From Mizuhopecten yessoensis (Eukaryota), in contig NW_018408904.1 of the NCBI RefSeq assembly GCF_002113885.1, positions 498,034 through 562,033 on the forward strand: a stretch of DNA of 64,000 nucleotides. The letters run 5' to 3'. The notes under the pieces are model-generated. The model saw only the letters and a program-made list of their open reading frames with translations, made no database searches and was not told the DNA's origin. Shown here in pieces: positions 1-64,000 of this stretch. The position numbers were made by a program, and so were the translations under genes. How positions within the stretch are numbered: the stretch's first letter is position 1; each line of letters begins with the position of its first letter.

Positions 1-1319
1 ACAACAGATAAACCTGGAATGTGCTGCTATTGCATATCATTTGAATCATGGGTATCGTTTCTGGTGTGTATCACTATGTAAAAGAAATTGGAAAACTTTC
101 AAAAGCATTATGGCCAGATTTGGGCAATGGAGTAATCAAGTCACATATGATATATGGTATAATCAATTTTCGGGGGAGCTTGTATTTTGACATGTCAGTG
201 TTTGACAAGTAAATTGATTTTATAGGATATTGTATATGAGATACATCTATGGATGACTGAGGCGGATGCAGTTTTTTTAGAAAGAGCTAGAAGCCCACCT
301 TCATGCTACTGCAGACAACAAGTCCAGGCATATACCTCAGTATGTCACCGTAAAGTGGACTGGGTTTTGGACGAAGTATCACTCTCTCAAAATTGGAAGA
401 TTGGTCCATGGGTCCTCTAACTGCAGTTTTAGTAATCTTGGAGTTTTGTAAATAACTTAATATTTCCCATGTGGGCCTTTAACTCTTTAAAAACTTTTTT
501 TGTGACATTTGATATTTCATCACATTTATAGAGGCTATATATATTATACATATATATATTTATCTCTCTGGGTACTCTGATTTCCTCACACATCAAGATC
601 CCCTGCACCCTAACGTTCAGGCCAACAAGAATGTTGAATATAAGTTGATGCATAACTTGTTTGATAATTGTTGTAAGATTAATATATATATTATCAGCGG
701 TTCATTAGAAGAAGTTGTTGGAAGAAATTGTCGGTGGACAGACGACAGATAGATGGACGGACAATGGACAGATGCCCAGAGTGAGGTATATGCTCACATT
801 GGTTTTTGAGCTAAAAGGATTTGAATCAAGACTAAATTCATCATTATTTAAAAAATATTTTTAAGATATGGTATAGTAAGCAAGTGTGTGTGTTTGCCTT
901 GAAATCCACAATGACAGTGTTTCGTATTCAAATGAACACACTGCAGTGCAATTGGGAATCAATGATTCAACTTCATATTCCACTTTCAAAATAAATCATG
1001 GATAGTATTAGTACATGGAAGAAAATCTTTGTTTGTCGTTGTAACATTGTATCAAAATCTTTGAATCAAGGAAGGTGTAGTTTATCAATTCAAGGGAGAC
1101 AACTAAGTTCTCCCAATATTCTAATCTATCACCAGGGAAACTTTGAAATGATGTAAATTCTGTAACGAATGGAATCTATAATCTTACAAGAATGCACAGA
1201 TAGGTACCATTCCATCCGGGAAATGCCAATACATATACATTTTCTGACGTGCATGTTTGATCAAAATGCAATGAAATGATTCACTTTCACTTTGACAGTG
1301 TACCATAAGATCATCTTAC

Positions 1320-1440
1320 CTTCACATAAAGTTGCCTTTTTCACGGGATCTTCGTCCTCTTCGTCATCTCCTGTCACATAGGTCGTGTTTGAAGATAATA
1401 ACAATATACACATAAGTGTGAAGACACGCATGCATTGCAT
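1320..1440 (-). CDS. First coding exon of a secreted Canopy-family (CNPY3/CNPY4-like, saposin-like) protein; no further exon recognised in 1-1319, so the gene probably continues left of the window
   Basis: Reads MQCMRVFTLMCILLLSSNTTYVTGDDEEDEDPVKKATLCE-G|gtaag: hydrophobic signal peptide, acidic stretch, then CE with a phase-1 GTAAG donor. This resembles the CNPY3/4 N-terminus (acidic stretch then CEVCK). Only 40 codons are visible. Confidence 0.55.
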
Positions 1441-2235
1441 CTTGACAGCTAATCCACATGGCAGGATGTGTAGGCCGGGATTTGTAGGTATCGAGGAAGT
1501 TTGTTCTGACCCTTGACCTTTCTGAACCTCTGAACCCAGCACACATGAAGTATCGGTAATAAATCAATTTATCTTCGTAAAAATTAAATGAAATAATTTC
1601 TTTAAAGAGAAAATAAAATATATGGATAACAAAATTATTAAAATGCTACTGTTAGGTTATTTAGATTAATATATTTGTTTATTTTTAATTTAATGTGTCA
1701 ATTTATCAACATGTATGTGGGTTATCACATCAAACACCGGGCGTGTTGCTTCCGCATTGGTCTTTGGAAGATTGTCTGATCATTTGGAGGAGACATTCGT
1801 GTTGACTGGCCAGAGTCCACGGATACTGGATTACTAATCAATAACACTTTGGTAAATTGACGAGTTCATGTTTTATCTTCATATCGTTTATTGTAACCTT
1901 ATGGCAGAACATTGATACGTAGAATGACGGAATCAGTGGTAGAATGCAAAACTGTTCAGCTGTTCAGCTCAAAGATGAATCATCCGCCCGCCTATCAGAT
2001 TGACAGTGAACAGGAAATTAATATTTACGATTCATAATGTTATATTTATTAGCGTATATTTACCATATGAAATAAATAGGAGACTATGTTGTTGATGCAT
2101 TCGCCGGCTTAAATATATAGATAAAAGGGCTAAGAGTTTGAAAACAAAATATTGTACATTGTCATTAACTCTCTTACAATCACAGGTGCTCGGGTTCTGA
2201 ATTATATGTGATATATTATTGCACCCAACTAGATA

Positions 2236-2498
2236 TCGTCCTACTACAAACTGGTGGCGTTGATCCTCCCCGTTCAAGGTAGGAGAATCCTTGGCAGGGA
2301 GTCAAAGAACCTGGGTTGGTGATCGAAAAAGGGGTGAATAGTGTAAAAGATGTACATTGATTAGGTTGCCTTACAAGCGATAGCTGTAGGGAATTTCCCT
2401 TTAGCTCAGCGGTAGAGCATCGGGCTGGAGAGCCAAGGGTCGCTGGTTCAAGCCCCAGCGACAGCACTATCTTTATCAATATTCCTCGTCCTACCACA
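2236..2498 (+). mobile_element. Truncated TRIM-like element with a tRNA-like (Pol III box A/B) terminal repeat (Helenus-like)
   Basis: Direct repeat ends TCGTCCTAC(T/C)ACA at 2236-2248 and 2486-2498. TGG (PBS-like) at 2252, purine tract GAAAAAGGGG at 2325-2334, box A TAGCTCAGCGGTAGAGC at 2402-2418, box B GGTTCAAGCCC at 2445-2455. No acceptor stem, so not a tRNA gene. Confidence 0.5.
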
Positions 2499-2926
2499 CA
2501 ATCATGTATTCATCATCACTGTCATTTTTGTCTACTTCTTCATTAGTGTTGTCCTCCACCAGTTTGTATTTCCTTGTCTTGGCTCGGAAATAGTTTAATT
2601 CTGCTAATCATGCAAGGTCTCAAACAAGAGTAAGTGACGGTGTAAGGACCTAGTGTACATGGCCACTTCCTATCTCAGGTTTTATCACGAAAATAGGAAC
2701 ATCAGTGTTGGGTCTGTCTCCTCGACTTTGTAAACGGTGTCCCCCACTTGCCTGCTAATTTGTTTTCCCTTGTGGACAAGCTTTCTAACTAGGACCCAGT
2801 CTCCAGTTTCAACTTTCGCTTAATCCCTCTGTCATACTGGCCTTTTTGTTTGTCTGTTGCTTTTCCTATGGTCTTACTGGTTACTGTGATACTGATAACA
2901 TCTTTTTAGCAGAAAACTGCTTGACG

Positions 2927-5900
2927 ATGCCAGAGACATTCAGCTTTGGTGTAGATCCAGTCACTACTCATGCTTGGAACAGGGATCGCTCGGGTAAGAA
3001 TACTTGTTAAGTCGCAATGAAATTATGTCTTTTAATTGTCATGTACCCATTCAAATGTTCTTAAAAATAATGTTCTAAGGGCAGTAAAGGATCAGTTTAT
3101 AATTGTTATACTTAAATTTTTCTGTTTCTACAGAATAGTCAAAGATTCAATTGTAATTTTACGACATAGTATGATAGTAAACATTGTTGGATACCAACAT
3201 TCGATTGTGCGACACTGACGATGGATGATGACTCCTACAGATCAGACAGTTTAGTTATAGGGGTAATAGATCCATGTTGTGAGCACCAACCCTGGGTATC
3301 TGACAATGGATGATGACTCCTACAGGTCAGACAGTTCAGTCTTAGGGGTAATATATCCATGTTGTGAACACTGATTCTGGGTATCTGACGATGGATGATG
3401 ACTCCTACAGGTCAGACAGTTCAGTTATAGGGGTAATATATCCATGTTGTGAGCACCAACCCTGGGTATCTGACAATGGATGATGACTTCTACAGGTCAG
3501 ACAGTTCAGTTATAGGAGTAATAGATCCATGTTGTGAACATAGCCATGTACATGTTTACAAGTATTTACAAATGTATTGTGTTTAAGTAAAAGGTCGTCT
3601 TTGAGAACTGGCTGCCAGGGTCAAAGATTAGTTGAAGATTGGAGTCTTAAAAGACTAATCCTCCTGAAATGGTTGTTAGTTTTTAACAGATTTGATGTAT
3701 AGTATCATCATGATGACAATTCCATGTTTTAATCTTTAAACAACTTCTAAATTAATGTACCCCTATAGTTTTATTTCCTAGATAAGACCATTGAGAATAC
3801 TGTAAGCTTAAGTGGTTGCCAAGGCTCCTTGCCCTCTTGTTATTGTTTTCGATATATTTGAATATTCCTTTTGTGATAGACAATTAAAATCAAATCAGTA
3901 GGAAAATTACATAGATTTTTCTTTTAGACAACTGAGTGAATTAATTGTGTTAAATACACCTATGAATAAAATCCGATATAACTTGTGAAGTAATTGGTTA
4001 ATACAAATCAAGCTTTAAGATTATTAGGTCTAGGGGTGTTTGGCTCCTATAGCTTGTTCCAGGATGTACCTAGACAGAGTTGGCTCCTATAGCTTGTTCC
4101 AGGATGTACCTAGACAGAGTTGGCTCCTATAGCTTGTTCCAGGATGTACCTAGTCAGAGTTGGCTCCAATAGCTTGTTCCAGGATGTACCTAGACAGTTG
4201 GCTCCTATAGCTTGTTCCAGGATGTACCTAGTCAGAGTTGGCTCCTATAGTTTGTTCCAGGATGTACCTAGACAGAGTTGGCTCCAATAGCTTGTTCCAG
4301 GATGTACCTATACAGAGTTGGCTCCTATAGCTTGGTACAGGATGTACCTAGTCAGAGTTGGCTCCAATAGCTTGTTCCAGGAGGTACCTAGACAGAGCTG
4401 GCTCCTAAAGCTTGTTCCAGGATGTTCCTAATCAGATTTGGCTCCTAAAGCTTTTCCAGGATGTACCTAGACAGAGGTGGCTCCTATAGCTTGTTCCAGG
4501 ATGTACCTAGACAGTTGGCTCCTATAGCTTGTTCCAGGATGTACCTAGTCAGAGCTGGCTCCTAAAGCTTGTTCCAGGATGTACCTAGACAGAGTTGGCT
4601 CCTATAGCTTGTTCCAGGATGTACCTAGACAGATGCATTATATAATTACACCTTGAACTAATGATTTTTCATCCTGTAATAGAGGTTGCTGTGTCCCTCA
4701 ATAATCATGAGGTGAAGGTATACAAGAAGACGGGCATCACTTACAATAACACTGCCACCCTGCAAGAACATGGTCAGCGAGTCACTAGTATCGACTGGGC
4801 ACAAAAAAGTAACAGCATAGTCACGTGTGGTGCTGTAAGTTCTATCTTAACGAATAATCCTATAAAACCTCACTACTGATGTTATTTGGAATAATCAAAA
4901 AGTTGGTTTAAGACTGAAAGAGATAATGATACCAAGGTCTGTTACAGTATACACTAGTAGCTATGGTACCATATCTGAATGCCATTTTTTATAAATAATT
5001 CTTTTTCCTGAAGAGCTAGATCGTGGCAATATATTTTCATTATTCATTTCTTAAATTGTCAGACTTACCTTTTTGTTACATTACCAAGTAAGGCCTTCAT
5101 TCTAATAAAAACTAATTTTGATATTCCAGGACAGGAATGCCTATGTTTGGACTCTCCAAGGTAATGGTCAATGGAAGCCAGTCCTTGTCATCTTAAGAAT
5201 CAACCGTGCTGCAACCTGTGTACGCTGGTCACCAGATGGTAAGAAACACCTTTTTCACTAAAACCTTCAAATTTGAATAATTGGCATTATTGTGACTTTG
5301 TTTTTCGAAATATTATTTCAGTCCACATATCAATAGGTCATTTAATTATCAGGACACCTAATATTACAGCTTAGAAATAAATATTTCTGTACAACACTTA
5401 AAACACGTTTCCATGAAAAATGTTCAGCTCATATGACTATTACTTGTTCCAGAGAACAAATTTGCAGTTGGGAGTGGTGCTCGTATCATCTCCATTTGCT
5501 ACTTCGAAGAAGAAAATAAGTGGTGGGTCAGTAAACACATCAAGAAGCCAATACGATCAACTGTTACATGGTAAGTAAACGATCAACTGTTACATGGTAA
5601 GCCAATATGATCACCTGTTACATGGTAAGCCAATAAGATCAACTGTTACATGGTAAGCCAATAAGATCAACTGTTACATGGTAGGCCAATACAATCAACT
5701 GTTACATGGTAAGCCAACACGATCAACTGTTACATGGTAATCAAACGATCAACTGTTACATGATAAGCCAATAAGATCAACTGTTACATGGTAAACCAAT
5801 AAGATCAACTGTTACATGATAAGCCAATACGATAAACTGTTACATGGTAAGCCAATAAGATCAACTGTTACATGGTAAGCCAACACGATCAACTGTTACA

Positions 5901-8900
5901 TGGTAAGCATAAGAAGAACAACTGTTACATGGTAAGCTAATAAGATCAACTGTTACATGGTAAGTAAACGATCAACTGTTACATGGTAAGCCAATAAGAT
6001 CAACTGTTACATGGTAAACCAATAAGATCAACTGTTACATGATAAGCCAATACGATAAACTGTTACATGGTAAGCCAATAAGATCAAATGTTACATGGTA
6101 AGCCAACACGATCAACTGTTACATGGTAAGCAAACGATCAACTGTTACATGATAAGCCAATAAGATCAACTGTTACATGGTAAACCAATAAGATCAACTG
6201 TTACATGGTAAGTCAACACGATCAACTGTTATATGGTAAGCAAACGATCAACTGTTACATGATAAGCCAATAAGATCAACTGTTACATGGTAAGCCAATA
6301 AGATCAACTGTTACATGGTAAGTCAATATGATCAACTGTTACATGGTAAGCCAATATGATCAACTGTTACATGGTAAGCCAATACGATCAACTGTTACAT
6401 GGTAAGCTAATGGAAACTTATGTAGTATAGTTAACTTTTCTACAGGCTTAGAAAATCCATCCACCCCTTCACCTATGTCCATGCCCAACTTGACATGAAA
6501 TCTTTATTTTCATCTGCCAGGCCTATTATCTCTGTCATCCAAATACATAAAAGTAACATAATATGTACAGATTTGTTTATTAAACATGACAATCAACATA
6601 CGTAATATTTCAGTATGAAGCCAATATTATGGTTGGTATCCATGTAATATTCTGGCAAGGACATTTGAACAATTACTAGGATGTATAAGTGAAGTCTAAT
6701 AGAATAAGCCTAATAGGGATGATTGGTAAGAAAATCTATAGAAGAATGCTCCTGAAAAGGGATGAAGGAATTTATCCTAATTTGGTATGGATCATCTCTA
6801 CAACAAATTCCACTTGTACTCCTGTTCAGTGATGCCAATTTTAACGGAAGATGGTGCAAATGATCATTGCCTAGCTATGTGCAAGTGATTTTTGCTTTTT
6901 TGAAATGATTCAAAATCCAGGACAGCTTCCCTATCCTCTGACTGGCAGAGACATTTTTAACCTTTTTTTCAAGTTTTTAATTTAAACGAGACAGCTTAAA
7001 ACATTCTCTACGTGTCTCGAGTATGTATTGTAAATTTTTGAGCTGTTTCAAAATGCAAGATAGTGGCCTGAACTTTGATTTTCTGAGAGATTTTGGAGTA
7101 ACAAGTCTGTCTAGATGCTATGCAATCTCAGTATAGCAGAATTAAAATAAAGTTGACAAACAACCAGGCATGACCCTGAGGAAACATTGAATAACAGTTT
7201 AGGGATACAGGCCCCTTGTGCCTTTTCACATTTGATGCGGAACTTCTCTCATTGTCAAGAGTACTGTAATTTTGTCTGCTATCTTTAGTACTGTGTAATG
7301 TTGTACTGGATTGTGTTTCAGCATTGACTGGCATCCAAACAACATTTTGTTGGCAGCAGGCTCCACTGACTTCAAGGCAAGGTAAGACCAATATATTACC
7401 AGATGTCATTTCATTTTCTCACATATCAATTATGTTAAAGCCCCACACTTCTGTTCATCGCCAAATTCCTTGTCTTGATGATAATTGAAGGTCTGTTAGC
7501 CTACATTTTTATTGATCATCATTGAAAAAAGGACCCTTAAGTTATTATTTTTCAGGAATTCATTGAAAGTTAGAAAGGATTAAAAATAGAAACAGATGCA
7601 TTTAATTTCTTTTCTGGATGATAATGCAAGTTCTGATTGCCTGATTGCTTTCGAAGTAAAACTTCATGTATGTGTTGGTTATCATTGAATAATAGCTACC
7701 TACATGTACCACTAGACTACCGTGCCTCCAACCTAGAACAGTTGAAATCCCCACTCGGTGACCACATACTGTATACTGGGTGAATTTAATGGCAGTGTTA
7801 TTTTAACGCTTTTCTTAGGAGGTTTCAATCCTTTGAAAATTTGTATATCTAAGCATTATTGTAAGGTCTACAATGTAGTTTAAAACTAAGGACAATAGGC
7901 AATAAGTCCCTGGGTCATAATATGGAAATAGTAGAGAGCTCCCATCCTGTATTATCCAATCGCTAGGCATGAAAAACAAGCACACATTATTTACCAAGAT
8001 AAGTCCAAGGTCGTACCCTGCCCTAGGTCTGAGGACCTCATTCTTTGGTCATAACATAGAAACAGTTGAGACTTCCACCTTAGCTATAACTGTCTATATA
8101 ATTTCTTAGCATGAAGAGATGACCACAATCATGAAATCAGGACTTGACCTGGGATCTGGGCCTGCCCCTGTGGATTTAGTCTCTGGGTCATAACATTTAT
8201 AAATTGCAAGAGACCCTTGAATAAATCTCATTTTCTTGAAGTTTCAATAATGTCCATTTTCTGAAATTTTGCTATGTCGTTGTTGCAGAGTTTTCTCAGG
8301 TTACATCAAGGACGTAGAACAGAAACCATCTGCCACTGCCTGGGGAGCCAAGATGACTCTCGGAAATCTCATGTGTGAATACTCCAACGGTGGAGGTAAG
8401 AATAGTTATCTGAGTACCCCAATGCTTAGCAACAATTTCCTCACAAGGAAGGTGTTGTAGATGTACTTTTCAAATAAATCACAATGATCAAAAATTGATA
8501 AATGTACACGTTTTTATGTTATGTTACTTCTTAATACTTACGGGAGATCTGGGTTGTTTTTAGTACCTTTAATGTTGTTATCTAAATCTCTTTCATATCT
8601 TTGTGCTTTTCACAGGTGGGTGGGTACATAATGTGTCCTTCTCCCCAAGTGGAGAGAAGCTGGCGTGGGTAGGACATGATGCTAGTGTGTCTGTCGCCAT
8701 GGCCGGTGGTGACAAGTAAGTATGACCTCAAAGTGTTTAAATACAAACTGAAAATAACTGATTGAAAACTTTGATTTTTTTTTTGTTATTAGTTACTCAC
8801 ATATGTCGATTGCTCCCACTTTTATTAAGATGAAGTTAAACGACGAAATCTTACCAAAATCATTAAAGTGGAAAATATAGGTTATAGTGATCTACATTTG

Positions 8901-11900
8901 ATATATGGTGTAGTACTTCTAAGAATGTACCAATATTTAAAGTTAAATCATTGTTCACTTGCTCAGGCTTGTGAAAATGTTTACATCTTGTTCCTAAAAT
9001 GTTATAACAGTGAACCAACTTCTGGCCAATACTACCGCTGTCCTTTACTCAGGTGATCTTTAAGGCCCTAGGTCTGTTGTAACAGTGAACCAACTTCTGG
9101 CCAATACCACCGCTGTCCTTTACTCGGGTGATCTTTAAGGCCCTAGGTCTGTTGTAACAGTGAACCAACTTCTGACCAATACTACTGCTGTCCTTTACTC
9201 AGGTGATCTTTAAGGCCTTGGGTATCTTGTCTTTTGTCAAATCACAACAAATTACAATTGTGTGACAGACTGTGTGGCCATAATGGCCCATGGACATCTT
9301 GTTAAGAAAGTTTCTCTAAAAATTATGAGCATTTTATTTTCAATTTTACAATTATAAGAATGATTGTCTCATAATTATTCAATAATTCACCAAAGAAAAT
9401 TACTGTTTGGTTCCATATGCAGTTTGTGGACATTGCAAAAGGCAGCTTTCTTAAGCTAGGGGTCACCTTTACACTTGATTGATAGGCATTCAGAGAGCTT
9501 TCCACTGAATGTAACAGTGATTGACCAAAATTATGTTTGAAACGTAACATCTCTTACAGAAACATTTTGGTACCCAAGATATAAAATACTGTCTATGGAA
9601 AAATCATGTGTTACACTGAAACACTACAACAGGGTTGTTTTAGTTAATGGAGACTCATCTGACAGGTTGTCTACTTTTAATATAACACTTTGAGGGATAA
9701 CAAAGATTATTTTTGTGGTAATTTCTGAAGATGGTTGTGCAATATTTAAATAGGTTTTAAAATCAATAACTTGATACACTAACTATTATTCCTTTTGCAT
9801 TTATTTAATTATTGTGGTTAGCCCAGGCATTGAGATGCATTTATTATATTTGTAGTAACTGTTTTATTTGTCTATCTAGTGTCGTCCCTTTATTCTGGTT
9901 TCTGATTATGTACTGTAAATGATGAACAGGAGACTGTTACGAGGAATCCTTTCTAACATTTTTCTAGTAATGCTTTTTTATCTTTTTATCTTTTTAGAAT
10001 TGCTGTTGTAAAAGGAAACTTCCTGCCTTTCATGAGTATGACTTGGGTGACGGAGAACAGCATGGTTTGTGTGGTAAGTCTGCAGAAATAGATTACTTCC
10101 TGCATTTCATGAGTATGACTTGGGCGACGGGGAACAGCATGGTTTGTGTGGTTAGTAAGCAGAGATAGATCACTTCCCGCCTTTCATGAGTATGACTTGG
10201 GTGATGGGGAACAGCATGGTTTGTGTGGTTAGTAAGCAGAGATAGATCACTTCCTGACTTTCATGAGTATGACTTGGGTGATGGGGAACAGCATGGTTTG
10301 TGTGGTTAGTAAGCAGAGATAGATCACTTCCTGCCTTTCATGAGTATGACTTGGGTGACGGGGAACAGCATGGTTTGTGTGGTTAGTCAGCAGAGATAGA
10401 TCACTTCCTGCCTTTCATGAGTATGACTTGGGTGACGGAGAACAGCATGGTTTGTGTGGTAAGTCAGCAGAGATAGATCACTTTCTGCAGGATAAGGTTA
10501 CCAGTCACACTTTACAGAACAAGATGGTAGCAGCGATGGTACACACAAATCATATCTTTTCTATGACAATACAACTTTCATTTTAACAAATAATTTTACA
10601 TTTATAAGGCCTTGTGATATATATTTTGTTTTATTATTCCCATCACTATGGTATATTGTCTCCAGGGTTACGATTGCTGCCCAAAACTTTTCAGCCACAG
10701 TGACGATGGACAAGTAACCTTCATCACCGACCTTGACATTCCACAGGAGAAGGACCAAATGACAATGAGGTCAGAAGATTTATGAAATTCTTGTGTTTAG
10801 TGTTTTCATCCTGATCCATAAAGCTTCAGTTTGTTAATTTCTGTCCTAACTTGATAAATGGGCAGTGTTTCAGCACACACCATTTACATATCTGTCCTGT
10901 CCTTTACTTTGATAAATGGGCAGTGTTTCACAGCACACACCATTTACATATCTGTCCTGTCCTAACTTGATAAATGGGCATAGTGTTTCAGCACACACCA
11001 TTTACATATCTGTCCTGTCCTAACTTGATAAATGGTCAGTGTTTCAGCACACACCATTTACATATCTGTCCTGTTCTAACTTATAACACATCAGATCATC
11101 TTTTAAGAAATGAATATTTTAACAACCAAAAGGTAAATGATAGCAAAACTGAAGCGAATCAAAAGTTTAGTGAAGATTAAAGGAGTATACGATAGATCTG
11201 ATTGGCTGTTGGTATTTGACATTTACTCTTTTAAGAAAGTATGGTTTTGAACACTTGATATATCCCCCGTTTGGAGAAGTGTATACAAGCATTATCCTGT
11301 CTACACATTGGCCTGTTCACAGCTTCCTAATTAAAGTGTTAAACCTTTCATGAAACTTACAAAAGTATTCCTGACATCACAAGGAAATAAATATTTGCTT
11401 ATCTGCAAGCTCGATTTTCACACGTCGTATAAGATAATTTAGTAGATACTATCAACCTAACTCCCATGATGTTGTTGGCGAGTGTATATGTACTGTTTGG
11501 GGAACTCTTGTTATAGTTAGATTAACCTAAAAGATGTGTCTGATCAGTAGATATTTAACGAGATAGCATTCACTGGCTTCTGACAGGTTGTTAAAGTGGA
11601 AAACAAAATCAGTTTCCGTTTGTTTCTGTGTTAAACTTGTTCTGTGTTTGTCTTTCAGTGCCATGAATCGTTTCCGTCAGATGGACAAGACAGGAACAGC
11701 AGAAAACACAGGGGAAATAAAAACCAAGCATCAAAACACCATTACGTAAGTGACAGGTTTGGATTATAAGTACAGGAAAAATAAACTTCCTCCCTATCAA
11801 AGCCACCTATTCTCTTAGATTTGCCAAAACAATAGTTAGGGTGGCACATTAACATTTTCCTTGTATGAATTAATGAATCTAAATATATCAGATTACTTTT

Positions 11901-12883
11901 TTTTTTTTTTAAACTCCAATCTGATCAAAAACGTTTGAAAAATCCTGGGTTGATAAGGACATTGCACCTTTCCGTGAGTAAATACTTAAACAGTTTCCTA
12001 TTTACAAACAATTTTTCATGATCCAATATATCAACAAAAAGAATAAGAAAAAGATTTTCATTACATTATTTTTTACTACCTTTTTGATATATTCAAAGAT
12101 GTATATTGACATTACATTGGTCATCGTTTAATGAGTTTTAACAATAGCATATTGTGGTTGTGTGTGTATCAAAACTAGTTCTTTTGTCATTCTTTACACT
12201 CCTCAACTGAGGTACTTGCAAAAACTGAGTTCTTAGAAGCATGCTCTGTCTGATTACGCTACTCTGAAAACTCTCTGCAAGGACGGTACTTGTGCTCTAG
12301 TTTTATACAAACTCTTGGTTTATCTCCTCCAGCAAAGTGTCGGTGTTTGCCGGAACTAAGGCAGACTGTACCAAGTTCTCTACCTCAGGAGCAGATGGCC
12401 AAATGATCATTTGGGACTTTAAAGTAAGTCTTCTGTAACAATACAAGAAATATGGAAAAGGGTAGAAAAGTATATCAGAACTTATATCTGGTTAAAGGTA
12501 GTGGAAGCAATCTATTGTTCCCTAAATTAAAAGCAAAATTGAATCTTTTAAACACATACCTGATTGAATCCACCCTCTGTTGGCAATCAATTACAGAACA
12601 TTTAATTATGTATATTGCAGTATTAATTTCCTGTGTGGCAATACCAGTAATCTCAAATGCAGTAAACATGATGTATGAAAATCTATCCTAACCTACAATT
12701 TTCTGCGGCTTCCATTGGCCCTAAATACTAGTTGAATTGCTGATGGACTGTAAAACTATACAAAACAGAAATAAAAATAACTTCAACACACGCAAATTAT
12801 TTAAACTGTGGAGTTTGCTTATGAGTTGTGTTTGATTGTTTCAGTCCCTGGAAAAGAGTGTTTCTGGTCTCAGGATAGCCTAG
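2927..12883 (+). CDS. ARPC1A: Actin-related protein 2/3 complex subunit 1 (ARPC1/p41-Arc, WD40), 12 coding exons
   Basis: Exons 2927-2993, 4683-4834, 5130-5238, 5453-5570, 7322-7381, 8289-8395, 8616-8715, 9998-10073, 10666-10769, 11659-11745, 12333-12423, 12845-12883; all GT-AG with compatible phases. Translation: [33 protein letters not shown]...DRNAYVW...[20 protein letters not shown]...[40 protein letters not shown]...[17 protein letters not shown], matching ARPC1A/B motifs. The A versus B distinction is vertebrate-specific. Confidence 0.96.
3215..3540. repeat. ~85-bp tandem repeat, ~3.8 copies, in the first coding intron of ARPC1
   Basis: CTGAC(G/A)ATGGATGATGACTCCTACAG...ATCCATGTTGTGA recurs near 3215, 3300, 3385 and 3470. 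Confidence 0.9.
4040..4633. repeat. 40-bp minisatellite, ~15 copies
   Basis: Unit TTGGCTCCTATAGCTTGTTCCAGGATGTACCTAGACAGAG; the array ends ~50 bp before the acceptor of the exon at 4683. Confidence 0.95.
5545..6406 (+). repeat. 28-bp (some 26-bp) tandem array made of the ARPC1 exon-4 3' end plus its donor site, 31 copies
   Basis: Unit AAGCCAATACGATCAACTGTTACATG|GT is the last 26 exonic nt (KPIRSTVT) plus GT. The first copy is the real exon end at 5570. Confidence 0.95.
9004..9218. repeat. ~76-bp tandem repeat, 3 copies
   Basis: TAACAGTGAACCAACTTCTG...TGATCTTTAAGGCC repeated three times. Confidence 0.9.
10018..10484 (+). repeat. 77-bp tandem array made of the ARPC1 exon-8 3' part, donor and intron start, 6 copies
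   Basis: Units start at 10018, 10095, 10172, 10249, 10326 and 10403. Each has 56 exonic nt ([18 protein letters not shown]) and 21 intronic nt starting GTAAGT or GTTAGT. Confidence 0.95.
10842..11082. repeat. ~57-bp tandem repeat, ~4 copies
   Basis: TGTCCTAACTTGATAAATGGGCAGTGTTTCAGCACACACCATTTACATATC repeated. Confidence 0.9.
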
Positions 12884-13401
12884 ACATCTTTATACCACAA
12901 GTCTTTCACAAGGACGTGTATCGCTGTATAATCTTCTCAGATCTCCACCAGTATACAGACGGATGGGCTCACAGAATTAACATTTCCATATCATAGCAAA
13001 GGAAACACCTGTAATTGTTGGTTATAAACATATTTTTAACGAAGGAAAACCAATAAATATTATCCATGTCATTAACACCTATGCAATACTGGAACTTTCC
13101 TTGGGGTCTTTATTTTGTACATCCATTGTACAAAGCTGTTACACCATGCAGAGTGTAAATTACCAGCGGCCAGACTTCCACTGAACAGAACGGACAAATC
13201 ATTCACCAATGTATCCGTGTCATGCAGTTTACATGTACATCTGAAGGTCAACATACCATCCTGTTTGTTATATGTATATCAGAATGTCTGCTGTTTTTTT
13301 CCATACAGTTCTATTTAATAATGAAGACATTCGTATTTATTAATTATTTCTATAAAGGAATTAAATGCTTTAATTCTTTTTAATGTGTTTTGAGTTTTTT
13401 T

Positions 13402-14238
13402 TAGCTCACCTGATCCGCTGTCCGTCCGGCATCAATATTTTACTTTAAACAACTTCTTCTCAATAACCAAAAGGCTTATGATGATGATATTTGGCCAGAA
13501 GCAAACTGGGTTGAAGGGCTACCAAGTTTGTTAAAATAAATGACCTTCACCTATTTTCAAGGTCACAGGCGTCAATGTCTTAAAAAATCTTTAAACAACT
13601 TCTTCTGAATAACTAAGAGACCTAGGATAATGATATTTGGCCAGTAACATGCTAGGATGAATGACTTTTATATATAGTCAAGGTCACAGGGGTCAAATAT
13701 GTTAAAAACTTTTAAACAACTTCTTCTCAATAACCGAAAACCCTAGGATGATGCTATTTGGCCAGTAGCATGCTGTGATGAATGACCTTGACCAGCTTTG
13801 AAGGTCACAGGGGTCAAATGTTTTAAAATCTTCAAACCACTTCTTAATAACCAAAAGGCCCAGGGTACTGATATTGGGCCTGTAGCATGCTAGGATAAAT
13901 GACCTTGACCCACTGTCAAGGTCACTGGGGTCAGATGTCTTAAAATCTTCTAACGACTTCTTCTCAATAACCAAAAGGCTTATGATGATGATATTTGGCC
14001 AGAAGCAAACTGGGTTGAAGGGCTACCAAGTTTGTTCAAATGACTGACCTTGACCCACTTTCAACCTAATGTCCTTGTTCGACATTCAAGGACACAGGCT
14101 TCATGTTTAAATCTTTTAATAGGTTCTTGTGAATCGAACCCTGCTATTCTGCCTGTAGCTGTATTTTAGTCTACTTTTAAGATTACAAGTGTGAGATTAA
14201 TACCAGGTGAGCGATGCAGGACCATTGGGCCTCTTGTT
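13402..14238 (+). mobile_element. Non-autonomous Helentron-associated (HINE/DINE-1-like) element with internal ~110-125-bp tandem repeats
   Basis: 5' TAGCTCACCTG, a short GTCC microsatellite, internal repeats (AAACAACTTCTTCTCAATAACC...TGACCTT...AAGGTCA), 3' CAGGTGAGC inverted repeat, then a palindrome-like AGGACCATTGGGCCT and CTTGTT, in a T-rich site. Confidence 0.75.
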
Positions 14239-16273
14239 TATTTAATGAAAAGATGTTATCTAATCTAATTTTGTCAGTATCTGAAGGATTGTTTAATAAC
14301 TTATCAGGACTTACATAGTAAAAACAATAGTCATTGTAACGGCACCAATGTCATATGTGATTATACTTTCCCCAATATCCGTTTTACTGGCTCCTCTCCA
14401 CATCATCAGTAAAACTCAATTTGCGACAGTATAATCACGATATACCGCCACAAATTTCAAAATACAGTAAGTGTTGTCCCTTTCATATGTATTTTACTGT
14501 TATATGCAGACATTTGAGCTTTGATATTGGCCATAACCATAACCCTGTGTTTGCTTTCATGACAAATTACAACCTAGTAGAAGTCCTAGTTCAAGGGTAC
14601 AGAGTTCTTCAAGAGTTATTAAAAGGAGTAGATTTCTGATGCCTAACCATGACATAAGCACCGGTCAGGTTTTAACAAATCTGAAGACAACATTAAGGTT
14701 AAATGGTTTATTGTCAAAAAGTTAAGACAGGACAGCTGTTGGCGATACAGAAACATACAATCATCAGAAATAGCAAAGTTATAAGAGTACAAATCTGTCA
14801 CACTGCATAAAGTAGGTCAGTTAGAAATAACCAGCTTTTGGTAAACTGTTTTTTCCCAACAAACAACTTTTTCTGACCCAGTTACTCCCATTAAAGAAGA
14901 CCTTGCGTCAGATTCCAATAACCATCGAGCTTTGTCTTGCCTACAAGCTTGGTAACATCAGCAGTGTCAACAAAACATCTACTGTTTTATTCTCTTAAAG
15001 ATGGAATGCATAAGATGTTGATAAGGGAAGACTACCTAATTAATGCCCACATTCGAATTCCATGAGAAATTTTACATTTATATCACAATCATTCTGTTTC
15101 TAGATTTTAAAATTAAGTGATGCCATTTTAGTAGACCATATCTCCAATATATTTTTCTTTTCTTTTTGTTTTTATTTTCACAAATATCTGTTTATCTTTT
15201 TTATTTTCAAAAATGTTTCAAATACCTTTTTATCTCTAGCCAATTTATTGTCATGGAAATTCTCAATTACAACCAACATCAATTGAACTTACAAAATATT
15301 ATTCATTGAAATAATTTCTCAACAAACGCAATAACTTGCCCTATATCATTTAATGATGTACAAAAACAAAAATAGATATGACTCAAGATACATCGGATGA
15401 TTTTACAAATAATCCTGTAGCGTAAATATTCCGAAAGAACTAAAATAATCCTAAAAGTTGCACACCATTGCATGTTGTGAATTACAATTGATACAGTATA
15501 CCTAATTAACTTGTGGTAAATACCCTGGTGTTCTGACAGATACATAAATCATACAAAAGCACTCATTACTGTATGACATCCTACATCTAACCAGAATCAA
15601 TCCAGGTTAAAGGAATTAATAAACTGAACATTATGAATCAATGAAATGAGCAATAGTTTGAATATCGCCTTGATTTGTGTATCACACAGTATTTTAAGGA
15701 CTGACAAATGTCCTCAACACCTCTCGTGATACACTGGTTAAGGTATTCTTCAATAAATATGAGTAGGAAAGAGCTGGTTCACAGTTTCTTCTAATACCCA
15801 GGGGTATGTACATATAGTATTGTACCCCATGCTAACACAAGGTATACCACTCGACAGGCACAAAACAGTAATGATGTAACAGTGAGAATGACCATTCATC
15901 ACTTGTGATAAGCTACTAGATGACAATAAACCCACTCCCTTGTTAAACAGATATTTCCACTGATAAACTCATGCTCAGTACTAAGCCCAATCCAATGTTA
16001 AACAGATTTTACAATCAATGTCAAAAATAGGGTCAAATTTGAGAATAAACCTAGTGCCCATTCTATCTTCTTAAAGAAAGAGGGCCAGAGGTCTTTAGTG
16101 CCCATTCTATCTTCTTAAAGAAAGAGGGCCAGAGGTCTTAACTCAGGTGAAATATCATACATTACATCTTAGATTCCAACTTAAAGTTGACAAAACCATC
16201 TCCGTGACACCTAGTTGAACATCCAAATATGAAGGGGTTTATTTCCCTTTTGTGAATATGGACACATAGTTAT

Positions 16274-17978
16274 AACAAGAGACAGAGAGGGCCTGTATCG
16301 CTCACCTGGATACCTATGCAATCATGGCAAAATATTCTCCAAATGAGATCAAGGGAATATGCCAGACCCCAAGGCCAATCCTTGTAGCATAGCTATATTA
16401 GATTTTTCATGCCCAGCAATTTTATGTATGGTTATGGGGTGGGGATCTCAACTGTTTCCAAGCTTTGACTCAGAAACTAGGTCCCTAGAGTTGTGGCCAG
16501 ACTACAGGATCGATTCTAATATCGTGACTGCATTTGTCTCTTTTTGCCAAGCATTTGTATATATAGTTTTGGGGTGGGGATCTCAACCGTTTCAAAGTTA
16601 TGACCCAGGGGCCAAGTCTGCAAGGGTGGGGCAGACCCTGGGATCAATTCTAATGTCATGACTGCATTCGTCTCTTTATGCCCAACAATTGTATATATAG
16701 TTTTGGGGTGGGGATATTAACCATTTCAAAGTTATGACCCAGGGGTTAAGTCTCCAAGGGTGGGGCAGTCCCCAAGGCCAACCTGGAAGCATATGTGCAA
16801 TCATCTCTTTATACTCAGCAATTGTATATATACGGTTATAGGGTGGGGCTCTCAACTGTTTCCAAGCTGTGACTAAGAAACTAGGTCCCTAGGGGTTCGG
16901 TCAGACCCCAGGGTCTATTCTGATATCATGATTGCATTCGTCTCTTTATGCCCAGCATTTGTATATATAGTTTTGGGGTGGGGATCTCAACCGTTTTAAA
17001 GTTATGGCCCAGGGACTATGTCTCCAAGGGTGGGGCCAGACCCTAGGGACATCCTGGAAGCAAATGTGCATTCTTCTCTTTATACTCAGCAATTGTATAT
17101 ATGGTTATATGGTGGGGATCTCAACCATTTCCAAGTAATACATTTTATTGGCCCCACCCCTTAGCCCGGGGGGTCAGCCCCACCATTTGTACAATTTTGA
17201 ATCCCTGCCTCCCATGAATACTTCCGACCAAATATGATCAATATCCATGGCATAGTTCTGCAGAAGAAGTCATTTATAGCAATATAACCAAATTGCCCCC
17301 TTTTGGCCCCGCCCCTCAGCCCCCTGGGGGGTCAGCCCAACCGTTTGTACAATTTTGAATCTCCACCACCTAGAGATGCTTCCAGTCAAATAAGGTTGAT
17401 ATCCATCACTTAGTTCCAGAGAAGAAGTCACTTAAAGCAGTATAGCCAAATACCCTTTTTGGCCCTGCCCCTCAGCCCCCTGGGGGGTCAGCCACACCAT
17501 TTGTACAATTTTAAATCCCTGCCTCCCAGGAATGCTTTTGATCAAATATGATTGATATCCAGTGCACAGTTCTACAGAAGAAGTCGTTTGTAGCAATATA
17601 GCCAAATTGCCCCCTTTTGGCCCCGCCCCTTAGCCCCCTGGGGAGTCAGCCCCACCATTTGTACAATTTTTAATCACCACCACCTAGGGATGCTTCCAGT
17701 CAAATATGGTTGATATCCACTTCTTAGTTTCAGAGAAGAAGTCGCTTAAAGCAATATGGGCAAATTGACCCCTTTTGGCCCCGCCCCTCAGCCCCCTGGG
17801 GGGTCAGCCCCACCATTTGTACAATTTTGAATCCCCACCACCTAGGAATGCTTCCAGTCAAATTTAGTTTAATTCCAACCAGTGGTTAAGAAGAAGAAGT
17901 CGTTTAAAGAAATTGTTGACGTACGGACGCCACGGTATGGCATAAGCTCACCTTGGTCCTTCGGACCAGGTGAGCTAA
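16274..17978 (-). mobile_element. HINE-like element (different subfamily) with two blocks of internal tandem repeats
   Basis: Begins AACAAGAG...GGCC...CGCTCACCTGG and ends AGCTCACC TTGGTCC TTC GGACCA GGTGAGCTAA. Internal ~120-bp repeats (GGGGTGGGGATCTCAACC) and ~155-bp repeats (CCCCCTGGGGGGTCAGCC). Confidence 0.75.
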
Positions 17979-20181
17979 CTAGGGGCCTATTCGTTTATGT
18001 CTGTTTTTAAATGTAACATTTTTGAGTATAAATCCTGGTGGCTTTGCAAGGCTTTGTTAAGACACGCCTGAAAGGAGCATCAGATTACTGGGTCTGACCT
18101 TATTTCATAAACGAAAAACTCTGGTCCAACCGATTAAACTGTTTGGACCGCGATAAACGAAAAACTCTGGTCCAACCGATTAAACTGTTTGGACCGCGAT
18201 AAACGGCCTAGGTGTCGTACACATACATTTAATGGCAGTTTTATGTACACTGTATCAAGAAAGTTGAAGAGATGTTTACCAGTAAGCAGAATTAAATCCT
18301 TTCAAAAATACTGGAAGCAATTTTTAAGAAAATGTGAAAATATTAAGAAGCCAAGAAAATGAACATAAAATCTAATACGTAAAACCAACGACATACAACA
18401 AGGGGTGATGTTTTATGAAAATCTCAAAAGTTAGAGAATAACCTTTGTTAGCACCGTCAACAACAACTAAGCTTCCCCACCAAATATTCTTTTTTTAACT
18501 AAAAAGTTTTGTAAAGAGTAGGTGAGGACACATTATCAAAGACCCGAGTGATTTCCTGGTGGATGTTCGTACCAGGTTCTAGTTTGATGGTCAAGAACAA
18601 TTACTTGTGTCTTAGCTAAAGGACAATACAATTTCAAAATCAGATAATTCATCTAGAGCTGTAATAACGTTTTATCAAGTTTAGTATATCTTTTCTACGG
18701 TTAGAAAGAAAGTTACGTGCATAACACGCGAGAACATATCCAAAATCGGATGCTATGTTTCAATATCTAGTATCTTCACAGGTTAAATTGCACATAGATA
18801 AACACATAACAAGACACACAATATACAATTGAGATCTCTGTAAGAACCTGAAAAATTAATCAAACACAAAAATAAATTCTTGCCATTGTTTATATAGTCA
18901 ATATACACATATTCATCTTTTTAATTTGATAAGCCCATTGTCAGAATTCTTTCTCCTCCTCCCCATCGGACTCTATTTCATATAGGGTAAAAATGATCAC
19001 CAATTCTATCAAAATCTTGAGCTTAGCACCAACAAAATATTTTATAAAATGAAAAACTTAATTAAATTAAGATTAATAAAAAATGCAATCAAATCTCAAA
19101 AGTAAAGGAAATTAGAGATGAACTAAAAACTTTTATCAATCACTTATGCTGGGGAGAAAGCAGGTGCTATGGAACAAAAGTAAGATTCTCTATGCCTTTA
19201 AAGTTCATTATCTTTAAGACCTATCAAGAACAAAAATAATTCTGATTCTTCAAAAAAGGCTTTTTCTGTCACAAATTGACAATGGAAACTAAATCACCCT
19301 GAAAATTAAGGATTCAATAATAAAGATTTGGTGAGTTAAACAAGAATGTAGTGCAAAATCAAGCGACACATACATATCATGCAAACAATTTTATTTATTT
19401 ACTTCTCAGCAAATTAGACACAGGATTTTAGGAAACAAGGAGGTAGATCTGGTCAACAGAGAAAACTGCACAGGGCACCTCAAGCCAGCTACAGTTAACC
19501 TAGACATCATTACAAAATCACCATGTCAATGTTCACCTGGAAGGCCAAGAAATGTCCACCCCAAACTTGACCTCTGGTGTGTAATTTTACTTTTAGCAGC
19601 AATCCATTTCTATGGCAAAGCTAAATAAGAGCAAAACAAAAAAACAATTCCAAGTTTCCTGAATTTCTTGGTTGAGTTTCCATAAGTAAGGGTGAAATGC
19701 ACAATCAAGTCCCAAATCAAATCCTAATCTCTGACTGTACACGGCATATTGTAATCCACATATTCTCCATGAGGAGAAAAAGATGGACACTGATACTTCA
19801 ATTAGAACCAAATATTGCTGTATCAAATTAAATACACCAAACCACAACACTCCATTCCAGTGTGCTGGTAACAATGTGACTTCTACATACTAATGGAATC
19901 GAGTAAAACATATGACTTGCACATTACAAATAGTTACAAGAATATACTTTAGGGGTTTTGGTAAAGGTACATGTTAATTGGTTAGATATGAACAAAGTAC
20001 TACATATATATAACAAAAAATAATCAGAATACTTTTTTGAACCATTTCCTCTTGTTTTAAACAAAGACTTAATTTTATGTGTAGTTATATTTTAAACATA
20101 AAGACTTAATTTTATGTGTAGTTATGTTTTAAACATAAAGACTGTAAATGTAACACCTATAAGATATGGCATGTTGGTAGT

Positions 20182-20375
20182 TATATTCCGTCTTTGCATA
20201 TTGCAGAGTTATCTTCTCTTGTGAGCAGGTATTGAATGTTTCGTCATTGGTTTGTGAGAGTAACGTCATCAATTTTTGGGAAAACAACGTAATTTTCTCA
20301 CACAAACCAATGACGTAACAATCAATCCCTGCTCACAAGAAAAGATAACTCTGCAATACGCAAAGACGGAATATA
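20182..20375. mobile_element. Hairpin-type MITE (long inverted repeat)
   Basis: Arms of ~78 bp: TATATTCCGTCTTTGCATATTGCAGAGTTATC...CATTGGTTTGTGAGAG and CTCACACAAACCAATGACG...GATAACTCTGCAATACGCAAAGACGGAATATA; TA ends. Confidence 0.8.
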
Positions 20376-20742
20376 TGAACAATTTTTACATAAAAATTAA
20401 CACGATACACATTACTAAAATCCACAATGAAAACTGTCTAAAATGAGCTCTTTGAATTTTTGCCCCTGAACACATAGTTTTTCAAATTATGCAGGTTCAG
20501 TTTACAAAGTTAATAGTGAATCTAAACTGAATGTTAATTTATACTGGTTTTCAGGTTTATATCCAGCTAGGCTAGTTAAAGTTGTACTAAACACAGCATG
20601 GGTCACACAGGAGTGTACTACAGATTATGTACATACAACAGGAGGTTTAAGCATGACAATGCCAATTATAATGTACGAATACTATACATATATGCATGTG
20701 TATTCATATGTTATATACATGGTAAAACGCCCAACCCAAAAC

Positions 20743-20947
20743 GGGGCCGCAGTGGCCAAGTGGTTAAGGCGCCTGACATTCTGCTACCACTAGGCCTCCA
20801 CCACTGGGTCGCAGGTTGGAGGCCTGCGTGGGGCAGTCGCCAGGTATTGACCATAAGTCGGTGGCTTTCCTCCACCACCAAAACCTGGCACGTCCTTAAA
20901 TGACCACAGCTGTTAATAGGACGTAAAACACAAACAAACAAACAAAC
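20743..20947 (+). mobile_element. tRNA-derived SINE with (CAAA)n tail and target-site duplication
   Basis: Head GGGGCCGCAGTGGCCAAGTGGTTAAGGCG (box A), degenerate box B, tail ...TAGGACGTAAAAC(AAAC)n. TSD CCCAAAAC at 20735-20742 and 20948-20955. Confidence 0.85.
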
Positions 20948-21564
20948 CCCAAAACGTTTACAAATGTCTGTTCACACATTTTTTTCACAAAAAAATAAGT
21001 TCTATTTAGTTTTTACAATGACATCCAAAGAAATATTTCTTTTGTTAAATTCATATAATAGAAGCCATATACATTTCAAAAAGAGAATTCTGAGACACTG
21101 GAGTCAATCATTCATTGCTGGACATAATCAAGAATGATACACGCAAACAGATGTAAATAAAGGTCTAAAAGATGGTGACATGACTTACTTTTAGAGGGCA
21201 GTTACATTTCATTCAAAACAATGTCAAATACAAAAGTGGTTACACAGAAGACTAACTAATCTCATTATAAAATATCACTTGCTATAATATCTTTTTCTAA
21301 AACATTGAAAATTAGTCTGTTTGTAGATCACTACGGGTATTAAAGACAAGAGTATTGTCTTTGCTATCATTGTAAAACCGGGATTTATCACAGAATATAT
21401 CACTGGTGCAGAAGATCAATACATGTTTTATATAAAATTTGTAAAAATGTCTCAAAACATTTTGGAAAATATTGAACTGAAATTTTAGCTAAACACACGT
21501 ATTTAAGTTTTTATGTCAGTTTCTAGGTTGGTGGTAGGGAAACTGGCAACAGGATTGGATAGAG

Positions 21565-21998
21565 TATACAATATGTACCTCATGTCTGATAAACAAGCTG
21601 TTCTATACAATATGTACCTCATGTCTGATAAACAAGCTGTTCTATACAATATGTACCTCATGTCTGATAAACAAGCTGTTCTATACAATATGTACCTCAT
21701 GTCTGATAAACAAGCTGTTCTATACAATATGTACCTCATGTCTGATAAACAAGCTGTTCTATACAATATGTACCTCATGTCTGATAAACAAGCTGTTCTA
21801 TACAATATGTACCTCATGTCTGATAAACAAGCTGTTCTATACAATATGTACCTCATGTCTGATAAACAAGCTGTTCTATACAATATGTACCTCATGTCTG
21901 ATAAACAAGCTGTTCTATACAATATGTACCTCATGTCTGATAAACAAGCTGTTCTATACAATATGTACCTCATGTCTGATAAACAAGCTGTTTTATAC
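21565..21998. repeat. 39-bp near-perfect minisatellite, 11 copies, ~0.8-1.2 kb downstream of the eEF2K stop
   Basis: Unit TATACAATATGTACCTCATGTCTGATAAACAAGCTGTTC; explains the ORFs 21503..22000 and 21513..22043. Confidence 0.97.
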
Positions 21999-22539
21999 AT
22001 TCAATATGCTGACTACCTGATCAGTATATCAAGTCCTAACTGATATTGGTGTATTATTTCATACTGTAGTCTTAATGCTAAAGACATCTAAATAAAAGAG
22101 TTTTCCTAATGAAATTCTTTATTAACATGTCGGTCTCAGAACTCAGTTAAAACAATACAAAACCAATAACTGAAAGGATTTATCAATGCTATCCTTGTAC
22201 ACAATGAATGGAACACCACCAATTAAACATACCAAAACCTTCACCAAAGATCTTTTCGTAGAAAATTGTTTTATCATACAACTAATTGACTTACATTAAG
22301 TAACCCTTCACAAATAACTCCACTGATTTAGTGATAGCAGCGTCTCTAATAATACACATGCTACTGTGTATAACAACCACAATGTTACATTGTGCATTCT
22401 GTTCTTCCTATGTTATCCATAGCTTACACATAAAACATTTCAAAACACAGTTACATAACTATACAGATAGACGAAACACTAGAAATCACTTTTCTATCAG
22501 AACTCTTCATGATTTGTTATGCTTAACATCTGTATCTGT

Positions 22540-22836
22540 TCCTTCCTCGGCCTCCGGTACACCTCCTCAGCCAGACTAGTGCCCCTCACTCTTCTTCCTG
22601 TTCAGCCAGACCAACCTTCCTCACTCCTCCTCCTCGACCTCCCCATAGGCCTCCTCTGCCAGACTAGTGCCCCTCACTCTTCTTCCTGTCCAGCCAGACC
22701 AACCTTCCTCACTCCTCCTCGACCTCCCCGTAGGCCTCCTCTGCCAGACTAGTGCCCCTCACTCTTCTTCCTGTCCAGCCAGACCAACCTTCCTCACTCC
22801 TCCTCCTCGACCTCCCCATAGGCCTCCTCTGCCAGA
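22540..22836 (-). repeat. 85-88-bp tandem repeat containing the last eEF2K codons, stop codon and proximal 3'UTR (3 copies plus a degenerate partial copy)
   Basis: Minus-strand unit TCTGGCAGAGGAGGCCTAYGGGGAGGTCGAGGAGGAG(GAG)TGAGGAAGG...CACTAG, boundaries at 22836, 22748, 22663 and 22575. Confidence 0.93.
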
Positions 22837-25308
22837 GCGAAGTATTTATTGGCCAGTCTTCCCTTCATTGCAGCCATTGCTGCTTCTGCAGCCTCATTGT
22901 ATAAGTCCCCTACAATACAGAAGATTTCTATCAATGTTTCATTATATCTGACTTGGCCACTATTGGTGTTGCATTATCTTAGTTATTTATCACCATCATT
23001 ATTAACATCACCATAAACAGTTAGCCTCTTAACACTCTTATAATTTTTAAACTATGCAACTTATATGAACATAACATAGCAAGGAAGATAATGTTCTAAA
23101 AATATCTTTCCGCAACAGCTAGTGTGAAGTATACAGGGTGTATGCACAGAAAACTTTGCATTGTTTACAAGATTGTGATTTGTCCTTATTGACACAATTC
23201 AGCATTTTCCATTTAAAAGAGAGCTAGACAAACTGAAACATTGATCTATGTACCTGCAGTTGATGGATCCTTGTCCAGCCCATGGCCCCCTGTATGGAGC
23301 AGTTCTGCCTTCTTGGCTATGAGGATATGGATAGGGTCCTCCATTGCACAGCTGTACTCGCCTCCTTCATCATGGTTGTCGGTCTCCACAGCCCGTTCAT
23401 ACCAGGACAGTGAATCCTCCCACGATATCGACCTACAACACAACAGGTAACAAGCCCTTGCTCAGTGTGGACATTTTACTTTCCTATCATAAACTATTTA
23501 TTCTGTCTCGGCTTCAATAGGGTAACAGATTGAAAAAGTCAGTGTATACAGGGTTAGGATAACAAATGTGCAACCTCTTATGATGTAGGTTCATCATTAA
23601 TGACCAAGTGAAGTCATAAGAGAGCCAGAAGTCATTCTTCAATGAACAATAATAGTTATTCTTCAAGGAGTAGTCATTCTTCAATGAACAATAAAAGTTA
23701 TTCTTCATGGAGTAATAGAGTTGTTTAATGAGCATTTCAAAATGTCTAACAAAACCGTACCGATCAATATATTACTGTGGATAATTAGTTGATTTGTTTG
23801 TGTACTTCCTTTTGAGCTATATCTGTAGGTTTTATTCACAAATACAATAATTCCCTTATGAGAGGATGTTATTTCAATATTGACATTAAATCAATCTATG
23901 GAATTAATATAATAGTTGCTTAAGATTTAAATTTGTAAATGAGTCTTCTTACGATTTAAAGCAAAAAAAAGTTCTCTGCAAAATGAAGTGATTTGCATTA
24001 TATCTTTACATTATTTTTGTTTCTTTGTATAAATGTACTTCGTAAATAATGCAGACCTTTTTGTGCCAAGGCCATAGCCAGTCTCGAATGCTTTAGCCAT
24101 GTAGATCATGGCTTCCCGGTCCCCAGCCTCAGCGGCCTCCACCATGTAGTCAACTCCTATGTTAAAGTTCTCATCACTCTTCTGTAAAACAAAACAATAA
24201 AAAATTAGATTAGGGAGGAAACTTAATACAAATATAAGACTCAACTAGAACACTGACAGGTCAGTAAGGGCCCTGTCTTGTGGCAATATATCCCCCATAA
24301 TCATCAAGAAGCAATCTGCCCATATAGCTGAGCTTGACGTTTGACATTTGGACTTCAAAAAGAATCGCAAGTTCATTTTACATGTACTATGATGTGAGTC
24401 TTGTTTCCTTCCACCTCCATATTTGCTGGGCTAACAGAAATGTAAATACCGGTGCAATACTCATTTGTTAGCTTTGATTTGTTTTATTTCACCTCCTCCA
24501 TCAAGAGCCAGGGTCAAAGTCAGAGATCCACTATGTCTTTGACCATTGCACCCAAATGACCTTGACCATTAACCCAGTGACCCTGAACTTTGGTCAATTG
24601 ACTTATTCTTTAATTCCGACCAACTTTGCTTCTTGATATCATAACAAAATGTTCATCAGTGACAAATACAAAACTTGACCTTGACCCTTTGGACCCCGTA
24701 ACCTGGACCTAATGTCAGTTGACTCTATGTTAAGTTCTGAACAACATTGCTTCAAAGTGTCATAGCGAAATGTTCACCAGTGAAAAGATACAAAATTTAA
24801 CCTTGACCTTTGACCCAATGACCTTGACCTTCAGTCAGTTGACTCCTTGTTTAATTCTGATCAACTTTGCTTCATCATGTCATAACAAAATGTTCATCAG
24901 TGAAAAGATGCAAAATTTGACCTTGACCTTTGAATATAATGACCTTGACCCTTTGCCTCGACTTTTTACCTCGGCGTGTCTCTTTGTTTAATTCCGAACA
25001 ACTTTGCTTCATAATGTCATAGCGAAATGTTCACCAGTGAAAAGCTACAAAATTTGACCTTGACCCCTGACACGATGACCTTGACTTTTGGTCAGTTGAC
25101 TCCTTGTTTTATTCTGATCAACTTTGCTTCATAATGTCATAACAAAATGTTCATCGGTGAAAAGATGTAAAATTTGACCTTGACCTTTGAACCTAATGAC
25201 CTTGACTTTTTACCTCAATGTGTATTTTTGTGAACTAAACATCTTGACCAAGTTTCATGTACATCGGTCAATAAATACCAAAGTTATCGGCCAGGAACAA
25301 AATTTATG

Positions 25309-25339
<31 letters not shown>

Positions 25340-28300
25340 CGACAGACAGACAGACAGACAGACAGATAGACAGAGTGATTACTATAGGGCACCCGTATCT
25401 CTGATACGGGGCCCTAATTAGTCAAGATTTGTCAAAGAGAACTCTGTATCAGAAGTATGATATCATAACTTTTCCTCACTTTCTCATACAAATCATCCTC
25501 TGTCATTTAGTGTTTACTCAATTATAGTTATTTAGTTCCGAGTTTACAAGTCACTAAACACAGTTCTTTAAGCAACGTCTTTCTGAAACACTCTGCTTCC
25601 TCTCTCATCCTAAAATTAAACTGACCAAAAACAACATTTTGCTTCCATTGGCCTACCTTGACAACACAGCTGACCAGGACTTCCCTCTCCATGTCCAGAT
25701 AGAGTTTGGACAGGGTAAGCATGGCCTCCATTTCCCCCAGCTCCGCAGCATGCTCCTCGTGAAATATGGCTGATTCCCAATCAATGTCCTTCTCGTTTCT
25801 CTCCTGCCCAACCACGAATCTGCCTATTTCATGGTATTTAGCCATCTCATGATGAATCTGCAATAGACAGTTGTTTGGATAATGCTCGTTTGTTTAGTTA
25901 GAGTTAACCATTATTATAACACAAATTGTTGCTGGTTACTCTACATCTGAAGTTTGACATGCCTAGGGATTTGTTGTGCAGAAAGTTAATTCTATATAGA
26001 GTACACCATATGAATACCGGGTTTGAATTGGCCCACATATACATTGTACTGAGGTTATTGTAGTTATTGTGTAGAAACAGACGACAGTACAGATGGCTGG
26101 AACAACAGACAGTTGAGAATCATTACAAACGCCCTTCTGTAATACACTTTTGAGTTTCCTCGATCCAGGGATCCTTTAAATTGGTTAAGATATTTGCTTT
26201 ATCAGTAATAAAAGAACAGTCTTTTAAATATTGATTTCTATTTCCTTTACTGAACCCATATATCTGCCTAATTTAGACTGAAGTATCTTTGTCGTACTGA
26301 AAGAACAGGCATTTAAACTGTTTGGCTCTTTCCCTAGAGACTTAAGTATTAATGCAATGTGAATTTATTCTTTTCTAGTATACCCTAGATTAAATAAGAT
26401 TCAAATTCCTTGAATAAGCAGGTTTAAAATACTTATGCTTTTTTCCTCTTTTAGGCTCTATCGTTCTGCCCTCGATGGGGTCCTACCCGTCTGCCCACAG
26501 ATTTAACCATATATGGAAAATCCCATATTGGGCCCCTTTCTCTGCTCCAAGGGGCCACACCCTCCATTTATATAATACTGAGACTTCTGGGGCCTAAGAA
26601 TCTTCCAGATCAAATCAGGTTATTTTCTTATAATATTCCTTCAGCAGCTAGTTTAAGGACAAATAGCATTTTAAAAGGAAAATGAATTTAATAATGATGA
26701 CAAACGGAAAACCCTCTGTTGAAAAGGAACACTATTATTAAGTATGATTAAGATCCATCCAAATCATACAAATTTAAGGCCTGGACACAGAACAGACAGC
26801 ACAAACCCATACTTACCTTTCCTAATGTAGAATCACCGACCCTTACATTCATCAGTTTCCTGAAGTCAATCTCCATAGCAACACAAGATGGCCGAGCTCT
26901 TTGCTGTGCCATTCTTTGGAATGCCTCTCGTTCCTCCTGTAGATACAAACATTAAAAAAATAGATGCAAGTATATGATACATGTAGTTAAAGAATCAGTA
27001 CTTAGGGGGCGGATTGGTCAAGTGGTTAACACTCCGGCCTTCGACGCAGGCGGCCGGGGTTCAATCCCCAAAGTCGTCGCACGCATGGAATATCGGAGAA
27101 AGTGATTTTCTCCTGCCCACACAACTCCAACAACCCAGGTGTAGTATAAAATGGTCTGGGGTGGATGTTGCGGTATCTGTGATGTAGCATTCAAGTGAGG
27201 TGGCATTATAAAAGATGCCGTTGGAAGCACGGTCCCACTACAAACAGAACACAATACATCTCCAGCAAAACCGCAGGCATACACACATAGGGAGATATTA
27301 GTCAGGTGGCATAGGACTAGTAGTTAGCGCCTGATCAGGCAGCTCCTGCGAATTCCTCAAAAATTGTACATCATAATTGTATTAATTGTACATCTATGTA
27401 CTGTAAAGCGCTTTAGAGTGGCTTATGTTAGCTAGATAGGGCGCTATATCAAATGTTGTATATTATTAGTATTATTATTACTTAGTGGGTTACCGTGGGA
27501 GAAAACCATGTTTTTGAGACTGATATGCTTTGAAAGAACATATGTTCAATATCTAGGAGTTCCAAATATGTCTTGACTCCATTGTAAATGAAATTATTCT
27601 GTACTCACTGAAAAAGAAAAAATCCTATTCTGAAAATGCTTTGATAAAAAAAATGGTATTTGCTAATTTCAAAATGTGATAATATTTCAATGTCTGAAAC
27701 ATATTTACAAACCGTGCCTAATATTAACATTTATAAGTGAAATAATTTGCATTTGTGAAATCAAATGTGAAAATCTTAAATTTTTACAATATACAACAAA
27801 CTTTGATTAATAGAAGCAAACTAATGAATAGTAGAAACTGCAAAAATGTATTCAGTATTACACTGAAAACTTTTTCCATGCAGCCAATAGTATCATAGGA
27901 GCTTCAACAATCAGATTGCTTGTCAAACATTTAAAAGATTAGTAGTAACTCTTGCATATCAAATGTGTCTTCCACATGTGCCAACTTTGGACAGGTAGTT
28001 TGAAACAGAAACAGTGCAAATTGTAATCCAAACCTTGAGATTTTTATTTAGAGCATGCTGTGACAAGGAAATGGTATTTTTACTTATTGTATATAATTTC
28101 TTCCCACCTGATGCATTTCATGTCCATCAATCTGAAGATACACAGATTTGTCTGCATCACTTTTAAATACTGGTAAATTGTATTGTAGAAGAGTTACTGC
28201 AAACAGCTAATATCAGTTTATAGCTTATATATATGCATTATGCATAACTGAAAACAGTCTTATTTTGTACCAGCATGCATTCTGAATGCTTTACCGACGG

Positions 28301-31300
28301 TAGTCATATTTGGTACCAGCATGCATTATGAATGCTTTACTGGTGGTAACCTTATTTTGTACCAGCATGCATTCTGAATGCTTTACATTAGGTTACCTTA
28401 TTTTGTTCCAGCATGCATTCTGAATGCTTTACATTAGGTAACCTTATTTTATACCAGCATGCATTATCAATGCTTTACTGCTGGTAGTCTTGTAAAGCTG
28501 GTAGTCTTGTTTAACTGGAAAAGGAACCAAGAACAAACATGATTTCACTCTAGGCTAGTCTGCTACTTTTCTTAAAGGAAAGTCAGTTGGTGATTGAGTA
28601 ATATCGTAATGTTTTTGACATAATGATAATGAGAACTTCAGCGTGATATAAAGGTACTGTACCTCTACTGTCATGGAGGATTGGCTGTCTGATTTGTCTG
28701 ATCTCTCCGATTCACTGATGAACCTCATGCGGCTGACCCTCACCCTCGGCGATGGACTGTCAATGGACATACCCTCATCAGTTTCCTCATCTATCGCTGA
28801 GTCACTCAGCACAGACGAGTTGGATCGCTGGCGCTCCAAGAAACGAGTAATATCAATCTTTGTGTCAGGAGATGAGAGAGAAATACAGCGTTCCTCGTCC
28901 CCTCTTAACCTTGTTTTCATCATCGACTTTCTCTGTAACAAGTCCAAGGTTATATAAAGTCATAAATTGTATATGGATGATTGCTAAAATTTCTCTTACA
29001 ATAAAACAATACCCTGTAATTATGTACAATTTCAAGTAAATTCTGATTGGTCACTTAAACAGAGGACTAATCAGATTTTTTTTTACTGAATTAGTCATGT
29101 CATTTGCCATTTTGATATGAAGAATTAAAGGCACAGTAGCCTAGTGGTAGGACGCCGGGCTCATGACTGAAGAGTTGCGGGTTCGAGTCACGTTATGGCA
29201 CTGTGTTGTATCTTTAAACCAGACACTTTACTTCGCTTGTTCCAGTCTACGCAGCTGTAAATGAGTATGTGGTTGGGCATTGCTAGAATTGTTGAATGCT
29301 AGCTGTGAGCGCTGAAATGGCAGTACCGGCTGTATGCTCCCCAGGGAGTTGACATATGAGATATTGGCTGGTTGCAAAAGCCCTATAACCACAGATAATA
29401 ATTTGTGAAGCGCTTTGAGACGACCTACAAATTAGGTTGTAATAAAGCAGTTTACAAGAACCTCAAATTATTATTATTACTGTTATTTTGTGAACTTCTG
29501 ACACACAATTGTCATGAAATGGTTGAGACACTTCAAATATTACAGGAAAAAGAAACTAAAAGAATGGTAACACAGAGAAGTACTTACCTGATTGCGGAGA
29601 ATGTCTTTGTGAGAGTCGAGTTCCGTGGGTGAGAGATCAAACTCAGTGAGATCAAGACTCCTGCAGATGTCATTACAGATGTGTGAGTGGAAGAAGAGGG
29701 CCATGCCCTTAGCCCCAAGGTTGCCATCCCCATACTCATTGCCCTCAATAGTGTGTATCTGAGGGTCAGTGTAAAGGTCACCGACTCCCTGTATGTCCAC
29801 AACGATCAGCATGTGACCAGATCGCTCAAACGTGAAGTGACTGAGGGCCTGTTAAATGATTCGAAGTATCCAGATATCAAGAATAAAGAATAAACAAGAG
29901 ATCCAAAGATCTCGACCACATAGCTTTTGTTTTTATAGACAAATATCATAACTTGGATTGATCTTTCTGCCGTAATGCAATTTTCAACACATGTGACAAT
30001 TGTGATCTTGAAAGTGTGCATAAATCATGCATTTGTAAAAAACAAACTCTGCAACCCAGCAAACTACAGAATATATATACCAAGGTACTAACTAAAGGCC
30101 TTATAATTCTATAGAATAACTTTTAACACATTTGACCTCTATCAGCCTTTAAAGTGGATAAAAAGTCATTCACTTTTAAGAACACTCGATAGCCTTCCAT
30201 TTCAGCAAGCTACATGACAAATATCCTTACTGGGTACTCTAAATAAGGCTCAAAGTATGTTTTAAAAACAAATTTAACACCAATAACAGCAATAAGCCTG
30301 AAAGTGGGTCAAGGTTATTTATTAGATAACAAATAAGTTCCACATATAAATGCACAATCTTTATCACATCAACCTACCTGTGGAGTGTAACGCAGGGAGT
30401 CATCCACAAACCCAGAGTTGGAGTTTCTTTATCACACATCAACCTACCTGTGGAGTGTAACGCAGGGAGTCATCCACAAACCCAGAGTTGGAGTTTCTTT
30501 ATCACACATCAACCTACCTGTGGAGTGTAACGCAGGGAGTCATCCACAAACCCAGAGTTGGAGTTTCTTTATCACACATCAACCTACCTGTGGAGTGTAA
30601 CGCAGGGAGTCATCCACAAACCCAGAGTTGGAGTTTCTTTATCACACATCAACCTACCTGTGGAGTGTAACGCAGGGAGTCATCCACAAACCCAGAGTTG
30701 GAGTTTCTTTATCACACATCAACCTACCTGTGGAGTGTAACGCAGGGAGTCATCCACAAACCCAGAGTTGGAGTTTCTTTATCACACATCAACCTACCTG
30801 TGGAGTGTAACGCAGGGAGTCATCCACAAACCCAGAGTTGGAGTTTCTTTATCACACATCAACCTACCTGTGGAGTGTAACGCAGGGAGTCATCCACAAA
30901 CCCAGAGTTGGAGTTTCTTTATCACACATCAACCTACCTGTGGAGTGTAACGCAGGGAGTCATCCACAAACCCAGAGTTGGAGTTTCTTTATCACACATC
31001 AACCTACCTGTGGAGTGTAACGCAGGGAGTCATCCACAAACCCAGAGTTGGAGTTTCTTTATCACACATCAACCTACCTGTGGAGTGTAACGCAGGGAGT
31101 CATCCACAAACCCAGAGTTGGAGTTTCTTTATCACACATCAACCTACCTGTGGAGTGTAACGCAGGGAGTCATCCACAAACCCAGAGTTGGAGTTTCTTT
31201 ATCACACATCAACCTACCTGTGGAGTGTAACGCAGGGAGTCATCCACAAACCCAGAGTTGGAGTTTCTTTATCACACATCAACCTACCTGTGGAGTGTAA

Positions 31301-34300
31301 CGCAGGGAGTCATCCACAAACCCAGAGTTGGAGTTTCTTTATCACACATCAACCTACCTGTGGAGTGTAACGCAGGGAGTCATCCACAAACCCAGAGTTG
31401 GAGTTTCTTTATCACACATCAACCTACCTGTGGAGTGTAACGCAGGGAGTCATCCACAAACCCAGAGTTGGAGTTTCTTTATCACACATCAACCTACCTG
31501 TGGAGTGTAACGCAGGGAGTCATCCACAAACCCAGAGTTGGAGTTTCTTTATCACACATCAACCTACCTGTGGAGTGTAACGCAGGGAGTCATCCACAAA
31601 CCCAGAGTTGGAGTTTCTTTATCACACATCAACCTACCTGTGGAGTGTAACGCAGGGAGTCATCCACAAACCCAGAGTTGGAGTTTCTTTATCACACATC
31701 AACCTACCTGTGGAGTGTAACGCAGGGAGTCATCCACAAACCCAGAGTTGGAGTTTCTTTATCACACATCAACCTACCTGTGGAGTGTAACGCAGGGAGT
31801 CATCCACAAACCCAGAGTTGGAGTTTCTTTATCACACATCAACCTACCTGTGGAGTGTAACGCAGGGAGTCATCCACAAACCCAGAGTTGGAGTTTCTTT
31901 ATCACACATCAACCTACCTGTGGAGTGTAACGCAGGGAGTCATCCACAAACCCAGAGTTGGAGTTTCTTTATCACACATCAACCTACCTGTGGAGTGTAA
32001 CGCAGGGAGTCATCCACAAACCCAGAGTTGGAGTTTCTTTATCACACATCAACCTACCTGTGGAGTGTAACGCAGGGAGTCATCCACAAACCCAGAGTTG
32101 GAGTTTCTTTATCACACATCAACCTACCTGTGGAGTGTAACGCAGGGAGTCATCCACAAACCCAGAGTTGGAGTTTCTTTATCACACATCAACCTACCTG
32201 TGGAGTGTAACGCAGGGAGTCATCCACAAACCCAGAGTTGGAGTTTCTTTATCACACATCAACCTACCTGTGGAGTGTAACGCAGGGAGTCATCCACAAA
32301 CCCAGAGTTGGAGTTTCTTTATCACACATCAACCTACCTGTGGAGTGTAACGCAGGGAGTCATCCACAAACCCAGAGTTGGAGTTTCTTTATCACACATC
32401 AACCTACCTGTGGAGTGTAACGCAGGGAGTCATCCACAAACCCAGAGTTGGAGTTTCTTTATCACACATCAACCTACCTGTGGAGTGTAACGCAGGGAGT
32501 CATCCACAAACCCAGAGTTGGAGTTTCTTTATCACACATCAACCTACCTGTGGAGTGTAACGCAGGGAGTCATCCACAAACCCAGAGTTGGAGTTTCTTT
32601 ATCACACATCAACCTACCTGTGGAGTGTAACGCAGGGAGTCATCCACAAACCCAGAGTTGGAGTTTCTTTATCACACATCAACCTACCTGTGGAGTGTAA
32701 CGCAGGGAGTCATCCACAAACCCAGAGTTGGAGTTTCTTTATCACACATCAACCTACCTGTGGAGTGTAACGCAGGGAGTCATCCACAAACCCAGAGTTG
32801 GAGTTTCTTTATCACACATCAACCTACCTGTGGAGTGTAACGCAGGGAGTCATCCACAAACCCAGAGTTGGAGTTTCTTTATCACACATCAACCTACCTG
32901 TGGAGTGTAACGCAGGGAGTCATCCACAAACCCAGAGTTGGAGTTTCTTTATCACACATCAACCTACCTGTGGAGTGTAACGCAGGGAGTCATCCACAAA
33001 CCCAGAGTTGGAGTTTCTTTATCACACATCAACCTACCTGTGGAGTGTAACGCAGGGAGTCATCCACAAACCCAGAGTTGGAGTTTCTTTATCACACATC
33101 AACCTACCTGTGGAGTGTAACGCAGGGAGTCATCCACAAACCCAGAGTTGGAGTTTCTTTATCACACATCAACCTACCTGTGGAGTGTAACGCAGGGAGT
33201 CATCCACAAACCCAGAGTTGGAGTTTCTTTATCACACATCAACCTACCTGTGGAGTGTAACGCAGGGAGTCATCCACAAACCCAGAGTTGGAGTTTCTTT
33301 ATCACACATCAACCTACCTGTGGAGTGTAACGCAGGGAGTCATCCACAAACCCAGAGTTGGAGTTTCTTTATCACACATCAACCTACCTGTGGAGTGTAA
33401 CGCAGGGAGTCATCCACAAACCCAGAGTTGGAGTTTCTTTATCACACATCAACCTACCTGTGGAGTGTAACGCAGGGAGTCATCCACAAACCCAGAGTTG
33501 GAGTTTCTTTATCACACATCAACCTACCTGTGGAGTGTAACGCAGGGAGTCATCCACAAACCCAGAGTTGGAGTTTCTTTATCACACATCAACCTACCTG
33601 TGGAGTGTAACGCAGGGAGTCATCCACAAACCCAGAGTTGGAGTTTCTTTATCACACATCAACCTACCTGTGGAGTGTAACGCAGGGAGTCATCCACAAA
33701 CCCAGAGTTGGAGTTTCTTTATCACACATCAACCTACCTGTGGAGTGTAACGCAGGGAGTCATCCACAAACCCAGAGTTGGAGTTTCTTTATCACACATC
33801 AACCTACCTGTGGAGTGTAACGCAGGGAGTCATCCACAAACCCAGAGTTGGAGTTTCTTTATCACACATCAACCTACCTGTGGAGTGTAACGCAGGGAGT
33901 CATCCACAAACCCAGAGTTGGAGTTTCTTTATCACACATCAACCTACCTGTGGAGTGTAACGCAGGGAGTCATCCACAAACCCAGAGTTGGAGTTTCTTT
34001 ATCACACATCAACCTACCTGTGGAGTGTAACGCAGGGAGTCATCCACAAACCCAGAGTTGGAGTTTCTTTATCACACATCAACCTACCTGTGGAGTGTAA
34101 CGCAGGGAGTCATCCACAAACCCAGAGTTGGAGTTTCTTTATCACACATCAACCTACCTGTGGAGTGTAACGCAGGGAGTCATCCACAAACCCAGAGTTG
34201 GAGTTTCTTTATCACACATCAACCTACCTGTGGAGTGTAACGCAGGGAGTCATCCACAAACCCAGAGTTGGAGTTTCTTTATCACACATCAACCTACCTG

Positions 34301-37300
34301 TGGAGTGTAACGCAGGGAGTCATCCACAAACCCAGAGTTGGAGTTTCTTTATCACACATCAACCTACCTGTGGAGTGTAACGCAGGGAGTCATCCACAAA
34401 CCCAGAGTTGGAGTTTCTTTATCACACATCAACCTACCTGTGGAGTGTAACGCAGGGAGTCATCCACAAACCCAGAGTTGGAGTTTCTTTATCACACATC
34501 AACCTACCTGTGGAGTGTAACGCAGGGAGTCATCCACAAACCCAGAGTTGGAGTTTCTTTATCACACATCAACCTACCTGTGGAGTGTAACGCAGGGAGT
34601 CATCCACAAACCCAGAGTTGGAGTTTCTTTATCACACATCAACCTACCTGTGGAGTGTAACGCAGGGAGTCATCCACAAACCCAGAGTTGGAGTTTCTTT
34701 ATCACACATCAACCTACCTGTGGAGTGTAACGCAGGGAGTCATCCACAAACCCAGAGTTGGAGTTTCTTTATCACACATCAACCTACCTGTGGAGTGTAA
34801 CGCAGGGAGTCATCCACAAACCCAGAGTTGGAGTTTCTTTATCACACATCAACCTACCTGTGGAGTGTAACGCAGGGAGTCGTCCACAAACCCAGAGTTG
34901 GAGTTTCTTTATCACACATCAACCTACCTGTGGAGTGTAACGCAGGGAGTCGTCCACAAACCCAGAGTTGGAGTTGTACTTGACATAATGACCTTCAATG
35001 AAGTGCTCAAGGTGATACAAGGGAGAACCTGGTCTGTCCCTAAATTCTAAGATGTACATCTGGAATATGTCCACCTGGATAAAACAATGGTAACATAGGT
35101 CAATCAACATCAGACAGGTCCTTTTTTATAATGCACATATACAGGTAGTGTACATGTGACAGAAACGCTAGGATGGCTGAAGATTAAAGGGGAATAACTA
35201 TATATATTCAGATGTCAAATTTTAGACCCAAATTCAACATATAACATTCATCTTCCCAACCTTTATAAGTAAAAAAAGTTTGGTAAATACAAGTGTAAAA
35301 GCAAAGAAGCTAGGCTCCAGACAAACTCAAGTAAAACATTTAACAAAAGGTCAAAGCTCTATCAAAAATACATGTAAAATTCTGCAATGCCAACTTATGT
35401 AGCAATTTTCACCATCATATGTGTTTTAGTAAAAGCAGGCGAGGGATTAAGGGCACAGTTAATGGACAAATGGACAGATACCATAGGGTATATCACGATA
35501 TGATCCATCACCAAGGGGCATGTAGAAAGGTATATCAACATATTTTTTTTGTATCAATTAGCAGAAGCAAAATAGTCCAACTATTGTGGTTGTACTGTAG
35601 TACATACTGCAATGTAAGGTACCTTTTTTGGAGGTCTGTGTCTGTTGTACTCCTCTGCCCAAACCTTGGCATCCATCTGAAGTTTGACATCCTGGAAATA
35701 CACATCTCTGTCAACTGTCTGTATGTAGTGTTTGGCCACATAATTTCCACTGTGATTCCAGTCCGGGTTCTTCAAGAAATGAGACAGTTTCTTCCTGAAA
35801 TAGATCACATGTATATGATATATGTAATAAATCTGGGTGCATGTACACTTTACAAGATACAGATATCACTATGAAAAAGTTTTTATTTGTAATGGAACTG
35901 GACTGGGTCGATCATTGGCAATCAGATAGCTCAATTGGTCATCGATCTAGAGTTTGGAGGGTCCCGAGTTTGAAGCCCAGTCAGGCAGTTGCTTTTCTCT
36001 TTCTCCTGTTACAAAATTGGAAAGTTTGCCAACCCTTGATTCAAGTATTGGGTGTACGCTCGGCAAGGGGATAGCCAAATCTAGGTTGTAAATAGTGATG
36101 TCTTCAGGGGCGAAGACTTAGAAAATAGAGGGAGGAACGTAACGAAAACTGCACTGGGTCGATCGTCGGCGACCAGGTGGCTCAATTGGTAGAGCGTTCA
36201 TCTAGAGTTTGGTGGGTCCTGAATTTGAATCCCAGTCTGGCCCTACATTTCTCTTTCTCCTGTTAAACAGTTTTCAATCCTCATCTCAAAACAATTACTG
36301 CTATACATGTAGTTGGAAGTTTACGATAAAAATAATATCTTTATTTTCAACATACAAATGTATGTCCAATACAAAGAAAAAGGGGTTGCGACAGGACAAT
36401 TGGGGAGTGGAACTTGACTCCAATGACTTCCGTATTGCAAAACTTTGGTATACACACACAAGACACCAAGGGTATGATGATGAGTACTTCAAATCAAGTG
36501 ATCCTACAATTCTTGTTTTACTCAGAAAAATGTAACAAACTCAAACATTTCGTTGTTTTTTCCCCCCTATATAAACATACAGCAGACACTCATCAATTCC
36601 GTTATATTACAGACAGATTAAGTTGGTTTGATCAGAGATTTGTTTGTGTTTTTATCAATTCTAAACAGACAGTAAAGAGTTAGTCATACATAAACAAGAG
36701 CGATTATATCTATATTACTCCTGACCCTTCAATTTCATAAATTAATCCAAATTTACACAATCAAAAACTTAATTAAGATGTTTACAAAACTTTAACTTTA
36801 TGACAAATACTACAGGATTGAATTTAGAAAAAGAAATTTAATACAATTACATTATCTGTAAAGTAGGGGCCAGATACTATACACATGCATTTATAAGCTA
36901 CATGACCTATATTTAGAGACTTAAAACATGAAATCAATATGCTTGCAACTTTCAGATTACCATATTTATACAAGGTCTAAACCATCTCACATATGTCATC
37001 CTATGTCACATGTTGCACAAGTTATGATTCACACAAATTCCTCATTTTCTGATAAATAGTAAAGCAGGATTTTCTACCAACAGGGCAGTTAAAGTGATTT
37101 TACCATAAAGACAAAAACGTAATCATTATACTTCATCTATATGTTAGTCTGTCTTACTGGTTTAAAAACATCATATGACAAAGAAACAAAACATCAAGTC
37201 TCCCTAGCATGATTGACTGTCCCTCACATAATTGAATATCCCTCACAAGATCAATTTACCCTTCCGAGTATCTATCTCATGGCCTCTTTTGTAGATCTCT

Positions 37301-40300
37301 AAAGCCAAATGCCAGAACAACAAATAATCACTGCAAGTAAATGATCAGATCTTTAATGTTGTGTTGTGGTAATTAAATATTTTATCGCCTTTATAGGAGG
37401 GAAACATGACTATATGTTTCTCCCTTAATCAATCATGCTTTTGTGGAACATAATCTCAGTAAACCAATAACATGTTAATCTACTACAAGGGCAATAAATG
37501 TAAATGTCATGCTCTACAATGATATAACAGCATGTTCTAGCCCCAATGACTCCATGACGATAACTATTTTCAATGACCAATATTTAGACTTGTTCTCTAT
37601 TAATGGGAAATACGAGGGAAAATATTCATTTAAACATGTTGATTTACATAATTATTTATACATATATTGTGATTCATGAGATCATGGTACATTTACTAGT
37701 CCTAATCATATTACTCGTTCATTAGTTTCATGTATCCCCTGTAGTAATCAGATTGTACTGTGATACATCCTGTGTAGTAATCAGATTGTACTGTGATACA
37801 CTAAGTATAGCCACCGTATTTGATATAATAAGAGTACCAGGCACAGGTAAATAACACATTTTTTCTCAAACCTTGTAAGTTTACTACCTTGTATCCCTAC
37901 TTCATCAGAGACTTACATACAAGTATGTTATTCCTTTCCTAAGTTCAATTTCCCATTTATAAACTGTCACTGTATCAGCAGAAATCGTTACATGGCAGCT
38001 TTGTTGTTCAATATACACATATATATACAGCAGTATTTTGGTGGCAGAAGTTGTCTTAAGAAAACCAACCACATGACATCTGGAAATTTAGTCAAAAAAT
38101 AGCAAACTCTGGGAGTGTCCCTATTACATCAAATACTTACATAAAAGAGACTGATATGAAACAGTATAGTTTCTATTTCAAACCATGTTATTTAATGTAC
38201 CCAGTATAAATGTATTGTAATAGAACTGTGACTAGACACTTTTAATCAAATATCACATTTTCTTTTCTGGTATACCTGGACACTTTTAATAAAATACTAC
38301 ACCATCTATCTAAAAGAGATCCCCATATATCTGGGAAGTTCTGCTTTGAATAATTTCTGATGTAGATGTGATGCAGACAACAAACACGTTGTAAGCGACA
38401 ACCAGAACTGGTGTACATATCTATACATGTAAAGGAAGCAGTTTGATGTTATCTCCACGTCAAACCTACTAACCAAGCAACCCTGCATGTGCCACAGGTA
38501 TGATAGCTCATGAATAAGTAATGGTGTGTATGATTTGTGAACATGTCATCTTTGATTGCTGTGACGTAAATGTGACAGTCTTATGACCGGAGTCAACTTT
38601 ATGCCAGATTAAGAACATACAAGTTCAGAAAAACAAACCTTTAAAAGATGTCAACAGTTAAAATATTATTGTATTAATCCAGTAGATTTGTTATCTTCAG
38701 ATGTGTAGGTAAATATTTATCTCCTGAAATTATCCATCCTCTAATTATATTACCATTTTCTATTATATGTAAGACTAGTTGATTTATTCCAATGAAGGTT
38801 AAGGCTAAGTTATAGTGGGTTTCTGCTAAAAAATTAACACAAATGTAGCAGTAAAAAGTAGAACATGGTGTGCCAGTACATGTATCACACAGCATAGTTA
38901 AAAACATATATCGGAAAAATAATATCATTATAGGATTAAGTGGTGTTTTTGCTCATTGAGTGATAAAAACAACGATTCACATGCTGAAGCAGTACTTGAT
39001 AGAAGCGAAATCAGCTGATACCTATTGATAATGTTTTATAATACGATAGTGTATCAAAACACATTGTAAAGTAATGTGAGTATTGCTTTACTGTCTTTTA
39101 CCAACTGCAATCACAGTGCCCTGAAGGTGACATTGAAAGCCAGTCAATTATATAATGACTGTGTATAATGAACCTTTTGTACGGGTCTCTGATAATCATA
39201 TATTATACTTTCGAAATATACACAAAATGTATATTGTCTATATACAGTCGCTAATTCAAAACTGATCACAAGGTATTTATTGACAGTGTTTATTCATTAT
39301 GACAAGCCTACAGTTTTGGGTATACATTACCATAATAATTAAAGGTCACAAGGACAAAGATCACCTTGACCTATATATATGCTCCAGTTGTCTTACAATC
39401 AACAAACTGATTCAATACGAGGCCTGTGTAAGCACCCGTGCAGGTCTGGTATCCCTTTAAAAGAATATACTAGCTGTTACCCACTGCATATTGCAAGAGG
39501 CCTGCACCACTGTTAGAAACCCCAGCAGAATAGGGGATTTTCTTTTGTGCCCTAAACTAAATGACAAGAAAGTGACCAAAATAAATCTGAGGCAGCCAAT
39601 GTAACACTTGGGATATTCTTGTTCTCTCCTTTTTCATGGCAACACTCATCATGAAATCCTTGTTAGTATACCTGTTAAGGTGATCGGGTGAAGTGTCACC
39701 ATACAATGTTCATATTGACATTGCGGTGAAGTGGCCCCCTGAAGTGGCCCCTGAATGGCTCCGTCACCCATGGACACGTCTTCACATGACCTAGCTATTG
39801 TATTTAGGACGTAAAACCCCTAAAAGAACAAGACTTAGAGACCTTGTACTGCTCACCTGGATATTGGAGCAATCATGGCAAAATGTTCTCATTAAAAGCA
39901 ATATTGGAAATAAGTCTGAACAGGTGGGGTATGACACCAGAGCTAATTCTTGTAGCATGACAGCTAAAGTGTCCATGTCTCCATGCCCAGCAAAGCACAT
40001 ACCGGTACATTGTATATAAAAAAAAAAGTGCCACTTTCACAATGTATTGGAAAACAAATTTTTACAAACCTGAAACCATCTCATAGTCATAGGAGAATAG
40101 TTGTAAACATTCTCAACCACCAACGTTGTCTCTACCATAATACACATTCTTAACATATCTGTGGGCTCGTTTTAGCCATCATGACTTCCTTTCCAGAGTA
40201 ATTGCATGCAAAGTCTACAAAACATTATCTATAGATAACAATGTCAGGATTGTTCTATAAATAACACAGGAGTTTCTTAATCATATCATTTAATAACTGT

Positions 40301-43300
40301 GACTTAATCTTTCAATGATGTTTATTTTTAACTAAAATTAATTTAACGTTTTGTTTAGAGTTTTATGTTGGTTAAGCCATGCTATCAAATGACCCGGTTT
40401 ATTGATGGTAGAGGCATGCAAACTCGGCCAAACTGTGTGTGTGTACTCCATACATGCAGTAACAATGATTACTGTACTTCAGCCATACGACAGCGAGTCA
40501 GATTGGATTGTATTGATCACATGATGGGGAAAACATTATGTTTCTTTCTCAAGCTCAATTTTTCCACAAATCAGCAGGCAGTACTACACCCCAGTGCACA
40601 GAGACTAAATCATGGACAACATCGATAAAGCTTGATACTCCACTGTTGTTCTATTTTGGTAAATTAAAAAAAAGATGCACTTGACATAGAAAAACAATAC
40701 TCTTTGTTCTTTGTTTCCCAGAGATTTGTCATGTTTAAAAGGACAGAAAATGTCTTACTGAAAGGCTTTTTATTTGACAGTACATCTTTGTAACTGTGAC
40801 AAAAAAGGCCTGTATTATTTCTAGTTTTGTTATCATAACTAAAACAGAAGCAGACTTAACAAAAGGAAGCACATTGTAGCAATAACCAGACCTCAATGTT
40901 AACAAAACATCTGCACTTGTCCCCTATCATTATCAACCCACTCTTCAGATGTGTGTAAACATTACCCCATTACCTACATATATACTGCTGATGCTTACCC
41001 CTAATATATCACAATTACAGACAGACAACATAGTCTGTAATTTATCTACAGGTGCTGACAATGTCTGCACTCTTACTAACACACTGTTACCACATGCGGT
41101 CGTACAGTGTGCAGTTTCTGTCCTAAAACTATTACTGTTGACTGATAGAGCCTGTACTAGGTACACAGCCCTGGCACACACACATAGAGTCCCACATGTC
41201 TATGTGCCTCTTGTTGTACACATTCACCTAGATATGTGACCTCAGAGGGATAGTAAACAGCCTGCTTACCTCATGGCTACACACAGACAGTAAACACCTA
41301 GACTTTCAGGTCATGTTCAACAGAAAGGAAAAAAGAAATACAAAATCTTCCAAACAATTTTATTTATACAGGTACATTGTAAAAGAGAGTATTTTTTCAC
41401 ATGATGGGCAGATATGTGCTCAGGCTGTATCTGGACAGTTAGCATAAAATGTTATATGGTCTGGTCAACATAAACATTTTTTTTCGCTTTGTAGGCAAAG
41501 CCATTCCCCCAGAAACAATAGATTCTGACATTAGACATCACACACAATTATTTTAATGATAAATTCTATCATTTAAATGTCACACTGAAATTCACAGCAA
41601 TGAAAGATACTGATATTTACCCAGTACACAGGAATCCTAGAGTAATACTAACTTGTATTCATTTATCATAATCTGGGATTCTTTGTGACTAGTCAATGCA
41701 AAAATATTTTGAGTTCAGTTGCCAGTCATTCGTTTTGTATATTAATTATTTTTGTATATTAATTATTTTTGTAAGAAAAACATGCTTTAATTCAATAATA
41801 TTATCTGGGCAGGTGATTTTTGAATGCAGACAAGTACATTCAAGAAGGTTACTTGCCTGGCAGACAAGTACCTAAAATCCCCACCCACCCTCTTACATAT
41901 TGAACAACCATTTTTTCCTGGAAAGAATATAATCACTAAATGTAGAAATGTTGCTTTAACAACATATAACTAGTATCAAATTATTTGCAAATTATGCAAA
42001 CTTCCATATAGATTTGGATCTCAACTTATTACAAAACTTCAAATAGAAATTCACACACAGGATCTTGTGAACCGATAAAAAGCCTTAAGAAACATTATGA
42101 TGTAACTAGCACTGTGACATTCAAAAAGACTTATAAATCACAGCTGTCATACGAGGCAAATTATGTTATACAGACTAAATCTTAATGATTAGCATATTTT
42201 TCACTATTAACTCTGACACAGTTTATAAAGCTACAGTCGAGCTAGCCTATAAAAAGCCAGTCTAGCACAGAAGTGCTCAGCTCTTGTTCAATTAATGTTA
42301 CCTCGCTAAACAGACTTCCTCCCCTGACTGAGCAGGAGATGCTATCAGAGACACACACACAGGGACGCCAGGGCCCTACCACCGTGTCAGACACCCACAC
42401 AGGGACACCAGGGCCCTACCACCGTGTCAGACACACACCCAGGGATGCCAGGGCCCTACTATCGAGTCAGACACACACACAGGCACGCCAGGCCCCTACT
42501 ACCGTGTCAGACAAACACACAGGGACGCCAGTGCCCTACTATCGTGTCACACACACACACAGGGACGGCAGGGCCCTACTATCGGGTAAGACACACACAC
42601 AGGGACACCTGGGCCCTACTATCGTGTAAGACACACACACAGGGATGCCAGGGCCCTACGATCGTGTCAGACACACACTCAGGGGCGCCAGGGCCCTACT
42701 ATAGTGTCAGACACACACACAAGGATCCCAGGGCCCTACCATCGGGTCAGACACACACAGGGATGCCAGCGCCCTACTATCGTGTCAATCACACACACAG
42801 GGACGCCGGGGCCCTACTATCGTGTCAACTAGCCTATAAAAAGCCAGTCTAGCACAGAAGTGCTCAGCTCTTGTTCAATTAATGTTACCTCGTTAAACAG
42901 ACTTCCTCCCCTGACTGAGCGGGAGATGCTATCAGAGACACACACCCAGGGATGCCAGGGCCCTACTATTGTGTCAGACACACACAGGGACGCCGGGGCC
43001 CTACCATCGTGTCGGACACACACACAGGCACGCCAGGCCCCTACTATCGTGTCAATCACACACACAGGGACGCCCGGGCCCTACTACCGTGTCAGATACA
43101 CACACAGGGACGCCGGGGCCCTACCATCGTGTCAGACACACATACAGGGACGCGAGGGCCCTACCATCGTGTCATACACACACACAGGGCCGCCAGGGCC
43201 CTACTATGGTGTCAGACACACACACACGGACACCAGGGCCCTACCACCGTGTCAGACACCCACACAGGGACGCCAGGGACCTACTATCGTGTCAGACACC

Positions 43301-46300
43301 CACACAGGGACGCCAGGGACCTACTATCGTGTCAGACCCACACACAGGGACGCCAGTGCCCTACTATCGTGGCAGACACACATACAGGGACGCGAGGGCC
43401 CTACTATCGTGACAGACACACACAGGGACGCCCGGGCCCTACTATCGTGTCAACTAGCCTATAAAAAGCCAGTCTAGCACAGAAGTGCTCAGCTCTTGTT
43501 CAATTAATGTTACCTCGCTAAACAGACTTCCTCCCCTGACTGAGCAGGAGATGCTATCAGAGACACACACCCAGGGATGCCAGGGCCCTACGATCGTGTC
43601 AGACACACACACAGGCACGCCAGGCCCCTACTATCGTGTCAACTAGCCTATAAAAAGCCAGTCTAGCACAGAAGTGCTCAGCTCTTGTTCAATTAATGGT
43701 ACCTCGCTAAACAGACTTCCTCCCCTGACTGAGCAGGAGATGCTATCAGAGACACACCCACAGGGACGCCAGGGCCGTACTATCGTGTCAGACACCCACA
43801 CAGGGACACCAGGGCCCTGCTATCGTGTCAGACACACCCACAGGGACGCCAGGGCCCTACTCCCGTGTCAGACACACACCCAGGGATGCCAGGGCCCTAC
43901 TATAGTGTCAGACACACACACAAGGATCCCAGGGCCCTACCATCGTGTCATACACACACACAGGGACACCAGGGCCCTACCATCGTTTCAAACACACACA
44001 CAGGGACATCAGGGCCCTACCATCGTGTCAAACACACACACAGGGACACCAGGACCCTACTATCGGGTCAGACACAAACACAGGGACGCCAGGGCGCTAC
44101 TATCGTGTCAGACTCACACACAGGGACGCCAGTGCCCTACTATCGTGGCAGACACACATACAGGGACGCGAGGGCCCTACTATCGTGTCACACACACACA
44201 CAGGGACGACAGGGCCCTACTATCGTGTCAATATTTAGGTTAATAATCCTTCACATTTTCACAAATAACCATCCCAACAGCTGAGGATTGATCATACATG
44301 ATCATAAATTCTTTACAACATATTGCAGATATGAAGTCATCTATTGGATAAACAGGCATGCTATGAGGAGAATATATTACTGTATTACCCGTTTGTATTA
44401 AAAAAAACAAGGAACAGTCAGTCAGCATTAAAAACATAACATTTTGCCTGTTTATTACCTTGTTTACTAGTAAATAGAAATTTTGATGACTTTGGTTGGT
44501 AAGTTGGTAATTAAACCTAAGCCTCATGCACACACTATTTTGTTATACGACATGACTTAGTGATCACTTTTAACGTGGCCTGCATCTGTGCACCATGTAC
44601 ACGTATGTACATTAGGCCATACTTAGATGATAGTGCTCACCTATTGAAAATGATCCGTGTCAAACCGTTACTTAATGACATCACTAATTCTGACAATACT
44701 TTATAAACTAAAACGTAGTTAATTACCTCTCAGTACATCATTTGTATCATTAATTCTGACAAGTCAATTACTATATAAACTTAAATAACGTAACATAATT
44801 TGCTATCAGAATTCTACTCCTTTTCTTTTGTACTAGGCAAATAAACTTCAAACAAATGCATTCTTGCATTCTGTTCAAATATTAAATCAATTTTTATCAT
44901 CACTAAAAAACAACTACACAAAACAAAGAAAATATTACATCAGTTTGGTATTGGACAATTCCAGATACATTTTGTATGCTTACAAGAATAAATACACAGA
45001 TTTTTTATGCTTACAAGAATAAATACACAGATTTTTATTAAGTAAGTATTTATAACTTATAATTCATAATTTGTATCTAATAACTAAATTGGTACCACTT
45101 CTTCTATAGTTCTGTCAGTGTTTAAAGATGTACTTCCTCATTTTATTTCAATTTACCTTAAAGGTAGAAATAAATCCCGCTATTTTTCTACTTAAAAGAC
45201 CTTGAAAATTTATATTCGTGTTGAATGTATGTTATTTCGTCTATATGTATTTTTTTTAATACAAAGACAGTCTATCACTGTTGACAAGGTAGCTCTTAAA
45301 GTTAGAGTGACAGTACTGGTATATTGATTGGAGATTCAGTAGTGATGGGCAATTGGTTTAAAATCATAATCGATAATCAGTTTGTAATCGGAAGTAGTAA
45401 ACCGATTGATGATCTATTGCATAATCAGTTCATAATTTTATGGGACTGAATACCCAAATTAAGTGACAACACTGCTACCTATAGACAGAGTTGTAACTAT
45501 ACTACACTAGGCTTCGTTCTTTTGTAATGAATGAATTTCATTTCAATACATTTTTTACATTGAAAACATTAACACTTTGACTACAAGTTCAATGAAGAAC
45601 CAATTATATCAATAATAGAATTTGTAATCGATAATCGGAATGGTCAAACCAATTGATTTTCGATTTGATCGATCATCAGCCCATCACTAAGGTGATCGAT
45701 CATCAGCCCATCACTGAGGTGATCTGTCATCAGCCCATCACTAAGGTGATCGAACATCAGCCCATCCCTAAGGTGATCGATCATCAGCCCTTCACTAAGG
45801 TGATCGATCCTCAGCCCATCCCTAAGGTGATCGATCATCAGCCCATCTCTACGGTGATCAATCATCAGCCCATCACTAAGGGGATCGATCATCAGCCCAT
45901 CACGAAGGTGATCGATCATCAGCCCATCTCTACGGTGATCGATCATCAGCCCATCTCTACGGTGATCGATCATCAGCCCATCACGAAGGTGATCGATCAT
46001 CAGCCCAGCACTAAGGTGATCGATCATCAGCCCAGCACTAAGGTGATCGATCATCAGACCATCACTAAGGTGATCGATCTTCAACCTATCACTAAGGTGA
46101 TCGATCTTCAGCCCATCACTAAGGTGTTCTATCATCAGCCCATCACTAAGGAGATCGATCATCAGCCCATCACGAAGGTGATCGATCATCAGCCCATCTC
46201 TACGGTGATCGATCATCAGCCCATCTCTACGGTGATCGATCATCAGCCCATCGCTAAGGGGATCGATCATCAGCCCATCACCAAGGTGATCGATCATCAG

Positions 46301-48663
46301 CCCATCGCTAAGGTGATCGATCATCAGCCCATCTCTACGGTGATCGATCATCAGCCCATCTCTACGGTGATCGATCATCAGCCCATCGCTAAGGTGATCG
46401 ATCATCAGCCCATCTCTACGGTGATCGATCATCAGCCCATCTCTACGGTGATCAATCATCAGCCCATCACTAAGGTGATCTATCATCAGCCCATCGCTAA
46501 GGTGATCGATCATCAGCCCATCACTAAGGTTCAGGGTTCGAATCCTGTCTTGACAACATTCAGAACACTATTGATTTTATTAAGTTAATTTCATCTTTAT
46601 TATTTGTTTTTGTTTTCAGAAATGACTTCCAAAACTGTAATAAAGCCAGGAAAAAAGGTCTCAGTGAATATTGATCATTTTTGGCAGAGGTACAGGGATC
46701 CTTAAGGTAATAGGATTGTGTCGCCATTTCTCAGTAGAATTTCTTCAAATTTTGTAGTTATATTGCTTTGAAGTAAAGAAAATTTTCTGCCACAAAAAAA
46801 TATAGGTTGTCATAATTTTAAGGAATTTAAATGGAAATTTATGTAAAAAGGAGTGACTTTTGAAAAAAAAATGAAAGACACAATTTTTTGCAAAATAATA
46901 TCTATAAAAATGATACTTCCATAGATTATTATTGCATTAATGTATATCAATTTAATAAATGCTGAAATTATGTCAAATAGATTATCTATAAACGATTAAA
47001 AATTGACATTTTATAATAAAACCATATGCACATTGTAATTGCAGGTAAGAATTATCTTTCTTGAAAAACTTCACAGAAGTGAAATAGGTAGCCGGTTCAT
47101 GTGGCTCATTGATTAAAAAAAAAATGAATTAATGCCTGCATTGCTTTGAAAAACTTTAATATTGAGAGAAACACTGTTCTGTCAATAATAAACATACAAT
47201 ATTCATCAGTTTAATATTAAACATTAGAATATGCGGAAATTGTGATACTGTCTCCCTACATTGGAAATTCGACTAGGGATGTACTTCCTACTTCCGTTTA
47301 TCAATACACACCTATGACCTTTAGATAATTTGTGCTGTTGTTGACATTTTTCCTGGATTTCCATCAATACTGAACAAAATGCAAATTATATTCAGAAAAG
47401 TTAACAACATTTCCCTGTTAGGAATGGAAACTTATTGATAATTAATTTTAGCGAAATCTGAAAAATGTTATGTAGAAATGTTACTTTAACCGAAATCAAG
47501 AAAGAATGGGGTCAGACTTCACTGACCAAGATTAGGATCAGGTCAGGCCATCCACAGTACCAGCAGATTGTTTACACCTGAGAGGTCAGTGACCCTTAAC
47601 TGTTATTACCAGTATAGGTCAATCACAAGTAGGGACATCAAGTACCTTCCTCAACACACCAGACAATTATGAATCCTTTAGGTAAAGACTACATTACCAT
47701 GTTTTTCATCAAAAGCACATTGACATATTTTGTAATGCTAACAGCTGACAACACATAAATAGCTATAAAGATTTGGTCAATTACATAATATTGCTTGATA
47801 TTTTAGAATTATTGTTTTAAATAAATGCTTTAAAAGCATATCATACAGCAGGTTTCCAGACTTTGATGCTTGTTTGAAATAGGGTACAGCAGCCACATTC
47901 ATTAAGCAAATGTAATTTTTGGGCAGCTTCAACATTTAACTTACCAATAGGGATTAGAGTTATAATACATGTACATAACTATTAAATTAAATGCAATACC
48001 AGGTACTTACAGTCGGTAACACTTTCTCATTGCTCCTCTGTTGAATGACTGAAAACAAGACACAACTCATAAATTTATCAAAATTTTAACAAGAAAAAAT
48101 CACTGTACATCAATATAATAGCCATACTACAATTAAATGCCAATTGTCAATTCCATACTTAATCATTATTTTTTTCTCATATTTGCCCAATAAATGTATC
48201 TGAAACCTTAAACACATAGCTTTAAGCTTACCTTGGATTCAATCTTGACCTTAACCTCATCTGTTAACCATGTCTTTTTATGTGGGTTATAGCGATGTCT
48301 GATACAAACTTCGGAATCAATATCCTCAATATGAAAGGCTTTCCATGGATCATTTAATAATTTTGCCTTTCTAATAGCCAAAGCCCAATTAAACTTTGCT
48401 CGTGCATGTGCAGTGGTCATTTTTAATTTCATAGCAGTTGAGTTTGATTGAGCAGTGTTAAGTGATGCCAGAGCAACAGATTTGCTTAGTCTTCTTTGCC
48501 TCAGTGTCATTGGTGGTGGCATAGCAGGTTCTTCACTATCACTTTCCTCTGTATCCTCACGCTCATCTGACGCATCATTGCTGGAGTCGTTGCTTTCTTT
48601 AGGATAGAGCTGCATGTCCCAATCATCATCACTGTCATATTTTTCTGTATTTGTGTCCGACAT
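22794..48663 (-). CDS. EEF2K: Eukaryotic elongation factor 2 kinase (alpha-kinase plus C-terminal SEL1-like helical region), 11 coding exons
   Basis: Exons in transcript order: 48232-48663, 48011-48048, 35623-35794, 34928-35074, 29588-29848, 28663-28932, 26817-26936, 25657-25857, 24057-24181, 23254-23432, 22794-22909; GT-AG with consistent phases. Motifs: FNWALAIRKAK (CaM-binding-like), DPW, RGAMRKCYR, NYVAKHY, LQMDAKVWAEEYNRHRPPKKVDI, YVKYNSNSGF, QALSHFTFERSGH, VDIQGVGDLYTDPQIH, GDGNLG, HICNDIC, and C-terminal MKGRLANKYFALAEEAYGEVEEEE*. Confidence 0.96.
24243..25417 (-). mobile_element. HINE-like element with ~120-bp internal repeats and a (GACA)n microsatellite
   Basis: Repeats of AAATTTGACCTTGACCTTTGA...GTCAGTTGACTCC; (GACA)n at ~25310-25373; terminal hairpin TAGGGC-A-CCCGTATC TCT GATACGGG-GCCCTA. 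Confidence 0.7.
27006..27478 (+). mobile_element. tRNA-derived SINE with L2-like 3' end and (TTA)n tail
   Basis: Box A TGGTCAAGTGG, box B GGTTCAATCCC, 3' TGTAAAGCGCTTT...GGCGCTATATCAAATG, (TTA)n tail; TSD TACTTAG on both sides. Confidence 0.8.
28259..28485. repeat. ~49-53-bp tandem repeat, ~4-5 copies
   Basis: CTTATTTTGTACCAGCATGCATTCTGAATGCTTTAC repeated. Confidence 0.85.
29130..29480 (+). mobile_element. tRNA-derived SINE (degenerate) with (TTA)n tail
   Basis: Box A TAGCCTAGTGG, box B GGTTCGAGTC, central AGACACTTTAC...GCTGTAAATGAGTA, 3' TGTGAAGCGCTTTGAGA and TTATTATTATTA. Confidence 0.75.
30358..34975 (-). repeat. 70-bp tandem array (66 units, 4.6 kb) made of the eEF2K exon-4 3' end plus 5' splice site
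   Basis: Sense unit AACTCCAACTCTGGGTTTGTGGATGACTCCCTGCGTTACACTCCACAG|GTAGGTTGATGTGTGATAAAGA: 48 exonic nt (NSNSGFVDDSLRYTPQ) plus 22 intronic nt. True donor at 34926-34927, last copy at 30376-30377 (65 x 70 bp apart). Confidence 0.97.
35888..36267 (+). mobile_element. TRIM (miniature LTR element) with tRNA-like sequence in both LTRs (Helenus-like)
   Basis: LTR1 35888-36013 (TGTAA...CTCCTGTTACA) and LTR2 36138-36267 (CGTAAC...CTCCTGTTAAA). Both carry box A-like (T(A/G)GCTCAATTGG) and box B-like (TTTGAA(G/T)CCC) motifs. The ~124-bp internal part ends in a PPT, AGAGGGAGGAA. Confidence 0.7.
42242..44231. repeat. Composite higher-order repeat: 4 x (~105-bp head followed by a run of ~40-bp units)
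   Basis: Heads CTAGCCTATAAAAAGCCAG...GGAGATGCTATCAGA at 42242, 42829, 43454 and 43643, each followed by about 12, 13, 2 and 12 copies of GACACACACACAGGGACGCCAGGGCCCTACTATCGTGTCA. Confidence 0.93.
45340..46526. mobile_element. hAT-like MITE with an amplified right terminus
   Basis: TIR TAGTGATGGGC (45340) and GCCCATCACTA (first copy ends 45689, last ends 46526). 8-bp flanks AGATTCAG (45332-45339) and AGGTTCAG (46527-46534) match at 7/8, consistent with a hAT TSD. Confidence 0.75.
45666..46530. repeat. 27-bp minisatellite, 32 copies
   Basis: Unit TGATCGATCATCAGCCCATCACTAAGG, containing the palindrome TGATCGATCA; explains the ORFs 45644..46513 and 45653..46588. Confidence 0.97.
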
Positions 48664-49439
48664 CTTGATATAAAGTTAGCTTTGTTTACTTATTAACTTC
48701 AATGAAACTAATTGTTCAAATCTGATTAATTGTCCTCGGTCTTCAGTCACAATGTAGTTATTCACGTGGTTTAATGCACTGATCGTTGTTCCAGTGACGG
48801 TCTCCACTTCTCAACAGAATAGTTGATTGTCACAGGGAATACCCCAAAGCAATCTGAATTTATGCATCTTTAAATTGTTGCTGGTTTTCAACCTGCAAAT
48901 AGAAATGCAAACCTCTACAACATGATCTGGTGTTATGAACAAGATCAAATAAGAAAGAGAAATGCTATTAAACAAGAGAATATCTAGGTTAATGCGATTC
49001 TACGTCAAATCACATACATCAACTGAAAAATAAAGACACAGTACAGTCATGCTTCTGGTGTGATGGCAGACAGTATAACATCCAACAAAACTCAGTAGCT
49101 TTTTTTTTTTTTTTAGTACTTACCACAGAATTGTGAAGCCTCTAATACTTACGTTCAGTTTCAGCTGAATAACCAAACCGGTTAACTTATGTACTTCTAT
49201 TCGACAGGTTTCAACAATCTACATCTACAAGTAATTATACTGTCCTCATCTAGCTCATCATGACCTAATCTTAATTTTCAGATTTCTGTCTACCATATCT
49301 ATACCAAGACAGATCCCACATGTGGTACAGGAAACACAAAGGAGTGACACCCAACTTCAAATCCAGCTGATGATTTCATGAAAATGATGTTCTTGTATCA
49401 CCCACAAGGTAGCATGTACAGAGCCTTCGAATACGGTGA

Positions 49440-49685
49440 CATTTATTCCAGGGGTGCATACAGAAGGTATAAGAGCGTAACATATTCCAGGGGTGCATAC
49501 AGAAGGTATAAGAGCGTATCATATTCCAGGGTAGTACTAATATTAATACCTGGCCTCCTCTGCTCTGACGACGCAAAATATATAAAAATATGAGAGCGTA
49601 ACATATTCCAGGGGTGTTGAGAACGTAACATATTCCAGAGGTGCAGAGCCGTATGACTATGCGAGCGTATAAACCTCTGGAATAT
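49440..49685. repeat. Short degenerate repeat (CATATTCCAGGGGTG core)
   Basis: (AGAGCGTAA)CATATTCCAG(G/A)GG recurs about five times, with an inverted CCTCTGGAATATG copy near 49674. Confidence 0.65.
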
Positions 49686-50203
49686 GGAGGATGAAGTAAA
49701 GGAAGTGATTGCAAACTGTCGAACAGTCTACATTTAAGTAAAGACTAAACATGAAGTTGATAAACATTGTGACACGAATATTGGTTTTTAATTTTGCTCT
49801 TGTACATTTATTCAGAAATATCCACATTAGTGGCCTAAAACTTGACACCCAACACCACAGTACCATGGAGTATTGTCGGCTTCTTCCTGCAGTAAACAGG
49901 ACAGTTGACAGTTCACCTCCAGATGCTACATCGTAGAATTATTGGTGACAGGTTATGAAGTGTAAAGGATACAAAAATATGAATAGCGTTATTCGCATCA
50001 GCACCATTGCCATTGGGACCAAATAGTCTTGTTGATATTGGATGGAAGTTGTATTCATTCGAAACCCTGTGGTGGGACAGAGTCCGACAATAAAACATGA
50101 TGCAAACTTTTTAAAAAACATGTGCCATATTAGGCAAGTAATAAATTAAACTCTTCAAAACGAAAGAACATTGTATTTATGTAAGATTTAGGCAAGCTCT
50201 TAC

Positions 50204-50330
50204 CTGATGTTTACAACTGCCAGTCGCTAGTTCGGCTGTCGGCCTGTGACCTCGTGAGACAACGTTGTTTTCTTGCTGCAAAAAGAGCCTTGACTCCGCA
50301 AGTATCATGAGGTCACGTAAGTTGTTTACT
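50204..50330 (-). promoter_or_regulatory. Probable non-coding first exon and promoter of eEF2K
   Basis: Minus-strand CAG|GTAAGA donor at 50202-50203 in a locally CpG-richer stretch; candidate acceptor for the ATG-containing exon at 48893-48894. The TSS cannot be determined from sequence. Confidence 0.45.
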
Positions 50331-50572
50331 ACAGTGTATTTGGTATGAAAATAGCAGATGCATTCCGACAATTCTATTCCGAATGAGAAATTAAATATAA
50401 TTTTGATATTTCCAATCCAAAAACATATCAAGAGGTCTTTTATAATTACATTTTTTTAGGATATTATATGAATAAACAAAATCTAAAATTTAACATATCC
50501 ACAAATACGACGAACATAATAAAATACTATTTAAGAAATAAAGAGCCTATATACATCGGTATTTGAATGTGA

Positions 50573-50653
50573 GGTAGCGTGGCCGAGTGGTCTAAGGCGC
50601 TGGTTTTAGGCACCAGTCTCATTGAGGCGTGGGTTCGAATCCCACCGCTGCCA
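50573..50653 (+). tRNA. tRNA-Leu(UAG)
   Basis: GGTAGCG/CGCTGCC acceptor stem plus discriminator A; D-arm TGGCCGAGTGGTCTAAGGC; anticodon stem CTGGT/ACCAG with loop TT-TAG-GC; long variable arm; T-arm GTGGGTTCGAATCCCAC; oligo-T terminator near 50660. Confidence 0.95.
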
Positions 50654-51782
50654 CTGATATTTTTTCCATGTTGCAATCGCTTGCTTTATAAGCAATTTAC
50701 AGCGTGAAATTGTCTATTTGTTGACATTTTATAGATAGAACTAGCAATGTTGGATTGCCTTCACACAAGCAACTTATTAATCATCAAAACTTGCTAGTCA
50801 AGTTTTTACAGATTCCAAATTTGACAAGATTCTCATTTATGCAACTTGCAATTTTCTTGGGAAACAAATTATTTAATTACGTTTTGATTCTCACTATGTT
50901 CTTCACCCCAATGGACATGATTTCCCCTAAATATAGACTTTAATTTATTTTTATGATATAAATCACTGAAAAAATAATCTATGGAGATTTGAGATTTAAT
51001 GACCTCAATGGAGATTTGAGGTTTAATGCTTGAAAACTTAGGTGAATAGATATGCTTGGGAATATCTATATAAAGCAACTTCATATATATTTTTATAATC
51101 AGAACTCAGATTGAGCCATAATCCTAGCTTGGCAGTTGATGCAGAAATTATTCATTTTTGTTGAAACAATTTTGGAGAGGGACAAATACTGAGATGAGAC
51201 GGAGAATCTCAACTAACCCTCACTCATTACAAGCTAAAGTCCTGCAATGGGCAGAGCTTTTGATATCTTATCCCTTAGTTTACCCAGGTAATATTTTTCT
51301 TTATAACCTTCAGTTAGGAACATCCCAGTGCCACTAGTTAAATATTTTAGCTATGTACTACACTACACTCCAGGGAAAGGCTCTGCTCACCAAAGTAACG
51401 CATGAATGTGTTGATCAATTTGGCATAGGAAGCAGTATTTTAAGGGCTGTATAATTTCTCATGTGTTGATTGAAACAGCAAAAAAAGATGAATTTTAATT
51501 GATGTAGACAGTATACAAACTTAAACAATTTGCATACCTATTCCTGACAAATAGCAGGCTTTCCTTTATAAGGCTATGGTCATCAGTTTAATGATTACTG
51601 GTTACCAAGCTCTCCTGTTTCAATTTAAGGTCACTGCATGATCAGCTCTCCTTTGTATCATGCAGTCACTGATGAACCCTTATATTTACTCAGCATCATC
51701 ACTGGTCAGCTTTCCCTCTATGGGCATCACCAATATATGTAACATATAATAACAGTAAGTATATGGGTATACTTACTAAGCA

Positions 51783-52545
51783 GTCAGTGGTGACCTGTCT
51801 TTTTCAATAAGTAGTCACTGGTGACCTCTCTTTATCAATAAGTAGTCACTGGTGACCTCTCTTTATCAATAAGTAGTCACTGGTGAGTTTTCCTTTATCA
51901 CTTGTCATTCGTGATCTCAACTTCAATAGTAAGTAGTCAATGGTTAGCTCCTTTTTCTATTAGTAAGTGGTCAATCAATGGCTAGCTGACCTTTATTTGT
52001 TAAGCAGGTCACTAGTGAGCTCTCCTTTATTGGGCGGGTTTCATTGGTAAGCTTTTCTTTGTCAATCATCACTGGTGAGCTCTCCTTTATCAGTTAGTTG
52101 TCACTGGTGAGCTCCTCTTTATCAGTTGTCACAAGCAAGCTCTCCTTTATCAGTTAGTTGTCACTGGTGAGCTCCTCTTTATCAGTTGTCACAAGCGAGG
52201 TCTCCTTTATCAGTTAGTTGTCACTAGTGAGCTCCCCTTTATTAGTTCTAACTAGTGAGCTCTCCTTTATCAGTTAGTTGTCACTGGTGAGTTCTCCTTT
52301 ATCAATTAGTTGTCACTGGTGAGCTCCCCTTTATCAGTTGTCACAAGCAAGCTCTTCTTTATCAGATCTCACTAGTGAATTCTTCTTTATCAGTTAGTTG
52401 TCACTATTGAGCTCCTCTATCATTCTACACTCACTTTTATCAGCAGTCACTGGTGAGCTCTTCTTAATCAGTTAAAGCTGTAATTTTTGTACTCTCTATC
52501 AGTCTATGGTCTCTGTTGAGCTCTCCTTTATCAGCCTATAGTCAC
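51783..52545. repeat. Degenerate ~28-32-bp tandem repeat
   Basis: TCACTGGTGAGCTCTCCTTTATCAGTTAGTTG and variants. Confidence 0.85.
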
Positions 52546-54000
52546 TGGCAAGTCTCTATTTACAGCATTTCTTTTATAAAAGTTTGCTTAATGGCTTATA
52601 GACATTATATGCCAATTTATTTATTTTCATTTTTTATTAAAGACCTGTCCTTTTATATATTTTTCATTATGTTACCAGGTCATTGGTCTGGCCTATTATT
52701 TTTGCAGAAGATGTTTAAAAAATTTAACACTCTTGTGATCTTAATTGTAGGTAAAGGTCATCTAGTAGCGGTGGTTTTAGGCCAGGTACATACTGGCGGC
52801 CAGGTACATACTGGCCATGTATCACCACTCAGGACCTCCTGGTTATTCAGAAGAAGTGGAATAAAAGGTTTTTACATATTTGACTCCTGTGACCTTGAAA
52901 GTAGGTCAAGGTTATTTATTTGAAGAAACTTTATAGGACTCTGTCCAAGATACCAACTAGCCAAATATCATGGCCCTAGGTCCTCCAGTTCTTAAGAAGA
53001 TATCATTCATAGAAAAAAATAATGGAAGACGGAAAACACACATGATAAGCTGAACTGGCACAAAAATTTAACCTTTGACCTTACCTGATTATTATATGTA
53101 AAAACACTCGGACTTTCTAAAGCATATCAGAGTATCACAACTCTAGACCTTACAAATATATATATTTTGACACCAGCCAATGTTCAAAGTTGACCTCAAC
53201 ATGATATGCTACATATTTGTAAAACTGATTTACAAAAAAAAAACTATTGTACTTCTATCTTTCTTTTAAGAAGAAATTTTACAAAATCAACATGAATATT
53301 GAACAAATACTGTAAAATATAGAGAACAAGAGCTGTAGTAGAATAGCATAGCTCGTCTATTGCCAACACTTGTGAATCTAATAAGCCATCATCACTTGTT
53401 GTGTTATTTGGGTTTTTTTAAACCTATGTCAGTAACTTTTTTTTTATGGTTTTGGGCCTTTGCTGTGCCTTACAGAGTATATTGATGCTAGTGTTTGTCT
53501 TTACATGTCAAAATAATTTAAAATGAACTTACTATTTAATTTGTTCACTTTCATAATAAGTCTCTTTCTTTCTTTTTGTTGTTGTTGACATATTTGATCC
53601 CAATGACCCCACCCCCTCTGGCCCGGCTCCTGCATGGGGGTTATATCAAAAATCAGAAAGTGTTGTGCACTTTTTGATACATATATGTACCATGTGTAAA
53701 AGTTTCAAGTTCCTACCTCAAACATTGTAGAAAAAGTTAACCCCTTAAGTACCCCCCCCCCCCCCCCCCCACCCCCATCATCATTTGCTAAAATGAATTG
53801 CTGTAAAATGTAGAACTCGATCATTATAATGTTTGATTTGATATGCTATTAAGACTGAATTTGTTTTGAAAATATTTGACCCCATCCCTCTGGCCCGCCC
53901 CCTGGGGGGTCATGTTCAAAATCCAAAAGTGTTGTGCACTTCTCCATACATATATGTTCCATGTCTAAAAGTTCCTNTCGGCCTCTAGGGGTTATGTCAA

Positions 54001-55328
54001 CAAAAGGCCCAATGGGCCTGAATCGCTCACCTGGTATTAATCTCACACTTGTTATCTCAAAAGTGGACTAAAATACAACTACAGGCAGAATATCATTGTT
54101 TGATTAATAAGAACCTATTAAAAGATTTAAACATATGACACCCGTGACCTTGAATGTCGAACAAGGAAATTAGTTTTAACAGAGTTTATAGTCTTCCTAC
54201 CTAGCATGCTTCTAGCAAAATATCATTACCCTGGACTTTTTGGTTATACAGACCAAATCATTTAAAGATTTAAACATATATTGACCACTGTGACTCTGAA
54301 TATGGGCGAAGGTCATTCATTTGAACAAACTTGGTAGCCCTTCATCCCAGCATGTTAATGCCCAAATGTCATCACCCTAGGCCTTTTGGTTATTCAGAAG
54401 AAGTTATTTAAATGTTTTTAACATATTTGACCCCAGAGACCTTGGATATGATTCAAGGTCATTCATATGAACAAACTTGGTAGCCCTTCATCCAAGCATG
54501 TTAATGCCCAAATGTCATCACCCTAGGCCTCTTGGTTGTTCTTCAGAAGTTGTTTTAAGATTATAACATATTTGACCCCTGTGACCTTGAAAATGGATAA
54601 AGGTCATTTATTTGAACAAACTTGGTAGCCCTTCATCCCAGCATGTTACTGGCCAAATATCATCACCCTAGGCCTCTCGGTTATTCAGAAGTTGTTTAAA
54701 GGTTTAAACATATTTGACCCCTGTGACCTTGAATATCAGTCAAGGTAATTTATTTGAACAAACTTGGTAGCCCTTCATCCCAGCATGTTAATGGTCAAAT
54801 ATCATCACCCTAGGCCTCTTGGTTATTCAGAAAAATTTGTTTTAAGATTTTAACATATTTGACCCCTGTGACCTTGAATATCGGTCAAGGTCATTTATTT
54901 GAACAAACTTGGTAGCCCTTCATCACAGCATGTTACTGGTCAAATATCATCACCCTATTCAGAAAAAGTTGTTTTAAGATTTTAACATATTTGACCCCTA
55001 TGACCTTGAAAATGGATAAAGGTCATTTATTTGAACAAACTTGGTAGCCCTTCATTTCAGAATGTTACTGGCCAAATAGCATCACCCTAGGCCTCTCGGT
55101 TATTCAAAAGAAGTTGTTTAAAGGATTAAACATATTGGACCCCTGTGACCTTGAATATAAGTCAAGGTAATTTATTTGAACAAACTTGGTAGCCCTTCAT
55201 CCCAGCATGTTACTGGCCAAATATCATCACCCTAGGCCTCTTGCTTGCCCAAAAACCTTAACCAAGTGGGACCCTGACGCTGTAAGTACTGCCTATAGCT
55301 CCCCCTGTTCTTCGAATAGACAAGTTAA
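54001..55328 (-). mobile_element. HINE-like element, same family as 13402-14238, with ~8 internal ~123-bp repeats
   Basis: AGGCCCAATGGGCCT...CGCTCACCTGGTATTAATCTCACACTTG is the reverse complement of the right end of the 13402-14238 element; tandem TTTGAACAAACTTGGTAGCCCTTCATCCCAGCATG units. Confidence 0.75.
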
Positions 55329-56495
55329 AAATACAGGTAACATATATAATATGTATTTTTGAAATCTCAAACTGAAGAACACAAATCTCCGACAGAAAAT
55401 TATTCCACAACAGAAACATAAGGTATCTGACTATATAATGTTTTCTTATCAGTTATATGATAATCTGCATTTCGGATGTTTATTCTTTAACTTAGCTCAT
55501 CCATAAAACATTTCTTTTGTAATTTTCATACCCATATGAATGCCCAATGTAATTAAAATTACATATTCACATCACTCCCGCTTACTGACATGTTCCACTT
55601 AACATATCAGTAAATGGGAGAGATGTGAAGATATAATTTTACTAAGATTGATGAATGCCATGACATGCATATACGTTTCCCAATACTTTTGCTATGGAAT
55701 ACATATGTTCATATATTATTACCCAACCCTTAGACATTAAAATAAATCACTCATGTTTTATGTCATATCTAAATTTAGAAAAAAAAGATGTTCCAGAGAA
55801 CATGCAGCAAAAATCAATTAATTAAAATAGAATATTTTTATTTTTATTTGAAATAAATATATGTCAAGTAACATTGTTTTTGTCTATTTTTTTCTTATAA
55901 TCGATTAAGACATCTATAAACATTGAGGAAATATCGTATAATGGTTGTGCATTCAATCACACTAACTTTACTCGTTTGTGGAAAACCCCTTAGGGATAGC
56001 ATGTTCCAAGAATGATTTTTTTGGTTAAAGTAGCAGAAATAAGTGAATTTATGTTTTGTATTTGTTATTTATGTAGTGTTGTGTAGGACTTGATAAATTG
56101 TTAACACTGGTGACTGGACCATGCAAATGCTGTTTCCGAAACCTAACAAAATCAGCAGAATCCTTGCAAATTGATGTTCAAGTCATATAGATGTGTTGAA
56201 ATTGATAGGTGTTAAAAGAAAAAGTGTTGTATAGAAAAATTTTGAATTTTAAAATTAAATAAGGCAATAATCAATTGCGATAAGAAATGAAGTAATTTTG
56301 AGTTAGCATGAATGTGTGGGTACACCAATTTTTAAGAAGCCATTTAAACAAATGAGATAGCAAAGTGATCTTGGCATCAACCCTCAGAAGATCTTCATTA
56401 CTATTATGCAAGTTTGATCTATTCCTTTTCTTTCTCTTTTCTATTGGATTGATAGTCTGATTTTCAACAGTAGAAGCATCTTGTGGTAACTTTTG

Positions 56496-57140
56496 AACAA
56501 GAGGCCCAATGGGCCAGCATCGCTCACCTGGTATTAATCTCACACTTGTAATCTTAAAAGTGGACTAAAATACAGCTACAGGCAGAATATCAGTGTTTGA
56601 TTCATAAGAACCTATGAAAGGTTTAAACATATGACATCCGTGACCTTGAATGTCGAACAAGGACATTTAAGTCATTAGGTTGAAAAGAGTTTATAGTCTT
56701 CCAACCCAGCATGCTTCTGGCAAAATATCATTACCTTGGACCTTTTGGTTATACAGAACAAATCATTTAAAGATTTAAACATATATTGACCACTGTGACC
56801 TTAATTACGGGCGAAGGTCATTCACTTGGTAGTCTTTCAGAAGTCGTTTAAAGGTTTTCAATATATTTGACCCCTGTGACCTTTAAAGTGGGTCCAGGTC
56901 ATTCATTTGCACAAACTTGGTAGTCCTTTATCCTAGCATGCTACAGGCCAAATATCATCACCCTAGGCCTTTTGGTTATTGAGAAGAAGTTGTTTCAAGA
57001 TTTTAACATATTTGACCCGTGACCTTGAATATCAGTCAAGGTCATTTATTTGAACAAAATTGGTAGCCCTTCATCCCAGCATGTTACTGGCTCCGCTCCA
57101 CAGCATAAGTTCACTTGGCCCTTCGAGCCAGGTGAGCTAA
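56496..57140 (-). mobile_element. HINE-like element, same family, shorter copy
   Basis: AACAAGAGGCCCAATGGGCC...CGCTCACCTGGTATTAATCTCACACTTG at the left end and GCCAGGTGAGCTAA at the right end. Confidence 0.75.
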
Positions 57141-57910
57141 TAAATATCATACAGCTGGGTTTGAGACTTCTTGTTTATTTCTTTAGCAATAGCGATAACA
57201 AACTTGTGCTGTCAACATCCAAGATGGCTACCTCGTGGCCATCTTGTTTTCCTGTCTGTTCAAAAATGAAACATGCAAAACTATGGACCATGGGGAACTA
57301 CATATGAAATTTGAGAATGATTTATTCAGTGCTTTTTGAGAAATAGCAATAACAGAAATTATTGAACGACCGATGGACAGAAGGCGATTTTAGCCCACTT
57401 TCTGATGAGTGTGGGCTAAAAAGTTGGCAGACTGATGACGGATGCTACGACGGATGCTGCACCATACCATACACTCCGGGGCTCAGTGCATGGTGAGTTA
57501 ATGAAATGACTTAAAGCTGAGAGTCTTATACACTGAATTTTATTCAACATTTGAATGATGGTGATAATGTTAGTACACAATGAATTGGTGGTTTTTGTCA
57601 TGATTTAATGAACCAAATAAATGGAAGCCTTATAATATCCTGAAATTAGACTACTGAATAGTTGTACAGTACCTTCTACAACTTATATCCAAAGATTATG
57701 ATTTTACAATAATTAACTGTCGAATATGACAATGAAAATAAGTAACAGAGATGACATTTTTTGCCACTAAGATGAGAATAAATCTCTAGATGTGGCACTA
57801 AACAATATTAACTACAACAATAATTCAACACAAAGTCAGACAACAACAAAATCCAATTGTCCTGATGATCAGCTGATTTAAAAAAAAAAATATCACAATA
57901 ACAATAGCCT

Positions 57911-58130
57911 GTGTGGAGTCCATCAATGAGTTTAACAACATCCACCTTATGAGCTGTAGGGGTCATACTGTTTGTAGGTTTACCACATGCCATGAGTCCA
58001 TCAGAGTTTAATAGCATCCACTGTATAGTGCTGTAGGAGTCATACTGTCTAAAGTTTTACCACATGTGTGAAGTCCATTATCAAAGAGATTAATAGCGTC
58101 CACTGTATGAGCTGTACGAGTCATACTGTC
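57911..58130 (-). repeat. Diverged ~80-bp triplication of the RRM gene's last codons, stop codon and 3'UTR start
   Basis: Plus-strand TTAATAGCGTCCACTGTATGAGCTGTACGAGTCATACTGT (coding copy, 58090-58129) recurs at ~58008-58048 and ~57932-57971. Confidence 0.85.
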
Positions 58131-61100
58131 CACCTGAAGCAAAAACAATTTCACATCAGTGTTTGTACTGGATAAACAATTTTTTTATAGAAAATATAGC
58201 TACATGGTCAGTCTTCTATATATTCCGTTCAAATATTTGAGCTTTAAACATGGTGCTAAATTAGGATTGCACCAATTTATGTCCCCGTATTTTGTTTTCT
58301 ATCACATATTTTGTGGAAGCACCAATTCATCAAAGTGCTAATGGGCTAAATTCAATAATGCACTAAAATAAGTTCGTTTACAGTAACATTGTTGTTACAA
58401 ATAATTTCTCTTACCTCCATAACCACCGCTGTAATTTTTACCACCACTGCGCCCACCGTCGTTTCTATTATGCTGATTACCCCCCTGAGTCTTCCACACT
58501 CCAAGCCCATGCTGCTGTTGTCCTCTATTTCCCTGGTTACCTTTGAAACAAATACAGTGCTATAGAAATCATCTTTCTCAAACTAAATGGTTGACCTTTC
58601 CAAGGCATGATTATGGGCTTGTAAATAATATTTTATTACATTTTTATCAGTGAAATATCAGTAGTTATAAATTTGGAAGTAAATAAAAAAACTCAAAGGT
58701 ATCTGGTTGAATATCATATAATTTTCATCAGTATGATAGCATAAACCGATTTCTATTTACTTGTATATTGCACCAAGTCTTGTTTAAAATATCAGTATTC
58801 AGCAACTCTTAAAAAAATAAGGGTATATCCATTAAATATCCTCTATATATCTTTTTCAAAAAATTATAGAACAATACTACAATTGTATGGTCTTAAAGTC
58901 ATAATTCTATAAAAGTGGCACATATTTAAAATAATGTGAAATTGCTTCATGGTATATAACAAAACTATTTACTCCTTCCAGATCCCCAGTTTTTGTCAGA
59001 TGAATCGTTCCAGTTATCTCGTCTCCTCTTTGGGTTATCTTCGAATCCCTCATACTGGCTATACCCAGAGCTGTAAGCACCACTGCCTCCCCATCCATCT
59101 CCCATGGACTGTTGCTTGACACTGCAGTTCAGAAATCGAACAGTTAATACTCCACACCAATTCGAAAATGTCATCAGTGATTTTTCAACCTAAATTTTAC
59201 ATTAGCCTGTCCCTACAGGAATTGGAAAAATATAGCATTACATTGTATTTGTTGAAATTTGGAAGATATTCCTGATTTTTTCTTCATTTTGGGAAAATAA
59301 AGCACTTTAAAGGAGGCAAGCTGTCTCTTTCCTTTTAAATGTAATAGCATGCTAATAAAATAAAAGGAGGGAGCTCACATGAGTATTTCCCCCAAATCCA
59401 GATTGCTACTCACCCAAGTACTTCAAAAGTGTGACCTTTGAACCCTGACTGATGATCACCAAAATGTAATCAGCAATTGAACTCATTGTTAGGAAACTAT
59501 GGTGTAAACTCTATAGAAGAGTTCAGAAGATAGGACAAGGCTTTAACAAAGGACACACTGATAAAGCAATTACCATAAATTTGCGGGTATAGTGCGCATT
59601 CGGTATAGTGCGCGGTTACGTTTTTGGGGTCAGATTTGAAGAAAAAAAATGAATAAACAAAATCTTTTGCAAAACAAATCATGAAAATAAACGTGTATCA
59701 AACTTGAAAAGTACCATCAAAGGTAGCTTGGTGTTTATAACGGCGATTAATTAACGATTGATTTATTGGAGTAAACAAGCCAATGAAGGTCTCCCTCCAT
59801 ACCGCTTGGAACGAGTGGATGATGGACAAATCCTGCAGAAATCAAACGAAGAAAGTGTAGCTAATTCCGATGCCAGAGAACCGCCGATCAACTTATGTTT
59901 CGACATCTCAGCGTTTTACCATAATAATAATTTCAATTATAGGCTCCGTTCCATGTTAGTTCTTGTGGTTATTTTATACCAAATCACTAAGCCTAGTCTT
60001 CCAAAAAACGATGTATTTGGTCCAGTTAGCCATGCTTTGTTGACACTGTATTGGTTGATACAAATTTCAGAATGGCAATATTAACGAACTGACGTTGACA
60101 AAAAGATTTGATATGAAGAAAAATATAAATTTGAAAACGATTTTAACTTGTTCCTGCATATAATGCGCACCTCCTTTTTGACATGTCAATATTTACCTAA
60201 AAAAAGTGTGCACTATACGCGCAAATTTACAGCAATACATACTCCCTTGCAACTAAAAGGTTTTATGGGTAAAAGTCCAGAGGTATTGTTGGATAGCAAT
60301 AAGATGATCATAACATTTCAAACCATGTACAACATACAGCAGTTGCAGCATATTTCAATTAATAAATATTGATACCTTTTCTTGTTTTTCATCTCTATAA
60401 TGGCAGATTGTAAGAAATCCAGCATGTTGTCATCATCCACATTACCACGTCCACCTCTGAAAAAAAGACAACAAAATCTTAGAAACCAAAACTTTCAGTG
60501 ATTTAACCATTCGAGGATATCTAATAATATTTAAGTCAAAATGCAATGGTTTTTGGCTAGCCTTAATGTGTATTTCTCACACTTTTCTTAAAGGAAGTGT
60601 TGTCTATGTGACCTGTAGTTCATATAAATATCTACACTACGTTTTCTCTAGTAATAAATGATCTTTTTACAACTTTTGATAAGCAGTATATGAAATTCTT
60701 CTCTTTAATGTAATGACAAGCATATCTGATGCATATACCAAATGTAAGTCTCATCAGGTAGGTATGAATTGTACCCAGACCATATTAAACACTAGTACAT
60801 TTCTAACAAACTTACCCATAGTTATCCTCCTGCTGGAAAAAAAACCCAGAAAAAATAATCATTATAAGGATACAAGAGAACCAGTGTGTACAGTTTACAC
60901 ATTAAACATAACTCCGGATAGATAAACTTTGGAAAAGTGAAAAACAAAAATACAATAAAGGAACTACAGAATATAAGTTTTCGGGATAACTGGGCTAGAG
61001 AATTGTTATTTATGGATAACTGAGCTAGAGAATTGTTATTTATGGATAACTGGGCCAGAGAAGTAGTGTTATTTATGGATAACTGTGCTAGAGAATTGTT

Positions 61101-63232
61101 ATCTATGGATAACTGGGCTAAAGAATCATAATTTATGGATAACTGGGCCAGAGAATCATTATTTATGGATAACTGGGCTAGAGAATTATTATTTATGGAT
61201 AACTGGGCTAGAGGATCGTTATTTATGTATAACTGGGCCAGAGAATCATTATTTATGTATAACTGGGCTAGAGAATCGTTATTTATGGATAACTGGGCTA
61301 GAGAATCATTATTTATGGATAACTGGGCTAGAGAAGTCATAATTCTATAAAAGTGGCACAGAGAATTGTTATTTCTGGGTAACTGGGCTTGAGAATCATT
61401 ATTTATGGATAACTGGGCTAGAGTAGTGTTATTTGTGGATAACTGGACCAGAGAATTGTTATTTCTGGGTAACTGGGCTTGAGAATCATTATTTATGGAT
61501 AACTGGGCTAGAGTAGTGTTATTTATGGATAACTGGGCTAGAGTAGTGTTATTTCTGTATAACTGGGCCAGAGAATTGTTAGAAATTGGAGAGATACAAG
61601 GTTAAATCTCCATCCAGTTGATATAAATTTATTTCACACTGTAATGTGTATGTTACTATTTTATGTCAACCAACTTTCCATCATAGAATTGCCACAAGCA
61701 ATATCTTAAGCTCCAAGGTGACAGAGTACATACGTACTAGTCATTGAAATGTCACATAGAAACACTTAATGGTTGTGTAAAAAAAATATACTTTCCATAA
61801 TCCATACTTACCCACCCGCCTTAAGAAAATGTTTAGAAATAAGCAATATATATATATTTAATAAGGAATTGAAAGACATATTGTTTATTGACCTAATTCT
61901 ATCAAATTCTACTGTCTCGCACTACTCAATAAAGGAACCAAGCTATCAAAAACTGATTCTGATATGTGTTTTAAGCAGATCATTTTGTAAAGTAATCTTA
62001 ATTTGTCGACAGTAATGCAAGTATTAATAGAAAAACTTAGCCCTTACCTGGTATCCACCCTGTCGCTCATAGCCTTGGTTACCCCATTCTGAAATCATAA
62101 ATTTAGGTTCAATAGAAACTTGAGTTTATATATTAATTTGAAAAAAATCAGCAGTACAAACCTTCAGTTTTAAGGCTCAGCTTTTTATATATCAAATTAT
62201 AAGAATACCATTTTAAACAGAAGCAAAAATAATCTTTATGTCAGACTAAATTTCTCAGAACTTTGTTTCAATTTCATTTGATATGTCACTTTCTGATGAT
62301 ATATGAGTGAGATCATTACACGTTTTCTACTTTTTCCATCCAATGTCTCATACAGTCTTTAAAAATAATACCTTGGTTTCCAAAATTTCGGTTTCCAAAC
62401 GTTTGGTTTCCAAAGCCTTGTTTACCACCGAAAGAGCCCTGGTTTCCACCGAAAGAGCCCTGGTTTCCATAGCGCCCTTGCATGCCTGCAGTATGAGGTC
62501 TCGGCTTATTGGACGCTCCTTTTGGGTTGTTCTTATTGCCAAATCCTCCATTAGAGTTCATTTTCCTGGGAGTTCCCCGCATGTCTCCTCCTGCAAACAT
62601 GCCTCCTCCCTGTGACCATCCTCTGCCCATATTGCCTCCCTTTGGGGACATGAGGGGGCGAGGTCCCAACATTCCTGGTCCCTGATTCCATTGCCTTTTC
62701 TTATCCTTGGCAGGTGTCTGTACAGCCTTCTTCCTCTTTGGTGGCTTGTTCTTGTGAAGCTCCTTAGCTGAAAAATGTGGATGTCACCAATTTTTTTTTT
62801 TTTTACAAGAAACCACCAGTGGCGTTATTGCTGGATTTCTCCTATGCTATGACATAGAACCATACAAAATCCCATACAACCACTGGCAGATATATGAAAT
62901 TTTGGATCAAAGAAGTGGGGTAATGATACCTTATTAAGTCTTTGTAGGATATTTCTTTGAAAGTATTCATCTAGAAGCCTCTTCTAAGATGGCCACTGAC
63001 AGCCACATTGAATATTGGAATCAGCTCAAAATCATACTTTTGGACAACTGAAATCCTCATTCAAATTTTGTAAACGGATAACATAGATTTCTAACCTTTT
63101 GCCACATCTGCTGGATCAGAAGATTCTGCACGACTAATAACAACCTTGTTATCAGTTCCAAGCTCAATTTCCTTGACTGTCTTCATACACTCATCTGCCT
63201 CCTTGGCATTTCTAAACTCCAACACAGCCCAA
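58090..63232 (-). CDS. 3' part of an RRM-domain RNA-binding protein with a Gly/Asn/Gln/Tyr-rich low-complexity C-terminus (5' exons not recognised in the window)
   Basis: Exons 63096-63232, 62372-62767, 62048-62088, 60816-60832, 60376-60456, 58973-59121, 58415-58540, 58090-58133 join in frame with GT-AG boundaries: WAVLEFRNAKEADECMKTVKEIELG (RNP1-like), PPKRKK (NLS-like), GNQGSFGGNQGSFGG repeats, ending GGQYDSYSSYSGRY*. Confidence 0.8.
59571..60234. mobile_element. Tc1/mariner-pogo-like non-autonomous DNA element
   Basis: Imperfect TIRs TACCATAAATTTGCGGGTATAGTGCGCA and TGTGCACTATACGCGCAAATTTACAGCA. Confidence 0.6.
60984..61580. repeat. 30-bp minisatellite, ~19-20 copies, in an intron of the RRM gene
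   Basis: Unit GGATAACTGGGCTAGAGAATCATTATTTAT with variants; explains the ORFs at 60822-61350. Confidence 0.95.
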
Positions 63233-64000
63233 CTGAAATTAGATTTAACATCAGGTATTATTTCAAGTACATTTTGATGTTAATATTTATGGCTAACACA
63301 AACTTTCTGTACCATAAGATATGACATTATTAAAAGTCAGGAACTATGAAGATATATAGGCTGTGATAAATTATATTTCACCATGGCAGTCCACGACAAG
63401 TACCCCAAGGGGTTGACCAGACACCTGAGAGTTGGGTACACTTTGGTAATCGACAATTGTCATTTTACATCTATAATCATAGTTCTTAAATGAATGAAAG
63501 GCAGATATGGGTCTTGCTCTCTGACAGACACTGATCTTTTTAAAGGTCTAGACACTCTTGTTTTCAAAGAAAATTATATTGATAGACAAATAGCATTATT
63601 TCTTGCTTAGCTTCAAGAATAACAGCTACCGTTGTGTTAACATATTCAAAACAGGAGCCAGACAGGATTAACCAGCCACTTGAGATTAATGTAATATAAA
63701 GGTTATTCACAAAAAATATTTTCTTCATACAACTAGAGTTTATTTTGGTTGCTTCTGGCACAATTTGGCATAGAAGGTATAAGGCATGACTAGTTGATAT
63801 TCTTCATGCCTAGATCTTTCTGCAAATGATGGAGTAGTTCTAGCATTCACAAGATTTCAGTCAACTTGGGATTACACAAGTCCATAAACATGGCAGAAAG
63901 ACTTATTTATGTAAATGTTATTTCCAAAATAACTAGTTAAGATTGGCACCTTATTATCAAACGGGCCCCTTATAGGTCAAAGGAATGCGACATGAATAAC

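Follow-up and report, generated by a model that had tools for sequence, protein, structure and literature searches.

Tandem arrays cross exon 3′ ends in three genes

The window, i.e. the whole stretch of DNA that was analyzed, comprises 64,000 nt of the forward strand of Mizuhopecten yessoensis (GCF_002113885.1, NW_018408904.1, positions 498,034–562,033). Tandem Repeats Finder (TRF) identified 35 arrays in it, representing 27% of its length; in the 264 kb formed by the window and the neighboring 200 kb, it identified 104 arrays, or 23% of the sequence. Relatives among the scallops are equally rich in repeats, with 29–34%. According to the original prediction, five of the arrays start inside coding exons, and TRF found all of them at the sites given: two at donors of ARPC1, one at a donor and one at the stop of eEF2K, and one at the stop of a Gly/Asn-rich gene. 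The extra copies extend into the downstream intron in the donor arrays and into the 3′ UTR in the stop arrays. The donor arrays are head-to-tail repeats with units in the range of 10–200 bp: 28 bp × 31, 77 bp × 6 and 70 bp × 66. Read-through into any of the three meets the in-frame stops that had been foreseen (TG|G TAA; GTA AGT CTG CAG AAA TAG; GTA GGT TGA). In-frame repeats inside exons are tolerated: the repeats internal to exons in the window all have a period of either 15 or 21 bp.

ARPC1 is spliced at the first donor in each array

ARPC1 was identified by a PDB match to ARPC1A (E=3e-19). Its coding exon 4 (5453..5570, + strand), placed by RNA joints 5237>5452 and 5569>7321 and by the ARPC1A match, ends in ACATG|gtaag and carries a 28-bp × 31.3 donor array (5545..6411, + strand; TRF). 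The unit corresponds to the final 26 nt of the exon plus GT, with AAG as microhomology at the unit joint, and GGTAAG is kept in 21 of the 31 copies. Coding exon 8 (9998..10073, + strand; RNA joints 8715>9998 and 10072>10665) ends at |gtaagt and carries a 77-bp × 6.1 donor array (10018..10488, + strand; TRF). Here the unit contains 56 nt of the exon and 21 nt of the intron, with the near-repeat ACTTCCTGC / ACTTTCTGC on its flanks; GTAAGT is present in copies 1 and 6, and GTTAGT in copies 2–5.

By RNA-seq joints, the donors of ARPC1 map to 5570 (28-bp array, 136 joints) and 10073 (77-bp array, 177 joints), each being the first donor of its array and lying within the first monomer. Internal copies of both arrays gave no joints at ≥3 reads, the threshold for listing a joint. 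The other ARPC1 joints (11 and 19 reads) all came from the last copy, whose sequence matches that of the first without a difference for 26 nt in the 28-bp array and for 56 nt in the 77-bp array. None of the last-copy joint reads reached past this identical stretch in either array, so they can be attributed to mapping ambiguity. RNA depth within the arrays is close to zero. In each array ARPC1 is spliced at the first donor, and for this gene the RNA joints bear out the proposal that it is the first copy that functions.

The two ARPC1 arrays, each with both of its edges, also appear in contigs of two other individuals, obtained from two independent DNA runs and studies. These short-read contigs collapse within the arrays; at the 28-bp array they stop and restart at the edges, with a 4–5x word depth inside.

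Arrays at the eEF2K donor and at two stop codons

eEF2K was likewise identified by a PDB match (E=1e-19). Its coding exon 4 (34928..35074, − strand; VDIFQMY...LRYTPQ|gtaggt), placed by this match and by tblastn of the NCBI protein P0166, carries a 70-bp × 66.0 donor array (30358..34975, − strand; TRF) that occupies 4.6 kb of a 5.1-kb intron. P0166, the NCBI M. yessoensis eEF2K protein, maps as ...RYTPQ|ALSHF..., which corresponds to the first donor; judging from annotation and homology rather than from reads, this first donor, at 34928, would be the one in use. The unit contains 47 nt of exon 4 and 23 nt of the intron. All 66 copies keep CAG|GTAGGT, with the conserved unit motif CAGGTAGGT, and 63 of the 66 units are letter-identical, which makes the copy number untrustworthy.

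At the end of the gene, the last coding exon with its stop (...ALAEEAYGEVEEEE*; 22794..22909, − strand), located by protein mapping, overlaps an 88-bp × 3.2 stop array (22562..22836, − strand; TRF). Its unit includes the final 13 codons, TGA and ~45 nt of the 3′ UTR.

In the Gly/Asn-rich gene, the final coding exon (GGQYDSYSSYSGRY*; 58088..58135, − strand) was placed by the orthologous gene end in Ylistrum balloti. Its 77-bp × 2.7 stop array (57916..58130, − strand; TRF; 80% alike) has a unit that begins 5 nt inside this exon and includes the TAA. Pfam and PDB searches with this gene gave no match to support the label ‘RRM’ that it had received. Its last exon and stop match the end of an annotated Y. 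balloti gene (L026, 4251), and the stop array is an old duplication common to Y. balloti.

The arrays belong to a known class of minisatellites

The donor arrays of ARPC1 and eEF2K belong to a known class, that of minisatellites whose first monomer lies across an exon-intron boundary. Human examples are F7 IVS7, IFI6 (6-16), CBS IVS13, LMNB2 and PDGF intron 4 (Borensztajn et al. 2006, PMC1557585). As in these genes, the scallop arrays consist of an authentic donor followed by identical pseudo-donors, with the most upstream donor used and the others silent in ARPC1, and probably so in eEF2K. In F7, intron 7 carries a 37-bp VNTR and the choice of the most upstream donor was established by experiment (PMC1557585); the human case has mutational and minigene support, whereas the scallop arrays are known from sequence and RNA reads. 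The human arrays are isolated in a minisatellite-poor genome, while in the scallop 3 of the 25 donors in the window are affected, with more nearby. The exonic part of the unit reaches 56 nt in the scallop compared with 4 nt in F7, and the copy number attains 66 in eEF2K (an assembly figure, not verified by reads).

According to PMC3087553 and PMC3902484 (citing Canestro et al. 2002), the amphioxus ‘mirage’ minisatellites of Adh3, the globins, TnC and PGBD5 are similar: boundary-spanning repeats in the highly polymorphic genome of a marine invertebrate, with splicing undisturbed. In the same accounts the edge copies escape homogenization, as copies 1 and 6 of the ARPC1 exon 8 array do relative to copies 2–5. 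Amphioxus belongs to another phylum, however, and its mirages are described as affecting 5′ and 3′ exon boundaries side by side (PMC3087553), whereas only exon 3′ ends are affected in the scallop region. According to the Rogers model, cited in PMC3087553 along with tandem-array introns, a new intron arises when a segment containing AGGT is duplicated in tandem. The model shares with our arrays the origin of extra splice signals from tandem duplication; in the scallop, though, there is no new intron or exon and the copies remain within the existing intron. The initial impression that no such arrays had been described does not hold, since both the architecture and the choice of the first donor are published for human genes (PMC1557585) and amphioxus.

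In our opinion, these are probably ordinary minisatellites, seeded by chance across exon 3′ boundaries in a very repeat-rich genome, with minisatellites making up roughly a quarter of its sequence. Replication slippage or template switching would first produce a second copy of a short segment flanked by a few bases of microhomology, and unequal exchange would then expand and homogenize the pair. Microhomology does lie at the unit joints (AAG, ACTTCCTGC/ACTTTCTGC and AAGTTAG; ACAG in Y. balloti). If the segment comprises an exon tail and a 5′ splice site, every extra copy would land in the intron, where it should be tolerated: extra donors would be harmless because splicing selects the most upstream one, which adjoins the real exon. 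If it comprises the last codons and the stop, translation would end at the first of the stops, turning the copies into 3′ UTR. Purifying selection would preserve the first copy and purge arrays that disrupt exons, so that only arrays anchored at boundaries and coding repeats that keep the frame would be left to see. The extra copies seem to be by-products that are not used and have no demonstrated function, and later copies show decay, with GTTAGT in four ARPC1 exon 8 copies and 10 of 31 donors altered in the 28-bp array.

Chance expectation and a possible donor/acceptor bias

Random seeding predicts 0.89 donors in arrays in the window against the 3 observed (P=0.058), 0.11 stops against 2 (P=0.005) and 0.93 acceptors against 0 (P=0.39). 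For exon-3′-end arrays as a whole, 5 were observed and 1.0 expected (P=0.003), an excess that counts against chance seeding. All these P values carry the selection of the window, which was picked after the fact for having such arrays; ~40 of 15,400 windows would reach the same count by chance. All acceptors of the window fall outside the arrays, the closest one by 5 nt.

One could argue that arrays are born preferentially at exon 3′ ends, or survive preferentially there, in which case the enrichment of donor arrays and their excess over acceptor arrays would be genuine. In the first case, donors and gene ends would be tied to a mutational process, such as transcription- or R-loop-linked breaks with template switching; in the second, a conserved first copy would serve as an anchor and prolong the life of an array. 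We regard this as rather unlikely. The unselected adjoining 200 kb contains 2–3 donor arrays, in the genes IRE1, TEX2-like (with no Atlas match for its exon and sub-threshold PH/SMP matches only) and possibly INTS15, and 1.5–2.6 are expected by random seeding. Hence, of the predicted duplication bias towards donors and gene ends, a modest excess persists in the chosen window, but the unselected flank is at chance. Over the 264 kb, 5–6 donor and 2 stop arrays add up to 7–8 exon-3′-end arrays, and no acceptor array was found with a screen less sensitive for acceptors than for donors. The imbalance (two-sided P ~0.01–0.06) speaks for a preference, but exons in the flank were detected by donor-motif scoring plus homology, which favors donors. 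Two other screens were dropped: a codon-usage classifier for flank exons, too weak on short exons, and an ORF-extension screen around arrays, which had low specificity and failed to detect 2 of the 5 arrays already established. In addition, a Pkinase Pfam search of the M. yessoensis genome gave at least 132 exon matches.

Acceptor arrays do exist in this genome. In HMBS, an array with a 68-bp unit repeats ...tgtatacag|GA in every unit before the EGGCSVP exon; the first two HMBS loci examined (L022 and L023) have no arrays, and this one (L024) is the next exon. The predicted lack of acceptor arrays thus stands within the window and fails genome-wide. The claim that only the donor polarity is tolerable falls as well, given HMBS and the amphioxus mirages reported at both kinds of boundary (PMC3087553). 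A donor-over-acceptor bias is possible.

The comparison with other bivalves, which for ARPC1 covers only the part adjoining eEF2K in Y. balloti, provides the other argument for a preference. In Y. balloti the ARPC1 exon 8 donor also carries an array, with a 49-bp unit, and the eEF2K exon 4 donor lies in an array whose unit length differs from that of M. yessoensis. Scallop exon 3′ ends might then be true minisatellite hot spots or refuges, where arrays recur or persist for >100 million years with remodeled units, a reading to which we give little credence. The shared arrays may be merely old and remodeled, and the eEF2K donor of Pecten maximus has no array. At the position of the eEF2K stop array, P. 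maximus has a two-copy duplication of ~45 bp. In the eEF2K loci of mussel and pearl oyster the exon 4 donor is likewise free of arrays; in Mytilus, a 17-bp repeat begins 6 nt past the donor and excludes it. Independent random births amount to ~3% per junction, so a coincidence at two shared donors is rarely expected. Chance seeding leaves the different-unit arrays at the two donors shared with Y. balloti without explanation.

Unlikely alternatives: regulatory roles and assembly artefacts

A regulatory function for the arrays seems very unlikely to us. Copy number could set the share of productive versus PTC/NMD transcripts, any distal donor leading to an early stop. Alternatively, and for eEF2K only, the CAG|GTAGGT units could be recursive splice points through which the 4.6-kb array is removed stepwise. 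Each eEF2K unit does have a pyrimidine-rich tail and CAG directly before GTAGGT, and all of them contain CCACAG|GTAGGT, a putative juxtaposed 3′/5′ splice-site motif. The ARPC1 units, on the other hand, lack an AG before the donor, and therefore recursion cannot be general. ARPC1 also shows neither distal-donor joints (≥3 reads) nor an intronic RNA signal, array presence and unit vary from one related scallop to another with the proteins conserved, and the human precedents are mostly silent (PMC1557585). The suggestion that copy number tunes NMD finds no backing in the RNA data, with no distal donor use detected and a depth of ~0 in the arrays. NMD could conceal transcripts spliced at distal donors.

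Finally, misbuilding of the repeats by the short-read assembler, which the identity of 63 of the 66 eEF2K units and the collapse of other individuals’ short-read contigs inside arrays might suggest, can practically be dismissed, since two independent studies show all edges of the two ARPC1 arrays and a raised word depth inside them, and comparable arrays lie at the same donors in the Y. balloti assembly; assembly doubt concerns copy numbers only.

Implications

Were donors preferred seeds, the arrays would bear on intron growth and on the links of transcription and splicing to genome instability; hot spots or refuges would point either to a duplication mechanism linked with transcription or splicing, or to arrays being selectively retained through their conserved first copy. 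If they are ordinary minisatellites seeded by chance, as we favor, scallop gene models and RNA-seq aligners face thousands of decoy donors, random seeding predicting ~5,600 genome-wide, and short-read assemblies give unreliable copy numbers for boundary arrays. The arrays are also natural experiments on 5′ splice-site choice, with up to 66 identical donors in series in an invertebrate, and extend the F7 model. Besides, a unit-sized ‘intron’ or a one-unit-shorter allele may mimic an isoform, and eEF2K X1 and X2 look like such a case: copy 2 of the eEF2K stop array ends in EEE*, like NCBI isoform X2, which is perhaps an allele one unit shorter in this array.

Tandem arrays repeating the 3' boundary of coding exons

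Using Tandem Repeats Finder, we identified 35 separate arrays, which make up 27% of the 64-kb window. Five of them had been described as beginning inside a coding exon and carrying its 3' boundary into the downstream copies, and the program output and a reading of the sequence bore this out in all five. At the end of ARPC1 exon 4 (5545-6411), a 28-bp unit made of the final 26 nt of the exon followed by GT is repeated 31.3 times. The array of ARPC1 exon 8 (10018-10488) has 6.1 copies of a 77-bp unit (56 nt of exon and 21 nt of intron). That of eEF2K exon 4 (30358-34975) has a 70-bp unit (47 nt of exon and 23 nt of intron) assembled in 66.0 copies, a number that is not trustworthy because 63 of the 66 units are letter-identical. 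The other two lie at stop codons: the eEF2K array (22562-22836, minus strand; 3.2 copies of 88 bp), whose unit contains the final 13 codons, TGA and part of the UTR, and that of a Gly/Asn-rich gene (57916-58130; 2.7 copies of 77 bp), whose unit begins 5 nt within the last coding exon and includes TAA. The in-frame stops expected on read-through of the donors were also found (TG|G TAA; GTA AGT CTG CAG AAA TAG; GTA GGT TGA).

Regarding gene identities, the exon at 5453-5570 matched ARPC1A (E=3e-19), that at 34928-35074 matched eEF2K (E=1e-19), and P0166, the NCBI eEF2K protein of M. yessoensis, aligns exon by exon to the window. Pfam and PDB searches gave no support for the ‘RRM’ label first assigned to the Gly/Asn-rich gene; its last exon and stop correspond to the annotated gene end of the Ylistrum balloti orthologue. 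In-frame coding repeats of 15 and 21 bp (GSFGGNQ / GFGNQ...), both multiples of three, lie at 62375-62469 (minus strand) within the Gly/Asn-rich exon and stop 2 nt short of its donor; no other array of the window is exon-internal.

ARPC1 splices at the first donor of both its arrays

To ARPC1 (window 5000-10999) we mapped the raw reads of an RNA-seq run together with one set of RNA contigs and two of DNA contigs, all obtained in other studies, listing RNA joints with at least 3 reads. The first donor of the 28-bp array (5570) was joined to exon 5 by 136 RNA joints, and that of the 77-bp array (10073) to exon 9 by 177. Internal copies of both arrays gave no joint at this threshold in the RNA-seq run, and RNA depth within the arrays was close to zero. 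All remaining joints, 11 (28-bp) and 19 (77-bp) reads, started in the last copy of the respective array. Last and first copies are identical over 26 and 56 nt, respectively, and the longest left arms of these reads are 25 and 54 nt; being shorter than the identity, they are ambiguous between both copies and give no evidence of distal donor use. In eEF2K, P0166 joins ...RYTPQ to ALSHF..., which corresponds to the first donor of exon 4. Hence, the original prediction that the transcript-first copy is the functional donor holds by RNA joints in ARPC1 and by protein mapping in eEF2K. The RNA sample differs from the assembly at three coding positions: every read has C>T at 5505, while T>C at 10037 and C>T at 10692 are each present in roughly half. 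These differences look like ordinary polymorphism.

DNA contigs from two independent studies break where each ARPC1 array begins and restart where it ends, with word depth raised 4-5 times within the arrays. According to these results, the ARPC1 arrays are present in other individuals, with copy numbers unreadable from short-read contigs. Contigs of two other individuals also break at ~7699-7729 in ARPC1 intron 5, with unrelated loose ends and ~5x word depth, which points to an insertion polymorphism or to the border of an interspersed repeat.

All 70-nt units of the eEF2K array at 30358-34975 close with a pyrimidine-rich stretch and CAG, with GTAGGT next, so splicing could in theory take out each unit as a 70-nt mini-intron and restore an identical donor (recursive splicing). 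At the eEF2K stop, NCBI isoform X2 (685 aa, ending in ...GEVEEE) has the ending of array copy 2, and isoform X1 has the copy 1 ending. Either an allele one unit shorter or an 85-nt GT..AG ‘intron’ with the length of one repeat unit would fit this difference, which may be an artefact of annotating the array.

Number and polarity of the arrays compared with chance

In our model, every array counts as a single seed with the length of its unit, placed at random in the window with arrays collapsed (48.8 kb). For the 25 donors, 26 acceptors and 3 stops of the window, this predicts 0.89 donors in arrays (3 seen, P 0.058), 0.11 stops (2 seen, P 0.005), 0.93 acceptors (none seen, P 0.39) and, for donors and stops together, 1.0 (5 seen, P 0.003). 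These P values are post hoc, as the window was flagged for showing this pattern, and ~40 of 15,400 genome windows would reach P=0.003 by chance.

As an unselected control, we used the 200 kb immediately upstream on the same contig, where 69 arrays make up 22% of the sequence. Two are clear donor arrays: one in IRE1 (112 bp x 5), beginning in an exon that ends |gtaagt, and one in a TEX2-like (PH+SMP) gene, a weak family assignment (66 bp x 27), beginning in exon ...NIPPPPTDRLW|gtaagt. A third candidate is in INTS15 (61 bp x 2). The expectation is 1.5-2.6 donor arrays (2.6% per junction; 60-100 donors, a rough guess from partial exon annotation), so the flank is at chance level. Assuming ~200,000 donors, random seeding alone would give ~5,600 donor arrays genome-wide.

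An exclusive targeting of exon 3' ends holds for the window, with none of 26 acceptors inside an array, but not at the genome level. At the HMBS locus (L024 1559-3016, contig C5114 of the M. yessoensis genome), a 68-bp array lies directly upstream of exon EGGCSVPVSVITEVRDNQ and repeats the 3' splice site ...tgtatacag|GA in every unit. The exon behind these decoy sites encodes the cofactor-binding GGCSVP motif. No acceptor array was seen in the 200-kb flank, by a screen that detects acceptors less readily than donors. In the 264 kb taken without prior selection for polarity, the tally of 5-6 donor, 2 stop and 0 acceptor arrays is compatible with a quantitative preference for donors (two-sided P of 0.01 to 0.06).

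Two further repeats were observed. At L017 8013-8939 (contig C5577), some 30 kb before the window starts, a 538-bp tandem duplication has two near-identical copies and contains a whole probable TEX2-like exon, acceptor and donor included; the 66-bp array comes after the second copy only. A 120-160-bp minisatellite family (TGACCTTGACC...) recurs at unrelated places (window 13536-14007, 24557-25206 and 54121-55243; additional loci L001 7065-7732 and L012 6297-6993), and is thus probably carried by a transposable element.

Arrays at the same donors in related species

We compared the eEF2K loci of Pecten maximus (L025), Y. balloti (L026), Mytilus and Pinctada. Tandem repeats make up 34% of the locus in P. 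maximus, 29% in Y. balloti and 10-11% in mussel and pearl oyster. The exon-4 donor is single in P. maximus, Mytilus and Pinctada, and in Y. balloti carries an array unlike that of M. yessoensis (21 bp x 21; ACAG|GTAGGTGAAGACTAATT). For ARPC1, the comparison covers the piece adjoining eEF2K in Y. balloti, where the exon-8 donor carries at least 8 tandem copies of a 49-bp unit that is contained within the 77-bp one of M. yessoensis. If arrays were born independently at ~3% per junction, two genera would not be expected to have arrays of unlike unit at two shared donors; these reflect either old, remodelled arrays or duplication-prone sites. The eEF2K stop region of P. maximus is duplicated with a unit of ~45 bp. 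For the Gly/Asn-rich gene, Y. balloti has a diverged version of the stop duplication, which is therefore old.

A known kind of minisatellite in a repeat-rich genome

Human F7 has a 37-bp minisatellite whose first monomer lies across the exon 7-IVS7 boundary, and the downstream pseudo-sites, identical and functional, are silent because selection runs 5' to 3' and the most upstream site is taken (PMC1557585). Our ARPC1 reads show the same outcome. Amphioxus ‘mirages’ are described at boundaries of both kinds, and splicing there is normal (PMC3087553, PMC3902484). The scallop arrays add a new set to this already known kind, and their number in 264 kb of sequence is roughly that predicted from the repeat load of the genome. 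Our literature search found no description of boundary-spanning minisatellites in molluscs.

Extra donor copies would be tolerated through choice of the most upstream donor, as in F7; at stop arrays, translation would end at the first stop, leaving the copies simply as UTR. Short direct repeats are found at the unit joints: AAG in the ARPC1 exon-4 array, AAGTTAG in that of the TEX2-like gene, ACAG in Y. balloti and, in the ARPC1 exon-8 array, ACTTCCTGC (exon) and ACTTTCTGC (intron) at a distance of 77 bp. They fit slippage or template switching between microhomologies as the source of the first duplication, which may then have been expanded and homogenised. In the exon-8 array, the edge copies retain the ancestral GTAAGT and the four inner copies all have GTTAGT; edge copies are likewise described as escaping homogenisation in the amphioxus arrays (PMC3087553).

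What the first reader, a model, noticed from the sequence alone, without database searches (positions are those of the whole stretch)
30358..34975. eEF2K intron built from 65 tandem 70-nt mini-introns: a chain of CAG|GT candidate recursive splice points
Seen: the exon ends in TCCCTGCGTTACACTCCACAG (pyrimidine-rich, CAG), so duplication across the donor makes each unit read GTAGGT...ATGAC...YnCAG|GTAGGT. That is a donor, a branch-like site at -23, and an acceptor abutting the next donor with a zero-length exon. The one substitution I see separating the 64 distal copies from the exon copy and its neighbour is GACGAC to GATGAC, which creates the U of a UnA branch-point core; it is also a CpG transition, so it may be neutral. 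Knowledge: AG|GT ratchet points mediate recursive splicing, and tandem duplication of an AGGT site is a proposed intron-gain route. Inference: splicing from the true donor to any internal CAG regenerates the same exon|donor junction, so the 4.6-kb array could be removed stepwise and tolerated at any length. Retaining even one unit adds GTA GGT TGA and truncates the kinase domain, which could act as a dosage control on a translation-elongation regulator.
Basis: partly seen in the sequence, partly recalled or inferred. Interest (0 to 1): 0.85.

Follow-up and report, generated by a model that had tools for sequence, protein, structure and literature searches.

The report
Splice-donor minisatellite in scallop eEF2K intron
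In the Yesso scallop's only eEF2K gene, an intron opens with 66 near-identical 70-bp copies of the preceding exon's end plus its splice donor. This is a large new example of a repeat type already known from amphioxus and human genes, and stepwise splicing of it is possible on paper but untested.

Summary
**Observation: confirmed.** Window 30358-34975 (gene on the minus strand) holds 66 tandem 70-bp units.
- Each unit is the last 47-48 nt of an alpha-kinase exon plus the first 22-23 nt of its intron.
- Every unit carries CAG|GTAGGT, and copies 3-65 are identical.
- The gene is eEF2K of Mizuhopecten yessoensis and is single-copy. NCBI's protein models join the first donor (34928) to 29848.

**What it is.** A boundary-spanning minisatellite, the kind called "mirages" in amphioxus. 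Human F7, IFI6, CBS, LMNB2 and PDGF have the same kind, and where tested only the most upstream donor(s) reach the mRNA.
- This scan has already followed up the same kind of array on other DNA of this genome.
- Pecten maximus has no array at this donor.
- Ylistrum balloti has an independent 21-bp x 21 donor array at the same donor. Its units are far too short to be introns, so such arrays persist without mini-intron competence.

**The recursive-splicing idea.** It holds at sequence level. The donor is strong, the pyrimidine tract is as good as the gene's real acceptors, a branch-like A sits at -23, and GTA GGT TGA follows the exon in frame. It has no RNA evidence, and it fails the long-intron and conservation criteria of known ratchet points. 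"Dosage control" is unsupported.

**Limits.** Copy number, perfect homogeneity and splicing intermediates are therefore unverified.

The parts
34928..35074 (-). eEF2K alpha-kinase exon (49 codons, phase 0 at both ends). Its last 47-48 nt are the exonic part of the repeat unit.
   Evidence: Translation. Pfam Alpha_kinase profile 73-123, E 2.5e-09. 100% match to NCBI M. yessoensis eEF2K-like proteins P0163/P0164. Splice bounds.
34919..34930 (-). Authentic (first) donor CAG|GTAGGT followed by the in-frame TGA (34921-34919).
   Evidence: NCBI models read ...RYTPQ|ALSHF..., i.e. 34928 joined to 29848.
30358..34975 (-). 70-bp x 66 tandem array (a boundary-spanning minisatellite). The 65 internal CAG|GTAGGT points have their last 'exon' base at 34858 down to 30378 in steps of 70.
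   Evidence: TRF, unit-by-unit comparison. The unit is found nowhere else in the genome.
34882..34952 (-). The two C-type positions (34952 in the exon copy, 34882 in copy 2). Copies 3-66 have T at the equivalent site (34812 and onwards). The change is synonymous, GAC to GAT, at a CpG.
29849..30357 (-). Unique 3' part of the intron, ending in the true acceptor AG (29850-29849). The pyrimidine tract is weak (Y = 0.50).
29588..29848 (-). Next eEF2K exon (Alpha_kinase profile 124-185). It is single-copy in the genome.

Best explanation
This is a lineage-specific minisatellite whose first monomer spans an exon-intron boundary, the type called a 'mirage' or splice-donor minisatellite.

**Origin (inferred).** A roughly 70-bp segment covering the end of an eEF2K kinase-domain exon and the start of its ancient intron was duplicated in tandem. 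One variant unit (T-type, with GTGTG) then expanded and homogenised, by unequal exchange or replication slippage. The array edges stayed slightly different.

**Processing.** The mRNA is made by joining the first donor (34928) to the acceptor at 29848. This is shown only at the level of NCBI's protein models and domain continuity. The 65 downstream donors are intronic pseudo-sites. They either stay silent, as in the human analogues, or splice among themselves with no visible consequence. Both of these are inferred.

**Function.** The array is best read as tolerated neutral DNA in a genome whose introns are full of minisatellites, not as a regulatory device.
For: - Array anatomy and edge variants.
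- Gene identity, and the first-donor junction in P0163/P0164.
- The intron position is shared with other animals: genomic ORFs P0002 and P0005 end in ...Q|AFSHF.
- The exon is single-copy in the genome, so the gene must be spliced correctly.
- The orthologous Pecten maximus donor...CACAG|GTAGGT, has no array.
- Ylistrum balloti has an independent 21-bp x 21 array at the same donor, and its protein P0180 still reads ...RYTPQ|ALSHF.
- Minisatellites are very dense here: 43 TRF rows in the window, and 28 distinct arrays in the three orthologous genes. Only the two donor-anchored arrays carry a strong sense-strand donor. That is 7%, about the exon share of the gene.
- Published precedent: F7, IFI6, CBS, LMNB2 and PDGF boundary minisatellites use only the most upstream donor(s) (PMC1557585). 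Amphioxus 'mirages' do not disturb splicing (PMC3087553, PMC3902484).
Against: - I obtained no RNA reads or transcript contigs of this species. First-donor use therefore rests on NCBI's models, and these could be homology-driven.
- The internal acceptor-like sites are as pyrimidine-rich as the gene's real acceptors and much closer to the donors, so complete silence is not guaranteed.
- Sixty-three identical interior copies is unusual. Arrays of 20 or more copies in this window and in the two other scallop loci are 72-96% identical. This may reflect very recent expansion, or an assembly that flattened or mis-sized the array.
Confidence: 0.7

Rival explanations
1. Recursive (stepwise) splicing. 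The internal CAG|GTAGGT points act as acceptor-plus-donor ratchet points, so the 4.6-kb array is removed in several steps. Each step regenerates the exon|donor junction, which makes array length invisible to the mRNA.
For: - Sequence competence: donor 8/9 to consensus, acceptor pyrimidine fraction 0.70, branch-like UGAC with its A at -23, no AG in between, and 47 nt from donor to that A.
- The next unit's donor, 70 nt downstream, could define the cryptic 'RS-exon' that ratchet points need (PMC8605326).
- The unit RNA is not structured in a way that would hide the sites (z = +1.46).
- Mature-mRNA assays on the human analogues could not have detected such steps.
Against: - No RNA evidence.
- The intron is 5 kb, whereas known ratchet points lie in very long introns and are ultraconserved.
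- The array is missing in Pecten maximus.
- The ratchet-point donor and the 'RS-exon' donor are identical here, so the usual competitive advantage of the ratchet-point donor is absent.
- 70 nt is near the lower size limit for an intron (my own knowledge). The eight introns of this gene whose bounds I resolved are 344-5079 nt.
- Donor arrays with 21-nt, 12-nt and 37-nt units, which cannot be mini-introns, are tolerated just as well.
Confidence: 0.2
2. Assembly artefact in size or homogeneity. A real but shorter or more variable donor array was expanded or flattened during assembly or gap closing, so '66 identical copies' does not describe real DNA. In the extreme case there is no array at all.
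For: - Sixty-three identical interior units are an outlier. Other arrays of 20 or more copies are 72-91% identical in this window and 84-96% in the P. maximus and Y. balloti loci.
- The genome is a fragmented draft: 82,659 contigs, and a lone N at 53977.
- From memory, not verified here, this assembly is short-read based.
- A published amphioxus mirage was mis-assembled in its draft genome (PMC3087553).
Against: - The entry is specific: two C-type copies come before the T-type run.
- The exit is specific: a 2-nt-shorter last copy runs into unique intron.
- There is no N in or next to the array.
- Arrays of 99-100% identity, with up to 9 copies, also occur in the two other scallop assemblies.
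- Other large donor arrays have been reported by this scan in the same genome (unchecked notes).
Confidence: 0.25
3. Dosage control. Occasional use of a downstream donor retains 70-nt units that carry a premature stop, and this tunes eEF2K output through nonsense-mediated decay.
For: Only the reading frame supports it: GTA GGT TGA follows the exon, and 70 is not a multiple of 3.
Against: - No transcript evidence.
- Related scallops lack this array or have a different one, so no conserved function is indicated.
- Every donor-spanning duplication of a phase-0 exon with a nearby intronic stop has the same property.
Confidence: 0.05

Closest known systems
Human minisatellites whose first monomer spans an exon-intron boundary: F7 IVS7 (37 bp x 5-9), IFI6/6-16 (authentic donor plus 25 pseudo-sites), CBS IVS13 (15-20 repeats), LMNB2 (100 bp x 10-15), PDGF intron 4 (81 bp x 16-18). 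Source: Borensztajn et al. 2006, PMC1557585.
   Same: The first monomer contains the real exon end and donor, and the donor is reiterated identically down the intron. The mRNA is made from the most upstream donor(s). The LMNB2 and PDGF units (100 and 81 bp) are similar in size to the 70-bp unit here.
   Different: There are more copies here (66), and the interior copies are perfectly identical. The unit includes 47-48 nt of exon, which happens to give a pyrimidine-rich CAG in front of each donor. Splicing has not been examined experimentally. The organism is a mollusc.
Amphioxus 'mirages': minisatellite-like tandem duplications of exon-intron boundaries in Adh3, globins, TnC and PGBD5. Cañestro et al. 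2002, as cited in PMC3087553 and PMC3902484.
   Same: Tandem repeats span an exon-intron boundary, many units carry AG/GT, regular splicing is not disturbed, and the array edges are excluded from homogenisation.
   Different: The published mirages have few copies (for example 3-6 units in BflGb6). They include acceptor-side cases and were shown to vary in length. Here there is one assembled allele and no population data.
Recursive splice sites (ratchet points) of Drosophila and vertebrates: Hatton 1998, Duff 2015 and Sibley 2015, as reviewed in Joseph et al. 2021, PMC8605326.
   Same: A juxtaposed acceptor|donor motif (YnCAG|GTAGGT here), with a downstream donor that could define a short cryptic exon.
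   Different: Known ratchet points are single, ultraconserved sites in very long introns, and their donor is stronger than the cryptic exon's donor. Here there are 65 identical, lineage-specific sites in a 5-kb intron, and no intermediates have been seen.
Intron creation by tandem duplication of an AGGT-containing segment: Rogers 1989, Zhuo et al. 2007 and Gao & Lynch 2009, as cited in PMC3087553.
   Same: The same raw material: tandem duplication that reiterates an AG|GT.
   Different: No new intron interrupts coding sequence here. The duplicates sit inside an intron that already existed in other animals.

Membership tests
Boundary-spanning (splice-donor) minisatellite / 'mirage' | Tandem array whose first monomer contains the real exon end and the exon-intron junction | tested here: met
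   The array starts 48 nt inside exon 35074-34928 and runs into the intron.
Boundary-spanning (splice-donor) minisatellite / 'mirage' | The authentic donor sequence is reiterated in the following monomers | tested here: met
   66 identical CAG|GTAGGT sites at 70-nt spacing.
Boundary-spanning (splice-donor) minisatellite / 'mirage' | Mature mRNA uses the most upstream donor(s) and regular splicing is not disturbed | tested here: inconclusive
   NCBI protein models P0163/P0164 and Pfam domain continuity fit 34928 joined to 29848. No reads or transcript contigs could be obtained.
Boundary-spanning (splice-donor) minisatellite / 'mirage' | Copy-number polymorphism or instability | not testable with these tools
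Recursive splice site (ratchet point) | [quoted passage not shown] | tested here: met
   Met at sequence level only: pyrimidine fraction 0.70, branch-like A at -23, CAG|GTAGGT.
Recursive splice site (ratchet point) | Downstream donor that defines a short cryptic RS-exon, with the ratchet-point donor stronger than it | tested here: not met
   A donor does lie 70 nt downstream, but it is identical in sequence, so there is no strength advantage (criterion from PMC8605326).
Recursive splice site (ratchet point) | Location in a very long intron and evolutionary conservation of the site | tested here: not met
   The intron is 5079 nt. The array is absent from Pecten maximus and replaced by an unrelated 21-bp array in Ylistrum balloti.
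Recursive splice site (ratchet point) | Splicing intermediates (sawtooth read density, lariats, junction reads into the site) | not testable with these tools
In-array junctions are also identical in sequence to unspliced array, except at the C/C/T edge.
Intron gain by tandem duplication of an AGGT segment | A new intron whose two boundaries derive from the duplicated copies interrupts formerly continuous exon sequence | tested here: not met
   The intron position pre-exists in other scallops and other animals. The annotated mRNA keeps none of the duplicated exon pieces.
eEF2K (alpha-kinase family) | Alpha_kinase catalytic domain and full-length similarity to eEF2K orthologues | tested here: met
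   PF02816 on both exons. 100% identity to NCBI 'eukaryotic elongation factor 2 kinase-like' of Mizuhopecten yessoensis, and 84-88% identity between the Tegillarca query (P0001, residues 180-360) and the other mollusc eEF2Ks found, M. yessoensis included.

The most novel reading that the evidence does not exclude
The 65 internal CAG|GTAGGT points are really used. The spliceosome removes the array in several steps, donor to any downstream in-array acceptor, each step regenerating the same junction. Such donor minisatellites would then be self-healing and could grow to any length without changing the mRNA. That would make boundary minisatellites a natural, copy-number-variable model of zero-length-exon recursive splicing outside flies and vertebrates.
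Probability: 0.2. Interest if true: 0.6.

Novelty: new member of a known kind. Interest (0 to 1): 0.35.

Why it matters
As it stands, this adds a large mollusc example (66 copies, in an essential, single-copy translation-control kinase gene) to a known class of repeats.

It has two uses.
- It is a natural competition experiment: 66 identical strong donors face one weak acceptor, so it can test how a mollusc spliceosome picks the first donor.
- The same donor carries independent arrays in two scallop genera. That raises the question of whether splice donors are preferred seeding points for minisatellites, or merely the places where such duplications are tolerated.

If in-array splicing were shown, it would link minisatellite growth to recursive splicing.

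Tried and rejected
**Searches that gave nothing.**
No read-level DNA or RNA evidence exists in this report.
- The look-up of encoding contigs found nothing for the genomic ORF over the exon or for NCBI protein P0164.
- The search for homologous proteins with P0164:205-350 found no transcript fragments of this species.
- The original scallop genome paper, Zhuo 2007 and Cañestro 2002 are not held. The sequencing technology of this assembly therefore stays unverified, and those papers are cited only through PMC3087553.

**Ideas rejected.**
- RNA structure hiding the sites: the fold is no better than shuffles.
- A second eEF2K copy that would free this one to decay: the exon is single-copy.
- A dispersed repeat family: the unit occurs only in this array.
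- Special enrichment of donor-bearing arrays within these three orthologous genes: 2 of 28 arrays, about the exon share of the gene.

**Joined sequences.** Searches used single exons by reference, or database proteins by id. One joined piece of the 3' end was translated inside a script only, to compare it with P0163.
Full report
**The observation**

Tandem Repeats Finder reports a single array at 30358-34975 with period 70, 66.0 copies, 99% matches and no indels. The gene lies on the minus strand. Read that way, every unit is the last 47-48 nt of an exon, ending in a pyrimidine-rich stretch and CAG, followed by the first 22-23 nt of the intron, starting GTAGGT.

A unit-by-unit comparison finds 66 CAG|GTAGGT sites exactly 70 nt apart, with the last exon base at 34928, 34858 ... 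30378.
- Copies 3-65 are identical.
- Copies 1 and 2 have C (34952, 34882) where all later copies have T.
- Copy 66 leaves the array into unique intron and lacks one GT of a GTGTG run.

The array unit occurs nowhere else in the 988-Mb assembly. There is no N in or beside the array; the only N of the window is at 53977.

**The gene**

- The exon is 35074-34928 (49 codons, phase 0) and the next exon starts at 29848, so the intron is 34927-29849, or 5079 nt.
- The two exons hit Pfam Alpha_kinase at profile positions 73-123 and 124-185, contiguous across the junction.
- NCBI's 'eukaryotic elongation factor 2 kinase-like' isoforms X1 and X2 of Mizuhopecten yessoensis (P0164, P0163) match the window's exons and read ...DDSLRYTPQ|ALSHFTFERSGH.... 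That is the first donor joined to 29848.
- The gene runs from about 48663 to about 22833. Its exon 5 is single-copy in the genome.
- Genomic ORFs from other animals end in ...Q|AFSHF at the same place, so the intron position is old.

**Relatives**

In Pecten maximus (P0179, locus L009) the exon ends ...CACTCCACAG|GTAGGTGG and runs straight into unique intron. Its 3.1-kb intron holds only an unrelated 50-bp x 29 minisatellite. The 70-bp array is therefore specific to the Mizuhopecten lineage.

In Ylistrum balloti (P0180, locus L010) the same donor is followed by an independent array of 21-bp units, ACAG|GTAGGTGAAGACTAATT. It has 21.3 copies at 88% identity and starts 4 nt inside the exon. Its protein still reads ...RYTPQ|ALSHF.

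A 21-nt unit cannot be an intron. Donor arrays at this very site therefore persist without any unit-by-unit splicing competence.

**Background load of repeats**

The window gives 43 TRF rows. In the three orthologous eEF2K genes I count 28 distinct arrays of at least 3 copies and period at least 15. Only the two donor-anchored arrays carry a strong sense-strand 5' splice site. That is 7%, close to the roughly 8% of the gene that is exon. This small sample needs no special donor-seeding mechanism.

The second, independent hit on the same donor has a chance of about 3% per species, by my rough estimate from array density. I only flag this.

**What is known**

Borensztajn et al. [quoted passage not shown]
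- F7 IVS7: 37 bp x 5-9 repeats.
- IFI6/6-16: the authentic donor followed by 25 pseudo-sites.
- CBS: 15-20 repeats.
- LMNB2: 100 bp x 10-15 repeats.
- PDGF: 81 bp x 16-18 repeats.

In these genes only the authentic donor, or the first two or three, reaches the mRNA. They showed with 50 F7 constructs that the most upstream site is selected by a 5'-to-3' process.

In amphioxus the same structures are called 'mirages'. They carry AG/GT, do not disturb splicing, vary in length, and keep their edge units out of homogenisation (PMC3087553, PMC3902484).

Earlier follow-ups of this scan describe several more such arrays elsewhere in this genome. I took from them the organism name, which I confirmed, and the 'mirage' lead, which I checked in the papers.

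**The recursive-splicing idea**

At sequence level it holds.
- The unit's donor matches 8 of 9 consensus positions, the second best in the gene.
- The 20 nt before each internal CAG are 70% pyrimidine. The gene's eight real acceptors range from 50 to 80%, and this intron's true acceptor is 50%.
- UGAC puts an A at -23 with no AG downstream of it.
- The donor-to-A distance is 47 nt.

The unit RNA is not structured (z = +1.46). The logic that any in-array splice regenerates the exon|donor junction is correct.

It does not fit known ratchet points. Those are single, ultraconserved sites in very long introns, and their donor outcompetes the donor of a short cryptic exon (PMC8605326). Here the intron is 5 kb, the sites are lineage-specific, and the competing donors are identical.

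Nothing shows use of the internal sites. In-array junctions are identical in sequence to unspliced array except at the C/C/T edge, so only lariat, nascent-RNA or edge-spanning reads could show it.

The C-to-T change is a synonymous CpG transition (GAC to GAT). The relatives have GAA and GAG at that codon, so it gives no signal of selection.

No new intron was gained. 'Dosage control' has no support beyond the reading frame.

**Caveat on the assembly**

Sixty-three identical interior copies are an outlier. Other arrays of 20 or more copies are 72-91% identical in this window and 84-96% in the two other scallop loci. Arrays at 99-100% identity there have at most 9 copies.

The genome is a fragmented draft of 82,659 contigs. 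From memory I believe it is short-read based, but I could not confirm this.

The specific entry (two C-type copies) and exit (the shorter last copy) argue that an array is really there.

**Verdict**

The thing is a large new member of a known kind.

Noticed in passing
L010:13928-14371 (Ylistrum balloti eEF2K): The orthologous donor carries an independent 21-bp x 21.3 array. The unit is ACAG|GTAGGTGAAGACTAATT at 88% identity, starting 4 nt inside the exon. Pecten maximus has AATTACAG 18-25 nt into the same intron, which suggests slippage between two ACAG motifs seeded the Ylistrum array.
   Followed up: partly
window 22562-22836 (minus strand): An 88-bp x 3.2 array duplicates the last codons and stop of eEF2K (...AYGEVEEEE*) into the 3' UTR. 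NCBI isoform X2 (P0163, ending EVEEE) equals removal of exactly one unit, 22811-22724, and that is the only GT..AG placement. It may be an in-array splice or a copy-number allele read as an intron; I cannot tell which.
   Followed up: partly
L009:22378-22866 (Pecten maximus eEF2K): A 38-bp x 13 intronic array in which every unit reads TTATACAG|GTAATAC, an acceptor-like then donor-like motif. It ends about 25 nt before a real acceptor and is not obviously derived from the neighbouring exon.
   Followed up: no
window 5545-6411 and 21565-21999: Two further arrays whose units contain donor-like motifs. One is 28 bp x 31 with ACATG|GTAAGC on the plus strand. The other is 39 bp x 11 at 99% identity with GAG|GTACAT on the minus strand. 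Whether their first copies are real exon ends was not checked. A first-reader note on this window claims so.
   Followed up: no
window 42349-44230: A GC-rich (0.54) 40-bp x 48 degenerate array (73% matches) with a 189-bp higher-order period, inside the 12-kb intron after the first coding exon of eEF2K.
   Followed up: no
window 48232-35802: About 10 residues of P0164 (aa 145-154) are not placed by tblastn between the first coding exon and the exon at 35802-35623. A micro-exon probably lies in this 12-kb interval.
   Followed up: no
window 53977: A single N, the only one in the window, inside a repeat-rich stretch. It was left as it is.
   Followed up: no
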